Below, piece by piece: positions 1 through 64,000 of a stretch of 64,000 bases of DNA. The notes beneath the pieces were generated by a model. The model was not told the DNA's origin, did no database searches, and saw nothing but the letters and a program-made list of their open reading frames with translations. Numbering within the stretch: the stretch's first letter is position 1; each line of letters begins with the position of its first letter. Origin of the DNA: an uncultured Gammaproteobacteria bacterium (lineage in GTDB: Bacteria; Pseudomonadota; Gammaproteobacteria; UBA9214); the NCBI GenBank assembly GCA_963803275.1, contig CAWDLS010000014.1, positions 91,567 to 155,566 on the forward strand, written 5' to 3'. The position numbers and the translations under genes were made by a program.

Positions 1-1910
1 AGCAGCGCTCGCTGCAACCGCTGTTGCCACAACTGCTCGATGCCGGGCACAACATCCGGCTGGTTGCCGGCGAGCGCGAAATGGAAGGCCGGCACCGCAA
101 CGGCAGTTCAGTGCAGATGTCGGTGCGTGTCAGCCCGATGCGCAGCAACGGTGAACGCCTGTATACCTGCATGGTCGCTGACATCACGCGCCGCAAGGCA
201 ATGGAACAGCAACTGCGCGACGCCGAATGCCGCTACCGCGAACTGGTAGAGACGGCGCACGACATGGTCTGGACCCTGGACACAGCAGGCCTGCTGACCT
301 ACGTCAATCGTGCCTGTACCACGATCTACGGCTATACGCCAGATGAGATGCAGCAGCGGTACCTGCATGAGTTCCGTTCACCCGACCACCCGCCCGCGGA
401 CCGCGAGGCGATCGATAATCTGCTGGCCGGTGCGGACACGGTGCAGTTCGAGACAGTGCACCTGGACAACGAGAGCAAGCCGCATTTCCTGAGCTTCAGC
501 GCACGTTCGCACAAGGATGCAGCGGGCAAGGTCCAGCGCATCAGCGGCACCACACGTGACATCACCGAGCACAAGGCATTCCAGCACCAGCTGTCCTACA
601 ACGCCGAACACGACCCGCTGACCGGCATGTTCAATCGCAACTATTTCCAGGAAGAGCTGGTGCGCACCGTGGCGCGCACCGCACGCAACGGCATCTCCTG
701 TGCGCTGTTCTACGTCGACCTTGACCAGTTCAAGTACATCAACGACACGCTCGGGCATGCCGCCGGCGACCGCCTGCTGGTCGACATCGCTGCGCTGCTG
801 TCCATGCATGTGCGTGACGGCGACCTGCTGGCACGCTTTGGCGGCGACGAGTTCACGCTGCTGCTCTACAACATCGGCAAGCGCGACGTGCTGCGCGCCG
901 CTGAAAATTTCCGTGCACTGTGCGATGACTACCGCTTCAACGTCAACGACAAGTCCTGGAACGTCAGCGCGAGCATCGGTATCGCGATGATCGACCGGCA
1001 GACCACGTCCGCCGAAGAGGTGCTCTCGCATGCCGACCTCGCCTGCAACATGGCCAAGCAGCAGGGCCGCAACCGTGTCAATCTCTACAATCCGGCCGAC
1101 CTCGGCAAGGCGGACATGCAGGCGGACATGAGCTGGGCAACGCAGGTGCGTGACATGCTGGAACACGACCGCTTCCAGCTGGTATACCAGCCCATCGTCG
1201 GCACTGAATACGGCGAGATTCTCGATTACGAGGTGCTGGTGCGCATGGTGTGCGACGACGGTCAGGTCATTCTGCCTGGCGGCTTCATGCCCGCGGCGGA
1301 ACGCTTCGGCCTGATTCACAGTGTCGACCGCTGGATCGTGCGCCGCGCCATCCGGGAACTTGCCGCGCTGCGCAACAGCGGCCAGCGCATCAGCTTCTCC
1401 ATCAACCTGTCCGGCAAGGCCTTCGAGGACGAAACCCTGCTGCCGCTGATCCGGGAACTGCTCAATGACACCGCGCTCGATCCGACCTGGGTCACCTTCG
1501 AGATCACCGAGACCGCGGCCATCGCCAATCTTGCCGCGGCAGAGGCCTTTATCAGCGAACTCAAGGACATCGGCTGCCAGTTCGCGCTGGACGACTTCGG
1601 TTCCGGGTTTTCCTCGTTCGCCTACCTCAAGCACCTGCCGGTCGACAAGCTCAAGATCGACGGCGCCTTCGTAAAGGGCATGGCGCACAGCTCGGTAGAC
1701 CAGGCCATGGTGGAATCCATGAACCAGGTCGCGCACGCACTGGGCAAGCAGACCATCGCCGAATGCGTGGAGAATGGCGAGACGCTGAAGATCCTTCGGG
1801 AGATGGGCGTCGACCGCGCCCAGGGTAACTACATCGGCAGGCCGCACGCGGTACCTGCTGCAACCGCACACCACGTCACAAACGACAGCGTGGCATCACT
1901 GGCGTATTAG
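1..1910 (+). CDS. PAS-GGDEF-EAL c-di-GMP signalling protein. The gene is 5'-truncated by the window edge: the reading frame is open from nt 3, and the ORF track's first in-frame start is TTG at 24.
   Basis: The translation shows the end of one PAS domain (ADITRRK...), a second PAS, a GGDEF domain with the RFGGDEF motif and an EAL domain (EVLVRMV, QFALDDFGSG). There is no stop codon upstream in frame. Confidence 0.85.
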   Translation, partial: QRSLQPLLPQLLDAGHNIRLVAGEREMEGRHRNGSSVQMSVRVSPMRSNGERLYTCMVADITRRKAMEQQLRDAECRYRELVETAHDMVWTLDTAGLLTYVNRACTTIYGYTPDEMQQRYLHEFRSPDHPPADREAIDNLLAGADTVQFETVHLDNESKPHFLSFSARSHKDAAGKVQRISGTTRDITEHKAFQHQLSYNAEHDPLTGMFNRNYFQEELVRTVARTARNGISCALFYVDLDQFKYINDTLGHAAGDRLLVDIAALLSMHVRDGDLLARFGGDEFTLLLYNIGKRDVLRAAENFRALCDDYRFNVNDKSWNVSASIGIAMIDRQTTSAEEVLSHADLACNMAKQQGRNRVNLYNPADLGKADMQADMSWATQVRDMLEHDRFQLVYQPIVGTEYGEILDYEVLVRMVCDDGQVILPGGFMPAAERFGLIHSVDRWIVRRAIRELAALRNSGQRISFSINLSGKAFEDETLLPLIRELLNDTALDPTWVTFEITETAAIANLAAAEAFISELKDIGCQFALDDFGSGFSSFAYLKHLPVDKLKIDGAFVKGMAHSSVDQAMVESMNQVAHALGKQTIAECVENGETLKILREMGVDRAQGNYIGRPHAVPAATAHHVTNDSVASLAY

Positions 1911-1923
1911 GCTGTAGTCATCG

Positions 1924-2385
1924 TTGCTCGAGAGACAGGGTGATGATGCCGCAGCGCTGGAACAGTACCGGAAAGTGCTGCAAATCAAGCCTGATTTCGC
2001 CCATGCACACCTGAAGATGGCCTATATTCTGGTCAGGCAGAATCGCCTTTCAGAAGCACTCCAGTACGGCCGCGAGGCGCTGCGGATTAATCCGGACTTG
2101 TATCAGTTGCACAATGTACTCGGCCTTGCCCTGATGCGGCAGGGAAAGCTGGAGGAGGCGACCCGCCAGTTCTCGGAGGCTTTGCGCCTGGAACCCGGGT
2201 ATACCGATACAAGAAACAATCTGAACAAGCTGCAGTCTGCTCCCGACAGGCTGGGCAATCCCATAACACACATTGAGGACAACAGCCAAACCTTCCGTTT
2301 CCTTAGGATCAGGTTCGCCCATACAGGACTTGTCCGTGTATTTATCGATGCATGTGAACAGCGAAAGATTGAGCCGGATCAATGA
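1924..2385 (+). CDS. TPR-repeat protein (153 aa)
   Basis: The ORF has TPR-like 34-residue repeats (AHAHLKMAYILVRQNRLSEALQYGREALRINPD..., GLALMRQGKLEEATRQFSEALRLEPG). It begins 13 nt after the GGDEF/EAL stop. Confidence 0.6.
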   Translation: MLERQGDDAAALEQYRKVLQIKPDFAHAHLKMAYILVRQNRLSEALQYGREALRINPDLYQLHNVLGLALMRQGKLEEATRQFSEALRLEPGYTDTRNNLNKLQSAPDRLGNPITHIEDNSQTFRFLRIRFAHTGLVRVFIDACEQRKIEPDQ

Positions 2386-2512
2386 CTGCCTGCCTGCTTC
2401 AGGCTAGACCTTCAAACCTATGTGCGTGCCCGTAACAACAAACCGGTATATTTGACTTCAGGGGCAGCAAGGGAGAACAGGTCCGGCTGTTACAGCTGGA
2501 TATATTTATCCC

Positions 2513-2530
2513 TGCTGTTGATATACAGCA
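2513..2530. promoter_or_regulatory. Perfect 6-6-6 inverted repeat TGCTGT-tgatat-ACAGCA upstream of the CBS-protein gene (candidate operator)
   Basis: It lies 22 nt upstream of the 2552 ATG. No other copies occur in the window. Confidence 0.35.
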
Positions 2531-2551
2531 TATTAAAGAGAGTTTTGTTAA

Positions 2552-2968
2552 ATGATTGTGTCAAAGGTAGCGCAGATAATCAGCGGTCAGCAGCTGGCCA
2601 GGATCGAGCCGGGCGATACCGTGCGCAACACCTGCAAGATCATGTGTACGCTGGATGCCGGCGCAGTGGCGGTAAGGGAGAGAGAAACCCTGGTCGGTGT
2701 GCTTAGCGAACGCGATGTGATTCGGAAATGTATTTGTGCAGATCGCCACACCGTTGAGACAAGGGTGGCAGAATTCATGACAGGCAACCCAAAGACTGTC
2801 AGCGCGGACAGCAGCCTGGCTGAGGCGCTGGAGATAATGAATCAAGGCTGTTTCCAGCATGTCCCGGTCCTGCATGATGGTGTGACCATTGGCATGATCT
2901 CTGCTGATGATATCCCCGAGGAATATCGCATGTTGCTGGAGCGGTTCAAGGCGTTCCGCGAGAGCTAA
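2552..2968 (+). CDS. CBS-domain pair protein (138 aa)
   Basis: There are two CBS-like segments (VRNTCKIMCTLDAGAVAV...LVGVLSERDV and VAEFMTGNPKTVSADSSLAEALEIMNQGCFQHVPVL...IGMISADDI). The start is preceded by a purine-rich sequence (agagag). Confidence 0.7.
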   Translation: MIVSKVAQIISGQQLARIEPGDTVRNTCKIMCTLDAGAVAVRERETLVGVLSERDVIRKCICADRHTVETRVAEFMTGNPKTVSADSSLAEALEIMNQGCFQHVPVLHDGVTIGMISADDIPEEYRMLLERFKAFRES

Positions 2969-3577
2969 GCGCCCGCTTCCGGACCGGCCAAACGGTCATT
3001 CCCGGCTATCACGTGTAGGTCTTGGATGCAGTGCCGGTTCAACCGATCGATGCAACACAAGCAAAAATCGCTTCCACTGGCGTTGGCAAGGATATGCCGG
3101 CAGCAAACCTGGTGACCGACAGGGTAAGGAACAACCGGTCCGGTCAAGGTGGACTGCTAAAGAAAATCCGGTATCGACCGTAATCCTTCAGGAGCCGAAC
3201 TCCCGCAAACCATCCACTGCACGGAAGCAGAGTTCGATGTCATAACCTTCAGGGAGTGAAACCATGTGTATCGCAATGACAGGGCCCGGCAGTACGGGCG
3301 GCAACAGGATACGCCGTCCGTGCCGTAACGTTGTCGCTACACAGGGTGCCCGTGAAGCCGGTATGGTCCCGGCTGCCTGAACTTGCAGCGGATGCCATGA
3401 ATAAAATTCAGTCCCTGGAATCGCTGGCGCCCCTTGTGCCCGATTTGGCTGAAGACTGCAGGATCTGCCACGAAGGCGAAGACCTGTTCCGGCGTCATTC
3501 GCTGAATGTGGACGTCAGCGAACTGCGAACCTTCTGAATCCTTCCATTCCGACCCGACTCACTGTGGAGCATCCAAC

Positions 3578-6079
3578 ATGAACACCAAGAACCTGCTCAC
3601 GATTCCGCCACACGACCACTCGGGTTTCGACGTGGAAGCGCTCAAGCGCGCCATCGCCAACCGGCTCACGTACACGGTTGGCAAGGACGGTTACACGGCC
3701 ACCGACCGTGACTGGCTGCACACGCTCTGCTATGCGGTGCGCGACCGCCTGATCGAACGCTGGATGGAGACGCAGCGCAGTTATTACCACTCTGACGCCA
3801 AGCGCGTGTACTACCTCTCACTCGAATTTCTCATCGGGCGCACGCTCTATAACGCACTGCTCAACATGAAACTCGATGAACCCGTGCGTGAGGCGCTCGC
3901 GGGGATCGGGCTGGACCTCGAGGCGCTGCGCGAACAGGAATTCGAAGCCGGGCTTGGCAACGGCGGCCTCGGGCGTCTCGCAGCCTGTTTCCTTGATGCG
4001 ATGGCCACACTGGGCATCCCCGGCGTGGGTTACGGCATACGCTATGAATACGGCATGTTTCATCAGCACATCGAGAACGGCCAGCAGACGGAGAAATCGG
4101 ACCCATGGCTGCGTTTCGGGAATCCGTGGGAGTTCCCGCGCCCGGAGGTACTCTATCCGGTGCAGTTTAACGGTCACGTGGTGCAGGTCCGCGACGAGCA
4201 CGGGCAGACCCGGCATCACTGGGTGGACACCGTGCTGGTGAATGCCATGGCCTATGACATGCCGGTGCCGGGTTACGGCAACAACACGGTGAACAACCTG
4301 CGTCTCTGGTCGGCCAAGGCCACGCGCGATTTCGATCTGCGGCTGTTCAATTCCGGAAACTACATCAATGCGGTCGAGGAAAAGACCGCGTCCGAGAACC
4401 TGTCGAAGGTGCTCTATCCCGACGACAGCACCGAGGACGGGCGCGTCCTGCGACTCAAGCAGGAGTATTTCTTCGCCAGCGCCTCACTGCAGGATATCCT
4501 GTTCCGCTACCTCAAGACGCACGAGGGTTTTGACGCCTTGCCGGACAAGGTTGCCATCCAGCTGAATGATACGCATCCGGCCATCGCGATTCCCGAACTG
4601 ATGCGGCTGCTCATGGACGTTCACCACCTCGGCTGGGAAAAGGCCTGGGATCTCACCACACGCACTTTCTCCTACACCAACCACACGCTTATGCCCGAGG
4701 CGCTCGAGACCTGGGCAGTCGGCCTGATTGGGCACATGCTGCCGCGCCACCTCGAGATCATCCAGGAAATCAATCACCGCTTCCTCATCGACGTGCGCCA
4801 TCGGTTCCCCGGTGACGAAGGTATCGTGTCCCGCCTGTCGCTGATCGATGAGTCTCAGGACCGCCGCGTCCGCATGGCGCATCTGGCCGTCGTAGGCAGT
4901 CATCACGTGAACGGGGTGTCAGCACTGCACTCACAGCTCATGCGCGAGTCCATTTTCGCTGACTTCCATCGCATGAGCCCGAACAAGATTCTAAATATGA
5001 CCAACGGCATCACGCCGCGCCGCTGGCTCAACCAGGCAAATCCGCGCCTGTCAGGGCTGATCACAGCAACCATCGGCGATGGCTGGATAAGGAATCTGGA
5101 TGAGCTGAAGCAGCTGGTTCCGTACGCGAGCGACCCGGCATTCCAGTCGGCATTCCGCACCGTCAAGACCGCCAACAAGGCTGACCTTGCAAGACTTGTA
5201 CACGACCGGCTCGGCATCCAGGTCGATCCTGCCTCGCTATTCGATATACAGGTGAAACGTATCCATGAATACAAGCGGCAGATGCTTAATCTGCTGCACG
5301 TCGTTACACGCTACAACTACCTGCGCGCGGGTCAGGATCTCGTTCCACGCACGGTTATTTTCGCCGGTAAGGCGGCGCCGGGCTACGCGCGCGCCAAGCT
5401 CATCATCCAGCTGATCCACTCGGTCGCTGATGTTGTTAATAATGATCCCGCTACGCGCGGATTGCTCAAAGTCGCCTTCATCCCGAACTACAACGTTACC
5501 ACAGCAGGCGACATCATCCCGGCAGCAGATCTGTCCGAACAGATATCGACGGCGGGCACCGAGGCCTCCGGAACAGGCAATATGAAACTGGCCCTGAACG
5601 GTGCACTGACCATTGGAACGCGTGATGGCGCCAACGTCGAGATTCGCGATGAAGTGGGCGAGGAGAACATCTTCCTGTTCGGGCTGACCTGTGACGAAGT
5701 AAAAGACCTGGCCCGCACCGGCTATCGCCCGGTGGATCATGGCCACGCCAATCCCGATCTGGTCCAGGCTCTCGACATGATCGGTCAGGGTTACTTCTCG
5801 CCTGAATCTCCCGACATGTTCCGCTCCATCACCGACAGCCTGTGGCAGCATGACCCCTATCTGCTGATGGCAGACTACGCCTCCTACATGGACTGCCAGG
5901 AACGCGTGGACGCGCTGTACTGCGACCCGGCGGCATGGGCACGACGTGCCATCCTCAACGTGGCGAAAATGGGCAGGTTCTCGGCCGATCGCACCATCTG
6001 TGAGTACGCAGAGCATATCTGGCATGTGACACCGGTGTTGCCGGACTCTCAGGAGCTCTGGCGTGCGTTGCGTGCCTAG
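3578..6079 (+). CDS. glgP: Glycogen/maltodextrin phosphorylase
   Basis: The pyridoxal-phosphate site EASGTGNMKLALNGALTIGTRDGANVEI and family-wide similarity support the call. The listed ORF begins at 3506, but the ATG at 3578 (MNTKNLL) has a ggagc RBS and gives the expected ~833 aa. Confidence 0.9.
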   Translation: MNTKNLLTIPPHDHSGFDVEALKRAIANRLTYTVGKDGYTATDRDWLHTLCYAVRDRLIERWMETQRSYYHSDAKRVYYLSLEFLIGRTLYNALLNMKLDEPVREALAGIGLDLEALREQEFEAGLGNGGLGRLAACFLDAMATLGIPGVGYGIRYEYGMFHQHIENGQQTEKSDPWLRFGNPWEFPRPEVLYPVQFNGHVVQVRDEHGQTRHHWVDTVLVNAMAYDMPVPGYGNNTVNNLRLWSAKATRDFDLRLFNSGNYINAVEEKTASENLSKVLYPDDSTEDGRVLRLKQEYFFASASLQDILFRYLKTHEGFDALPDKVAIQLNDTHPAIAIPELMRLLMDVHHLGWEKAWDLTTRTFSYTNHTLMPEALETWAVGLIGHMLPRHLEIIQEINHRFLIDVRHRFPGDEGIVSRLSLIDESQDRRVRMAHLAVVGSHHVNGVSALHSQLMRESIFADFHRMSPNKILNMTNGITPRRWLNQANPRLSGLITATIGDGWIRNLDELKQLVPYASDPAFQSAFRTVKTANKADLARLVHDRLGIQVDPASLFDIQVKRIHEYKRQMLNLLHVVTRYNYLRAGQDLVPRTVIFAGKAAPGYARAKLIIQLIHSVADVVNNDPATRGLLKVAFIPNYNVTTAGDIIPAADLSEQISTAGTEASGTGNMKLALNGALTIGTRDGANVEIRDEVGEENIFLFGLTCDEVKDLARTGYRPVDHGHANPDLVQALDMIGQGYFSPESPDMFRSITDSLWQHDPYLLMADYASYMDCQERVDALYCDPAAWARRAILNVAKMGRFSADRTICEYAEHIWHVTPVLPDSQELWRALRA

Positions 6080-6148
6080 CGTTTTGCAGCTGCCTGACAA
6101 CGCCTGCGCCACCGGACTATCCGACAGGTCAAGGACACACCGTGGTAA

Positions 6149-6688
6149 TTACGGGCGGTTTGCGTACTCCCGGTCAAAGATCGCCTCCAGTGGCGCATGC
6201 GCGCCACGCAGCCGTTCGATCACGCGTTTCGCCCAGTCGAAGTAGTCGCGCCGCCGCTGCAGGTCCCAGCCCGCCGGCGGCGCATTCACCACGTCGCGCA
6301 GGTTGCTGATCTTGTCGGCCAGCTTCACCAGCTTTGCCTCGTCGCGGATATGCGCCGCGTGCTCGACCTGTTGTTCCTTGCGCGCATCCTTGGCCAGTGT
6401 CTTGTCATCGGTGACATCCATGACGATACCGGCAATCGCCGCACCGAATTCCCTGACCAGTTCCGCCTCGGTCGTCTCGGTATCCTCCACCGTATCGTGC
6501 AGCAGCGCGCCGCAGATCACGCTGACATCAGTGACATGCGCTTCGTTGCAAAGAATATTCGCAAGCGCGATGGGGTGGTTGATATAGGGCGAGGCCTCGA
6601 CGTCCTTGCGCCGCTGTCCACGATGCTTGTGCGCGGCAAACGCCAGCGCCCTGAGCAGCAGCATCAAATCACTTTCCGCGATCGTCAT
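6149..6688 (-). CDS. Small HD-domain (p)ppGpp hydrolase-like protein (RelA/SpoT hydrolase-domain homologue, small alarmone hydrolase type)
   Basis: HKHRGQRRKDVEASPYINHPIALANIL...LLHDTVEDTETT...KLADKISNLRDV matches the SpoT/Mesh1 HD hydrolase motif set. The protein is 179 aa with no synthetase domain. Confidence 0.75.
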   Translation of the reverse strand: MTIAESDLMLLLRALAFAAHKHRGQRRKDVEASPYINHPIALANILCNEAHVTDVSVICGALLHDTVEDTETTEAELVREFGAAIAGIVMDVTDDKTLAKDARKEQQVEHAAHIRDEAKLVKLADKISNLRDVVNAPPAGWDLQRRRDYFDWAKRVIERLRGAHAPLEAIFDREYANRP

Positions 6689-6789
6689 CGCACACTCCCT
6701 GTCAGGAATGGATAAACGGGTTTCCGGCTGACCCTGGCCGAAACATCTGCGGTCATGGCCGATAGCGACGGCCTCAATCGAACGGTACG

Positions 6790-6805
6790 GAAATCCCGGG
6801 ATTTC
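6790..6805. other. 16-bp perfect palindrome GAAATCCCGGGATTTC abutting the uvrD stop codon
   Basis: It is seen directly in the sequence. No U-tract follows, so it is not a classic terminator. Confidence 0.4.
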
Positions 6806-8985
6806 TACATGCCGACCGATTCAAGATTGGCGTAGGCCAGCACCAGCCACTTGGTCCCGGCACTGGAGAAGTTCACCTGCACGCGTGCGCTGCTGCCCTT
6901 GCCCTCGCAGTTCATGATCACGCCCTCGCCGAACCGGGCGTGACGCACGTGCTGGCCGAGGTGCAGCCCGCCGACTACGGACTCCTGCGGCATGGAGACG
7001 GCTGACAAGGTGGACGCGCCCGGCAGGCTGACGCCGGGGCGCGTGCGCACCTCGTCGATCAGCGCTTTCGGGACCTCGTCGATGAAGCGTGACGGCAGGC
7101 AATAGGTCTCCGAACCGAACACACGCCGGCGCTCGGCACAGGTCAGTACCAGCTGCCGGCGCGCCCGCGTGATGCCGACGTAGCAGAGGCGGCGTTCTTC
7201 TTCCAGCGCCCGGGTTCGTCCGCGGAGAGCTGGTTCGGAAACAGGCCTTCCTCCATAGCCGCACATGAACACCAGCGGAAACTCCAGGCCTTTGGCGGAA
7301 TGCAGCGTCATCAGCTGCACGCATGTTGCCGGCATCGGCCTGCCCCTCGCCGCCCTCCAGCGCGGCATGCGCCAGGAATTCCGGCACAGCGGGTCCATGC
7401 GCACTGTCGGTCATCGGGGACGAACTCGCGCGCGGCATTGACCAACTCCTGCAGATTCTCGTTGCCGTGCATCGCCCTTTCACCCTTCTCTTTCGCGAAG
7501 TGGTCGAGCAGACCGCTCGGGTCGATGACATGCTCGACCTGTTCACCGAGCGACAGGCTGCCGATCCCGTCTGCCAGCGCATCGATCGAGATTGAGGAAG
7601 CCGATGCACCGCATTGCCGGCTCGCGCCGGCAGCAGCATTCTCACTGGCCACGTTGCGGCGGCCTGCCACAGCGAGGTGTTGTAGCCCCGGGCCTGCTGG
7701 CGAACCGCGTCCATGGTACGGTCGCCGATGCCGCGTGGTGGATGATTGACCACGCGTTCGAACGAGGCGTCGTGATGCGGTTGGCCGTCAGGCGCAGGTA
7801 GGCCAGCGCATCCTTGATTTCGGCCGTTCGAAGAATCGCAGTCCGCCATACACGCGATAGGGGATGCCGCACTGCATCAGGCGTTCCTCCAACACGCGTG
7901 TCTGGGCGTTGGAGCGATAGAGGATGGCCACTTCGCTGCGCGCATTGCCCCTTGTCGACCAGGTCTCGATGCGATCCACCACAAAGCGCGCCTCATCGTG
8001 CTCGTTGTACGCCGAGTACAGCTGGATGGGTTCGCCCTCGTGGCCATCGGTCCACAGCTGCTTGCCCATGCGCGCCGTGTTGTTGTCGATCACGCGCATT
8101 GGCCGCCTTCAGTATCGTGCCGGTGGAGCGGTAGTTCTGCTCGAGCCGAACCACGCGAGTGTCGTGTGAAATCCTGCTGGAAGCGCAGGATGTTTTCCAC
8201 TCGCGCGCCGCGCCAGCCGTAGATCGACTGGTCGTCGTCGCCGACCACCATGATGCGCGCCGGTGCACCGGCCAGCATGCGCAGCCAGGCGTATTGGATC
8301 GCGTTGGTGTCCTGGAACTCGTCGACCAGGATATGCTGAAATCGATGGCGATAATGATCGAGCAGCTGTGGAATCTTCAGCCACAGCTCGTGCGAGCGCA
8401 GCAGCAGCTCGGCGAAGTCGACCAGCCCGGAGCGCTGGCACAGCTCCTCGTAGGCCTCGTAGATGTCCAGCTGGCGCTTCAGGATACGGATCGTTACGGT
8501 GCTCGATGTGCTGCGGGCGGCGGCCCTCGTCCTTGCGCTATTGATGAACCACTGCATTTGCCGGGGCGGCCAACGCGCCTCGTCGAGGTCCAGTGCGCCT
8601 TCAGGATGCGCTTGATCAGTCGCTGCTGATCGTGCGGAGTCCAGGATCTGGAAGCCCTCCGGCAGGCCCGCCTCCTGCCAGTGCGTGCGCAGCAGGCGAT
8701 GCGCGAGGCCGTGAAAGGTGCCGACCCACATCCCGCTGGCGGACATCTGCATCAACTGCTCGATGCGGCTGCGCATCTCGCCGGCCGCCTTGTTGGTAAA
8801 GGTCACGGCGAGCACGCAGTACGGTGAAGCCCCTCGACGTCGATCAGCCAGGCAATGCGATGCACGAGCACGCGGGTCTTGCCGCTGCCGGCGCCGGCCA
8901 GCACCAGCAGCGGTTCCTGGGTTGCGCAGACTGCCTCGCGCTGGGCGTCATTGAGCGATTCGATAATCCTGGAAACATCCATGGC
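6805..8985 (-). pseudogene. uvrD: DNA helicase II UvrD, interrupted by at least 6 frameshifts
   Basis: The N-terminus [20 protein letters not shown]...[21 protein letters not shown] at 8985 is near-identical to E. coli UvrD. Successive fragments (8090-8815, 7993-8268, 7788-8099, 7642-7872, 7311-7670, 6805-7404) are collinear with UvrD motifs ([72 protein letters not shown]) but lie in different frames. Confidence 0.85.
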
Positions 8986-9248
8986 AGGTCATTCTAGCAA
9001 TACGGGGGGTGATAATCAGGCCGGTCAACAGGCTGACTGCCGGCCAGGCGTGTCTATACGTGGCAAAATCCTATACACTGTCAAGTGATATCCGCCAAAC
9101 ATTATAAAAACCTTGGATAGGAAACCGGCACCACACGACGGATTTCCGGGTACCTGCCACCGCACAGGTCGGGCATGGCCACCCGGAAACAACTGCACTC
9201 CCGGCAATCCGGGCAGCGGTTGGAAAATACAAGCCGGTTGAGGTACTT

Positions 9249-9692
9249 ATGGGAATATTGTTGGTAGTGCTTGCGATCCTGCTGGTGATTGCCGGCAGCG
9301 CCTGGCTGATGTACAGGAAGCGCCCGGGGACCGCCCGGCAAAGACTCCGCTCATCGGGTTCCACCACCACGCCCGCCCGGCCCGGTGGTATCGACAAGCT
9401 GGAGGGCAGTGAGTTGTTCTGGGGCGTCAGGCTGGCCCAGGCCGGCTGCGAATCCTCGCAGGTCCTGCTGGGCAAGCACTTCACCTTCGACGAGGCGCCG
9501 GTGCTGCCCCTGGGAGACTGCAGTTCCGCGACCTGCACCTGCCAGTTTCAGGGTCTCAGGGAACGGCGCGACCGGACGCGGCGCACCCATGCCGACCGTC
9601 GTGAAGTGGTGCGCTTCGATGTCGACAATCCCAACCGCCGCTCGCGCATCAGCCGACGGCGCGGCGACAAGTGGGCCGACCATACCTATTGA
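9249..9692 (+). CDS. Hypothetical protein with an N-terminal transmembrane helix (147 aa)
   Basis: There is a gaggt RBS 5 nt upstream. The N-terminus is hydrophobic (GILLVVLAILLVIAGSAWLMY), followed by a Cys-containing basic C-terminal region. I recognise no family. Confidence 0.4.
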   Translation: MGILLVVLAILLVIAGSAWLMYRKRPGTARQRLRSSGSTTTPARPGGIDKLEGSELFWGVRLAQAGCESSQVLLGKHFTFDEAPVLPLGDCSSATCTCQFQGLRERRDRTRRTHADRREVVRFDVDNPNRRSRISRRRGDKWADHTY

Positions 9693-9703
9693 GTGCCCCG
9701 CGA

Positions 9704-9967
9704 TCAGGCGACTTCGGCCAGTATCTTCCTGTTTTTCGGGGAGTTGAGGTTGACGGTCTTCGGCTTGGAGCCTTTCAGGTAGGCCTCCAGCGTTACCGTC
9801 GGGATCTGGGCAAGATCAACCAGTGGATGCATGGTACATTTTTCGCAGGCAATCAGCTTGGGCGGCGCGCCGGCCGGTGCCTTGCCTACCGGACGTTCAC
9901 GCAGGTTCTTGCAGGTGGTGACACTCAGGTAGGCTTGTTGGGGAATGCAGTAGAACATTGAATCCAT
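9704..9967 (-). CDS. Small Cys-rich (zinc-ribbon-like) hypothetical protein (~88 aa)
   Basis: The ATG at 9967 is preceded by an AAGGAG Shine-Dalgarno. The cysteine pattern is C-x11-C...C-x2-C (CIPQQAYLSVTTC...CEKC). The longer listed ORF (to 10243) would overlap the glmS 3' end. Confidence 0.45.
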   Translation of the reverse strand: MDSMFYCIPQQAYLSVTTCKNLRERPVGKAPAGAPPKLIACEKCTMHPLVDLAQIPTVTLEAYLKGSKPKTVNLNSPKNRKILAEVA

Positions 9968-10118
9968 ATCCAAAACTAAACTCCTTTGGTCCCGCGGCAT
10001 CCGGTCACCCGGACATAGCAAAGTCGGATATGTTAACACAGCCGGGCTGCAATAGCACACCAGCGCATGAGATATCAATAACTTAGCGTTTACAGGGTAT
10101 TGCCCGCCGGCGTACGTC

Positions 10119-11954
10119 TTACTCGACGGTGACCGACTTGGCGAGGTTGCGCGGCTGATCGATGTCCGTGCCCTTGAAGACCGCAACATGGTAGGCCAGC
10201 AGCTGCAGCGGCACGGTGAAGATGATCGGTGCAATGCTGTCATCGGTCGGTGCCACCGGCAGCACGGTCACACCCGGCTCACTGGTAATGCCGACATCCA
10301 CATCGGCAAACACGATCAATTCACCGCCACGGGCACGCACCTCCTGCAGGTTGGATTTCAGCTTCTCTAGCAATTCGTTGTTGGGTGCGACCACGATCAC
10401 CGGCATGGTGGCATCGACCAGGGCGAGCGGTCCATGCTTGAGTTCACCGGCCGGGTAGGCCTCGGCATGGATGTAGGAAATTTCCTTCAGCTTCAGCGCC
10501 CCCTCCATGGCCACGGGAAACTGTGCACCACGCCCGAGGAACAGGGCGTTGTGCTTGTTACCCATCATCCTGTTGGCCAGTGCGCGGATTTCCTCATTCA
10601 GCGTCAGGGCATGCTCCACCTTGCCCGGCAGGCTGCGCAGCTCGTTGACCAGGCGCGCCTCGGTTTCCTGCGACATATGGTGGCGCCGCCCCAGGACGAT
10701 GGTCAGCAGCATCATCGCGACCAGCTGGGTGGTAAAGGCCTTGGTTGAGGCAACACCAATCTCGGGTCCGGCGTGTGTCATCAGCACCAGGTCGGACTCA
10801 CGCACCAGCGAGCTTTCCGCCACGTTGCAAATGGACAGCGAATGACCGAAACCCAGCCGGTGCGCCTCGCGCAGGCCGGCCAGGGTGTCGGCGGTTTCGC
10901 CCGACTGCGACAGGGTCACGATCAGCGAGTTCTTGCGCACCACCGGGTGACGGTAGCGGAATTCGCTGGCCACCTCGACACTGCAGGGGATACCGGCCAG
11001 CGATTCGAGCCAGTGGCGCCCGACCATGCCGGCATGGTAACTGGTGCCGCAGGCAATGATGTGCACACCCTTGACTGCGTCGAAAATCTGGCTTGCACTG
11101 GTGCCAAAGGCCTCTTCCAGGACACGATTGCTGCCGATGCGGCCCTCCAGGGTGTCGGCAATCGCGCGTGGCTGCTCGAAAATCTCCTTGAGCATGTAGT
11201 GTGCGTATTCGCCCTTGTCGGTCGCACTCAGCCTGAGTGCCGACTTCTTCACCGTACGCCCGACGACCTGGCCGGACTGGTCATACACCGTCAGGTGATT
11301 GTGGAAGATATCCGCAACATCGCCGTCCTCGAGAAAGATGAAATCGCTGGTGCGCGAGATCAGGGCTGCCACATCCGAGGCGATCAGTATGGCATCCCCG
11401 GCAAGCCCGATAACCAGCGGACTGCCACGCCGCGCGGCGACCAGGCGGCCGGGCTCATCCCTGCAGATCACGCCCAGTGCGAAGGCACCCTCCAGGTCGG
11501 CGACCGTCGACTTTACCGCCGCGAGCAGGTCCTGTCCCTGATCCAGGTAGTGGTCGATCTGGTGCACGATGACCTCGGTGTCAGTCTGCGAGGTAAACCG
11601 GTAGCCCGCTGCACGCTGCCGGATGCGCAAGTCGTCATGGTTTTCGATGATGCCGTTGTGCACGAGAGCCACGCGCTCGTGACAGACATGCGGGTGTGCG
11701 TTCTGTTCACTGGGCACGCCATGCGTCGCCCAGCGGGTATGGGCGATGCCGGTCAGCCCGCTCAGTGGTGTTATTTCCAGCGCCTTCGACAGTTCAGCCA
11801 CCTTGCCGACCTTGCGCACGCGTTCCAGCCGGGCACCGTCTGTCTGTACGGCGATGCCGGCCGAATCATAGCCGCGGTATTCGAGCCGCCGCAGGCCGTC
11901 CAGCAGTGTGGATACGACATCCTGACGGGCTGCAACACCGACGATTCCGCACAT
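10119..11954 (-). CDS. glmS: Glutamine--fructose-6-phosphate aminotransferase
   Basis: The N-terminus MCGIVGV is the Ntn amidotransferase start. There are two SIS domains and a C-terminal ...TVE. It is 611 aa and intact. Confidence 0.95.
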   Translation of the reverse strand: MCGIVGVAARQDVVSTLLDGLRRLEYRGYDSAGIAVQTDGARLERVRKVGKVAELSKALEITPLSGLTGIAHTRWATHGVPSEQNAHPHVCHERVALVHNGIIENHDDLRIRQRAAGYRFTSQTDTEVIVHQIDHYLDQGQDLLAAVKSTVADLEGAFALGVICRDEPGRLVAARRGSPLVIGLAGDAILIASDVAALISRTSDFIFLEDGDVADIFHNHLTVYDQSGQVVGRTVKKSALRLSATDKGEYAHYMLKEIFEQPRAIADTLEGRIGSNRVLEEAFGTSASQIFDAVKGVHIIACGTSYHAGMVGRHWLESLAGIPCSVEVASEFRYRHPVVRKNSLIVTLSQSGETADTLAGLREAHRLGFGHSLSICNVAESSLVRESDLVLMTHAGPEIGVASTKAFTTQLVAMMLLTIVLGRRHHMSQETEARLVNELRSLPGKVEHALTLNEEIRALANRMMGNKHNALFLGRGAQFPVAMEGALKLKEISYIHAEAYPAGELKHGPLALVDATMPVIVVAPNNELLEKLKSNLQEVRARGGELIVFADVDVGITSEPGVTVLPVAPTDDSIAPIIFTVPLQLLAYHVAVFKGTDIDQPRNLAKSVTVE

Positions 11955-12056
11955 AGCTTGCTACCTTCCCTCGCCGGGGCCGTGACCGGATGTGGCTACC
12001 GGCCAGTTACCCGCCTGCCTTCGGCTTGCACTGTTACACGTTTTACAATTCACTTG

Positions 12057-13451
12057 TCACGACTCACGATCGGTTGTCTGCTTTTTCACCGGACGCTTCC
12101 AGCCACGGCGGGTCTTCTGTTCGGCGCGGCTCAGGGTCAGTTCGCCGGCCGGCGCATCGCGTGTGATCGTCGAACCGGCACCGATCGTCGCGCCGTCCGC
12201 TACCGTGACCGGCGCAACCAGCTGGGTATCCGAACCGATGAACACGTCGTCACCGATGATGGTACGGTGCTTGCGGGCGCCGTCATAATTACAGGTTATG
12301 GTGCCGGCACCGACATTCACACCGCGGCCGATCGTGGTATCGCCGATATAGCTCAGGTGATTGATCTTGGAGCCGGTGCCGACGTCGGATTTCTTGATCT
12401 CTACAAAGTTGCCGACATGGGTGTGTTCCGCAAGTCGCGTATCCGGCCGCACGCGTGCAAACGGGCCGATGCGTGCCGCGTTGCCGATGTCCGCCTCCTC
12501 GATCACGCAGTTGGCGAGGATGACGACGTCATCACCGACACGCACGTTGCGCATGACCACGTTCGGACCGATCGTCACGCGGCTGCCGAGCCGTATGTCG
12601 CCTTCCAGCACGGCATTTACGTCGATGACCACATCCTGGCCGGCAGCCAGGGTACCACGCAGATCGAAACGCGCCGGATCGATCAGCGTCACGCCGTCAC
12701 GCATGCAACGCTCCGCCTGGCGGCGCTGATAGTAACGTTCCTGGGACGCCAGTTGCGCACGATCGTTGATGCCCATGACCTCCTCGATGGTCTCCGCCGT
12801 AAAGCCGCGCACGCTGACACCATCGTTGACGGCGCGCACGACCACATCGGTGAGGTAGAACTCGCCCTGTGCATTGCTGTTGTCGAGTGCCGCCACCCAG
12901 CGGCGCAGCTTCGTGGCCGAGGTGGCGATGAAGCCGGTATTGATTTCGCGTATGGCGCGCTCGGCAGGGCTGGCGTCCTTTTCCTCGACGATGCCGCAGA
13001 TGCTGCCGTCGGCATTGTGCAGGATGCGGCCGTAACCCGTCGGCACCCCGAGTTCCGCCGTCAGCAGGCCGACAAAACCCTGCGCGGCGATCGCGCATAA
13101 CGGCTCGAGCATGTGCCTGCGGATCAGCGGCACGTCACCGTACATCACCAGCACGATGTGACCGTCTGGGACAGCCGGCATGGCCTGGGCGACGGCATGC
13201 CCGGTGCCCAGCTGCCGCTCCTGCATGACCCAGTCGACCCCGGCATCCGCAAACACTCTGCGCACACGCTCCGCACCGTGCCCGATCACGACATGAATAT
13301 CAGCAGCATCAAGCTCATGCGCCGTGTCGATGACATGTGCAAGCAGCGGTCGCCCGCCCAGCGGATGCAGCACCTTGGGCAAATCCGAGCGCATGCGCGT
13401 GCCCTGGCCGGCAGCGAGAATAATGATACTCAATGGCATATCAGCGGACAT
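12057..13451 (-). CDS. glmU: Bifunctional N-acetylglucosamine-1-phosphate uridyltransferase / glucosamine-1-phosphate acetyltransferase
   Basis: LSIIILAAGQGTRMRSDLPKVLH is the nucleotidyltransferase motif and the C-terminal half has left-handed beta-helix hexapeptide repeats. It is 464 aa. An alternative start lies at M5 (13439). Confidence 0.93.
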   Translation of the reverse strand: MSADMPLSIIILAAGQGTRMRSDLPKVLHPLGGRPLLAHVIDTAHELDAADIHVVIGHGAERVRRVFADAGVDWVMQERQLGTGHAVAQAMPAVPDGHIVLVMYGDVPLIRRHMLEPLCAIAAQGFVGLLTAELGVPTGYGRILHNADGSICGIVEEKDASPAERAIREINTGFIATSATKLRRWVAALDNSNAQGEFYLTDVVVRAVNDGVSVRGFTAETIEEVMGINDRAQLASQERYYQRRQAERCMRDGVTLIDPARFDLRGTLAAGQDVVIDVNAVLEGDIRLGSRVTIGPNVVMRNVRVGDDVVILANCVIEEADIGNAARIGPFARVRPDTRLAEHTHVGNFVEIKKSDVGTGSKINHLSYIGDTTIGRGVNVGAGTITCNYDGARKHRTIIGDDVFIGSDTQLVAPVTVADGATIGAGSTITRDAPAGELTLSRAEQKTRRGWKRPVKKQTTDRES

Positions 13452-13635
13452 TTGCGTGCCTGAAATATTGCACAGTCAACCTCGGGGACGCAAAGCAATT
13501 TATGTAACCGATGGCTGCCTGGAACAGTCCGCCGCCTGCCGCCGGGTGGCTCATGGTCGCAAGGTGGAGAAAAATAACGGGAAACATGGCCCTGTATCGG
13601 CCGGCCGGGTGATACGTTTATATGCGCATCCAGCG

Positions 13636-14124
13636 TCAGTGCAGAACCGGCATGAGCATGGGTTCGACACCGTTGGCCACTTCATCCGGCGTGGCATCCC
13701 GTATGGCGGTGACCCTGATATGGAACACGATGGTCTTGCCTGCCATGGGGTGGTTGCCATCCACCGTCAGCTTGCCGTTCTCGATGTGCGTGACGGTGAA
13801 TTTCCGCGTATCACCCTGATCATTCATCATCTCCACCTCGGCGCCAACACGGCGGAATTCGGGGGGGACATTGTCCATGTCGTCGGTATAGGTCAGATTC
13901 GGATCGTGCGCCCCGAATCCCTCGTCCGGTGTCAGTTCAACCTCGACGGTATCACCTACCGCGCTGCCTTCCAGTTCCTGCTCGACCTTTTCAAACAGGT
14001 CATGCCTGCCGCCGTGGACATAGCTGATGGGGAGATCGGACTGTTCGATGACGTCACCGGACTCGTCGACTATCGAATAGGTGAACGAGACCACCTTGTT
14101 CTGGTCGACGAATTGCCCGGTCAT
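13636..14124 (-). CDS. FKBP-type peptidyl-prolyl cis-trans isomerase (SlyD/SlpA-like, 162 aa)
   Basis: The FKBP fold motifs (VVSFTYSIVDESGDVIEQ and DGNHPMAGKTIVFHIRVT) are present. Its ATG overlaps the atpC stop codon (TGATG). Confidence 0.8.
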   Translation of the reverse strand: MTGQFVDQNKVVSFTYSIVDESGDVIEQSDLPISYVHGGRHDLFEKVEQELEGSAVGDTVEVELTPDEGFGAHDPNLTYTDDMDNVPPEFRRVGAEVEMMNDQGDTRKFTVTHIENGKLTVDGNHPMAGKTIVFHIRVTAIRDATPDEVANGVEPMLMPVLH

Positions 14125-14543
14125 CAGCGTTTCTTGCGCAGCTTGCGGATCGCGGCCAGCTGGGCCATGGACTCGGCCAGTTCCGACTGGGCCCTGGCGT
14201 AATCGATGTTGGCGGCCTTGTCGGACAGCAGCTTCTCCGCGCGCTCCTTCGCCTCCAGCGCCTGTGCCTCGTCGAGGTCGTCGGCACGTATGGCGGTGTC
14301 GGCCAGCACGGTCACCAGGTGCGGTTGCACCTCCAGCATGCCACCGGAGACGAAAAAAGACAGTTCAGCGCCATCCTGGGTTTGCACACGCACCTCGCCG
14401 GGCCTGAGCCGGGTCAGCAGCTGGGTGTGGCGCGGCGCGATACCGACCTCGCCCATCTCGGCGGGGGCGAATACCATCGTCGCCGTGCCGGAGTAGATCT
14501 CGGCCTCGGCGCTGACGATATCGACATGCAGGGTCATTGCCAT
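14124..14543 (-). CDS. atpC: F0F1 ATP synthase subunit epsilon
   Basis: [19 protein letters not shown]...GGMLEVQPH matches the epsilon family. It sits at the 3' end of the atp operon. Confidence 0.9.
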
Positions 14544-14569
14544 CTTATCTTACTCTTGTTTCGTGACAC

Positions 14570-15964
<1,395 letters not shown>

Positions 15965-16099
15965 CTAATCTTTATCTGTTGCAGGAGTGGATCAAATCCA
16001 CTTCCCGTACACAGTCCTGCTCAGCGCGACGTACAGGGATGTACGAGTGCCGCGTGAGGCAGGATGCCGGGAGCGGCAAGCGCTACTGCATCAAATTTA

Positions 16100-16960
16100 T
16101 CAAACCGCCGCGGCACCACTGACGATCTCGGAAATCTCCTGGGTAATCGCCGCCTGGCGTGCCTTGTTGTAGATGAGCTGCAGTTCATCGATCAGGCTGC
16201 CGGCGTTGTCGGTAGCCGCCTTCATGGCGACCATGCGCGCCGCCATTTCGCAGGCGATATTCTCCACCACGCCCTGGTACACCAGCGATTCGATGTAGCG
16301 GATCATCAGTGCGTCCATTACCGGGCGCGAATCCGGTTCGTAGATATAATCCCAGTGTATCTTCAGCTCCTCTTCCTCTTCACCGGACACCGGGATCAGC
16401 TGCTTGATCACCGGTTCCTGGCTCATGGTGTTCACGAACCTGTTATGTACCAGGTACAGGCGGTCGATCTCGCCGGCCTCGTAGGCATCCAGCATCACCT
16501 TGACGGTGCCGATCAGCTCGATGATCGACGGCTTGTCGCCGAGGTGTTTCGCCGTGGAGGCAATCCTGCCGCCTATGCGTCTGAAAAACGAACTCGCCTT
16601 GCTGCCGATCAGTGTCAGGTCGATTTCGAGTCCGGCCGCGCTCCACTCCTTCATCGCGGTGATGGCCTTCTTGAACAGGTTGCTGTTCAGGCCGCCGCAC
16701 AGTCCGCGATCGGTGGAGATGATGATCAGCCCGATACGTTTTACCGGGCGCTCGACCAGGTAGGGATGATGATATTCCGGGTGTGACTGCGCGACATGCG
16801 CGATCACGTTCTGTATGCGTTCGGCGTACGGGCGCGTTGCCAGCATGCGGTCCTGTGCCTTGCGCATCTTGCTCGCCGCCACCATTTGCATTGCCTTGGT
16901 GATCTTTTGCGTGTTCTTGATGCTCGCAATCTTGGTGCGGATTTCTTTCGCGCCTGCCAT
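16100..16960 (-). CDS. atpG: F0F1 ATP synthase subunit gamma
   Basis: [36 protein letters not shown] is the canonical gamma N-terminus. The ORF extends upstream to 17011, but the conserved start is the ATG at 16960. Confidence 0.9.
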
Positions 16961-17090
16961 GTTTACCCTGTTGCCCTGTGCAAGTGATGTGACCCGTATG
17001 GTGACGGCCAAAACCCGGTGATCGACAACCGCGTACCGGGATCAGGCCATACCTCCCCAGCCAGGGGTACGGCGATAAAGATCCTGCTGT

Positions 17091-18632
<1,542 letters not shown>

Positions 18633-18660
18633 AGTTAGTTACCTTGTATAAACCTTCGAT

Positions 18661-19197
18661 TCAGTGACTCAGCGCCGTACCCAGACGTTCCAGCTTGCCG
18701 CGCACGGAACCGTCGATAACCAGGTCGCCGGCACGAATGACGGCGCCGCCCAGCAGCGCCGCATCGGTCCTGCAGGTCAGTTCGATCTCGCGTCCCAGGC
18801 GCTTGCGCAGGCCTTCGGCGATCTGCGCCTGCTGGGTCGCGCTGGCCGGAAACGCCGTGGTCAACTCGGCCTGCACGCGACCCTCGGCCTCGCGACGCTG
18901 GATCTCGAACAGCGCGGCGATGTCCGGTAACAGTCCGAGCCGGCGATTCTCCGCCAGCGCGCGCACGAAGTTGGCGCCCTGCTCGTTGAGCCGTTCGCCG
19001 CCGATCCCGATGGTCAGGTCGGCCAGCTGTGCCTCGGTCATGCGCGGATTCTCGATCAGCGCGCACATGGCAGGGTCTGCCACGATTGCCGCAAGCAGCG
19101 CCAGCATCTCCGACCAGTCCTTCAGCACACGGTGCTCGCTGGCGAACAGGAACGCGGCGTGTGCGTAGGGACGTGCAACGGTAAGGGTCTCGGCCAT
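18661..19197 (-). CDS. atpH: F0F1 ATP synthase subunit delta
   Basis: A 178-aa OSCP/delta family member (ARPYAHAAF...) in the operon position between atpF and atpA. Confidence 0.85.
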   Translation of the reverse strand: MAETLTVARPYAHAAFLFASEHRVLKDWSEMLALLAAIVADPAMCALIENPRMTEAQLADLTIGIGGERLNEQGANFVRALAENRRLGLLPDIAALFEIQRREAEGRVQAELTTAFPASATQQAQIAEGLRKRLGREIELTCRTDAALLGGAVIRAGDLVIDGSVRGKLERLGTALSH

Positions 19198-19206
19198 GAT
19201 CGGGAC

Positions 19207-19677
19207 CTACAGTTCCGCGGCCAGCTTGTTGAGCAGCTCGGCGTGCGCGCTTTCGTTGACTTCCCGCTCCAGTACCTTGCCGGCACCGGCCAGCGCGATG
19301 GAAACGATCTGCCCGCGCAGGCTTTCCTTGACGCGGTTGACCTCCTGCTCGATCTCGGACTGCGCCGCCGACTTTATGCGGTCGCCCTCGGCACGCGCGT
19401 CCTGCTTGGCTTCGTCGACGATTTCAGCCGCGCGTTTGTCGGCGCGGGTGATGATCTCGCCGGCCTGCGACTTCGCTTCACGCAGGATTTCGCGGGCACG
19501 CTCCTCGGCCAGCGCCTTTTCATGCTTGCCGCGCTCCCCCGCGGCCAGGCCATCGGCGATCTTTTTGCGGCGTTCGTCGAGCGCGGCCATGATCGGTGGC
19601 CAGACAAACTTCATGCAAAACCAGACAAATACGAGGAACGTGATGCTCTGCCCGATCAGTGTCGCGTTGAAATTCAT
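19207..19677 (-). CDS. atpF: F0F1 ATP synthase subunit b
   Basis: An N-terminal transmembrane helix is followed by a long charged coiled coil. It is 156 aa and in operon context. Confidence 0.85.
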
Positions 19678-19692
19678 GCCTGCACCCCGGTA

Positions 19693-19935
<243 letters not shown>

Positions 19936-19964
19936 CTAGTGTTGCGTACTGTTCAGTATAAAAT

Positions 19965-21231
<1,267 letters not shown>

Positions 21232-21519
21232 CCTTTATCAGTTAGTTACGTGATACAGACTGGGAGATCGTGCGCGCAGAGGCGCCGCGCACCAAAGCCA
21301 GCCGGCCACGAGGCAGCCGGGGATTATAAGGACGGTCTATGGGAGGGGTCAATCAATTAAGGCATGGGGGGGTCGACCCGGCAGGCTGTTGAACAAGTCC
21401 AAGACAAGTGCAGGACAAGGTTAAAATCGGTGATAAAGCGCGGTGTACCCGCCACAACACGGGCATTTTGAGCCGGTTGTTGACGCCGTATCGTGCCGCA
21501 TGAGTGAGTTTCAAGCCTG

Positions 21520-22483
21520 CTAGTGGATATGTTCCAGGATCCCGTCGAGCTCGTCCAGGCTGTTGTAGCTGATCTCCAGCTTGCCCTTGCCGCCGCGTCC
21601 GGGGCGGATCAACACGCTGGCACCGAGCCGGTCCGACAGGCGGGTTTCCAGCTGACGGATGTCAGGATCCTCGCGCGGTGGCGGTGACTTGGCGCTGCGC
21701 GGCTGTTGCAGGTGCCTGACCAGCCCCTCGGTGGCGCGCACGCTGAGGCCACGTGCAGTCACCTGGCGCGCCGCCTCGACCTGGGCGGGGCCTGCGAGCG
21801 ACAGCAGCGCACGCGCATGCCCCATCTCCAGCTCGCCACGCTCGACCATGGCCTTGACGGCCACATCGAGATCGAGCAGACGCAACAGGTTGGACACCGC
21901 GGCACGGGATCGCCCAACGGCCTCGGCGGCCTGTTCGTGGGTAAGTTCGAATTCGTCGAATCAGGCGGTCGAGTGACGCGGCCTCTTCCATCGGGTTGAG
22001 GTTTTCACGCTGGATATTCTCGATCAGCGCGATGGCGATCGCGGCACGGTCTTCCACATCGCGCACGATCGCCGGGATTTCATGCAAGCCGGCCAGCTGG
22101 GCGGCACGCCAGCGCCGCTCGCCGGCGATGATTTCATACCCGGCATCGCCGAGCCGGCGCACCACGATCGGTTGCAGCACACCCTGGGCACTGATGGAAT
22201 CGGCGAGGTCCTGCAATGATTCCTTGTGCATATCGATGCGCGGCTGGTACTTGCCCCGCCGGATGATATCGACCGGCAGCTTGCACAGGGCGCCGTCGGC
22301 CGGCGGCGCAGAAGTGGGCTCGCGTGTCGCGTGCGGATCCGGTGTCACACGCACAGGCCATGGCCCGGCCGGCGCGCCGGGCTGACCGATCACCTCCGCC
22401 GGTGTTTCCGTCTCTGCAGGGCGGGCACCTGGACCCAGCAATGCATCCAGACCCCGTCCCAATCCGCGTTTTTTAACAGCCAT
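21520..22483 (-). pseudogene. parB: Chromosome partitioning protein ParB with one frameshift near 21930-21960
   Basis: The N-terminal ORF (22483-21662) carries ParB motifs (KRGLGRGLDALL, IIAGERRWRAA). The C-terminal ORF (21897-21520) carries the HTH and dimerisation region. Shifting frame by 1 nt at ...SLDRLI restores the conserved stretch FDEFELTHEQAAEAVGRSRAAVSNLLRLLDL. Confidence 0.85.
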
Positions 22484-22508
22484 GTGCAGTACCGTCGCCA
22501 GTCAGACG

Positions 22509-23345
22509 TTAATAGTGCGCCGCATCGGAGGCGGCGGTTTCCGCCATTTCTTCTGCAACCGGCTCCGCCGTGACCGCCGGCGCATGGCGGCGCAGGTATT
22601 CACCGGCCAGCGCCAGGTAGGCCATGGCACCACGCGAACCCTTGTCATAGCGCAATACCGGCAAACCGTGACTGGGTGCCTCGGCCAGCCGCACGTTGCG
22701 CGGAATGATGGTGCGGTAGACCTTGTCACCGAAGTGTTGCTGCAATTGCGCGGATACCTCCGTCGCAAGCCGGTTACGCGCATCGAACATGGTGCGCAGC
22801 AGTCCCTCGATGCCCAGCTCGGGATTGACCGCCACGCGCACCTGTTCCACGGTATCGATTAGCGCAGACAGACCTTCCAGCGCGTAATACTCGCACTGGA
22901 TCGGTATCATCACACTGTGCGCGGCGGCCAGTGCATTGACCGTGAGCATGTTCAGCGACGGCGGACAATCGATCAGGATAACATCGTAATCGGCCAGGAT
23001 ATAACTGAGTGCTGCACGCAGGCGACGCTCGCGATCGTCCTTGCCCATCAATTCGACCTCGGCCGCGGTCAGGTCGGCATTGCCCGGCAGTATGTCGTAA
23101 CCGGCCGCGTCGGCGTGCACTATCGCACCGCGGATGTGGCTATGCCCGAGCAGGACATCATAGCCGGTGCGGCTGATCTCGTGCTTGTCGAGCCCGCTGC
23201 CCATGGTCGCATTGCCCTGGGCATCGAGATCGATCAGCAGCACACGGCGGCCGGTCTCCGACAGGGATGCGGCGAAGTTGACACTGGTCGTGGTCTTGCC
23301 AACACCGCCTTTCTGGTTGGTAACGGCGATTATCCTGCCCGTCAT
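22509..23345 (-). CDS. parA: Chromosome partitioning ATPase ParA (Soj)
   Basis: It has the deviant Walker A box (VTNQKGGVGKTTT). It is 278 aa and intact. Confidence 0.92.
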   Translation of the reverse strand: MTGRIIAVTNQKGGVGKTTTSVNFAASLSETGRRVLLIDLDAQGNATMGSGLDKHEISRTGYDVLLGHSHIRGAIVHADAAGYDILPGNADLTAAEVELMGKDDRERRLRAALSYILADYDVILIDCPPSLNMLTVNALAAAHSVMIPIQCEYYALEGLSALIDTVEQVRVAVNPELGIEGLLRTMFDARNRLATEVSAQLQQHFGDKVYRTIIPRNVRLAEAPSHGLPVLRYDKGSRGAMAYLALAGEYLRRHAPAVTAEPVAEEMAETAASDAAHY

Positions 23346-23357
23346 GTGGCTGCCTCC

Positions 23358-24040
23358 TCAACGTTGGCGGAAAGCTGCATGGCGACCACGTGGCGTTCGG
23401 CATCCAGCCCCGGCACCTTCAGTGCAATGACATCCGCGTGCACGCCGGTGGCTTCCAGACATTCGATTTCCGTCATCGGGTAAACGCCCTTCATCGCCAG
23501 CATGTGGCCGTGCGGGGTGCATAGCTGCGCGGCATGGCGATAGTACTTCTGGCAGATCGGAAAATGCGCGGCAGATCATGGTATCGAACAGCACTTCGGC
23601 CGGTAATCCTCGATGCGCGGGTTCACCAGTGTGACGTTGTCGAGGTTGAGTATGCCGAGCGTCTGCTGTACGAAGCGCAGCTTCTTGCTGCTGCTGTCGA
23701 GCAGCACGAATTCGCGTTCGGGACACGCGATGGCCAGCGGTATGCCGGGCAGTCCCGCGCCTGTGCCGATATCGATCACACGTTCGCCGTACAGGTGATC
23801 GACGATCGACAGGCTGTCGAGGATGTGGCGTGTAATGATGTCGGTTGGCTTGCGCACCGAGGTCAGGTTGTAGACCCGGTTCCAGTTCATCAGCTCGGTG
23901 ACATATTCCATCAACAGATCGTCACCGCCCAGACGCTCTTCCAGGCCCAGCTCCTGGATGCCGTCCTCGAGCAGCTCACCGGGATCAACGAAGCCGTTGT
24001 TACGTCCCTTGCGGTTGCGGTTGTAGAGTCCGGTATACAT
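23358..24040 (-). pseudogene. rsmG: 16S rRNA m7G527 methyltransferase RsmG (GidB), interrupted by at least 2 frameshifts. The 3' boundary is approximate.
   Basis: The N-terminal fragment carries WNRVYNLTSVRKP...HILDSL and the SAM motif IDIGTGAGLPGIPLAI. The downstream fragment carries FDTMICRAF in another frame. Confidence 0.7.
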
Positions 24041-24066
24041 GTCCTGTCAGTTGCGATTGGCGAATG

Positions 24067-25962
24067 CTATGCACGCTTGCGTAGCAGCCGGTTTTTCTTG
24101 ACGTGTATCAGCAGCAGCGATATGGCAGCCGGTGTGACGCCCGGGATGCGTGCTGCCTGGCCGATGGTCTGCGGTCTCGCATCCAGCAGTTTTTCACACA
24201 CCTCGCTGGACAGGCCACGTACCGCATTGTAATCGAATTCCAGCGGCAATGTTTGTTCCTGGTGGCGACGCTGGCGATCGATCTCGCCGGCTGACGATCC
24301 AGGTAGCCCGCGTACTTCGCCTGGATCTCGACCTGCTCGGCCACCGCCCCATCGGCTACCGGCGGTCCCAGCCTCTCGATGGCGGTCAGTGCATGGTAGC
24401 CCAGCTCCGGACGGCGCAGCAGTTCACAGCGCAAACTGCTCGCGCGCGAGTGGCTTGTCGAGCAGCGCCGCCAGCGCGTGCGGCCGGCATGGCTGTCCGG
24501 GCGGACCAGCAAGGCCGCGAGGCGCTGCTGTTCACGCTCGATGGCCGACCGCTTGATGCAGAAGGCCATCCAGCGCCGTTCGTCCACGAGACCCAGCCGG
24601 CGGCCCGTTTCCGTCAGGCGCAGGTCGGCGTTGTCCTGGCGCAGCGTCAGGCGGTATTCCGCGCGACTGGTGAACATGCGGTAGGGCTCGCTGGTGCCGC
24701 GGGTCACCAGGTCATCGATCAGCACGCCCATGTAGGCCTGCTCGCGCCCGGCGTCCAGGGCTCTTCGCCCTGCGCCTGGCGTGCGGCATTCAGGCCGGCA
24801 ATCAGTCCCTGCGCGGCAGCCTCCTCATAACCGGTGGTTCCGTTGATCTGACCGGCAAAAAACAGCCCGCCGATGACCCGGGTCTCCAGCGAATACAGCA
24901 GATCGCGCGGATCGAAGAAATCGTACTCGATGGCATAGCCGGGGCGGGTGATATGTGCGCGCTCGAAACCGGCGATGGAATGCACCAGTGCCAGTTGCAC
25001 GTCATAGGACAGGCTGGTGGAGATCCCGTTGGGATAGACCTCGTGGGTGTCCAGCCCCTCCGGCTCGATAAAGATCTGGTGCGAGGAGCGGTCGGCAAAG
25101 CGTACCACCTTGTCCTCGATAGATGGACAGTAGCGCGGTCCGACGCCCTCGATCGCGCCGCTGTAGAGCGGCGAATCACCGAGCCCGTCGCGAATGATGT
25201 CATGGGTACGGGCGTTGGTACGGGTGATGTGGCAACTGACCTGGCGCGGGTGATCTGCTGCGCTGCCCAGAAAGGACATCACCGGTACCGGCTCGTCACC
25301 GGGCTGTGCCTGCAGCAGGCGGTAATCGATGCTGCGCCCGTCGATGCGCGGGGGGGTACCGGTCTTCAGTCGCGCAACACGCAGCGGCAGTTCGCGCAGC
25401 GCGCTGCGCAGAGTGCATTGGCAGGTGGGTCGCCGGCGCGGCCGCCGGCATAGCTGGCCGGGCCGATATGGATACGTCCACCCAGGAAGGTCCCGACCGT
25501 CAACACCACGGAACGGGCATGGAAACGCAAGCCCATCGCGGTCACCACGCCGGTGACGCGCCCGCCGGCGACGATCAGGTCCTCTACCGCCTGCTGAAAC
25601 AGCTGCAGGCCGGGCTGGCCTTCCAGCGTCTGGCGCACGGCGTGCCGGTACAGCACGCGGTCGGCCTGGGCGCGCGTCGCCCTGACCGCATGACCCTTGC
25701 TGGCATTCAACACGCGAAACTGGATGCCGGCCTGATCGGTGACCTGCGCCATCAGCCCCCCCAGTGCGTCGATCTCGCGGACCAGGTGGCTTTTACCGAT
25801 GCCGCCGATCGCCGGGTTGCAGCTCATCTGGCCCAGTGTTTCCAGGTTATGCGTCAGCAACAGGGTCCGTGCGCCCAGCCGGGCCGCGGCCAGCGCGGCC
25901 TCGGTGCCGGCATGACCGCCGCCCACCACGATGACGTCATACTGCATCGGCCCTGAGCCCAC
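24067..25962 (-). pseudogene. mnmG: tRNA uridine-5-carboxymethylaminomethyl modification enzyme MnmG (GidA), interrupted by at least 3 frameshifts
   Basis: The N-terminus is [25 protein letters not shown], a FAD-binding motif. Middle fragments carry [15 protein letters not shown]. The C-terminal 60-aa ORF carries [23 protein letters not shown]. The total span is 632 codons, close to the ~630 aa expected. Confidence 0.85.
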
Positions 25963-26123
25963 GATGATGCCCCCGTAAAAGAAGCCGGAATTCTACGCCC
26001 CGGCCGGAAAACCTGGCAACGCAGGCCGGCCGTGAACGGCGGTTCGATTCCATCTCATAATAGCTATATATCGGAATATATTGTGCTAAAATATTTCGAA
26101 TTTCACTATATAGGGTAAATTGA

Positions 26124-26702
26124 ATGAGACTTCTTGAGCTCAGGGGTAGCGAGGGTGACGCCGATCCCAGGCGCGCCGCCCTGTTACACAAGGCAGACAG
26201 GAAGCCAGCAATTGACGCCCGAACCATCAACAGGCCGGCACCCGGAAAGGAACCTGCGGTGGACACCCGGGTCTTTCCGATCAACACACGCCCCCCCGAA
26301 ACACCGCTGCGCCGGCGGCCGTTCGACCTGGAACAGCTGCAGCGGCGCATCGAGGAACTGGAACGGCGCATACAGGAACGTGCGCGCAGCAGCGCTGTGT
26401 CTGCACAGGGCGGCAAGGAACTGGAACAGCTCAGACAGCGCGTCAAGTTGCTGGAACGGCGCATCGAAGGCGAATTGTGGTCGGCGCGGCAACGCGAACA
26501 CACCCTGCTTGAAATGCTGGCGCGCCCACCGATTCGGACCGTGGTCAAGGAATATTGCACACGCCTCCTGCGCAATGCCCCGCCGACCACCCTGCGCTGG
26601 CTGAAAGCCGCCGGCAAGGCGTGGTGGCAGGATGCCCAGCCATTGTGGTGGCCGCGCTTCGCCGCCCTCTGGCAGGAAGCACTGGCGCGCGCGCGCAGCT
26701 GA
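26124..26702 (+). CDS. Hypothetical coiled-coil protein (192 aa)
   Basis: It contains an ELERRIQER / LLERRIEGEL heptad-like region. I recognise no family and the start is uncertain. Confidence 0.35.
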   Translation: MRLLELRGSEGDADPRRAALLHKADRKPAIDARTINRPAPGKEPAVDTRVFPINTRPPETPLRRRPFDLEQLQRRIEELERRIQERARSSAVSAQGGKELEQLRQRVKLLERRIEGELWSARQREHTLLEMLARPPIRTVVKEYCTRLLRNAPPTTLRWLKAAGKAWWQDAQPLWWPRFAALWQEALARARS

Positions 26703-26726
26703 ACGCCCTGTCGCGGGAAACCGCGA

Positions 26727-27395
26727 TTACTTGAGTGCGACCGTGCGCAACCCGGCCCACAGCAGCGCCAGCTGCTGGCGGTACATGGCACCGATCGCGG
26801 CCGGGTTGGCATGCTGCATGGCCAGTGGCACGCCGTAAAATACCGACACCAGGGCGACCATGGCTGCCGCGATCGCTGTGTTGCCCGGCAGTTCTCCCTG
26901 GTCGATCGCGGCCTGCAACGATTGCCTTAGCAATCCCTCCAGACTGTCATCCGGCAACTGTTCGATACCCTCGAGATCGGAGAACGCAATCATGCGCTCG
27001 GCCGGTGTGATCTCCAAACCCGGATTGCGCACGCGTGCACGCGCCTCGTGGGCAATGATTTCACCCATCAGCCCCGGCTTCTTCTGGATCTGGATCGCGG
27101 TGTAGCGGAACAGGGCGTCGATCACCGCGATCCCCTTGTGCTGCTGCGCGGCCTGCCGGCCGTACCAGTTCAGTTCCAGCGTCCACAGCCGGTCCAGATA
27201 GATGATCAGATCTTCCTTGCGGGGGAAGTAATTGAAGAAGGTCGCCTCGGAAATCTGTACCCGCTCGCACAGGGCCTTGACCGACAGCGTCTCGAACGAG
27301 GCCGCATCGAGATGCCGGGTGGCTGCCTCTGCCAGGGCGAGGCGGGTACGGGCAAACTTGCGTTCACGCAATGTGGGGCGCGGGCTGTCAGACAT
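26727..27395 (-). CDS. TetR family transcriptional regulator
   Basis: The N-terminal HTH (TRLALAEAATRHLDAASFETLSVKALCERVQISEATFFNYFPRKEDL) is typical of TetR. It is 222 aa. Confidence 0.85.
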   Translation of the reverse strand: MSDSPRPTLRERKFARTRLALAEAATRHLDAASFETLSVKALCERVQISEATFFNYFPRKEDLIIYLDRLWTLELNWYGRQAAQQHKGIAVIDALFRYTAIQIQKKPGLMGEIIAHEARARVRNPGLEITPAERMIAFSDLEGIEQLPDDSLEGLLRQSLQAAIDQGELPGNTAIAAAMVALVSVFYGVPLAMQHANPAAIGAMYRQQLALLWAGLRTVALK

Positions 27396-27424
27396 AATAT
27401 TAAAGCGGACTCCAATTATATATG

Positions 27425-27765
27425 AAGCGTTACAGTTATAACTTACTGATTACAATAAAATATGTCAGTTATTCCCCCAGTCCCTGATAAACCCGAATTA
27501 AAGACATAGTTTTCCTATGGAAATAAACCATGGAGAGGAAAAGCACTGCCATATCACGGCATGATGTCCCGTCTCTGCCGGCTGAGTCTTGAAAATATAA
27601 ATTAAAATCATAAAGTTACAAGATATTACAGGATTGTATAAAATTGGTCGCCTATTCAGAAACAGTCACCAGGCTGCGCAATGTAAGGCATGATTGAATA
27701 ACGGTCAACAAGATATTTCGTGATGGCTCTATTTTTCCTCAGGATCACCGCTCCCGGCCGCAGTG
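27425..27765. other. 340-bp AT-rich non-coding island between the TetR gene start and the mnmE 3' end
   Basis: The visually estimated GC is about 35% against about 63% for the flanks. I see no ORF over 25 codons. It contains the TetR promoter and presumably the mnmE terminator. Confidence 0.6.
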
Positions 27766-27771
27766 GCACCG

Positions 27772-29131
27772 TCACTTGCCGATGCAGAAGCTGCTGAAGA
27801 TCATGCCCAGCAGGTCGTCGCTGCTGACCTCGCCGGTGATCTCACCCAGAGCCTGCTGCCCCGCACGCAGCTCCTCGGCGAGCAGTTCGCCGGCGTGCTG
27901 TTGCTCGAGTTGCCGGACGCCAGCGAGGACATGGGCGTGTGCGCGCTCCAGTGCATCGAGGTGCCGGCGGCGTGCGCTGAATTCGCCCTCGCACTCTCCG
28001 GTAAACCCGGCCACCTGCTTGAGATGGCTGCGCAGGGCATCCATACCGGCACCGGTGAGCGCGGAAAGGGCGACGCCCGGCTGTCCGTCCACCGCTCAGG
28101 GCCGGGCGAACGGCCGCTCAGGTCCACCTTGTTGTAGATGCGGGTATGCGGTACGCCGGGCGGCAGGCTGTCGAGGATCCCGGCATCAGCGGGGCAAAAA
28201 CCCGCCTGGTCATCGATGACCAGCAGCACGTGATCGGCCTGTGCCATGGCCTGCCGGGCGCGCTGCATCCCGGCCCGTTCGACCGGATCGGCACTGTCGT
28301 GCAGGCCGGCCGTGTCGATGATGTGCAGCGGCATGCCATCGAGCTGGATGTGCTCGCGCAAGCACATCGCGGGTGGTGCCGGGTATTGCGGTGACGATGG
28401 CGGCCTCGCGGCCCGGCAGGGTATTCATCAGGCTGGACTTGCCGGCATTGGGACGCCCGGCGATCACCAGGGTCATGCCATCGCGCAGCAACCGCGCCCT
28501 GGCGGGCACGGGCAAGCAGCGTCGTGAAAGATCGTCGCGCCAGTTGCTGCAGCCCCTGCTGCAGGCCGCTCGTCCGACGAGAAAATCGATCTCCTCTTCG
28601 GGAAAATCGATGGCCGCCTCGACATAGCATGCGCAGCGCGTCAGCGTTCGCGGTCAGATCATGTACCTGCCGGGAAAACTCGCCCTGCAGGGAGCGCACC
28701 GCGGCGCGCGCGGCCTGCGCGGTGCCGCTGCCGATCAGGTCGGCGATCGCCTCGGCCTGGGCAAGGTCGAGCTTGTCGTTGAGAAAGGCGCGCTCGGAAA
28801 ATTCGCCCGGACGCGCCGGGCGCGCGCCGAGCGCCAGCACACGCGCCAGCAGCAGGTCGAGCACCACCGGACCGCCGTGGCCGTGCAGCTCCAGCACATG
28901 TTCGCCGGTGAAGGAGGCCGGCGCCGGGAAATACAGCGCGAGGCCGGAGTCGATCAGCGTGCCGTCAGCGGCCCGGAAATCCCGCCGTCTCGCCTGGCGC
29001 GCCGGTGGCAGCGTCCCCAGCAGGCGGCACGCGATGTCCGGCACGTCCGGTCCGGAAATGCGCACGATGCCAATGCCGCCCTGTCCGGGCGGCGTGGCGA
29101 TGGCGGCGATGGTGTCGGTGTTCGGCGTCAC
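27772..29131 (-). pseudogene. mnmE: tRNA modification GTPase MnmE (TrmE), interrupted by at least 3 frameshifts
   Basis: The N-terminus is [28 protein letters not shown]-domain motifs (IIDTAGL, VLLVIDD) lie in a second frame. The C-terminus ...[11 protein letters not shown] (MnmE C-terminal CxGK) lies in a third frame. Confidence 0.85.
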
Positions 29132-29159
29132 GATATAATCGAGCGCCGGCGGCTGAACG

Positions 29160-30822
29160 TTATTTTTTTGCGCCGCGCTCGATGCGCCGCGTGATCACGT
29201 ATTGCTGGGCGATGGACAGGGTGTTGTTGACCACCCAGTACAGCACCAGCCCGGAAGGGAAGAAGGCGAAGAACACCGTGAACACCACCGGCAGTGCCAT
29301 CATGACCTTGGCCTGGATCGGGTCCATGGGCGCCGGATTGAGCTTCTGCTGGATGAGCATGGTCGCGCCCATCAGCAGCGGCAGGATGTAGAACGGGTCC
29401 GGTGACGACAGGTCGTGTCATCCAGCAGCATGAACGGCGCCTGGCGCATCTCGACGCTTTCCAGCAGCACCCAGTAGAGCGCGATGAAGACCGGCATCTG
29501 CACCACGATCGGCAGGCAGCCGCCGAGCGGGTTGATCTTCTCTTTCTTGTAAAGCTCCATCATCGCCTGGTTGAGCTTCTGCCGGTCGTCGCTGTAGCGC
29601 TCCTTGAGCGCCTGCAGGCGCGGCGCCAGCTTGCGCATATTGGCCATGGAGCGGTAGCTGGTTTCCGACAGCTTGTAGAACGCCAGCTTGATCAGCATCG
29701 TGAGCAGCACGATGGACCAGCCCCAGTTGCCGATCAGCTTGTGAATGGTCTTCAGCAGCCAGAACAGCGGCTGCGCGAGCACCGTCAGCCGGCCGTAGTC
29801 GACCGTCAGCTCGAGACCCGGTGGCGACCTTCTTCATTTGGTCCTGCAGTTTCGGGCCCGACATACAGGCGCGTGCTGAACACCGTATGGTCGCCGGCGG
29901 CAACGTCGCGTTGCGGTGAGATCAGCCCGATGACATAACGCTCGATTGCTGAGCGTCTTGGTGTAGTAGCGCTCGGCTCACTGCGTTCGGGTATCAGTGC
30001 GGCAAGGAAATAATGTTGCATCATGGCGGCCCAGCCGTCGGTGACGTTGCGGTCGAGCGTCCTCTTCTGCATGTCCTCGAACGTGATTTTCTCGTACTTG
30101 TCTTCCGGACTGTAGAGAACGCCGCCCGTATAGGTGCGAATGAATGTGGTCTTGGCGGGCTTCGCCGCAGCGGGTGCGTTGCAGCTGCCGGTATTGTCGC
30201 CCGTGTCCATTCATGGTCACTGTTGTTTGTTACCTCGTAATCGAGATCGATCACGTGACTGCCGCGATGGAAGATGTAGAGTTTGGTTACCACGACACCG
30301 TCCTGACTGCGCCACACCAGTGGCACCTGCAGGGTGTCCGCGGAATCGGCCATGCGATAGTGTGTCTGCTCCGCGCCGTACACCAGCGTGGTGGGTTGCC
30401 TCCTCGCCCGCGACGCTACGCAGACCCGACTGCATGATGAACAGGTTGGGCAGCGTGTCATTCATCAGCCGGAAGGGGGGGGAGTCGGGCTTGTTTGTCG
30501 CCTTGTAGTCGCGCAGGTCCACCTGGCGCAGGTCACCGCCCGTGGTATCGATGTCGACCCTGTACAGGTCGGTTTCCACATGGATCTGCTGGCCGGTCTC
30601 CAGCAGGCCGCTCTCTGCCGGCGTGACGTCCGCCGCGCTGACTGCATTCGGCGCACCCGGGATATCACCGTCACTTGCGGTGGATTCGGCGGCGGCCTGC
30701 TCCACCTGCTGTGCAGTTTGGGCAGGTGCGGGCGCCGGTCCGTAGTCCTTCATCCAGGCCTGCCACAGCAGCAGCGCCACGAACGACAGTGCGACAAACA
30801 GCACCATGCGCTGATTATCCAT
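29160..30822 (-). pseudogene. yidC: Membrane protein insertase YidC, in 4 fragments with at least 3 frameshifts
   Basis: The N-terminal fragment is [23 protein letters not shown]. The central fragments carry [38 protein letters not shown]. The C-terminus is [43 protein letters not shown]. Confidence 0.85.
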
Positions 30823-31051
30823 GCGTGTGGCGGTGCTCCGTTTCCGGCACCGGATCGATGCCGCCCGGGTGCCAGGGATGGCAGCGCATCAGGCGCTTAA
30901 GGGCGAGACCGGTCCCGCGTAGCACGCCGAAGCGCTCGACGGCCGTCAGGGCATAACCGGAACAGCTGGGATAGAAGCGGCAGTGGCTCCCCAGCCAGGG
31001 GCTGAGCAGGTACCGGTATGCCCTGATCAGCTGGATGATCAGCCAGCGCAT
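30815..31051 (-). CDS. yidD: Membrane protein insertion efficiency factor YidD
   Basis: [39 protein letters not shown] is the YidD/haemolytic-domain signature. It overlaps the yidC start. Confidence 0.88.
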
Positions 31052-31404
31052 GTTTGAATCAATTGTTTCAAGAGCTTTTCCATTGCCGTTCCAAGCGCCT
31101 GTGCGGACAGGCCGGCCACGTCGTTACGTCCAAGAACCACGATATCCAGGGCGCCGAGTTCCGTCTGCCTGTGTCGAAAACGTTCTCTCACCACACGCTT
31201 GATTCGGTTTCGTGCTACCGCGCTCCTGGCGACCTTGCGCGATATCGCCAGTCCCAGCCGCGGATGGCCAAGTGCGTTCGTGACTGCCAGCACCGTCAGC
31301 CAGCGGTTGGCCGCCTTGCACTGACAATGCTTGAAAACGCGCTGGTAATCGGCCGGTTCAGTGAGTCGTACCCGTCTGGAAAAACGTAGCAATCCCGGGC
31401 ACAA
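31039..31404 (-). CDS. rnpA: RNase P protein component. The start is uncertain: TTG at 31404 or 31392. The listed ORF to 31455 would overlap rpmH.
   Basis: [17 protein letters not shown]...[28 protein letters not shown] matches RnpA (RNR motif). It lies between rpmH and yidD as in most bacteria. Confidence 0.8.
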
Positions 31405-31414
31405 GGCAACGCAG

Positions 31415-31549
31415 TCAGACTGACAGCCGGGCCCGACCCTTCGCACGACGGGCATTAATCACGCGCCGGCCATTCTTGGTGCTCATGCGCGCACGAAACC
31501 CGTGTGTGCGCTTGCGTCTCAGGTTGCTGGGTTGATAGGTTCTTTTCAT
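31415..31549 (-). CDS. rpmH: 50S ribosomal protein L34
   Basis: [44 protein letters not shown] is 44 aa and canonical L34. It was not in the ORF track because it is under 60 aa. Confidence 0.92.
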
Positions 31550-31676
31550 GGCACGTCACGTCCGGAATAGATTTCAGAGACCACACCCTGGCAAGCGGCG
31601 TGAAAGGGCGCAAAGCGTACTGTTCAGCCGGGTTGAAATGTCAACTGTCCGGCGATGCAGGCGACTGGCGACAGGG

Positions 31677-31734
31677 TGTGGATAACTTGTTTCGACAGGT
31701 ATAGACTCCCCCACCTGCGTAGACGGATGGATAA
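31677..31734. promoter_or_regulatory. Two DnaA boxes in the rpmH-dnaA spacer
   Basis: TGTGGATAA at 31677-31685 is a perfect reverse-orientation TTATCCACA box. GATGGATAA at 31726-31734 matches 8 of 9. Both lie upstream of the dnaA GTG start, which has an aagggggg RBS. Confidence 0.7.
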
Positions 31735-31752
31735 CCGAAAGGGGGGGTCAAG

Positions 31753-33094
31753 GTGGAAGTTACGCTCTGGCAGAAGTGTCTGGTTCGACTCGAACATGAA
31801 CTGCCGGAGCAACAATTCAATACCTGGATACGACCCCTGCATGCTATTGAAAACGGCGAGAATCTGCGCCTGCTCGCACCCAACCAGTTCGTTCTCGACT
31901 GGGTCAGGAAACACCACTTCGATACCATCTCACAGACACTGCACGAAATCGGCCCGGGTAGCGAAACCCGCCTGCAGCTCGACATCGGCAGCAGCAAGAA
32001 GATCACCCGAATCAACCCGGTGACGCCCGTCGTACCGGCTGCCGTGGAGCCGACAGCCGCCGCAGTCCAGCACAAGAGCAACCTGAACCCGGAGTTCACC
32101 TTCGACGACCTTCGTGGGAGGCAAGTCGAACCAGCTCGCCCGCGCCGCGTCCATCCAGGTCGGGGAAAATCCCGGGGGCGCGTACAATCCGCTGTTCATC
32201 TACGGCGGTGTCGGGCTGGGTAAGACCCATCTCATGCATGCCGTCGGCAACATGATCCTGAACAACAGGCCGAACGCCCGGGTGGTCTATCTGCACTCCG
32301 AACGTTTCGTCGCCGACATGGTGCAGGCGCTGCAGCACAACGCCATCAACGAGTTCAAGCACTTTTACCGCAACGTCGACGCCCTGCTCATCGACGATAT
32401 TCAGTTCTTCGCCAGGAAGGAACGCTCTCAGGAAGAATTCTTCCACACATTCAATGCCTTGCTTGAAGGCCAGCAACAGGTCATCCTGACCTGTGACCGC
32501 TATCCGAAGGAGGTCGACGGCCTGGAAGACCGCCTCAAGTCACGCTTTGGCTGGGGACTCACGGCCGCCATCGAGCCGGCCGAGCTCGAGACGCGGGTTG
32601 CGATCCTCATGAGCAAGGCCAGCCAGGTCAGCATCGAGCTGCCATCAGACGTGGCCTTCTTCATCGCCAAGCGCATCCAGTCCAATATCCGCGAGCTGGA
32701 GGGCGCCTTGCGACGGGTCATCGCCAGCGCCCGTTTCACCGGGCAACCCATCAACCTGGAACTCACCCGGGAGGCGTTGCGTGACCTGCTTGCATTGCAG
32801 GACAAGCTGGTGACGATCAGCAATATCCAGAAGGTCGTCGTCGAGTACTACAAAATCAGGATCGCGGACCTGTCGTCGGCACGCCGCAGTCGCACCATCA
32901 CGCGACCGCGCCAGATTGCCATGGCGCTGGCCAAGGACCTGACCACGCACAGTCTGCCGGAAATCGGCGAGGCCTTTGGCGGCCGCGATCATACGACGGT
33001 ACTGCACGCCTGCCGCAAGGTGCAGGAATTGCGTGCCAGCGACAATCGTATCAACGAGGATTACAACAACCTGTTGAGAACCCTGACAGCATAA
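31753..33094 (+). pseudogene. dnaA: Chromosomal replication initiator DnaA with a GTG start and a single 1-nt insertion near 32105-32112
   Basis: The N-terminal ORF has the DnaA N-domain. The second ORF carries [10 protein letters not shown]...[22 protein letters not shown] (AAA+ Walker A) and a C-terminal DNA-binding domain. Reading gacgac-c-ttcgtg without one c gives the conserved [11 protein letters not shown]. Confidence 0.9.
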
Positions 33095-33105
33095 ACTGGA
33101 AAAAC

Positions 33106-33237
33106 TGTGGATAACTGATCGGGCACGATCTTATCCCGTTTTATCCACAGGCGCCCCACAGGACTTCCGGTGCCTGGTTTGACAGTTATCATTGCGTCAG
33201 GTAGCTGATAAGCAAGGCGAGAAACAGCTTATCAACC
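33106..33237. promoter_or_regulatory. DnaA-box cluster in the AT-rich dnaA-dnaN spacer (candidate oriC or DnaA-regulated region)
   Basis: There are two perfect boxes, TGTGGATAA (33106-33114) and TTATCCACA (33141-33149), plus four TTATC-core degenerate boxes (33131, 33186, 33205rc, 33229). The spacer is about 40% GC within a ~63% GC context, has three GATC sites, and carries an AT-rich run (ttaaagaattaaccaaagatctttaaat) next to the dnaN start. Confidence 0.6.
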
Positions 33238-33293
33238 GCTATTTCGTCACTAACAAATAACAGGGTTAAAGAATTAACCAAAGATCTTTAAAT

Positions 33294-34394
33294 ATGAAAT
33301 TCACGATCCAAAGAGAAGCTTTTCTGAAACCGCTCCAGCAGGTCATCGGTGTCGTGGAGCGTCGACAAACATTACCGGTACTGGGTAACGTGCTGGTGAA
33401 TGCAGGCAAGAAAGGCATCAAGCTCACGGCAACCGATCTGGAAGTGGAACTGCAGGCACAGCTTGCCTTGCCGGTAACCGAGACCGGTGACATTACCCTG
33501 CCCGCCCGCAAGCTGCTGGATATCTGCCGCACACTGCCTGAAGAGGCGGAGCTTGATATCTCGGTGAAGGATGAAAGGGCACTGGTGCGTTCCGGCAAGA
33601 GCCGTTTCACACTGTCGACATTGCCGGCCAGTGAATTTCCTGTCATCGACAAGATCAAGAGCGCACGCAGGTTTTCGATGCCGCAAAATGAGCTGCATGC
33701 CCTGATCGAGCGTACAGCCTTTGCCATGGCGCAGCAGGATGTCAGGTATTACCTGAATGGCCTCATGCTGGAGCCGGCCGGAAAACTGTTGCGTGCTGTC
33801 GCTACGGACGGTCATCGCCTCGCGATGTGCCAGATGGCGGTCGATGTCGGGGACAGTGGTGACCAGCAGGTCATTGTTCCACGCAAGGGTGTTCAGGAAC
33901 TGCACCGCCTGCTGGCCGACAGCGACGCCCCCGTAGCGCTCGAGCTCGGTTCCAACCACATTCGCATCACCACCGAGGATCTGCGTTTCACCTCGAAACT
34001 GATCGACGGGCGTTTCCCGGATTACCAGCGCGTGATCCCAAAGAATGCCGACAAGCAACTGCTGGTCAATCGTGAACTGCTGCGCCAGGCACTGACCCGG
34101 ACATCCATACTGTCGAACGAGAAATACCGTGGTATCCGTCTGGATATATCAAATAATAATATTAAAATACAAGCACATAACCCTGAGCAAGAAGAGGCAG
34201 TTGAGGAAATCGATGCCAATTACAGCAGCGAAAACATCGTGGTCGGATTCAATGTGACCTATGTGCTGGATGTACTCAACGTGCTGGATTCAGACACCGT
34301 TGAGATCTATCTCAATGATGCCAACAGCAGCGCACTGATCAATCGGCCGGGTACGGATGATTGTCGTTATGTCGTCATGCCCATGCGGCTCTAA
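33294..34394 (+). CDS. dnaN: DNA polymerase III beta sliding clamp
   Basis: MKFTIQREAFLKPLQQVIGVVERRQTLPVLGNVL is the canonical DnaN start. It is 366 aa and intact. Confidence 0.95.
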   Translation: MKFTIQREAFLKPLQQVIGVVERRQTLPVLGNVLVNAGKKGIKLTATDLEVELQAQLALPVTETGDITLPARKLLDICRTLPEEAELDISVKDERALVRSGKSRFTLSTLPASEFPVIDKIKSARRFSMPQNELHALIERTAFAMAQQDVRYYLNGLMLEPAGKLLRAVATDGHRLAMCQMAVDVGDSGDQQVIVPRKGVQELHRLLADSDAPVALELGSNHIRITTEDLRFTSKLIDGRFPDYQRVIPKNADKQLLVNRELLRQALTRTSILSNEKYRGIRLDISNNNIKIQAHNPEQEEAVEEIDANYSSENIVVGFNVTYVLDVLNVLDSDTVEIYLNDANSSALINRPGTDDCRYVVMPMRL

Positions 34395-34641
34395 GCCTGG
34401 CATCGCACCGGTCGCTCCCGTGTTCCCGGGCTGTGTCTGGAGGGTCAGCAGTCTGCTTGCAAAGACGGGTGAGCCCGCCGGAATTCACCCAACTTTCGAT
34501 CCGGGGTCGATCCGGGGCCTGGCAAATACAGGCATGCCAGGACATGTCAGGTACAGGAATGTGCACAGTGGCTGCCGGCAGCAACCGGCCTCCCGGATGC
34601 CGGCGCACTGGCCAGGCTAGCGGGATACAGCGGAACTGGCA

Positions 34642-35775
34642 TTGACGAACGAGCAGCTCCTGTCTGCACATGGCGATCGGTTACCCGAACTGTATCGCGG
34701 GCTGCAATCCCTAGAGATTATCGACTTCAGGAACATCCAGACTGCGGATCTGCAGTTTTCAGCCGGCCTGAACCTGATCGATGGAGAAAACGCCTCCGGC
34801 AAGACCAGCCTGCTGGAAGCGATCCATACCCTCGGCCGGGTACGTTCGTTTCGTACCCATTCTGTGCAGCAGACGATTCGTTACGGGCAGGCGGCCTTTC
34901 GGCTGGTCGGAAGGATTGCCAGTGCAGACGGGCACGCGATCCCGATAGGAATCGAACGGAGTGCCGACACGCTGAACGTACGCCTGGCAGGCGAGCCGGT
35001 ACGACGCCTGTCCGATCTCGCCGGTTACTTCCCGGTACAGATACTCAGCAGCGATACATCGACCCTGTTCACCGGCGGTCCGCGCTACCGTCGCCAGGTG
35101 CTGGACTGGGCGCTGTTTCACGTGGAACAGGGCTATCGTGATAACTGGCAGCGTTACGCCCGGATACTGAAGCAGAGAAATGCCGCGCTCCGCGGTCATG
35201 CCAGATCGGCACTGATTTCAGCATGGGATGGCGAGCTCGTCGAGGAAGCCGGTGCCATCGACCGTCTGCGACGCGACTACCTCGCCCGGTTTTCGGGATT
35301 ACTGTCCGAAGAATTGCAACACCTGCTGCCGGAAAGTGAACTGGAGGTGCGATATATTCCCGGCTGGCCGGCCGGTCGCACCCTGACCGAATCCCTGGCG
35401 GGCACCCTGGACAAGGATCGCAGTCGCGGCTACACGCACTACGGTGTGCACCGGTCTGATTTCAGATTGATGTTCGATGGTCGGGATATCACGGCGCATT
35501 GTTCACGCGGGCAACAGAAGGCCATCATGGTGGGGTTCATGCTGGCACAGGTCCGTTTGCAGCAGGCGTGTGGATGCCCGGCAGGGGCGTTTTTACTGGA
35601 TGACCTGAGCAGTGAACTCGATCGATCAAATCAGCAACGCGTGCTGCAGGCCTTGCGTGATCTCCATGCACAGGTCTTCATTACGGCCATCGAGGGAGAT
35701 CGCATCGACGCCGCCGGATGGCGGGAGATCAAGCAGTTTCACGTGGAACATGGCGTGATACAGGAAGTGTTATAA
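34642..35775 (+). CDS. recF: DNA replication and repair protein RecF
   Basis: The Walker A box [14 protein letters not shown] is present, with ABC-ATPase-like motifs downstream. It is 377 aa. The start is about 20 aa longer than E. coli RecF, so it is uncertain. Confidence 0.88.
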
Positions 35776-35801
35776 TGCCGCGCTTACATAAGGGAGCCGC
35801 T

Positions 35802-38227
<2,426 letters not shown>

Positions 38228-38500
38228 GGCCTACCGGCTTACCGTTGCACAGTGATGCAAGGGCTTGAACCAGGCCAAATTGAATAAGTGTAAAGTTATA
38301 AAATTTGTAACATGCAGTATTAAAAGATTATTTTATTTGCGCAAAGACTATTTATGTTGTTAACTATATATTTCACCTAAAATAAACAGTTAGACAAACA
38401 TAAATACAATAACCCTATTCACAGGCTTCACCCGGTATGCAGCAGGCTCTACGGGCTGTTCCACGCCATTCCGGTCCTGCCATCCATCGGGGCCGCGAGG
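38228..38500. other. Very AT-rich convergent intergenic region between gyrB and plsC
   Basis: GC is about 25-30% (ttataaaatttgtaacatgcagtattaaaagattattttatttgc...). There is no GC-rich hairpin. Confidence 0.6.
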
Positions 38501-39259
38501 TCAGGCCTGTGTCTTCAATGTGGTGATTTCCGCCATACGGTCCTCGATCCAGGTGGCGGCTTCATCCAGCAATTGCTGGGCCGATTTGCCGCTGCTCTCG
38601 ATAGGCTCGCCGATGCGGACCTGGATGACGCCGGGGTGCTTGATGAAACTGCGCCGCGGCCAGTACTCGCCGGCGTTGTGGGCAACCGGTACGATCGGGT
38701 AGCCGGTTTGTTCCGCAAGTATTGCGCCTCCAATACGGTAATGCCCCTTCTGGCCCGGGGGTATGCGGGTTCCTTCGGGAAAGATGACGATCCAGTCGCC
38801 TTCATCCAGTCGCGCCTTGCCCTGTGTGACCAGTTGCCTGATTGCTGCACGGCCACTGCCACGACGGATGGCAATGCATTTCATCAGGGCCAGTCCCCAG
38901 CCAAAAAAGGGTATCCACATCAACTCTCGTTTGGCAACCCAGACCTGTATGGGAAAGATTTGCTGCAGCGCGATGGTCTCCCAGGTCGACTGGTGCTTGG
39001 CAAACACGATGGCGGCGCCGGTCGGGATGTTCCCGGAGCCGACGACCTCATGGGTAAGGTGGCAGGTCACCTTCAGCCACCACAGCATGAAATGCACCCA
39101 GGTTTGCACCAGCGCCCAGCGTGTGGATAACGGGAACGGGAAGGTGAACAGCAGCAACACGGCGTAGATCACGACAGAGACCGGGAACACGACCCAGAAT
39201 GCAAGCGAGCGCAACCACAGGACCAGGGATGTGCCGTTGGATGTGCTGTCTGTGGCCAT
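38501..39259 (-). CDS. plsC: 1-acyl-sn-glycerol-3-phosphate acyltransferase (lysophospholipid acyltransferase)
   Basis: The HX4D-type motif region (AKHQSTWETI) and FPEGTR motif are present. It is 252 aa. Confidence 0.85.
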   Translation of the reverse strand: MATDSTSNGTSLVLWLRSLAFWVVFPVSVVIYAVLLLFTFPFPLSTRWALVQTWVHFMLWWLKVTCHLTHEVVGSGNIPTGAAIVFAKHQSTWETIALQQIFPIQVWVAKRELMWIPFFGWGLALMKCIAIRRGSGRAAIRQLVTQGKARLDEGDWIVIFPEGTRIPPGQKGHYRIGGAILAEQTGYPIVPVAHNAGEYWPRRSFIKHPGVIQVRIGEPIESSGKSAQQLLDEAATWIEDRMAEITTLKTQA

Positions 39260-39265
39260 GGCAGT

Positions 39266-39814
39266 TCAGGGATGCGCGTGACCGAGCAAGCTCTCCACCG
39301 CGGAATAAAGATCGCCGTAGACCGGCACGCCGGGATCCAGCGCCGGCATGCCTGCGGTACCGAAACCCTTGCCGGTCTTCACCAGTATGGGCCGGGCACC
39401 GGCGGCCCGGGCCGCCCTGATATCGTTCAGTGAGTCACCGATAGCCGGCACATCGGTGAGCTTGATGCGCAGGCGGGAGGCGATGTCCAGTAACAGGCCT
39501 GGCCTTGGCTTGCGGCAAGTGCAGTCGTCCTGTGGTGCATGCGGACAGAAGAACACCGCGTCAATCACACCGCCTGATTCGACGATGCGTCGCCGCATGG
39601 TCTCGTTGACGCGTGCCAGGTCGTCGAGGTCGAGGCGTCCGCTGGCAATGGCCGGCTGGTTCATGGCGATGACCACGTGCCAGCCGGCCCGATGCAGGCG
39701 GGCAATGGCTTCCAGGCTGCCGCGAATCGGCTTCCAGTCGGATGGCGAGGCGATGCAGTCATCCACGTCCTCGTTGATGACGCCGTCACGGTCGAGGATT
39801 ACGAGCTGCATCAC
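39266..39814 (-). CDS. gmhB: D,D-heptose 1,7-bisphosphate phosphatase-like HAD hydrolase
   Basis: The N-terminus is LVILDRDGVIN (a DxD HAD motif) and it has the CxC..C zinc motif FCPHAPQDDCTCRKP typical of the GmhB/HisB-N family. Confidence 0.8.
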   Translation of the reverse strand: MMQLVILDRDGVINEDVDDCIASPSDWKPIRGSLEAIARLHRAGWHVVIAMNQPAIASGRLDLDDLARVNETMRRRIVESGGVIDAVFFCPHAPQDDCTCRKPRPGLLLDIASRLRIKLTDVPAIGDSLNDIRAARAAGARPILVKTGKGFGTAGMPALDPGVPVYGDLYSAVESLLGHAHP

Positions 39815-40145
39815 GTGTCCCTGAACTCCGAAACACGGATGCGTCCGTTGATCATGCGCGACTCGCGTTTGCCGAGCTTTTCAAGCTTCTCCCAGAAGGC
39901 ACCGGCCAGGTCAAAATCCGCAGCGATCGCGGTGCCAATCAGCAAAATGAACAGGTCGGCGCATTCCTCCGCAAGCTTGCCGGTGTCCTTGCCCTTGGTG
40001 ACGCAGGCGGAAATCTCGCCCAGTTCCTCGGTCATCAGGGCAACGCGGTAAGCCAGTTCCTCGCCGCCGGTATTCCTGAAATCGTGCTTGTCATGGAATG
40101 CCTGTACGGCAGCCAGCATGCTTCTGTAGGAGTCGGTGTCAGACA
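39811..40145 (-). CDS. MazG-like nucleotide pyrophosphohydrolase domain protein (~111 aa; the ORF track extends it to 40233)
   Basis: EELAYRVALMTEELGEISACVTKGK...ECADLFILLI matches the MazG/NTP-PPase EExxE motifs. The probable start is the ATG at 40145 (MSDTDSYRSM). The stop overlaps the gmhB start. Confidence 0.6.
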
Positions 40146-40286
40146 TCGCTAGGTACACTCCTGAAATATCTTCCTTATTGACATGGGATGAACCCGTCTG
40201 CAAGCGGTGAGCCGGCCCTCCCAAGACTGTCACCCGGCCTGTCAGCTTCTAATCGCGATGTGCCCGTGCGGTTGATGTTCGCAACC

Positions 40287-42363
40287 TCAGGGTTGCAGCA
40301 GCGAGATATCGGCTACCTGTAAAAACAGTTCCGACAGTGTGTTCAGCAGGGCCAGGCGGTTATCACGCAGTGCCGGATCCTCGACCATCACCATGACGTC
40401 ATCGAAGAAGCGGTCGACCGGCGCCTGCAGTGCCGCCAGTCCGCACAGGGCGGTCGCGTAGTCGCGCGCCTCGTACAGCGGCTTGACCAGAGCGGTCTGA
40501 TCAGTGAGCGCGGCGGCCAGCGCCAGCTCGGCAGGTTCCGTGAGGAGATCCTGGCGGTAGACTTGCGGAATCGCTGTCTCGCACTTGCGCAGGATGTTTC
40601 GAATGCGCTTGTTGGCGGCGGCCAGGCTGGCGGCCTCCGGCAATCCGTGAAAGGTCTTTACGGCCTGGATGCGGTAGTCGAAATCCAGCGGTCGTGACGG
40701 TCGTCGTGCCAGGACGGCGTCGAACACGAGGGTGTCACAGCCGGCGTCTGAATACCAGCTGCGCAGGCGTTCCATCATGAAGGTGTACAGGTCGTTGCCG
40801 ATGGTGCGGGCCTTGAGTGTCTCGGGAAAACTGCCTGCCGCCTGATCGATGAGCGTATGCAGGTCGAGGTCGAGCTGTTTTTCGATCAGGATGCGCATCA
40901 CGCCGAGCGCGGCGCGGCGCAGGCCGAACGGATCCCTGTCGCCGCTCGGTGGCTGGCCGATGGCGAAGATGCCGACCAGTGTGTCGAGGCGTTCCGCGAT
41001 GGCCAGGGCCTGGCCTGTGGATGTGGCGGGTAATCCGTCGCCGGCATGGCGCGGCTGATACTGCTCGTCCAATGCTGTCGCAATTGCTGCGTCCTCACCG
41101 TCATGCAGGGCATAGTAGCGGCCCATGGTGCCCTGCAGCTCCGGGAACTCGAATACCATGCTGGTGACCAGGTCGCACTTGCACAAGGCGGCCGCGCGTC
41201 GCGCCTGTTCGACATCGAATCCCAGGGTGCCGGCGATATGTGTCGCCAGTCGCAGCCATGCGCCGCTGCCTGTCGCCCAGCGAGCCGAGCTGTTGCTGGA
41301 AGGTCACGCTGTCAAGCTGGGCTGCGCGGCTGGCCAGCGATCGCTTGCGATCCTGTGTCCAGAAAAATGCCGCATCCTCCAGGCGCGCACGGATGACACG
41401 CTCGTTGCCGGCCTTGACCTGGTCGGGGTCCTTGCTGGCGATATTGGCAACGGTGATGAAATAGGGCAGCAGTTTGTCGTCCGGTCCGGTAACCGGGAAA
41501 AACTTCTGGTGGTCCTGCATGCTGGAAATCAGTACCTCGGCGGGGACGTCGAGAAAGCGCCGGTCAAATTCACCGCTGATGGCGACCGGCCATTCCACCA
41601 GCGCGGTCACCTCGTCGAGCAGCTCCGCGTCGATGCGTGCGACACCGCCCAGTGCTGCTCCGGCCTCAGTCACCTGCGCGAGGATGCCATCCCGTCGCCT
41701 GTCCATATCGGCCATGACCATGCCGGTTTGCTCCAGTGTCTCGAGGTAGGCGGCAGGAGCCTTGACGGCGATCTCTTCGTTGTGGTGGAAACGGTGTCCG
41801 CGCGTGAAGCGGTTGCCGGTCATGCCAAGGATACTGTCTGTCACCGGCTCGTTGCCCAGCATCAGCAGTACCCAGTGAACCGGCCGGACGAATTCGAGGT
41901 CCGCATCACCCCAGCGCATGCGTCGTGCCACCGGTATGGCACGCAGCGCCTTTTCAACCAGCTCTGCAAGCAGTTCACCGGTCGGCCTGCCGGCCTCGGC
42001 CACAGTCCAGACCAGCCATGCGCCCTTGTCGGTTTCCAGCCGCTCCAGGTCGCCGACACCGACACCGCAGGAGCGCGCAAAACCCTCGGCCGGTTTGGTC
42101 GGTGTGCCATCGGCATCAAAGGCGGCCGCCAGCGCGGGACCGCGCCGGGTGATGGTACGGTCCGGCTGCTGCAGTGCCACGTCGCGAACCAGCACCGCCA
42201 GCCGGCGTGGCGTGGCGAAGGCCCGGCTGGCGCCGTGCCGAAGCTGGTATTCATCGAGCAGTCTGTCGATCGCGGCATGCAGGGCGTCGCGCATGTGCCG
42301 CAGGGATTTCGGCGGCAGTTCCTCGGTGCCGATTTCCAGCAGCAGGTCGCGTGTCGCCGTCAT
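40287..42363 (-). pseudogene. glyS: Glycine--tRNA ligase beta subunit with one frameshift near 41100-41190
   Basis: The N-terminal fragment [21 protein letters not shown] is the canonical GlyS start. The C-terminal 299-aa fragment has the anticodon-binding region. The two ORFs overlap in different frames. Confidence 0.88.
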
Positions 42364-43265
42364 GCCGTTGCGCCAGCGAGCATCGGGAAGCCAAGGACCT
42401 CACGGCGCTGGTAATAGGCCTCCGCCACCTGGCGCGACAGCGTGCGTATGCGCAGGATATAGCGCTGTCGCTCGGTGACCGAGATGGCGCCGCGTGCATC
42501 GAGCAGGTTGAAGGTATGCGATGCCTTGAGCACCTGCTCGTATGCAGGTAACGGCAGTCCGGCCTCGATCAGGCGGCTGCTTTCGCGTTCGCAGACATCG
42601 AACCACTGCAACAGCGACCCGACATCTGCCTGCTCGAAATTGTAGGCCGACATCTCGACCTCGTTCTGATGATAGACATCACGGTAGGTGACCGGACCGT
42701 CCGGTCCCTGTGTCCAGGCCAGGTCGAACACACTGCCGACATCCTGCAGATACATCGCGATACGTTCCAGGCCGTAGGTGATCTCACCGGTCACGGGGCG
42801 GCATTCCAGGCCACCGACCTGCTGGAAGTAGGTAAACTGGGTGACTTCCATGCCGTTCAGCCAGACCTCCCAGCCCAGTCCCCATGCGCCCAGTGTGGGT
42901 GATTCCCAGTTGTCCTCGACGAAACGCACGTCATGTACCAGGGTGTCGATGCCCAGTTCGCGCAGGGAATCCAGATACAGCTCCTGGATGTCCGGCGGAG
43001 ACGGTTTGAGCACCACCTGGAACTGGTAGTAGTGCTGCAGGCGATTGGGATTTTCACCGTAGCGGCCATCGGTCGGACGCCGGGAGGGCTGCACATAGGC
43101 GGCCCGCCAGGGTTCCGGGCCGATCGCCCGCAGGAACGTAGCGGGGTGGAACGTGCCGGCGCCGACCTCCATATCGTACGGCTGCAGCAGGGCGCAGCCC
43201 AGGCGACCCCAGTACTGCTGCAGCGCCAGGATCAGGTCCTGGAATGTTATCGGTGAGTCGGACAC
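42360..43265 (-). CDS. glyQ: Glycine--tRNA ligase alpha subunit with a probable GTG start at 43265
   Basis: [48 protein letters not shown] is near-identical to GlyQ. The ORF track extends it upstream only because there is no stop codon. Confidence 0.92.
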
Positions 43266-43471
43266 GGTCTGTTTCGCAGGGTTTAAAACTTGGCAGTATA
43301 GCCCCAGGCACCGGAAATTTTCACCAAGCTGTCGAATCGACGGCGAATTTACCTGCGTTGTCGTGACTTGATCAGGGCTTCTGTGATATAGCGAAATAAC
43401 GGGACTGGTCGATCTAAAGCCCGGGCGGGTCATGGTCGACTTGTTACCTGAACAAACGGTGGAGAACGGAC

Positions 43472-44038
43472 ATGGCACGGCTCATTCTGGAACCCACAAC
43501 CATTGCACAGTGGCAGAAACTGGTACAGGAGGCGCAGACCGCGTGCGACCGCAATATCGGCGAAACGCTGGAAAGCTACCTGGTGTTCCTGCTCATGCGC
43601 TTTAGCGACCGGCCACAGTGCACGGCGCGCATCATGGCGCAGGATTTTCTAGAGTCGCAGCACCTGTCCGGTGCGCATCGCATCGATCGCCTCCGTGAAG
43701 TCGGTGACCACTGCCTGCTGTTTTCCGGCCTGTTCCCGCAGCTGGCCGAACGACGCCTGGTACGCATCAGCTACTTCGTGAATATCGGGCGCGACTCGTA
43801 CCGGCAGTTGTCCGATGTGCTGGACCGCGGGTGGGCAAGTGTCTACGGGCATCTTTCAGATGCCTTCATCATACTGATGGATATCCTGCATGCGATGCGT
43901 GAACTGGGCGGAGAGCCGCTGCTGACGCCGATCCAGGCCATGGAATTGTGGCAGGAGACAGGCAGCCGCCGCTGTTACCGGCAGGTCTGCAAGGACGGCC
44001 ATGCCACGCCCATTACCGGCAACCTCGAAACCCACTGA
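43472..44038 (+). CDS. Hypothetical protein (188 aa)
   Basis: It is an intact ORF transcribed divergently from glyQ. I recognise no family. Confidence 0.4.
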
Positions 44039-44262
44039 ATCCCTGCTCTTATTTTCATTTCTTAGCTGTGCATGGGTTAGAATGCCCGGTAATGTGACGG
44101 GCTGATTCCTGCCGCAGGGAAGCAAGGGTCACGAGCAATCGCTATCAGTACCTGAAACCGGCAACCGTATCGAGCCCTTGTCACGCGGAAAGTTGCATTG
44201 ACTGTATTCCCGGGCCGGTCCGCGCGCTGCCCGATCTCGCGGCGGTTCATCCCGGCAATTGT

Positions 44263-45327
44263 TTGTCCCGACAGCAGCGTATCATGATTGTTCCACGTAA
44301 AGCCGTTGCACTGATATCCGGAGGACTCGACTCCTTGCTCGCCGCGCGCGTCGTCCTGGACCAGGGCGTGCATGTCGAGGGCATCAATTTTTTTACCGGT
44401 TTCTGTGTCGAGGGCCATACACACGCCATACGCAGGCAGGACCGCGATCGTCCGAAGCGCAACAACGCACTGTGGTCGGCCGAACAACTCGGCATCAAGC
44501 TGCACATCGTCGACATCATCGACGAGTACAAGGATATCGTGATCAATCCCAGGCACGGTTACGGCGCGAACCTCAATCCGTGTCTGGACTGCAAGATCTT
44601 CATGGTCAACAAGGCGCGTGACTGGATGGATGCGCACGGTTTCGATTTCATCATCACCGGCGAAGTCATCGGGCAGCGGCCGATGTCGCAACGCAAGGAC
44701 ACCATGCCAGTGGTGGCGCGCGACTCGGGTGCCGGGGACCGTCTGGTGCGTCCGTTGTGCGCAAAAAACCTGCCGCCCACGCTGCCCGAGCGGGAAGGCT
44801 GGCTGGATCGCGAGCGACTGCACGGATTCAGCGGGCGTTCGCGCAAGCCGCAAATCGCACTCGCGGCAGGCTACGGTATCGAGGACTTCGCGCAGCCGGC
44901 CGGCGGTTGCTGCTTTCTCACCGACCGGCAGTACGCCGTCAAGCTGGAGGATCTCTGGAAAACCCGCGGCAGGCGTGACTACGAACTCGATGACATCATG
45001 CTGCTGAAGGTCGGCCGCCACTTGCGCCCGCGTCCACATTTCAAGATGATCGTCGGGCGCGAGGAAGGTGAAAACCATTTCCTCGAGGGTTACCGGAAAC
45101 GTTTCGTGCACATGTTTCCAAGCAGCCACACTGGTCCGCTGGTGCTGCTTGATGGTGAAGTAAGTGCGGATGACATCGAGCTCGCCGCGCGCCTGACCGC
45201 GCGCTTCAGTAAGGGACGTGACGCTGCCCGGGTGACCGTCGAGATATGTGACATGACAGGGTCAACGCGAACACTCGACGTCGAGCCAATGCGGGTCGGA
45301 CAGATTCCGCAGGGCTGGTATCTGTGA
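44263..45327 (+). CDS. MnmA-family PP-loop ATPase (tRNA 2-thiouridylase-like)
   Basis: The PP-loop is AVALISGGLDSLLAARVVLDQGVHVEG. The candidate catalytic cysteines NPCLDCK and AGGCCFL align with E. coli MnmA Cys102 and Cys199 blocks. It is 354 aa. An alternative start lies at M8 (44284). Confidence 0.7.
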   Translation: MSRQQRIMIVPRKAVALISGGLDSLLAARVVLDQGVHVEGINFFTGFCVEGHTHAIRRQDRDRPKRNNALWSAEQLGIKLHIVDIIDEYKDIVINPRHGYGANLNPCLDCKIFMVNKARDWMDAHGFDFIITGEVIGQRPMSQRKDTMPVVARDSGAGDRLVRPLCAKNLPPTLPEREGWLDRERLHGFSGRSRKPQIALAAGYGIEDFAQPAGGCCFLTDRQYAVKLEDLWKTRGRRDYELDDIMLLKVGRHLRPRPHFKMIVGREEGENHFLEGYRKRFVHMFPSSHTGPLVLLDGEVSADDIELAARLTARFSKGRDAARVTVEICDMTGSTRTLDVEPMRVGQIPQGWYL

Positions 45328-45557
45328 GTATTCGCATTATCGACGCCCGCAACCTGTTGTGTCCCATGCCGGTGATACGAACTCAGGATGCGGTTGCCAA
45401 ATGCCGTCCGGGCGACGAACTGCAGGTGCGCTGTACGGACCCCGGGGTGGTACACGATATCCCGGCCTGGTGTCGCGTGCACGGTCACCTGGTGCGCGGG
45501 ATTGTACGCGAGGATCGCGAAATCATTATCGATATCACCGTCGGTAAGTCTGATTAG
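45324..45557 (+). CDS. tusA: TusA-like sulfur carrier protein with a GTG start overlapping the upstream stop
   Basis: The CPxP motif (LLCPMPVI) is present. It is 77 aa and translationally coupled (GTGA overlap) to the MnmA-like gene. Confidence 0.8.
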   Translation: MSIRIIDARNLLCPMPVIRTQDAVAKCRPGDELQVRCTDPGVVHDIPAWCRVHGHLVRGIVREDREIIIDITVGKSD

Positions 45558-45562
45558 GCACC

Positions 45563-46720
45563 ATGGGCCAGACACTCCTGCCTGATCCGCGCAACCTGCG
45601 CTATCGCGAAATACGCAAGGTCACGCTGATCGGTTCCGTCGTTGATCTGATACTTGGCGTAGTGAAAATCATGATCGGTCTGGCCGCCGGTTCGGAGGCG
45701 CTGATTGCCGACGGCGTGCATTCACTGTCGGATCTGGCGACGGATTTCCTTGTGCTGTTTGCGGCCAAGCACGCCCACCGGGAGGCCGATGAGGATCATC
45801 CCTATGGCCACGGACGTATCGAAACGGTCGCGACCGTGGCGCTGGGCGTTACGCTGGTGATTGTGGCGGTCGGTATCAGCATCGATGCCTTCAGTCGCAT
45901 GTCCTCCGGGGAGAGGCTGCTGCTTCACGGCAGCTGGGCACTGTTGATAGCGCTGATATCGGTCGTCTCCAAGGAAATAATCTACCAGTACACAGCGCGC
46001 GTGGCGCGCCGCCTGCGTTCCAACATGCTGCATGCGAACGCCTGGCACAGTCGCAGTGATGCGATTTCGTCGATCATCGTGGTCATCGGTGTCGGCGGTG
46101 CCATGGCGGGGTATACCTATCTGGACGAGGTCGCCGCGATCGCTGTCGCACTGATGATCGCCAAGATCGGCTGGGACCTGTTGTGGACGAGTCTGCAGGA
46201 ACTCATCGACAAGGCGCTGGAGCCGGAACTGGTCGAGGAAATCCGCCGGGCGATCCTCGGCGTGGGTGGCGTGCGCGCCTGTCACATGTTGCGCACGCGC
46301 ACCAGCGGCAGCGATTCACTGGTCGATGTGCATATCCAGGTGGACCCCACCCTGAGTGTTTCGGAAGGTCACCAGATCGGCGAGCGGGTACGCCGGCAGC
46401 TAATCAGTGAAGTCGAACACGTCGCCGATGTCACCGTCCACATCGATCCCGAGGATGACGAGCAGGCCTCGCCCTGCGACCAGCTGCCGTTGCGCGACGA
46501 GGTGCTGCGCCGTCTCAGGCAGGAATGGCAGGGGCTGGATCACGAGCAGTGGCTCGACAGGGTCGTGCTGCATTACCTGGACGGCAGGGTGCACGTGGAC
46601 GTGTTCGTGCGCAAGGGCGATTTGTCTGCGGAACGGCTGGACAGGCTGGCCGGTGCGATCCGCGAGCACGCCGCACGTGCTGAAGATATTGGCGATGTGC
46701 AGGTGTACACAGGCGAATAG
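45563..46720 (+). CDS. Cation diffusion facilitator (CDF) family metal efflux transporter with an extended C-terminal domain
   Basis: Six transmembrane helices carry the CDF signature (HSLSDLATDF, HAHREADEDHPYGHGRIE). A ~80-aa C-terminal extension appears to duplicate the cytoplasmic domain. Confidence 0.8.
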   Translation: MGQTLLPDPRNLRYREIRKVTLIGSVVDLILGVVKIMIGLAAGSEALIADGVHSLSDLATDFLVLFAAKHAHREADEDHPYGHGRIETVATVALGVTLVIVAVGISIDAFSRMSSGERLLLHGSWALLIALISVVSKEIIYQYTARVARRLRSNMLHANAWHSRSDAISSIIVVIGVGGAMAGYTYLDEVAAIAVALMIAKIGWDLLWTSLQELIDKALEPELVEEIRRAILGVGGVRACHMLRTRTSGSDSLVDVHIQVDPTLSVSEGHQIGERVRRQLISEVEHVADVTVHIDPEDDEQASPCDQLPLRDEVLRRLRQEWQGLDHEQWLDRVVLHYLDGRVHVDVFVRKGDLSAERLDRLAGAIREHAARAEDIGDVQVYTGE

Positions 46721-46766
46721 TGCACAATAATGGTGCATGTAAATTGAGATGCGCACTATATTAGTG
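46721..46766. promoter_or_regulatory. Tandem NtrC (enhancer) binding sites upstream of glnA
   Basis: TGCACAATAATGGTGCA (46721-46737) and GCACTATATTAGTGC (46752-46766) both match the NtrC dyad TGCACC-N5-GGTGCA. Confidence 0.65.
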
Positions 46767-46831
46767 CGGCAAGTGCGGAGAGGGGGCACGTAACCCCGTG
46801 AAATTTTTACGTATGCCGTATAAATCTCTCG

Positions 46832-46847
46832 TGGCATAATTCCTGCT
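46832..46847 (+). promoter_or_regulatory. Sigma-54 (-24/-12) promoter, glnAp2-like
   Basis: TGGCATaattcCTGCT has GG and GC spaced as in TGGCAC-N5-TTGCA. It lies about 105 nt upstream of the glnA ATG and downstream of the NtrC sites. Confidence 0.55.
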
Positions 46848-46951
46848 TTCTGACACAACCAGGTTTCGAGTGTTTTTCAAGGCTGTCGCGCCGCGGATCG
46901 GCAGGCACGGCAGGTAAATCTATTACTGAGCGGTTATCTGGAGGGGTAGTA

Positions 46952-48361
46952 ATGTCTGCAATCAAGGTTTTGAAGACAATCAAGGACAACAAGGTCAAGT
47001 ATGTAGACCTGCGCTTCACCGACACGATAGGCAAGGAGCAACACGTGTCGCTGCCGGCCAGTGTCATCGGCGATGAATTTTTCAAAAGTGGCAAGATGTT
47101 CGACGGCTCCAGCATCAGTGGCTGGAAGGGCATCAACGATTCCGACATGGTGCTGATGCCGGACTCTGACACGGCCGTGATGGACCTGTTCAGCGACGAA
47201 CCCACCCTGATCATCCGCTGCGATATCCTCGAACCCACAACCATGCAGGGCTATGACCGCGACCCGCGTTCAATCGCGCGTCGTGCAGAGGAATATCTCA
47301 AGTCGACCAAGATTGCGGATGCCGCCTACTTCGGTCCGGAACCGGAATTTTTCGTGCTGGATGACGTGCGCTGGGGTTCCGACATGAGCGGTTCCTTCTG
47401 CAAGATCGATTCTGAAGAGGCCTCCTGGAATGCGGCACGCGTCTATGAGGATGGCAACATCGGCCACCGTCCGACCGTCAAGGGCGGTTATTTCCCGGTG
47501 CCACCGGTTGATTCGCTGCACGACCTGCGTGGCGCAATGTGTCTGGCGCTGGAAGAGATGGGTGTACCGGTGGAAGTTCACCATCATGAAGTCGCCACCG
47601 CCGGCCAGTGCGAAATCGGTACCCGATACGACACGCTGGTGCGTCGCGCCGACATGAACATGATACTGAAATATGTCGTGCATAATGTTGCGCATGGCTA
47701 TGGCAAGACGGCCACGTTCATGCCCAAGCCGATCGTCGGCGACAACGGCAGCGGCATGCACGTGCACCAGTCACTGGGCAAGGCCGGCAAGAATATTTTT
47801 ACCGGTAACAAGTACGGCGGACTGTCCCAGCTGGCCCTGTACTACATCGGCGGCATCTTCAAGCATGCACGTGCAATCAATGCGTTCACAAACCCGGGTA
47901 CCAACAGCTACAAGCGCCTGGTACCGGGATTCGAGGCACCGGTCATGCTGGCCTACTCGGCGCGCAACCGTTCCGCTTCGATTCGCATTCCCTACGACGC
48001 CAATCCGAAGGCGCGTCGAATCGAGGTGCGTTTCCCGGATCCGTCGTGCAATCCATACCTGGGATTCTCGGCCATGATGCTGGCCGGTCTGGACGGCATA
48101 CTGAACAAGATCGATCCGGGCGATGCCCTGGACAAGGATCTGTACGACCTGCCGCGCGAGGAAGCAAAGATGATCCCGCAGGTCTGCAGCTCGCTGGACC
48201 AGGCGCTGGATGCCATGGACAAGGACCGCAAGTTCCTGACGGTGGGTGGCGTGTTCAGTGACGACATGATCGATGCCTATATCGAACTGAAGATGAATGA
48301 TGTCACGCGAATGCGCATGACGACCCACCCGGTCGAATTCGACATGTACTACAGCCTCTGA
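46952..48361 (+). CDS. glnA: Glutamine synthetase type I
   Basis: It is 469 aa with the GSI N-terminus ([18 protein letters not shown]) and catalytic region. The adenylylation-site tyrosine region is present. Confidence 0.95.
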
Positions 48362-48384
48362 TCCACACGTCGGCAAGGCTGATA

Positions 48385-48413
48385 AAGAAGCGCCCTTCGG
48401 GGCGCTTCTTTTT
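48385..48413 (+). terminator. Rho-independent terminator of glnA
   Basis: The sequence aagaagcgccc-ttcg-gggcgcttc followed by ttttt is a perfect GC-rich stem with a U-tract, located 24 nt after the glnA stop. Confidence 0.85.
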
Positions 48414-48598
48414 GGCCCTGGACAACTGCGGCTGACACGCCAGCAGTGCCCTGAGCACGTACGCTTGTCATGCAATGGTGGCCCGAAACCGGGGTTTTGC
48501 GGAATTCACGTGCAATCCCGGCCGGGATTACTTGACCAACACCAGAAAAAGCCCCATAAACATACCTAGTGCGGAAAAACCGGGACAAGGTGGAAATC

Positions 48599-49330
48599 AT
48601 GAAATATTATGGATACATACTGGTTTTATTGGCAGCTACGGCACAGGCGGAAGTCTATAAATCCATCAATGCCGACGGTGAGATAATCTACAGCGACGTG
48701 CCTACACGGGGCGCAAAGCGTGTACAGTTGCCGGCATTGCCGACCTACACCCCTGCGCCGCTACCGGTGGCACCGGCGCCCGTCAGCCCAAAACAGGCTG
48801 CCGGTACTGCTTACAGCGGATTTTCGATGACCAGTCCGCGTGATGACGAAACCATTCGCAGCAATGCCGGTATCGTGAACCTGTCTGTAACGCTGGAACC
48901 GGGATTGCAGATCGAGGAAGGGCACAGAATCCAGTATTTTCTGGATGACAAGCCACAGGGCAAGCCTGTCGCCCGCACGAGCAGCAGCTTCAATAACGTC
49001 GACCGCGGTACGCACAGGGTGTCTGCCACGGTGATTGATGAAAGCGGCGCATCGATAATCAAAACCGCACCGGTGACGGTGCACATCATGCGTGTTGCCA
49101 TCCTGCATCCGAACAATCCGCTCAATCCCGCCAACCAGGGCAGCAATAACGGTGCAGGTACCGGCGGTACCAGCGGTTCCGGCAACGGCAGCAGCAATGG
49201 CAGTAACACCGGCTCCAGCGGCAGTAAGGCTCAGTCCGGCTCCAGCGGCGGTAATGCCGGCGCCAGCGGCGATAGTGGCGGTAGTGCTGCCGGCAGCACG
49301 GGCAGTTCGTCCAGATCGGTTGGCTTCTAG
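48599..49330 (+). CDS. DUF4124-domain secreted protein with a Gly/Ser/Asn-rich low-complexity C-terminal tail
   Basis: A signal peptide (MKYYGYILVLLAATAQA) is followed by EVYKSINADGEIIYSD, the DUF4124 signature. It has an AAGGTGG RBS. The 65-aa tail is a GSGNGSSNGSN repeat. Confidence 0.7.
   Translation: MKYYGYILVLLAATAQAEVYKSINADGEIIYSDVPTRGAKRVQLPALPTYTPAPLPVAPAPVSPKQAAGTAYSGFSMTSPRDDETIRSNAGIVNLSVTLEPGLQIEEGHRIQYFLDDKPQGKPVARTSSSFNNVDRGTHRVSATVIDESGASIIKTAPVTVHIMRVAILHPNNPLNPANQGSNNGAGTGGTSGSGNGSSNGSNTGSSGSKAQSGSSGGNAGASGDSGGSAAGSTGSSSRSVGF
49130..49320 (+). repeat. Low-complexity Gly/Ser/Asn codon repeat (GGC/AGC-rich) encoding the tail of the DUF4124 protein
   Basis: ggcagcaatggcagtaacaccggctccagcggcagt... 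are imperfect 9-18 nt tandem units. Confidence 0.6.
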
Positions 49331-49401
49331 CGGCGCCCGCGGGCAGTAAATCATATTGCCCCTGTTACACCGTGGGGTGCGACCCGACATGTAGCCCTGT
49401 C

Positions 49402-49417
49402 GCACTAAATTGGTGCA
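49402..49417. promoter_or_regulatory. NtrC-like dyad upstream of ntrB
   Basis: In GCACTAAATTGGTGCA the right half is a perfect TGGTGCA and the left half matches 5 of 7. Confidence 0.45.
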
Positions 49418-49535
49418 TAATCCCATTCAAGTGCCGTGCACAACGCCAGTTCACGGTGCCCGATAATTTATTTATCTTGCTGTATTCATTATCTATTTTT
49501 TAACCTTAGGGGCGCGTTGTCCTGGCACTCCGTTC

Positions 49536-49551
49536 TGGTTTGTTTATTGCA
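49536..49551 (+). promoter_or_regulatory. Candidate sigma-54 promoter for ntrBC
   Basis: TGGTTTgtttaTTGCA has a perfect -12 TTGCA, and a GG with correct spacing 12 nt upstream of the ntrB start region. The -24 element is weak. Confidence 0.4.
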
Positions 49552-49562
49552 GTAGTCACGGC

Positions 49563-50645
49563 ATGCCATCGGATACACCCATACCCCGCATCGCTGCCAG
49601 GCGCGTACTCGACAACCTGAGCACGGCGGTGCTGGTATTCGACAGTCAGTCGCGCCTGGTGTATCTGAATCAGGCCGGTGAAATCATGCTGGCACACAGC
49701 GCGCGTTATGCCTGCGGCCGTTCCGTGTATGAACTGGTATCCAATGCCGGGGTGCTGATCGAGCAGCTTACCGGCGCCATCACCCGGCAACAGGTCATTG
49801 CCAAGCGTGGCTGCCTGCTGGCGTTGCCGGATGCGCCGGATTTGAAGGTCAACTGTACGTTCACTCCCGTAACGGAGTCGAACCATGTGCAATTCGTACA
49901 GCTTGAGCTGCATCAGGTCGACCATCACCTGCGCGTCGAGCAGGAGGAATTGCTCATCAACCAGCAGGAGGCAACACATGCGCTGGTGCGTGGCCTCGCG
50001 CACGAGATCAAGAACCCGCTGGGTGGATTGCGTGGTGCGGCGCAATTGCTGGAACGCGAAATCAGGGACACATCGCTGAAAGAATACACGCGCATCATTA
50101 TCGGGGAAGCCGATCGTCTGCAAGCGTTGATGGATCGGATGCTGGGGCCAAACAGCTTGCCGAACATGCAGCCGGTGAACATCCACCGGGTACTGGAAAG
50201 GGTGCGTGAACTGGTTATCGCGGAAGCCGGACAAGGACTGCTGATTTTCCAGGATTACGACCCCAGCCTGCCCGACCTCAATGCCGATGCGGACCAGCTC
50301 ATTCAGGCAATACTCAACATCGTTCGCAACGCCTGTCAGGCGCTCGACGGGAAGGGAGAAATCATCCTGCGCACACGTGTTTTGCGCAATTTCAATATCG
50401 GTGCGCGCAAGCACCGTCTCATTGCACGCATAGAAATTATAGACAATGGTCCGGGTATCGACGAGGAACTGCGCAAGAAAATTTTCTACCCGATGGTTAC
50501 CAACCGCAGTGATGGCAGTGGGCTGGGCCTGTCCATTGCACAGGCACTCGTCAGCCGTCACCACGGATTGATCGAGTGCAACAGCCAGCCCGGGGAAACA
50601 ACATTCATTATCCTGATACCACTGGATGAATTGCATGGAGCATAG
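49563..50645 (+). CDS. glnL: Nitrogen regulation sensor histidine kinase NtrB
   Basis: It has a PAS domain, the H-box (LAHEIKNPLGGLRGAAQLL) and an ATPase domain (N, G1, G2 boxes). It is 360 aa. Confidence 0.92.
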   Translation: MPSDTPIPRIAARRVLDNLSTAVLVFDSQSRLVYLNQAGEIMLAHSARYACGRSVYELVSNAGVLIEQLTGAITRQQVIAKRGCLLALPDAPDLKVNCTFTPVTESNHVQFVQLELHQVDHHLRVEQEELLINQQEATHALVRGLAHEIKNPLGGLRGAAQLLEREIRDTSLKEYTRIIIGEADRLQALMDRMLGPNSLPNMQPVNIHRVLERVRELVIAEAGQGLLIFQDYDPSLPDLNADADQLIQAILNIVRNACQALDGKGEIILRTRVLRNFNIGARKHRLIARIEIIDNGPGIDEELRKKIFYPMVTNRSDGSGLGLSIAQALVSRHHGLIECNSQPGETTFIILIPLDELHGA

Positions 50646-52038
50646 CAACAAGGTTTTCGTTATTGATGATGACAGGTCGATACGCTGGGTGCTTGACAAG
50701 GCGCTTACCACGGCAAACCTGCAGGTCGAGAGTTTCGATTCCGGTGATACGGCACTTGCTGCGATCGATCGCGAGGAACCGGCGGTCATCCTGACGGACA
50801 TTCGCATGCCGGGAATCGATGGTCTGGATCTGCTCGAGCGTATCCAGGCATCACATCCCGAGTTGCCGGTTATTATCATGACCGCACACTCCGATCTCGA
50901 CAGTGCGGTTGCTGCGTTCAAGGGGGGTGCATTCGAGTACCTGCCCAAGCCGTTTGATATCGACGACGCGGTAGCGCTCGTGAGCCGTGCACTCGAGGCG
51001 CGTGCCCAGCATCCAACAACGGCTGTTGCAACAGACAATCGGCGGGTGCCCGAAATCATCGGCAAGGCTCCGGCGATGCAGGAAGTGTTTCGGGCGATCG
51101 GTCGACTGGCAAATTCCAACGCGACAGTACTGATCAACGGGGAATCGGGCACCGGCAAGGAACTGGTGGCACTGGCATTGCATCGCCACAGCCAGCGTTC
51201 CACCAAGCCGTTCGTTGCGCTTAACATGGCAGCGATACCGCGTGACCTGCTCGAGTCGGAACTGTTCGGGCATGAGCGCGGTGCGTTCACCGGTGCGCAG
51301 AACCGGCGGACGGGACGGTTTGAGCAGGCCGACAGTGGCACGCTGATGCTGGACGAGATCGGCGATATGCCAGCAGAACTGCAAACCCGCCTGTTGCGTG
51401 TGCTTGCGGACGGCGAATTCTACCCGGTTGGCGCGCACACGCCGAAAAAGGTGGATGTGCGCATCATCGCAGCAACTCACCAGGACCTGGAGACACTGGT
51501 GAAGGAAGGCAGGTTCCGCGAGGACCTGTTTCACCGCCTCAACGTCATTCGCCTGCAGCTGCCACCACTGCGTGAACGGCGTGAGGATATCCCTGCGCTG
51601 TTGCAGCATTTCCTGGGTCTGGCCGCCAGCGAGCTGGCCGTGGATGCAAAGTCACTGTCGCGCGAAGCCATTACGTATCTTGCAAAACTTGACTGGCCTG
51701 GCAATGTCAGGCAGCTCGAGAACCTGTGTCGCTGGCTCACGGTCATGGCGCCTGGCCAGGAAATTCATGTCGAGGACCTGCCCAATGACCTGGACGGGGC
51801 GGTGCGTGATGCGGAACCGGCAGGCGAGAGCTGGCAGGCGACCTTGCGAAAGTGGGCCCAGCAGCAGCTGGCCAGCGGGTCCAGACGGTTACTGGATGAT
51901 GCGCTGCCGGCCTTTGAGCGTACCCTGATCGAGGTTGCGCTACAGCAAACCGGCGGTCACCGTCAGGAAGCGGCCCGCCTGCTTGGCTGGGGACGCAATA
52001 CCCTCACGCGCAAGCTTAAGGAGCTCGAGATGAAATAG
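50635..52038 (+). CDS. glnG: Nitrogen regulation response regulator NtrC (sigma-54 enhancer-binding protein)
   Basis: It has a receiver domain (VFVIDDD), a sigma-54 AAA+ domain (GESGTGKE, GAFTGA) and a C-terminal Fis-type HTH. The start MEHSN overlaps the ntrB end by 11 nt. Confidence 0.93.
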   Translation: MEHSNKVFVIDDDRSIRWVLDKALTTANLQVESFDSGDTALAAIDREEPAVILTDIRMPGIDGLDLLERIQASHPELPVIIMTAHSDLDSAVAAFKGGAFEYLPKPFDIDDAVALVSRALEARAQHPTTAVATDNRRVPEIIGKAPAMQEVFRAIGRLANSNATVLINGESGTGKELVALALHRHSQRSTKPFVALNMAAIPRDLLESELFGHERGAFTGAQNRRTGRFEQADSGTLMLDEIGDMPAELQTRLLRVLADGEFYPVGAHTPKKVDVRIIAATHQDLETLVKEGRFREDLFHRLNVIRLQLPPLRERREDIPALLQHFLGLAASELAVDAKSLSREAITYLAKLDWPGNVRQLENLCRWLTVMAPGQEIHVEDLPNDLDGAVRDAEPAGESWQATLRKWAQQQLASGSRRLLDDALPAFERTLIEVALQQTGGHRQEAARLLGWGRNTLTRKLKELEMK

Positions 52039-52330
52039 TCGTCCTCCTGATGTCCGCAGTAAGGAACACTTCGCATTCAGGCGAATGTGCCCTGCAAGGC
52101 GGACGCAAAGGAACAAGCAGTTGCTGTGCACAATGTACAGCGCTACATCCGGCTTTTTTACTGACGGCGATAATGCGGTTCCCGCATCGTGTCGTGGCCG
52201 GTGCAACGGGAGCAAGCTGCCGCTTTCTGCGCCGGTCCGCTGATTGATCGGGACGGCCGGGTGCGCTGTCGATCCCGTCTGCCGTGATCCTGTGTAGAAG
52301 GCGCCGTGAAGACCGCTGCCTGCCAGCCGC

Positions 52331-53302
52331 TCACATGCTGCAGGCGCTGGCGCTGTCATGCAGCGTGAGGCTGCCGATGAGCGGGGTGATGTTGTCCAGC
52401 TGGTGTTGTTCGAGGTAGTCGAGAATGCCGGCGTTGATACGGCGGCAGACCAGCGGGTCGTAGAACAGCGCGGTGCCGATGCCGACGGCGCTGGCGCCAG
52501 CGATGAGAAACTCGATGGCATCCGTGGCGCTGGTGATCCCGCCCTGGCCGATGATGGGGATATTGTGTTGCCGGCACACCTGGTAGACCTGGTGGACCTT
52601 GAGCAGCGCAACCGGCTTGATGGCGGGGCCGGACAACCCGCCCTGGTTGTTGCCGATGACCGGAGTGCGCGTCTCGATATCGATGGCCATGCCCATCAGG
52701 GTATTGATCACGGCGAAGGCGTCGCTGCCGGCCTCGATGCAACGCCGCGCGTTTTCTGCGATATCGGTCTGGTTGGGAGACAGCTTGGTGACGAGCGGCT
52801 TGCCGGTGACCGCACGGCAGGCGGAGACGACACGTGCCGACATGTCAGGGTCGTTGCCGAAGGCAACTCCGCCTTCCTTCACATTCGGGCAGGAGATATT
52901 GATCTCGATGGCATCGATCGGTGAATTATCGAAGCGGCGGGTGACCTCGACGTATTCTTCCACGGTGGAGCCGGATACGTTGGCGATAAAGCGCGTTTCA
53001 CTGAAATCCAGTTCCGGGAGCGTCTTGCTGACGACGTGATCAGCCCCTGGATTCTGCAGGCCTATGGCGTTGAGCATGCCGGCGGGCGTTTCCGTAATCC
53101 GGTGTGGCCGGTTACCGAGACGCGGCAACAGCGTGGTGCCCTTGAGACAGACCGCACCGACATCGCAGTTGGAAAAGCCTTCGACGCGGGTGTATTCTTC
53201 GCCGAAGCCGACGCAGCCGGAGAGCAGTACCAGCGGCGTTGCAAACGACAATCCGCAGAAGTCCACCTTGAGTTTTTGCTTGTCAGTACCGCCCATCGGC
53301 AT
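52331..53302 (-). CDS. Dihydroorotate dehydrogenase family protein (class-1-like catalytic subunit; no Fe-S tail)
   Basis: FATPLVLLSGCVGFGEE, NVSGSTVEE, EINISCPN and GGI-S.TDA are DHOD family motifs. It is 323 aa. Confidence 0.75.
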   Translation of the reverse strand: MPMGGTDKQKLKVDFCGLSFATPLVLLSGCVGFGEEYTRVEGFSNCDVGAVCLKGTTLLPRLGNRPHRITETPAGMLNAIGLQNPGADHVVSKTLPELDFSETRFIANVSGSTVEEYVEVTRRFDNSPIDAIEINISCPNVKEGGVAFGNDPDMSARVVSACRAVTGKPLVTKLSPNQTDIAENARRCIEAGSDAFAVINTLMGMAIDIETRTPVIGNNQGGLSGPAIKPVALLKVHQVYQVCRQHNIPIIGQGGITSATDAIEFLIAGASAVGIGTALFYDPLVCRRINAGILDYLEQHQLDNITPLIGSLTLHDSASACSM

Positions 53303-53324
53303 CAGGGTCCTGCAAGGGTGAGAG

Positions 53325-53798
53325 ATGTTTCATGTGGTACTTTACCAGCCGGAAATTCCTCCGAATACCGGCAATATCATACGCCTTTGCGCCAACACGG
53401 GCAGCACGCTGCACCTGATACACCCGCTCGGCTTCGAGCTCGATGACCGCAGGCTGCGGCGCGCAGGGCTGGACTACCGCGAGTTTGCGGTGGTCGAGGA
53501 GCATGCCTCGCTCGCTGCGTTTGCGCTGGCCGTGCAGCCGGCCAGTATCCGCGCCGTCTCGACCCGGGGCGCGCGTGTTTACTCGGAGATCACCTATCAA
53601 CCGGATGATGCATTCCTGTTCGGGCCGGAAACACGAGGTCTTCCGGGCGAACTCCTCGATGCGCTCGGTGCGGACGCCGTGCTGCGCGTGCCGATGTTGC
53701 GGTCCAGCCGCAGTCTGAACCTTTCCAACGCGGTAGCGGTGCTGGTCTACGAGGCATGGCGCCAGCAGGGCTTCAGGGGTTCGACAGATTCACTCTGA
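53325..53798 (+). CDS. trmL: tRNA (cytidine34/uridine34-2'-O)-methyltransferase TrmL (SpoU family)
   Basis: [37 protein letters not shown] is the canonical TrmL/YibK start. It is 157 aa. Confidence 0.9.
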
Positions 53799-54791
53799 AC
53801 GGATGTCTTCGCGCGACAGCAGGTTATGCACGGCCGCGTGCGGCGTAAGACCCTCATGCAATACCCGGAAGACCTGTTCCGAGATCGGCATTTCGACACG
53901 GTAGGTCCGGGCAAGCTGAACGACTTCATGTGCGGTATTGAAGCCCTCGATGACCTGGCCAATATCCCTGACAGCGACATCCAGTGCCGTGCCCCGCCCG
54001 AGCGCCAGCCCAAGACGGCGGTTGCGTGACAGGTCATCGGTGCACGTGAGGATGAGATCGCCCATGCCTGCGAGTCCCATCAGGGTCTCGCGCCGTGCCC
54101 CCATGGCGTCGCCGAGCCGTATGATTTCCGCAAGGCCGCGTGTGATCAGCGCGGCACGACTGTTGGCACCCAGATGCAGGCCGTCGGTGATTCCGGAGGC
54201 TATGGCAAGGACATTCTTTACTGTCCCACCGAGCTGCACGCCCAGCATGTCGTCACTGGTATACACGCGCATGACATCGCCATGCAGGCGCGCGGCCAGA
54301 TCGTTTGCGAACACCGCATTGGTGGAGGCAACCGTCAGTGCAGTCGGCAGGCCCCTGGCTACCTCGAGCGCAAAGGTCGGGCCGGACAGGACGGCAGCCG
54401 GATATTTCGTTCCCGTCACTTCTTCAAGCACGTCGCTCATGAACTTGCCGCTGCCGTATTCCAGGCCCTTGGTTGCCCACGCGATGCGCATGCGATCGTC
54501 GAGCAGCGGCATCATCCGCACAAGCACCTCCCTGAAGGCATGACTGGGTACTACGACCAGCAGATCGCGGGACTTGCCGATGGCGGCAGGCAGATCTGAT
54601 TCGACAACCAGACTGGCCGGAAACGGGATGTCCGGAAGATACACCATGTTCCGGCGTTCCCCGGCGAGGGTGCGCATGAATTCGGGTTGATGACCCCAGA
54701 GGCAGGTTGCGTTGTTGTTCGACGCCAGGCGTATCGCCAGTGCCGTGCCCCAGGAGCCGGCGCCAAGGACGGTAATCGGTTTGTGGATCAT
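53790..54791 (-). CDS. gpsA: NAD(P)H-dependent glycerol-3-phosphate dehydrogenase
   Basis: [18 protein letters not shown] is the Rossmann motif. It is 333 aa. Confidence 0.93.
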
Positions 54792-54858
54792 GATCTCAGG
54801 GTCTGGCCGTCCGCACCTGGTGACGTCGAGGGATCATGGATGCGGCATCAGGTACGTT

Positions 54859-55342
54859 TCAGTTGCTGGCCGTTTCCCGCTGTTCGCCCGCTTCTGCAAA
54901 CCGCTTCTTGTACAGCACTTCGAAATTGACCGGTGCAAGCAGTAATTGCGGGAACCCGCCCCGCGTGACGAGATCGGACACGACGAAAGCCGCATACGGG
55001 TAAAGCATGCGCAGACAATAGACGTTGAGGACCCTGTGCAGTCGATCCGCATCGAAGCCCTGCAGGTAGAAGATCCCGGCCTGCTGCACCTCGGCGAGGT
55101 AGGCTACCTTGTCCTCGATCTTCGTTGTCACCGACAGTGTAAGCACCACTTCATAATGGCTGTCAGGCAGCTCAGTAGCCTGCTGGCCAAGATCCACATT
55201 GAGGACCGGTTTCCATCCCCTGGTGAAGATCTCCGGCGAATTCGGCGTCTCGAAGGAGATGTCCTTGATGTAGACCTTCTGGTTTTGTATGCCAGTGCTG
55301 TGTTCCGGATTCCGGTCGGCGTCCTGTTCGTGTTCGGCCATG
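54859..55342 (-). CDS. secB: Protein-export chaperone SecB
   Basis: FNVDLGQQATELPDSHYEVVLTLSVTTK and the acidic C-terminus match SecB. The start MAEHEQD at 55342 is chosen over the longer ORF to 55419. Confidence 0.88.
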
Positions 55343-55402
55343 GCTGGTTTCCCTGAAGATGTTAGGTTGTTGTGTTGTGACGCCCTGGGTGGACGGATCT
55401 GT

Positions 55403-55828
55403 CTAGTTGCTTCTGGCAAGCGGCAGTTCGGCCTTTTGCCAGCCGAGTATGCCGCCTTTCAGGTTATACACGGATGTGAAGCCCTGCTTGCGCAGTGTTC
55501 TGCAGAATGCGACCGACCGGCTGCCGCTGTTGCAGTAGACAATCACGGGCCGGTTGCGGTATTTATCGAGTACTGCAAGGTTTTCCTGCGATGGAACATG
55601 CCTTGCATTGACGATGTGGCCGTTGCGGTATTCATCGTCACTGCGCATGTCGACCATAATGGCATTGTCGTGATTGAGCATGCGGGTAGCCTCCCCGGGT
55701 CCCAGCTCGCTCGTACCGCTCAGTCGTTGCCGGATTTCGCCGCCGACCAGCATGGCGAGAATGACAAACAGCGCCAGCACCAGGACCAGGTGATTTCCGC
55801 TGAATTCAATAAGCTGGCTGATATCCAT
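55403..55828 (-). CDS. yibN: Membrane-anchored rhodanese-like sulfurtransferase (YibN family)
   Basis: It has an N-terminal transmembrane helix and a rhodanese domain with the active-site Cys loop VYCNSGSRS. It resembles E. coli YibN in length and layout and sits upstream of secB-gpsA as in E. coli. Confidence 0.8.
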   Translation of the reverse strand: MDISQLIEFSGNHLVLVLALFVILAMLVGGEIRQRLSGTSELGPGEATRMLNHDNAIMVDMRSDDEYRNGHIVNARHVPSQENLAVLDKYRNRPVIVYCNSGSRSVAFCRTLRKQGFTSVYNLKGGILGWQKAELPLARSN

Positions 55829-55914
55829 GGGTTCCCCGGGGACAGGCTGTCGCTACAGCTGGTCGTGTCTCCTGTTGAAGATACATTGCCGGGCCGTGGG
55901 ATCGGCGGGACGCG

Positions 55915-56229
55915 TCAGGGGCTGGTACAGAATACTTCACGCATCATGCTGATCAGCCTGAGCGTGCGCGCATCTCCAACGCGGTAATAAACGCGGTTGG
56001 CATCCTTGCGCGAGGCCAGGATGCCCTTGTCACGGAGGATGGCGAGATGTTGTGAGATGTTGCTCTGCGATGTGCCTACTCGCTCGACGATATCCTGCAC
56101 ACTGATCTCCTGGTCGCCCAGGGTACACAGTATTTTCAGCCGTAGCGGATGTGACATGGCCTTGAGCGAGCGTGAGGCCCGATCAATGTCTTCAGCACGG
56201 GTAATCAGTATTTCTTCGCTCGCTGTCAT
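55915..56229 (-). CDS. ArsR/SmtB-family transcriptional regulator, YgaV/BigR/SqrR-like
   Basis: [16 protein letters not shown]...[29 protein letters not shown]...REVFCTSP is closely parallel to E. coli YgaV (LKAMSHPKRLLILCML...SQHLARMRDEGLI...KNVYCP), including the two conserved Cys positions. Confidence 0.8.
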
Positions 56230-56431
56230 CCAACAGCCCCTCTGTGTGTGTGAAGAGTTACATGTACCTGCATTCATTATTAAAACATTATACAATAATA
56301 AACCACCCGGGCCACAAGCGCTGAACAATAAACCGGCCCGGCTGAGCCTGTCTGCACCACCCTGCCATTTTGAACCTGCCCGCAGAGATGGCTATGTAAT
56401 GCATGATAATTTAGACTTCTCCCCCGATACT

Positions 56432-58051
56432 ATGACTGGACAGCAAAAACAGCATCGGAATCGCCCGGCAAGGCCCATGGTATTACTGATCCTGGATGGC
56501 TGGGGCTTCAGCGACAAACCGCAGCACAACGCCATTGCAGCAGCGCGCAAGCCGGTGTGGGATGCGCTCTGGGAGTCCTATCCGCACATGCTGATCCGTA
56601 CCTCGGGGGCCGCCGTTGGCCTGCCGGCCGACCAGATGGGCAACTCCGAGGTAGGCCACCTGAACCTCGGCGCCGGACGTGTCGTGTACCAGGAATTTAC
56701 CCGCGTCAGCCGGGCCATCAAGACCGGTTCGTTCTTCACCAACCTGACCCTGACCGATGCCGCTGACAAGGCCGTCGAGAGTGGCCGCGCCGTGCACATT
56801 CTCGGCCTGCTGTCGCCCGGTGGGGTGCACAGCCATGAAGAACACATCCATGCCATGGTCGAGCTTGCCGTACAGCGGGGTGTGAAGCAGGTTTACCTGC
56901 ATGCCTTCCTCGATGGTCGCGACACACCACCGCACAGCGCCAGGGCGTCCATCCAGGCCATGGAGGACCAGTTCAAAAGATTGCAGGGTGGCCGCTTTGC
57001 CTCCGTCATCGGCCGCTACTACGCCATGGATCGCGATCATCACTGGCCGCGTATCCAGGCGGCCTATGATTTGATCACGCAGGGCAAGGCGGATTACGTC
57101 GCGACCGACGCGCTGGGCGCGCTCGAGCAGGCCTATGCGCGTGGCGAAAGCGACGAATTCGTCAAGGCCACGTCCATCGTCCCCGCGGGAACGCAGCCGG
57201 TGAACATCGTGGATGGTGATATCGTCATTTTCATGAATTACCGTTCCGATCGTGCCCGACAGATCACGCGGCCGTTCATAGAAACCGAATTCGACGGTTT
57301 TGTGCGCGTGGTTCAGCCCCGGCTCGGTGATTTTGTCAGCCTGACCGAATACAAGTCGGATTTCAGCGTACACGTCGCCTATCCGGCCGAACGGCTGAAA
57401 AATGTGTTCGGGGAATACATTTCCAGCCATGGCCTGCGCCAGCTGCGCCTGGCTGAAACGGAAAAATACGCCCATGTCACTTTTTTCTTTAACGGAGGTG
57501 TTGAACAGCCGTTCGAGGGTGAGGAACGCGTGCTCGTGAAGTCACCGATGGTGGCAACCTATGACCTTCAGCCCGAGATGAGCGCCGTCGAGGTCACTGA
57601 CCGCCTGGTGGAGGCACTGCAAGGCGGCACCTTCGATGTCATCATCTGCAATTACGCCAATGCCGATATGGTCGGTCATTCCGGGAGGTTTGACGCGACA
57701 GTCAAGGCCATCGAGGCGCTCGATCAGGCGCTGGGACGGGTACTGAAGGCCGTCCAGGAATGCGGTGGCGAAATGCTGATAACCGCGGATCACGGCAATG
57801 CCGAGCAGATGCTGGATGAGGAAGCCGGCCAGCCGCACACGGCGCATACCAGCAACCTGGTGCCGCTGATCTACGTGGGACGACCGGCGCTGATGGCCGA
57901 GCACGGGGCCCTGTCCGATGTGATACCCAGCATGATGTACCTGATGAACATGGAGATTCCGCCGGAAATGACCGGCACCCCGCTGCTGACCCTGCGCCCT
58001 GAAAGCGATGCCGGCGACGCGCCGGAAGCACCCGTAGAAATGCATGGCTGA
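56432..58051 (+). CDS. gpmI: 2,3-bisphosphoglycerate-independent phosphoglycerate mutase
   Basis: [11 protein letters not shown]...[18 protein letters not shown]...[11 protein letters not shown] matches GpmI throughout. An alternative in-frame ATG lies at 56399. The 55997 ORF start is upstream read-through. Confidence 0.92.
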
Positions 58052-59327
58052 CAGGCAGGTCACGGATCCGGCAAACAGCCCGTGTTCGCGCCGCGCGCAT
58101 GGCCATGCAGAAATTTCCGCCACTGCGGCCATCATCCCGCTGATCCTTGCCGTCGTGCTGTTGGCCGTGTTCAGCGGCAGGTGGACGCTTGCCGCCGGGA
58201 ACGACCGGATTGCACAGGAGACGGAAAAACTGCAGCTGTTGCGTGAACGTATCAGCAAGCTCAAGGGCGAGCTGGAATCAGTGCGCGGCCAGCACGATAC
58301 ACAGCAGGCGGCGCTGGAAGAGATCGACAAGGCGATCGGCGTGACCTCTGCCGAACTGCGCAGGCTCGGCGGTCAGGAGGATGCGGCACGGCAGGAGCTG
58401 GCCCGTCTCGAAGGCGAGCGCGATGCCGTCAGGTCAAGGCTCATCGGGATGCGCGCCGTGCTGGCAAGGGAATTGCTGGCGGCTTACCGCAACGGCCGTC
58501 AGGAACGCATCAAGCTGTTGCTGAACCAGGATGATCCCGCCGTGGTCGGACGCGTTCTGGCCTACCAGGGATACTTCACGCGGGCACGCACCCGGCGCAT
58601 GAAGGCGTTTCGCGACTCGCTCGACCAGTTGCATGACGCGGAACAGGTGCTGCTCGAACAACAGGCGGTGCTGGCAGGATTGCGTGCCGAACAGGAACAG
58701 AAATCGGCGCAGCTCGTCGCGGAAAAAGACCGCCAGGGCGGTATTCTCGCGGATCTGAAACGGCGTCTGGCAGGCGGGACATCGCAGCTCTCCGAACTCG
58801 AGGCGGACGAGCAGCGTGTCAATACCCTGCTGGCATCGCTGCAGCAGGCCCTGCGGGATATCCAGGATGACGCCGTGCGCCGGCAGCACCTGCGTGCGCT
58901 CAAGGGCAAGCTGGAATGGCCGGTGGCTGGCACCATCAGTATGCGCTTTGGCGCGCAGCAGGCCGCCGGCAAGATGCGGTCGCGGGGTGTCCATATCGCC
59001 ACGCGCTCCGGGGCGGACATTCACGCAATCGCACGCGGGCGCGTGGTATTTTCCGACTGGTTACGAGGATTTGGCCTGTTGATGATCCTCGACCATGGTG
59101 ACGGTTACATGTCGCTGTACGGTGAAAACAGCAGCCTTTATAAGGGCGTCGGAGAATGGGTCGGGCGTGGTGACGTCATTGCCGCGGCCGGCAACAGCGG
59201 CGGGCAGTTGCGCACCGGACTGTATCTCGAGTTGCGCAAGGACGGCCAGCCAGTCAACCCGGATGGCTGGTTCAAGGGTCAACCGGCATCGTTGCGGGCG
59301 GGCCGCACGGGTGCCGGGGGCGGTTGA
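58044..59327 (+). CDS. envC: Murein hydrolase activator EnvC-like (coiled coil plus LytM/M23 domain)
   Basis: A signal or transmembrane segment is followed by a long coiled coil ([21 protein letters not shown]...) and a C-terminal M23 LytM domain ([46 protein letters not shown]). The start is uncertain. Confidence 0.8.
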
Positions 59328-59515
59328 ATCTAATCCGGTTTTGCATGTCATAACAGCGATCGGGCCAGGCATTCATGCACCAATCAAGGAGTTTCGTATC
59401 AAGCCGATACCGCTTCTGGCAACGCTGTGATAATGTTGATGTTTCCCGATAACAGCGCAACGGCTTGCAGCACCCTGCGGGACACCGACCGGTTGACGCA
59501 CTACGGACACGAGAG

Positions 59516-60847
59516 ATGAAACTCAAACTGAATACGAATTTTCACAGTTATTTACTCCTGCTGATCGGCCTGATGACGGGCGTACTGGTCTCTATCGGAC
59601 ACGGTGTGTGGGCCGAACGCGAGACTGCACAGGCGACGACCCTGCCGATCGAGGAACTGCGCACCTTCAGCGATGTGTTCGGACGGATCAAGAATGACTA
59701 CGTTGTCGATGTCGATGACAAGGAACTGATCGAAAACGCCATACGTGGCATGCTGTCAGGCCTCGATCCGCATTCCTCCTATCTGGATTCAGAGCAGTTC
59801 AATGAATTGCAGGTCGGTACGACCGGTCAGTTTGGTGGTCTGGGTATCGAGGTCGGCATGGAAGACGGTTTCGTCAAGGTGATTGCACCGATTGACGACA
59901 CGCCTGCACAACGTGCGGGCATACAGTCGGGAGACCTCGTAATACGGCTGGATGAAACCCCGGTCAAGGGCATGACGCTCAACGAGGCGGTAAAGATCAT
60001 GCGCGGCGAACCGGGGAGTGACATCGTGCTGACTGTTGTACGGGAAGGCGTTGATCAGCCGATCAAGTTCACCATTACGCGTGACATCATCAAGGTGAAG
60101 AGTGTCAAGGCGCGCATGCTCGATCCCGGCTACGGCTATCTGCGGATTTCACAGTTCCAGTCGAAAACTGCAAACAACATGGTCGACGCGATCAACGACC
60201 TCAAGAAGAAGAGCAGCGGCAAGCTTAACGGCCTGGTACTCGATCTGCGCAATAATCCGGGCGGTGTTCTCAACGGTGCCGTTGCCGTTTCCGATGCCTT
60301 CCTTACCAAGGGACTGATCGTCTACACGGAAGGTCGCATCGCTGATTCCAGGCTGCGCTTCAATGCCACGCCGGATGACATCCTGGACGGCGCGCCGCTG
60401 GTAGTGCTGGTTAACCAGGGCTCGGCCTCGGCCTCGGAGATCGTCGCCGGTGCACTGCAGGATCACAAGCGCGCCATCATCATGGGTGCGAAGACCTTTG
60501 GCAAGGGCTCGGTGCAGACCATCCTGCCGCTGAGCAATGATTCGGCACTCAAGCTGACCACGGCACGCTACTACACGCCGTCGGGACGTTCCATTCAGGC
60601 CGAGGGGATTACCCCGGATATCGAGCTCCAGCCGGTGCAGGTATCCGCGGTGGACAAGGACATCGAGCCGCTGAAAGAGGCGAACCTGTCCAAGCATCTC
60701 GAGAACGGCAAGATGCACGATAAGGAAAAGTCCGAGGACGACAAGACGAATGGAGAAGCGAGCAAGTTGCTGAAGGACGATTACATGCTGTACGAGGCAC
60801 TCAACCTGCTCAAGGGCCTCTCGATCCTGCAGGCGCGCATGCAATAA
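59516..60847 (+). CDS. ctpA: Carboxy-terminal processing peptidase (S41 family)
   Basis: It has a signal peptide, a PDZ domain and the S41 catalytic region (GSASASEIVAGALQDHKRAIIMGAKTFGKGSVQT). The start is MKLKLN at 59516. Confidence 0.88.
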   Translation: MKLKLNTNFHSYLLLLIGLMTGVLVSIGHGVWAERETAQATTLPIEELRTFSDVFGRIKNDYVVDVDDKELIENAIRGMLSGLDPHSSYLDSEQFNELQVGTTGQFGGLGIEVGMEDGFVKVIAPIDDTPAQRAGIQSGDLVIRLDETPVKGMTLNEAVKIMRGEPGSDIVLTVVREGVDQPIKFTITRDIIKVKSVKARMLDPGYGYLRISQFQSKTANNMVDAINDLKKKSSGKLNGLVLDLRNNPGGVLNGAVAVSDAFLTKGLIVYTEGRIADSRLRFNATPDDILDGAPLVVLVNQGSASASEIVAGALQDHKRAIIMGAKTFGKGSVQTILPLSNDSALKLTTARYYTPSGRSIQAEGITPDIELQPVQVSAVDKDIEPLKEANLSKHLENGKMHDKEKSEDDKTNGEASKLLKDDYMLYEALNLLKGLSILQARMQ

Positions 60848-60862
60848 ATCCGGTAACGCCGG

Positions 60863-61678
60863 ATGACGACACGACCGTCAGGCTGGCAGTTTGTTTGCGT
60901 ATTCTGCCTGGCGTGCCTGTCACTCGCCGTTGCGGGGCAGCCGGCCCCGGGTACGGGCGGTCGGCCGCTCCCTGCCATTGCCCTGATCATCGATGACCTG
61001 GGCAACCAGCGTGTACCCGGCCACGCGGCGGTTACACTTCCCGGCCCGGTTGCCTGCGCCTTCCTGCCGCATGGGCCCTACACCCGTGAGCTGGCACGAC
61101 AGGCCCACGCCGGTCACAAGGAAGTCATGCTGCACCTGCCAATGCAGGCGCTCGAGGATGACGGCCTCAAGCCGGAGCCGGGCGTGCTCACACTGGAAAT
61201 GACGCGCAAACAGTTTCGCAGCACGTTTGAACAGGATCTTGCCGCGGTACCTTACGTGAGCGGACTCAATAATCACATGGGCAGCCTGCTGACACAGCAT
61301 CCCGGCGACATGGCCTGGCTGATGCAGGAGATCAACGAGCATGGCAGGCTGTTCTTCGTGGACAGCCGCACCACGAAAGCCACAGTGGCGCGTCGTCTGG
61401 CACAGGAATACGGTATACCAAACAGTGAGCGTAATGTGTTCCTGGACAACGACCCGGATCCGGACGCGGTGCGCGGGAAGGTCAGGGAGCTCGTGGCCAT
61501 GGCACGGCGTCACGGCACGGCACTGGGTATCGGGCACCCGTATCCGGCGACACTCGAGGTGCTGGTCGATGAATTGCATGCACTGGGCGATCGGGGTGTA
61601 CGACTGATTCCGGTGGCGCGCTTGATCGAACTGCAAAACGACAGGCATCTGGTATGGCAAACGTCCTCGTCCCGCTAG
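60863..61678 (+). CDS. yibQ: Divergent polysaccharide deacetylase family protein (YibQ-like)
   Basis: After a signal peptide, IALIIDDLGNQ...LPHGPYTRELA...HKEVMLHLPMQ is the YibQ/DUF610 pattern. It follows envC as in E. coli. Confidence 0.75.
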   Translation: MTTRPSGWQFVCVFCLACLSLAVAGQPAPGTGGRPLPAIALIIDDLGNQRVPGHAAVTLPGPVACAFLPHGPYTRELARQAHAGHKEVMLHLPMQALEDDGLKPEPGVLTLEMTRKQFRSTFEQDLAAVPYVSGLNNHMGSLLTQHPGDMAWLMQEINEHGRLFFVDSRTTKATVARRLAQEYGIPNSERNVFLDNDPDPDAVRGKVRELVAMARRHGTALGIGHPYPATLEVLVDELHALGDRGVRLIPVARLIELQNDRHLVWQTSSSR

Positions 61679-62208
61679 CGCAGGGTTGTGAAGAGCTGGA
61701 AGCCGTCACGGTGATCGACCTGTTGCGGCGTGCAGGTATCACGGTCGACAGCGCCGGCCTGGATGACCGGCCGGTACGCGCATCACGCGGCACCGTGCTG
61801 ATTCCCGATATCACACTGGACGAGGCGCTCGCGCGTGATTACGACATGGTCGTGCTGCCAGGCGGACTGCCGGGCGCTGACCACCTGAAGAACGACCCCA
61901 GGGTGATCGAGCTGGTAACCCGGATGGCGCAGCAGGATAAATACACGGCCGCCATTTGCGCCGCCCCCCGGGTACTGGCGCAGGCCGGTCTGCTGAATGG
62001 CAGGCGGGCCACGAGTTTCCCCGGTGCACTCGATGTCGCAGCAATCCCCGGTATCGAATACAGCGAACAGCCGGTAATCAGGGATGGCAGGATCATCACC
62101 TCGCGCGGTCCGGGAACCGCCATGGATTTCGCGCTTGAGCTGATCGAAATCCTCGGCGGTCGGCAGCTGCGCGACACGGTGGAATCCGCCCTGCAGCGAC
62201 CGGGCTGA
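61654..62208 (+). CDS. DJ-1/PfpI family protein (YajL/ThiJ-like)
   Basis: VLVPLAQGCEELEAVTVIDLLRRAG...AAICAAP, with the nucleophile-elbow Cys, matches DJ-1. It is 184 aa. Confidence 0.85.
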   Translation: MANVLVPLAQGCEELEAVTVIDLLRRAGITVDSAGLDDRPVRASRGTVLIPDITLDEALARDYDMVVLPGGLPGADHLKNDPRVIELVTRMAQQDKYTAAICAAPRVLAQAGLLNGRRATSFPGALDVAAIPGIEYSEQPVIRDGRIITSRGPGTAMDFALELIEILGGRQLRDTVESALQRPG

Positions 62209-62280
62209 GGCAATACGGCAGTTCACTGCGAGTAATGACCGCAGGGAACACGGTCACACGGGCGCGGATTGCGCGCCCTG

Positions 62281-63945
62281 TCAATCCTCGCCGTTGTTGC
62301 CGGGCCAGCTCAAGACCAGCAACAGGATACCGGCAGCGCCGGTCAGCCAGGTTAACAGCGGTACGCCCAGCACCATCGCGGGTGCGTAGTCAACCAGTCC
62401 GTAGACCAGGGCGGCAGACAGCAACAGCCCGCTGCCGGTGATGGCGCCGACCGTGCGCCGGTTGGCGCGCCGCACCTCGCGACGCAGGCGCCGGAGTTCT
62501 TCCGAACGCCATTCGAGCTGCAGCTTGCCCGTACTGGCCAGCTCCAGCACGCGGTGCGCGAGCAGCGGCAGCTCCGGCAGGGTGTTGCTCCAGGCCGGCG
62601 CGGTCTCCCTGAGGTTGCGCAACAGCGCGCGTGCGCCCAGCTGTTCGCTCATGGTCCGCTCCAGAAACGGCTTGGCCGTGCGCCACAGGTCCAGTTCCGG
62701 ATACAGCTGTCGCCCCAGCCCTTCAATGTTCAGCAGAGTTTTCTGTAACAGCACCAGTTGCGGCTGGATTACCATGTTGAAGCGGCGGGCTGTCTGGAAC
62801 AGGCGCAACAGGACATTGCCGAACGAGATTTCCTTAAGCGGTTTTTCGAAGATCGGTTCGCACACCGTGCGGATTGCAGACTCGAATTCATCCACGCGCG
62901 TGCCTTCCGGCACCCACTCGGATTCCACGTGCAGTTCGGCGACGCGCCGGTAATCGCGGTTGAAGAATGCGAGGAAGTTTTCCGCGAGGTAGCGCTGGTC
63001 GACCGGGTTCAGGGTGCCCATGATACCGAAGTCGACCGCCATGTAGCAGCCACCGTTGTCTACAAAAATATTGCCGGGATGCATGTCTGCATGAAAGAAA
63101 TTATGCCGGAACACCTGCGTGAAAAAAATTTCCACGCCGCGTTCGGACAGCAGTTTCAGGTCTATGCCGCTGGCACGCAGTGCCTTGATGTCGCTGATCT
63201 GCATGCCGCGTATGCGCTCCATGACCATGACCTCCGGGCGGCAGTAGTCCCAGTACACCTCCGGAACGTACAGCAGGCCGGTGCCGGCGAAGTTGCGTCG
63301 CAGCTGCGAGGCATTGGCCGCCTCGCGCAGCAGGTCAAGTTCGTCGTACAGGGTCTTCTCGAATTCGGCGACGACCTCGCAAGGCCGCAGGCGGCGTCCG
63401 GTCTCCCAGTAGCGTTCGGCAAGCCCTGCCACTGTGTACAGCAGGTTGACGTCGCGCTTGATGAAATACCTGACGTTGGGGCGCAGCACCTTGATGACGA
63501 CCTCGGTACCGTCTTTCAGGCGGGCGGCATGAACCTGTGCGATCGAGGCCGAGGCCAGCGGTGTTTCGTCAAACTGCTCGAACAGGCTGGCGACCGGTTT
63601 GCCGAACACCGCTTCGATGTGGGTCTTCGCCACGCTGCCGGGAAACGGTGGCACGTCATCCTGCAGGTGCGCCAGTTCCAGCGCAATGTCGTCGGGCAGC
63701 AGGTCCTGCCGGGTGGACAGGATCTGGCCGAACTTGACATAGATAGGCCCGAGTTCCTCCAGCGCACGGCGAATGCGCAAACCACGCGGGCCGCGCTTGC
63801 GCGGAATCCAGTTCCATGGCGCCAGGTAATACAGGAAGCGGAACGGCCTGAACAGGTGCGCGGCCAGGATGACCTCATCGAGTCCGTGCCGTACGAGCAC
63901 GAAGTTGATGTGGATCAGACGAACGATCTGTGCAGGCCGGATCAT
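62281..63945 (-). CDS. ubiB: Ubiquinone biosynthesis regulatory kinase-like protein UbiB (ABC1 family)
   Basis: [37 protein letters not shown] and the kinase-like core ([11 protein letters not shown]) are present, with C-terminal transmembrane helices. It is 554 aa. Confidence 0.92.
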
Positions 63946-64000
63946 AGCGGTTATGCGCTGTAGTTCGGCTGTTGCAGGCGTTTGATACGCGCGGCCAGCC

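Follow-up and report, generated by a model that had tools for sequence, protein, structure and literature searches.

Within a stretch of 64,000 nt from an uncultured gammaproteobacterium (hereafter, the window), which is part of a 322 kb public metagenome-assembled contig (NCBI and ENA), nine housekeeping genes are split into collinear fragments lying in different reading frames. The question raised by this locus is whether the organism has really lost the function of uvrD, parB, rsmG, mnmG, mnmE, yidC, dnaA, gyrB and glyS, or whether the breaks are technical. A sequence-only reading of the window had favoured indel errors and had proposed, as a check, comparison with a close relative. For this purpose we used contig_18114 (ENA ERZ25039539), a 921-kb conspecific metagenome contig that spans the whole window and is syntenic with it over 64 kb around its single origin region (comparison loci L090, L084, L001 and L085). 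All nine genes, split in the window as had been reported, are single intact ORFs in contig_18114, with the expected Pfam domains. Over the aligned portion (window 4564-64000, 59.4 kb) the two sequences are 99.19% identical, with 388 substitutions and 81 indel events. Taking contig_18114 as the reference, 58 of these events are insertions and 23 are deletions. Sixty-nine of the events are one-base frameshifts within the nine genes; when the indels are removed, all nine translate at full length, with 94-100% identity to the intact homologue.

The intact forms were also found in other data. The genes are intact in conspecific assemblies of three datasets. Independent Logan contigs from ERR11718635 and ERR11594398 have the contig_18114 state, and not that of the window, at all gyrB sites and indels specific to the window, being also 100% identical to contig_18114 over 2.5 kb that include part of uvrD. 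GyrB, MnmE and YidC are also uninterrupted in 50-51 more distant relatives.

For five genes the alignment gave more shifts than the minimum previously counted. In uvrD (6805-8982, minus strand; 723 aa when intact) we found 28 indels rather than at least 6, all of a single base and spread over 7208-8828, with 17 insertions and 11 deletions. The mnmG (gidA) gene (24067-25947, minus strand; 625 aa) has 7 (at least 3 had been counted), five of them insertions and two deletions, at 24291, 24430, 24474, 24477, 24747, 25400 and 25410. Both mnmE (27772-29131, minus strand; 450 aa) and yidC (29160-30807, minus strand; 546 aa) have 11, in each case 9 insertions and 2 deletions, where at least 3 had been seen; they fall at 28102-28646 and 29416-30386, respectively. 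In gyrB (35802-38227, plus strand; 806 aa) there are 7 indels instead of at least 5, six of them insertions and one a deletion, at 36002, 36231, 36277, 36445, 36558, 36726 and 37125. For the remaining four genes the alignment returned the same counts: one C insertion at 21957 in parB (21520-22483, minus strand; 320 aa), a T gained at 23547 and an A lost at 23598 in rsmG (gidB; 23342-24040, minus strand; 232 aa), which leave just ~17 codons out of frame, one G insertion at 32107 in dnaA (31753-33094, plus strand; 446 aa), whose corrected protein shows no other difference from the intact homologue (100% identity), and one C insertion at 41251 in glyS (40287-42363, minus strand; 691 aa). The junctions suggested earlier lie within ~15 nt of an indel, except for position 8200 in uvrD, where the nearest is ~35 nt away. 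As stated there, glmS, glmU, the atp operon, parA, dnaN and recF contain no indel. The claim that no stop codons exist beyond those created by the shifts holds with a single exception, a true in-frame nonsense substitution at codon 343 of mnmE (TGC to TGA, window 28096).

Eight small indels are located in non-coding DNA, and their density in the spacers is as high as in coding DNA. They are one additional G in a run of the parB-atpI spacer (G7 instead of G6; 21366-21372), a 4-nt insertion (ATAA; 29135-29138) in the 28 nt that separate yidC from mnmE, a group of five one-base insertions in 60 nt (31563-31623) of the non-coding DNA from rpmH to dnaA, rpmH itself (31415-31549) being intact in the window, and an isolated one-base G insertion at 56346, in the spacer that separates the genes for iPGM and an ArsR-type regulator. 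The latter breaks no gene, and the genes at 42-64 kb, previously described as intact, have no frameshift. The sole multi-base indel in coding DNA lies in a DUF4124 gene (49228-49236), where 15 nt are deleted in frame; it looks like natural strain variation.

The indels have an unusual spectrum. Gene decay in bacteria is characterized by a bias towards deletions, and natural frameshifts by a bias towards slippage. We looked among the window indels for deletion bias, repeat slippage and the size range of natural indels, and did not find this spectrum: 77 of the 78 small indels are exactly 1 nt long, one-base insertions outnumber deletions by ~3:1 (57 versus 20), and in 43 of the 57 insertions the added base is no copy of a neighbour. 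There is some context bias, with 9 cases of a C inserted after AG where 1.4 would be expected. Indels in homopolymers are the usual type of Nanopore consensus error (PMC9262707); such a concentration was searched for among the 80 runs of at least 5 nt and was absent, only one of these runs (the G-run at 21366) having an indel. We also considered that the insertions could represent both alleles of a polymorphism kept side by side, and the result was only weakly positive (25 cases, with 18.4 expected, P ~0.03). Overall, the spectrum appears unlike that of natural frameshift mutation and looks technical.

The distribution of the indels follows that of the substitutions. We identified three dense tracts, sharply bounded and 1.6-2.6 kb long each (7165-8893, 27850-30460 and 35834-37414), that cover uvrD, mnmE-yidC and gyrB, with a weaker signal in rsmG-mnmG. 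They diverge from contig_18114 by 3.5-8%, mostly at synonymous sites. Although they make up 5.9 kb of the 59.4 kb aligned (10%), they contain 333 of the 388 substitutions and 58 of 77 small indels (75%), the indels being nested within the substitution tracts. Outside them the backbone is ~99.95% identical to contig_18114, with ~0.3-0.6 mismatches per kb and 5 small indels in ~50 kb. Thus, the segments that the sequence-only reading had attributed to low quality or low coverage do exist, but that description was incomplete, since they coincide with tracts of a divergent allele.

In three of the genes the substitutions have the properties of functional sequence. In gyrB, which has 106 of them over 35834-37414, 90 are synonymous and 86 fall at third codon positions; yidC has 55. 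The dN/dS ratio is 0.05 in gyrB, 0.07 in mnmG, 0.15 in uvrD, 0.22 in mnmE and 0.27 in yidC, values that point to strong purifying selection, and only one nonsense substitution is seen where ~8 would be expected under random placement. At the nucleotide level, outgroups share the window allele about as often as the intact one (48 versus 51 in gyrB, 27 versus 27 in yidC), and the corresponding amino-acid counts are 7 and 7 in gyrB, 10 and 2 in mnmE, and 15 and 11 in yidC. Because of the low dN/dS and of these outgroup matches, as frequent as those of the intact allele, we take the substitutions in gyrB, mnmE and yidC to be real alleles under selection. An intact form of the divergent allele was sought in sequence collections, including two JGI DNA scans, and was not found there.

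The uvrD tract is the one of worst quality in the window. It has 135 substitutions at 7165-8893 (99 at third codon positions), and the intact homologue matches Pfam UvrD-helicase/UvrD_C. The amino-acid changes are window-specific at 41 of the 42 differing sites, with 24 never seen in 39 homologues; the polarity of non-synonymous changes is 48 to 2, with an excess of window-specific ones, and ~45-60 window-specific substitutions affect conserved sites. Among protein matches the intact-strain type ranks first, with 94%, and the next one has 87%. This pattern is what substitution errors layered over a real allele would give, and the test for relaxed selection is partly ambiguous for uvrD alone.

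Altogether, the data are best explained by consensus errors of assembly or polishing that are limited to the strain-variable tracts of this metagenome contig, a reading to which we assign a probability of about 0.87. The contig backbone is essentially identical to the strain found intact in other datasets, while the tracts carry a sister-lineage allele, 3.5-8% diverged, either as recombination imports in this strain or as the variant path of a co-occurring strain. At the consensus step these tracts may have had little or conflicting read support, leaving ~0.5-2% one-base indels and, in uvrD, also a few percent of substitution errors, compared with an error rate of ~1 per 10 kb where all reads agree. 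Candidate steps of the pipeline include the collapse of a mixed pile-up, a variant path left unpolished, and gap filling with long reads. In line with this reading, the indels are blind to coding constraint, occurring in essential genes and spacers alike, and the errors co-locate with dense allelic variation. Strain heterogeneity is the probable reason for the local failure of the consensus, because the bad segments coincide with divergent-allele tracts in an otherwise ~99.95% identical backbone. Points against it are that the errors are not of homopolymer type, that no intact copy of the allele was found in the collections searched, that the side-by-side retention of alleles was only weakly supported, and that the indels do not track divergence (mnmG has 7 indels with only 12 substitutions from contig_18114, versus 7 with 106 in gyrB, and the 10 insertions at 28496-28646 have few substitutions around them). 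Judging from the sequence comparison, the indels would be absent from the DNA molecules, and all nine genes are almost certainly intact in the organism itself.

The main alternative origin for the alleles, which we regard as possible although unlikely, is that reads of a related co-occurring species were recruited at conserved genes and overwrote the consensus, producing both the foreign alleles and the indels. It would account for the location of the tracts in widely conserved genes (uvrD, mnmG, mnmE, yidC and gyrB), for alleles that are real sister-lineage sequences, and for the lack of any strain with these alleles in our searches elsewhere; however, neighbours that are equally or more conserved (atpA, atpD, dnaN, recF, glmS and glnA) were left untouched, with 0-3 substitutions each, and divergence is uniform along each of the tracts in uvrD and gyrB, which thereby resemble a single continuous allele more than a patchwork. 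The indels would be artefacts under this explanation as well, which differs only in the origin of the alleles. Plain sequencing error due to low coverage or homopolymers, independent of strain variation, is improbable. It fits five isolated indels in non-divergent regions (the G-run at 21366, 21957, 32107, 41251 and 56346) and a burst of insertions in mnmE, 10 within 150 nt (28496-28646), with few substitutions around; nevertheless, dips in coverage would not concentrate 75% of the indels within 10% of the sequence, the part that is also divergent and mostly synonymously so, and long homopolymers are almost entirely spared. Programmed ribosomal frameshifting, or another form of recoding that restores the frame, has virtually no chance of being correct. 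Nothing other than the collinearity of the fragments speaks for it, whereas the 69 shifts in nine genes go in both directions with no slippery context shared among them, the same events occur in non-coding DNA, and none of the shifts is conserved in any homologue compared (the 99.95% identical strain and 50 relatives), an absence that effectively refutes recoding.

Genuine pseudogenisation by frameshifts, in the organism or in a redundant second copy of the origin region, is very unlikely. It could invoke the 28 indels of uvrD and its many replacements at sites invariant in homologues, the true nonsense substitution in mnmE, and the fact that public records list the fragments as they stand. 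Against this, gyrB, dnaA, yidC and glyS are essential, single-copy genes, and the flanks, being ~99.95% identical to the intact strain, leave no time for decay unless decayed alleles were imported. The low dN/dS (0.05-0.27) and the scarcity of nonsense changes argue in the same direction, as do the replacements in gyrB, mnmE and yidC, which are no less ancestral than those of the intact allele, the insertion-biased, non-homopolymer one-base indels, and the equally dense indels in spacers. A duplicated segment of the replicon is disfavoured because the 921-kb contig has a single origin region, with which all 64 kb are syntenic. Every test that could be made without reads agreed with the earlier view of the indels as technical. 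A narrower scenario is that the lesions of uvrD are real while the frameshifts in essential genes are still artefacts. Helicase II (UvrD) has a role in mismatch repair and suppresses recombination, and the lineage could then be a uvrD-less mutator and hyper-recombinator; if real, this loss would explain several origin-proximal imports from a 5-8% diverged relative. In its favour, uvrD is the sole gene with window-specific replacements at invariant residues (41 of 42 sites), yet we consider this scenario highly doubtful.

Under the preferred reading of consensus errors in strain-variable tracts, the breaks are almost certainly artefacts, with no sign of real gene loss, and their value would be that of a warning for annotation. 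The mis-annotation that had been predicted has already occurred: two fragment proteins from this contig are in public sets (NCBI, ENA), a 377-aa GyrB piece (P0122) that equals window 37094-38227, and a 193-aa MnmG piece (P0128) that equals window 25366-25947. The frameshifts would distort any pseudogene count, completeness estimate or marker-gene phylogeny that relied on this genome's gyrB, dnaA, uvrD or mnmE. More generally, a cluster of one-base frameshifts together with a cluster of synonymous SNPs, relative to a near-identical genome, can serve as a practical, read-free diagnostic of strain-heterogeneity artefact as opposed to decay, and consensus errors in metagenome contigs can be ~100 times denser in short strain-variable tracts. 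The remaining biology would be ordinary, a soil or sediment gammaproteobacterial population with short divergent alleles at origin-proximal housekeeping genes.

Several known systems resemble the window in part. Decaying genomes of recent host-restricted symbionts and pathogens also have many genes that are frameshifted yet recognisable and collinear; unlike the window, they are marked by relaxed selection, nonsense mutations, deletion bias, varied indel sizes and the retention of essential genes. Consensus indels in long-read assemblies are known to cause frameshifts in gene calling (PMC9262707), a problem tackled by the IDEEL test, proovframe and Homopolish (PMC9262707; bioRxiv 10.1101/2021.08.23.457338). 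As there, one-base indels split intact genes into collinear fragments and lead to truncated annotations; classical Nanopore errors are homopolymer-centred and genome-wide, in contrast to the window, where 1 of 80 homopolymers is affected, insertions prevail ~3:1, and a few short tracts have ~100 times the error density of the remaining contig. Mosaicism by homologous recombination between closely related bacterial lineages puts short tracts of imported DNA into a clonal background. The window is similar in its three sharply bounded, mostly synonymous tracts of 3.5-8% divergence in a ~99.95% identical backbone, and its gyrB, mnmE and yidC alleles look functional; real imports would carry no frameshifts in essential genes, and in the window the tracts and the backbone may lie on different molecules. 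Finally, collapse of dense allelic variants in a long-read consensus leads to indel errors and apparent frameshifts (PMC8445201). The cases described are a diploid eukaryote, in the allele-specific assembly of Trypanosoma brucei (PMC8445201), and mock strain mixtures with reads, in strain-oblivious metagenomes (PMC8302730), whereas the two haplotypes of the window are deduced from sequence; as in the window, the indel errors of these systems lie at SNP-rich regions, and they vanish once the haplotypes are separated.

The window has a G+C content of ~60% and contains the genes classically located near the replication origin in a gammaproteobacterium, in the following order: glgP, uvrD, glmS, glmU, the atp operon, parB, parA, rsmG and mnmG, then a TetR-family regulator and a hypothetical gene, followed by mnmE, yidC, yidD, rnpA, rpmH, dnaA, dnaN, recF and gyrB, with glyS and glyQ farther along. 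The regulator and the hypothetical gene, which encodes a 192-aa protein without Pfam hit, lie at ~26100-27400 between mnmG and mnmE and break the usual order of the origin region; both are identical in a conspecific contig. This contig (ENA ERZ25039539 contig_18114, 921,483 bp) was identified by an exact-protein look-up of the intact DnaN, together with two short Logan contigs, and four overlapping loci from it (L090, L084, L001 and L085) span the whole window. The nearest species-level relatives in the genome collection were uncultured Gammaproteobacteria MAGs (DnaN identity 76-83%), with Thiohalobacter and Thiogranum among the more distant ones.

Nine housekeeping genes had been described as broken in the sequence-only reading, and the comparison confirmed it: in contig_18114 each of them occupies one uninterrupted ORF whose Pfam domains are as expected (UvrD, 723 aa; ParB, 320; GidB, 232; GidA, 625; MnmE, 450; YidC, 546; DnaA, 446; GyrB, 806; GlyS, 691). 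Positions 4564-64000 aligned to this contig in a single piece with 99.19% identity, 388 mismatches, and 58 insertions and 23 deletions on the window side; we found no indels in positions 1-4564. The nine genes contain 69 one-base indels: 28 in uvrD, 1 in parB, 2 in rsmG, 7 in mnmG, 11 in mnmE, 11 in yidC, 1 in dnaA, 7 in gyrB and 1 in glyS. The minimum shift counts proposed earlier hold as lower bounds but underestimate these numbers, and the proposed junctions were placed within ~15 nt, except for the one at 8200 in uvrD, where the nearest indel is ~35 nt off. When insertions were deleted and deletions filled before translation, each gene was full length, with 94.2-100% identity to the intact protein.

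The genes read as intact are also intact in the alignment, and 42-64 kb contains only one intergenic 1-nt insertion and one 15-nt in-frame deletion. The latter (49228-49236, in a DUF4124-family gene) differs from all other coding indels against contig_18114 in being longer than one base, and has the appearance of natural variation between strains. The internal stop codons had all been attributed to the shifts, which is correct with one exception: at 28096, Cys343 of mnmE is changed from TGC to TGA by an in-frame nonsense substitution. A one-base deletion lies 6 nt away, and the substitution probably belongs to a complex consensus error.

Logan contigs from ERR11718635 and ERR11594398 side with contig_18114, not with the window, at every covered window-specific gyrB substitution and indel, and one Logan contig matches contig_18114 without a single difference over 2,477 nt, including the 3' 1 kb of uvrD. 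Since these contigs are independent, the intact version is not the product of frameshift correction by one pipeline. The intact strain is essentially unchanged in these three datasets, in none of which the window's strain was found.

Outside a few stretches, the window and contig_18114 are ~99.95% identical, mostly with 0-2 mismatches per kilobase, and ~50 kb of this backbone contain only five small indels. Of the 388 substitutions, 333 are concentrated in three tracts that together cover 10% of the aligned length, as are 58 of the 77 small indels: 7165-8893 in uvrD (135 substitutions, 28 small indels), 27850-30460 in mnmE and yidC (92 and 23), and 35834-37414 in gyrB (106 and 7). A weaker tract, with 19 substitutions and 9 indels, covers 23396-25921 in rsmG and mnmG. 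The indels are nested within the substitution tracts, and the error density is ~1 per 100 nt there versus ~1 per 10 kb in the backbone, a ~100-fold difference, although the indel rate follows divergence only loosely. In the uvrD and gyrB tracts the divergence is even (4-12 substitutions per 100 nt), resembling one contiguous foreign allele. The affected segments, previously regarded simply as low-quality, are thus better described as strain-variable tracts.

The substitutions in these tracts are mostly synonymous, falling in the third codon position in 86 of 106 cases in gyrB, 99 of 135 in uvrD, 34 of 55 in yidC and 24 of 38 in mnmE. The dN/dS ratios (Nei-Gojobori) are 0.05 for gyrB, 0.07 for mnmG, 0.15 for uvrD, 0.22 for mnmE and 0.27 for yidC, and if the same base changes were placed at random, ~8 stop codons would be expected, with 1 observed. 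Neutral decay does not produce such a synonymous bias. At the differing sites, distant relatives share the window state about as often as that of the intact strain: nucleotide matches to outgroups, window versus intact strain, are 48 vs 51 in gyrB, 27 vs 27 in yidC and 19 vs 10 in mnmE, and amino-acid matches among 50-51 homologues are 7 and 7 in GyrB, 10 and 2 in MnmE, and 15 and 11 in YidC. Random sequencing errors almost never coincide with outgroup states. The outgroup matches and the synonymous bias therefore indicate that the tracts go back to a gene copy that was functional in a sister lineage, and the codon-position bias and outgroup symmetry led us to reject the view that random sequencing error produced the substitutions in gyrB, mnmE and yidC; for uvrD we retain it in part.

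Unlike in those three genes, nearly all amino-acid differences in uvrD (6805-8982) are window-specific. The residue of the intact strain is the common one at 41 of 42 differences among 39 homologues, and at 24 sites, several of them in invariant positions, the window residue is not seen in any of the 39. In codon-level polarity with three outgroups 86-87% identical, the outgroups sided with the intact strain at 48 non-synonymous differences and with the window at 2; at synonymous differences the counts were 49 and 26. An alignment artefact explains a minority of these replacements at most, since an indel is present within 3 nt of only 9 of the 46 non-synonymous mismatches. The simplest account would be a real divergent allele (~60 synonymous differences) overlaid with ~45-60 random substitution errors and the 28 indels, in which case no other part of the contig would be as poor in quality as uvrD. 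For this gene alone, the replacements may instead reflect a real history of relaxed selection.

The indels themselves have an unusual spectrum. Among small indels, 77 of 78 are exactly one base long, insertions outnumber deletions (57 vs 20), the inserted base is unlike both neighbours in 43 of the 57 insertions, and only 1 of 80 homopolymers of ≥5 nt is affected; homopolymer error and natural slippage were rejected on these grounds. One stretch of mnmE has 10 insertions within 150 nt, and the eight non-coding indels include five insertions inside 60 nt between rpmH, which is intact, and dnaA. Natural frameshifts in bacteria mostly arise by slippage at repeats, decaying genomes typically show a deletion bias, and gyrB, dnaA, yidC and glyS are essential, single-copy genes. 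Judging from the sequences compared, the indels of the window fit neither repeat slippage nor deletion-biased decay, and natural mutation is hard to reconcile with them. Nine of the insertions place a C directly after AG (1.4 expected; >99th percentile of the null maximum), often yielding CAGC, with insertion sites across 7208-41251; this bias could come from systematic basecalling or consensus error, or be methylation-related. We also considered that insertions place both SNP alleles side by side ("allele doubling"). A synonymous reading was possible in 25 of 50 coding insertions versus 18.4 expected (P ~0.03), too weak a result for this idea to be adopted. A 4-nt insertion (ATAA, 29135-29138) lies within the 28-nt spacer from the yidC stop to the mnmE start, at the expected position of the mnmE ribosome-binding site, and could be real variation or error.

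Overall, the intact homologues, the indel spectrum and the selection on substitutions support the earlier view of technical indels rather than decay, with the frameshifts in the nine genes almost certainly an artefact and not a biological feature. Because the bad stretches coincide exactly with those where the window allele differs from the strain elsewhere, we favour a failure of the consensus. Most economically, consensus building would have had conflicting or thin read support across strain-variable tracts, whether a two-strain mixed pile-up was collapsed to one contig, the variant path of a minor strain was impossible to polish, or long reads filled a strain-variable gap. The divergent tracts themselves may be true recombination imports in the window strain, or may have been recruited from a relative that occurs alongside it. 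Short divergent alleles amid an otherwise clonal backbone are ordinary biology, and true strain-specific tracts are favoured by the more conserved neighbours atpA, atpD, dnaN and glmS, which are untouched.

We did not find the divergent allele elsewhere. An exact 25-mer of the window gyrB tract had no match in JGI metagenome contigs, and a degenerate 32-mer retrieved only a 75%-identical relative. The best match to the indel-corrected UvrD was the intact-strain protein (94%), followed by one at 87%, with no intact divergent allele. Exact-protein look-ups of the window strain's ParA, YidD, RnpA and GyrB fragment gave no match. The GyrB, YidC, MnmE and MnmG clusters held only the intact-strain protein, apart from the window's fragments and a third, intact-strain-like lineage. 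The latter is found on a 7.6-kb JGI contig (proteins P0124 and P0126), with yidC and mnmE nearer the intact strain.

The prediction that annotation would mis-call these genes is already borne out in public protein sets. P0122 (GyrB, 377 aa) and P0128 (MnmG, 193 aa) are exact translations of window 37094-38227 (+) and 25366-25947 (-); both proteins are out of frame at one end and come from a 322,112-bp contig available at NCBI and ENA. The contig to which the window belongs has thus already been deposited, and its frameshift fragments are spreading as proteins. Our finding is a flag on this public record, and the coincidence of indels with SNP tracts could be used as a read-free diagnostic.

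Strain collapse is routine in long-read metagenome assemblers (PMC8302730), and where a long-read consensus collapses densely variable alleles, reads are misaligned and the resulting indel errors truncate ORFs (PMC8445201). Gene calling on long-read assemblies suffers from frameshifts caused by consensus indels (PMC9262707), and the relatives found come largely from Nanopore-only metaFlye and Medaka assemblies of Danish soils and sediments (PMC12313526). The textbook Nanopore pattern, however, differs from the spectrum in the window, which is non-homopolymer and insertion-rich.

Follow-up and report, generated by a model that had tools for sequence, protein, structure and literature searches.

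An origin between dnaA and dnaN is widely regarded as the common bacterial layout. For Xanthomonas campestris pv. campestris 17, Yen et al. reportedly delimited in 2002 a 273-bp dnaA/dnaN intergenic region as the minimal autonomously replicating origin, and that oriC is said to carry several AT clusters but no more than three consensus DnaA boxes; Xanthomonas belongs to a different order from the bacterium considered here. The origin of Bacillus subtilis is bipartite, needing in addition to its dnaA-dnaN region a large cluster of boxes ahead of dnaA, and it is not known to have an IHF site. It shares with our locus the dnaA-dnaN location and the order of a forward box, a short GC-containing spacer, trinucleotide repeats, an AT-rich region, and dnaN (PMC8287927, PMC6669920), although the trio array in our sequence is degenerate and stays below three trios. 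The basal unwinding system consists of a DnaA box with at most two mismatches, a spacer of 0 to 16 nt, and at least three NAN trios, with box-to-trio spacers peaking at 10 to 13 bp (PMC8287927).

Within the Gammaproteobacteria, the E. coli oriC is comparably compact (232 bp as annotated versus 199 bp here), and in strain MG1655 the conserved C of the IHF site lies exactly 21 nt from box R1 (R1-IBS1), on the side away from the AT-rich unwinding element that R1 faces; our locus shows the same spacing between an IHF-like site and a box that faces an AT-rich tail. In both, further boxes follow in the same and then in the opposite orientation, an arrangement that we take to resemble the left and right DnaA-oligomerization halves of E. 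coli. Unlike our candidate, however, the E. coli oriC sits at a great distance from dnaA, between mnmG and mioC, and it contains three copies of a 13-mer repeat together with numerous conserved GATC sites linked to Dam and SeqA, where our sequence has one unconserved partial 13-mer and unconserved GATC sites. The gammaproteobacterial origin signature has been described as comprising a DNA-unwinding element (DUE), DnaA-trios, and a box R1 separated by 21 bp from an IHF site, with repeated GATC-containing 13-mers in the DUE being a trait of the dam clade that is unexpected outside it (bioRxiv 10.1101/2025.08.05.668638).

Two described arrangements are of particular relevance to gene order. In Thioalkalivibrio sulfidiphilus HL-EbGr7, oriC was predicted in the 251-bp dnaA-dnaN spacer, whereas in Halomonadaceae the rpmH-dnaA spacer has a median length of 534 bp and is box rich and the dnaA-dnaN spacer has a median of 65 bp (bioRxiv 10.1101/2025.08.05.668638). 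Our locus resembles that of T. sulfidiphilus in its parB-gyrB gene order and its short rpmH-dnaA spacer (193 bp versus 198 to 203 bp here), but T. sulfidiphilus belongs to another family, its dnaA-dnaN spacer is longer than the 199 bp found here, and the likeness is to a description that is itself a prediction. The flanking gene order is also that of Pseudomonas oriC1, and yet the spacers are the opposite of those in Pseudomonas and Halomonadaceae: our locus combines a short rpmH-dnaA spacer with a box-rich dnaA-dnaN spacer, which departs from the oriC1 type. From the comparisons below we predict, with good confidence, that the dnaA-dnaN spacer (33095-33293) is the single continuous oriC of this chromosome.

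Gene layout of the locus

The window, that is, the whole 64-kb stretch of DNA that was analyzed, contains the following genes and spacers around dnaA.

31415-31549, minus strand: rpmH (ribosomal protein L34; NCBIfam TIGR01030, 90 bits)
31550-31752: rpmH-dnaA spacer, 203 bp, GC 0.57, read as a divergent promoter region and not as the origin
31753-33094, plus strand: dnaA (NCBIfam), split by a frameshift in the window
33095-33293: dnaA-dnaN spacer, 199 bp, GC 0.44, predicted continuous oriC
33294-34394, plus strand: dnaN (beta clamp; NCBIfam)
34642-35775, plus strand: recF (NCBIfam)
ending at 38227, plus strand: gyrB (NCBIfam)

An earlier sequence-only reading of this DNA had placed a switch of gene orientation at the rpmH-dnaA spacer, with everything to the left on the minus strand and dnaA-dnaN-recF-gyrB on the plus strand in Pseudomonas-type order. 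The NCBIfam assignments agree with the right-hand half of this statement, and minus-strand genes resume to the right of gyrB (38.5 to 43.5 kb). On the left, the statement is correct between about 6.8 and 31.5 kb, where the minus-strand block yidC-yidD-rnpA-rpmH (NCBIfam) ends with rpmH, except for a small plus-strand gene at 26124-26702; it does not hold farther out, as the genes at 24-1910 and 3506-6079 are both on the plus strand.

The organism is uncultured and known from metagenome assemblies alone, and its nearest named relatives are Thiohalobacter and Thiogranum (64 to 68% DnaN identity). The dnaA frameshift, which the earlier reading did not mention, consists of one extra base near 32107-32110 and is one of the assembly indels in the window. 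An intact dnaA (446 amino acids) is present on another contig, L001, that is 98.7% identical to the window, and the rpmH-dnaA spacer of the window has five extra bases relative to that contig. The dnaA-dnaN spacer is the same, letter for letter, in three independent assemblies (L001 to L003).

DnaA boxes in the window

The perfect DnaA box TTATCCACA occurs four times in the 64 kb, at 31677 (minus), 33106 (minus), 33141 (plus), and 39122 (minus), and three of these four flank dnaA. The dnaA-dnaN spacer contains two perfect boxes, one box with two mismatches, and six TTATC cores, four of them read as TTATC (starting at 33131, 33141, 33186, and 33229) and two as GATAA (starting at 33110 and 33207). 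Its box score of 11 is the highest of any 250-bp cluster in the window, the two runners-up scoring 6 and 5. The two perfect boxes and four degenerate cores counted in the sequence-only reading are all there, with the qualification that one of its degenerate boxes, CTGATAAG (33205-33212), is better read as a predicted IHF-type site because it falls at the conserved position of that site.

The cluster could in principle be a chance or compositional effect of an AT-rich spacer with no specific function, given that such spacers are richer in TTATC-like words than GC-rich coding DNA. However, none of 20,000 shuffles that preserved the composition of the spacer itself equaled the real spacer in number of perfect boxes, weighted box score, or number of cores, and the boxes are invariant among relatives at 56 to 83% DnaN identity while the rest of the spacer varies. 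We regard a chance origin of the cluster as having practically no probability. For the rpmH-dnaA spacer, 20 of 20,000 shuffles attained its one perfect box.

Three GATC sites had also been listed for the dnaA-dnaN spacer. They are present (starting at 33117, 33127, and 33283) but are neither enriched nor conserved in relatives: 792 of 20,000 shuffles reached three, and the window holds 437 in total, or one per 146 bp. A search of the predicted DUE for repeated GATC-containing 13-mers returned one partial 13-mer, at 33283, which is unconserved. A Dam/SeqA-type origin mark was rejected on these grounds, the GATC sites and 13-mers showing neither enrichment nor conservation. Also rejected was a DnaA-titration or reactivation site formed by the perfect box at 39122 and a one-mismatch box at 38911, since both lie inside an acyltransferase gene; the perfect box is missing there from every relative.

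Box-rich spacers among related loci

In 62 of 70 related loci, the dnaA-dnaN spacer exceeds the rpmH-dnaA spacer in weighted box score, and its median length is about 210 bp. Five loci, from Halomonas, Billgrantia, and Cellvibrio (L040, L044, L050, L075, and L079), have long (358- to 565-bp), box-rich rpmH-dnaA spacers, and in those five the dnaA-dnaN spacers are 62 to 85 bp long and boxless. Box-rich rpmH-dnaA and box-rich dnaA-dnaN spacers are thus mutually exclusive among the compared loci, and this either-or distribution indicates that the box cluster shifts position as a whole, in the way expected of an origin. The order, orientation, and spacing of the origin elements described below are conserved across more than 60 related loci. 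Across the 70 loci compared, the predicted origin layout between dnaA and dnaN is the norm for the lineage, and the Pseudomonas layout occurs only in Halomonas- and Cellvibrio-type loci.

Architecture of the dnaA-dnaN spacer

From the dnaA stop codon to the dnaN start codon, the spacer contains the following elements.

33096-33114, minus strand: reverse-oriented box pair at the dnaA stop codon; relatives have TGTGGATAAnnTGTGGATAA here
33096-33104, minus strand: degenerate reverse box CTGGAAAAA, first of the pair
33106-33114, minus strand: perfect reverse box TGTGGATAA, second of the pair
33131-33160, plus strand: three forward sites phased 10 to 11 bp apart
33131-33139, plus strand: forward site TTATCCCGT
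33141-33149, plus strand: perfect forward box TTATCCACA
33152-33160, plus strand: half-site CGCCCCACA
33198-33210, minus strand: IHF-like site CAGGTAGCTGATA, the reverse complement of TATCAGCTACCTG, with one mismatch to WATCARNNNNTTR
33229-33237, plus strand: last forward box TTATCAACC, two mismatches, the equivalent of E. coli R1, facing the AT-rich tail
33238-33261, plus strand: 12-nt spacer GCTATTTCGTCA, followed by the trio-like stretch CTA ACA AAT AAC
33249-33293: AT-rich tail, 76% AT, ending at the dnaN ATG; predicted DUE

In the alignment of relatives, TTATCC, TTATCCACA, and the downstream CACA are all invariant, and we infer that the forward sites at 33131-33160 form a predicted DnaA-oligomerization array. 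From the conserved G of the IHF-like site to the last box downstream, the distance is exactly 21 nt, so that the window site, with its single mismatch, has the exact offset of the described 21-bp IHF spacing. An IHF-like motif with at most one mismatch is found at this offset in 29 of 60 loci, compared with 0.35% at control offsets. The TTGAT of this motif was also considered as a dnaN −35 element and rejected, as no acceptable −10 element lay 16 to 18 nt beyond it in those sequences that were inspected by eye.

The last box, TTATCAACC, is identical in the Thiogranum loci L019 and L021, and the consensus of the relatives is TTATCCACAG. With its two mismatches and the 12 nt that separate it from the CTA trio, it falls within the box and spacer ranges of the basal unwinding system (PMC8287927). 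The trio array itself falls short of that description: scanning 0 to 16 nt from the box for three or more trios in a row, each with its central A on the trio strand, we found a longest run of two, and the only canonical DnaA-trio in the stretch is the CTA nearest the box, which reads 3'-GAT-5' on the opposite strand. Relatives carry CTA/TTA-ATA-... arrays after a 13-nt spacer, a length within the published peak, and at least three trios were found in 27 of 60 relatives, in 16 of these after the 13-nt spacer (17 offsets scanned). The AT-rich stretch beside dnaN, which the sequence-only reading had pointed out, corresponds to the final 45 bp of the spacer. This tail ranks fifth to eighth among the least stable segments of the window, depending on the window size used (30- to 100-bp segments), and the tail before dnaN is AT rich in all relatives.

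We propose that these elements would act in the following order. DnaA would first bind to three boxes, the two of high affinity at 33106 and 33141 and the R1-like one at 33229, and ATP-DnaA would then fill the weak neighbors, phased 10 to 11 bp apart (33096, 33131, and 33152). IHF or a similar bending protein may bind at 33198-33210 and bend the DNA between the array and the R1-like box. The DnaA oligomer would engage the strand beyond that box, across the 12-nt spacer and onto the CTA trio, and the 76% AT tail at the dnaN start codon would open, allowing the helicase to be loaded there. Because the R1-like box has two mismatches and a single canonical trio follows it, whereas the IHF-type site has been kept together with its exact 21-nt spacing, opening might alternatively be driven by IHF bending the upstream DnaA array onto the AT tail, in place of DnaA filament growth onto trios. 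We consider this mode doubtful for the present locus; if true, it would represent a natural swap of unwinding modes within a conserved origin scaffold.

The upstream rpmH-dnaA spacer

The spacer between rpmH and dnaA had been described as about 200 bp long with two boxes, and this proved accurate, one box being perfect (31677) and the other weak (31726). Its elements are as follows.

31639-31644, minus strand: TTGACA, putative −35 element of rpmH; TGTCAAC is near-invariant in 20 aligned spacers
31677-31685, minus strand: perfect DnaA box (TGTGGATAA on the plus strand), unchanged in all 20 close relatives
31700-31707, plus strand: TATAGACT, in which AGACT is invariant; putative −10 element of the dnaA promoter
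31726-31734, minus strand: weak box TTATCCATC, two mismatches, found in this species only and unconserved in the alignment

No AT-rich segment was found in this spacer. The conserved box overlaps a −35-like TGGATA, and TATAGACT always lies 14 nt beyond it. Scanning 31400-33400 under strict settings for sigma-70 promoters and terminators returned no promoter, and the promoter assignments given here are therefore taken only from the conserved −35- and −10-like blocks. Box 31677 is probably a dnaA autoregulation site within a conserved divergent promoter region: it would lie outside the origin and overlap the −35 element of the dnaA promoter, and DnaA bound there would repress its own gene. An Rfam scan of 30800-33500 (E values up to 1) gave just a subthreshold match to AsdA, an antisense RNA of dnaA mRNA (31 bits against a gathering threshold of 52). 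The match falls in the conserved Walker-A part of dnaA; we explain it by the conserved coding sequence of that gene and rejected it as an RNA.

The sequence-only reading had also raised the possibility of a bipartite origin of the kind known from Bacillus subtilis and Helicobacter pylori, in which boxes 31677 and 31726 would act together with the dnaA-dnaN cluster and dnaA would be looped out. Gram-negative bipartite origins with dnaA as the spacer gene between the sub-regions do exist (PMC4285127), and the perfect upstream box is retained not only in the close relatives but also in most other related loci. A bipartite origin, however, has two sub-regions that each contain a box cluster (PMC4285127), whereas here the upstream side offers one conserved box, its neighbor at 31726 being weak and species specific. 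Further, the fixed distance of the conserved box from the −10-like element fits a promoter operator, and the short, GC-rich spacer is full of promoter-like conserved blocks. With one conserved box and no cluster upstream, the bipartite reading finds little to sustain it, and we judge it improbable, preferring a single continuous oriC between dnaA and dnaN.

GC skew and the position of the origin

The GC-skew check proposed with the sequence-only reading was run within the 64-kb window, where the best two-segment changepoint lies at 33350 and the switch thus coincides with the locus. Cumulative GC skew bottoms out in a broad valley between 22 and 34 kb, with a nominal minimum at 27876, 5 kb to the left. 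Third-position GC skew in this species is −0.177 for dnaA and +0.021 for dnaN, and the means across 68 loci of this type are −0.031 and +0.051, respectively (paired Wilcoxon p = 3e-8). Such a flip is expected with the proposed oriC because dnaA would sit to the left of the origin. Compared with a control group of only five loci, the dnaA-dnaN skew contrast gave a between-group p of approximately 0.08 to 0.09, and the third-position contrast could instead reflect gene-specific codon usage.

The nominal skew minimum would also be compatible with an origin located elsewhere, be it in the Pseudomonas oriC1 position ahead of dnaA, in the position ahead of gidA/mnmG known from E. coli and Pseudomonas oriC2, or outside the window, in which case the dnaA-dnaN boxes would only regulate dnaN or dnaA. 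The Pseudomonas gene order, the AT-rich segment upstream of gidA (~26042-26140), and the ability of DnaA boxes to serve as transcriptional operators are consistent with this. Nevertheless, the gidA-upstream segment was rejected as an E. coli/oriC2-type origin for want of DnaA boxes, as no box with two or fewer mismatches occurs at 25800-27700, and the rpmH-dnaA spacer is short and GC rich with one conserved box, in contrast to the 358- to 565-bp multibox spacers of Pseudomonas-type loci. Since those loci are boxless before dnaN, dnaN regulation does not need boxes, and the conserved succession of box, IHF site, box, trio, and AT-rich tail is the layout of an origin and not of an operator. Judged on this 64-kb portion of the replicon, an origin elsewhere is, in our estimation, highly improbable. 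The earlier suggestion that oriC, or at least the DUE with most of the DnaA-binding capacity, may lie between dnaA and dnaN and not ahead of dnaA as in Pseudomonas is supported by the box statistics, the conserved architecture, the mutual exclusivity of box-rich spacers, the skew, and the promoter-like character of the upstream spacer with its single operator-like box.

Significance for the lineage

The arrangement is ordinary and has already been described within the Gammaproteobacteria, and it opens no new question. Its value is in annotation, as it places the predicted origin of an uncultured gammaproteobacterial lineage in the dnaA-dnaN spacer and illustrates that the position of oriC is not deducible from gene order alone. 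Further, the set of about 60 loci describes a compact predicted origin, some 200 bp long, in which the dnaA-dnaN location goes together with the box-IHF spacing of E. coli and which may aid origin-prediction tools.

Gene order and sequence quality

NCBIfam profiles for the window bore out the gene names of the sequence-only reading. The genes flanking the strand switch are as follows.

yidC, minus strand
30815-31051, minus strand, yidD
31039-31455, minus strand, rnpA
31415-31549, minus strand, rpmH
31753-33094, plus strand, dnaA
33294-34394, plus strand, dnaN
34642-35775, plus strand, recF
gyrB, plus strand, ending at 38227

Farther left, mnmE, a TetR-family gene, gidA, gidB, parA, parB, the atp operon, glmU, glmS and uvrD are on the minus strand. 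The change of orientation between rpmH and dnaA stands, but the claim that everything to its left is on the minus strand does not: a small gene (26124-26702), a glycogen phosphorylase gene (3506-6079) and a GGDEF/EAL gene (24-1910) lie there on the plus strand. Beyond gyrB (38.5-43.5 kb) the genes return to the minus strand, so the switch is real but local.

An exact-protein look-up with DnaN recovered L001, a 921-kb metagenome contig carrying the same locus and 98.7% identical to window positions 23267-44400. Relative to L001, the window has 49 single-base indels, 39 of which are extra bases in the window; they were located at 32107-32110 (dnaA), 23547-30386, 31563-31623, 36002-37125 and 41251, break up gyrB and yidC among the ORFs listed for the window, and occur further within the gidA and mnmE intervals. 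In the window dnaA is split into two ORFs, the frame being open from 31753 to 32110 and then continuing one frame over, and L001 encodes an intact 446-aa DnaA; we treated the frameshift as an assembly error. Overall, the indels look like the product of an error-prone (long-read-type) assembly rather than real pseudogenes. Five of the extra bases fall in the rpmH-dnaA spacer. The dnaA-dnaN spacer is identical across L001 and two further independent assemblies (L002 and L003), so its DnaA boxes are not artefacts.

The only Rfam match in 30800-33500 (E up to 1) was a sub-threshold one to AsdA (32201-32281, minus strand; 31 bits against a gathering score of 52; E = 0.00086). AsdA is an antisense RNA of dnaA mRNA in Salmonella, and the match, which sits opposite the Walker-A part of dnaA, is most likely due to conservation of the dnaA coding sequence.

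DnaA boxes cluster between dnaA and dnaN

The DnaA-box cluster had been described as denser in the dnaA-dnaN than in the rpmH-dnaA spacer, and the statistics agree. The 199-bp dnaA-dnaN spacer (GC 0.44, versus ~0.60 for the whole window) contains two perfect boxes, three GATC sites and, in all, six TTATC/GATAA cores. In 20,000 composition-preserving shuffles its number of perfect boxes, its weighted box score and its number of cores were never matched, and it is the top-scoring 250-bp box cluster of the window. In the 203-bp rpmH-dnaA spacer (GC 0.57) there is a single perfect box, besides TTATCCATC at 31726. Three GATC sites are present in the dnaA-dnaN spacer as counted but have no special status: 792 of 20,000 shuffles of that spacer reached three, and relatives conserve none of them. 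GATC occurs once per 146 bp in the window, about twice the mononucleotide expectation (437 observed, 228 expected).

Perfect TTATCCACA occurs four times in the 64 kb, at 31677(-), 33106(-), 33141(+) and 39122(-). The last (39122-39130) lies 200 bp from a one-mismatch box at 38911-38919 (+), both within a minus-strand gene (38501-39259) of 1-acylglycerol-3-phosphate acyltransferase-like type; in 27 of 27 relatives checked the homologous codons lack the perfect box, which is probably there by chance.

A DnaN scan, with one genome kept per species, gave 80 loci for comparison. The nearest are from gammaproteobacterial genome bins (72-83% DnaN identity), followed by Thiohalobacter and Thiogranum (64-68%) and, more remotely, Woeseiaceae, Steroidobacteraceae, others, and a few Halomonas and Cellvibrio. 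After rpmH, dnaA and dnaN had been placed in each locus and both spacers measured, 70 loci had both spacers, and the box score was greater in the dnaA-dnaN spacer in 62 of them (median lengths, 207.5 bp for the spacer upstream of dnaA and 209.5 bp for the one downstream). Five loci (Halomonas, Billgrantia and Cellvibrio) show the Pseudomonas pattern, with rpmH-dnaA spacers of 358-565 bp carrying many boxes and dnaA-dnaN spacers of 62-85 bp carrying none. The cluster thus lies to one side of dnaA or to the other, which is what a single origin would predict, and boxes ahead of dnaN are not generally required for dnaN regulation. One related bin (L046), with a 229-bp rpmH-dnaA spacer containing one box and a boxless 60-bp dnaA-dnaN spacer, fits neither type, and its origin may therefore be elsewhere.

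Anatomy of the dnaA-dnaN spacer

One layout, recognisable from alignments and box maps, extends from this lineage outward to Woeseiaceae.

Elements of the dnaA-dnaN spacer, in order from dnaA
33096-33104, reverse, degenerate first copy of a pair of boxes adjoining the dnaA stop codon (relatives: TGTGGATAAnnTGTGGATAA)
33106-33114, reverse, perfect second copy
33131-33139, forward, TTATCCCGT; this and the next two sites have 10-11 bp phasing
33141-33149, forward, invariant TTATCCACA
33152-33160, forward, conserved CCACA half-site
variable stretch after the forward sites
33198-33210, IHF-like motif CAGGTAGCTGATA, matching the reverse complement of the IHF consensus, one mismatch to YAANNNNYTGATW
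33229-33237, last forward box, TTATCAACC (consensus TTATCCACAG), two mismatches to the box
spacer of 12-13 nt, GC-rich at its end
three-nucleotide periodic stretch, consensus CTA ATA A.A A.A, in the window CTA ACA AAT AAC
AT-rich tail up to the dnaN ATG, final 45 bp 76% AT

The last-box variant TTATCAACC is also present in two Thiogranum loci. The dnaN start codon directly abuts the AT-rich tail, and no Shine-Dalgarno-like purine run is visible before it (33262-33293) in the window and close relatives.

The IHF-like motif is fixed in position: in 29 of 60 loci it occurs, with at most one mismatch, where its G is precisely 21 nt ahead of the last box, versus 0.35% at other offsets. In the annotated record of E. 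coli MG1655 oriC, the distance from box R1 to the C of ATCAA, the IHF site, is likewise 21 nt, and a 2025 preprint gives this spacing as a rule that holds generally among gammaproteobacterial origins (10.1101/2025.08.05.668638). Hence CTGATAAG, one of the four degenerate boxes that the sequence-only reading counted beside two perfect ones, is better read as a putative IHF site, although the counts themselves hold.

The published criteria for recognising a basal unwinding system are a box with at most two mismatches, a spacer of 0-16 nt and three or more triplets whose middle base on the trio strand is A (PMC8287927). Such arrays were found in 27 of 60 relatives, in 16 of them after a 13-nt spacer even though 17 offsets were scanned, so the trio array is real in the lineage. 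In the window, the sole qualifying triplet is the CTA next to the box, which reads 3'-GAT-5', the consensus trio, on the opposite strand; as this falls short of three, we do not assign the window origin to the basal unwinding system, although it shares its plan. One thing about this species is mildly unusual: a degenerate R1-like box (the last forward box) and a degenerate trio array beside a well-kept putative IHF site.

The rpmH-dnaA spacer and the number of origins

Alignment of 20 rpmH-dnaA spacers showed the following elements.

31603-31626, block GAAAGGGCGCAAAG..TACTGT, kept in the closest relatives
31639-31644, TGTCAAC (TTGACA on the rpmH strand), near-invariant
31677-31685, box TGTGGATAA, invariant
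31700-31707, TATAGACT, exactly 14 nt past the box in 20 of 20 relatives, AGACT invariant

The first block, between the rpmH start codon and the putative TTGACA, is probably the rpmH -10 element and leader. TATAGACT is probably the dnaA -10 region: with TAGACT taken as the -10 element, the -35 position would be TGGATA, within the box. A -35 element within a DnaA box is the classic layout for repression by DnaA of its own promoter, and the box at 31677 may accordingly serve dnaA autoregulation. As a strict promoter scan of 31400-33400 found none, we infer both this promoter and its autoregulation. The second box, at 31726, is unconserved among the 20 spacers.

If the origin were bipartite, this spacer would form one sub-region, for which a review demands a cluster of boxes (PMC4285127). 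The spacer has a GC of 0.57 and lacks an AT-rich segment, and just one of its boxes is conserved; it falls short of that definition, and we consider a bipartite origin improbable. The AT-rich region upstream of gidA was also considered as an origin and rejected, being without boxes.

Over the 64-kb window, cumulative G-C forms a broad valley at 22-34 kb (nominal minimum, 27876) and rises afterwards, and the best two-segment GC-skew changepoint is at 33350; skew over 64 kb cannot alone resolve two spacers 1.4 kb apart, and we therefore compared third-codon-position GC skew between dnaA and dnaN. It is -0.177 in dnaA and +0.021 in dnaN of this species, and averages -0.031 and +0.051, respectively, over 68 loci of the dnaA-dnaN type (paired Wilcoxon p = 3e-8). 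The difference is 0.01 in the five Pseudomonas-type loci (between-group p ~0.08-0.09, with a small control group). The pattern is as would be expected of a dnaA gene situated to the left of the origin and transcribed toward it.

Box statistics, the layout in relatives and the skew switch agree with the proposal that oriC lies between dnaA and dnaN. A single compact origin in that spacer, with the upstream box for dnaA autoregulation, is the arrangement that we predict and regard as likely. For Xanthomonas campestris, Yen et al. in 2002 reportedly found the minimal autonomously replicating origin to be the 273-bp spacer between dnaA and dnaN. Thioalkalivibrio sulfidiphilus shares the gene order of the window; its oriC is predicted in a 251-bp dnaA-dnaN spacer (rpmH-dnaA, 193 bp), a layout that the preprint sets against those of Pseudomonas and Halomonadaceae (10.1101/2025.08.05.668638). 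B. subtilis, Clostridioides difficile, Campylobacter jejuni and Streptomyces coelicolor are also known to have the origin between dnaA and dnaN. The origin type is already known, and what the locus adds is another example, from an uncultured lineage.
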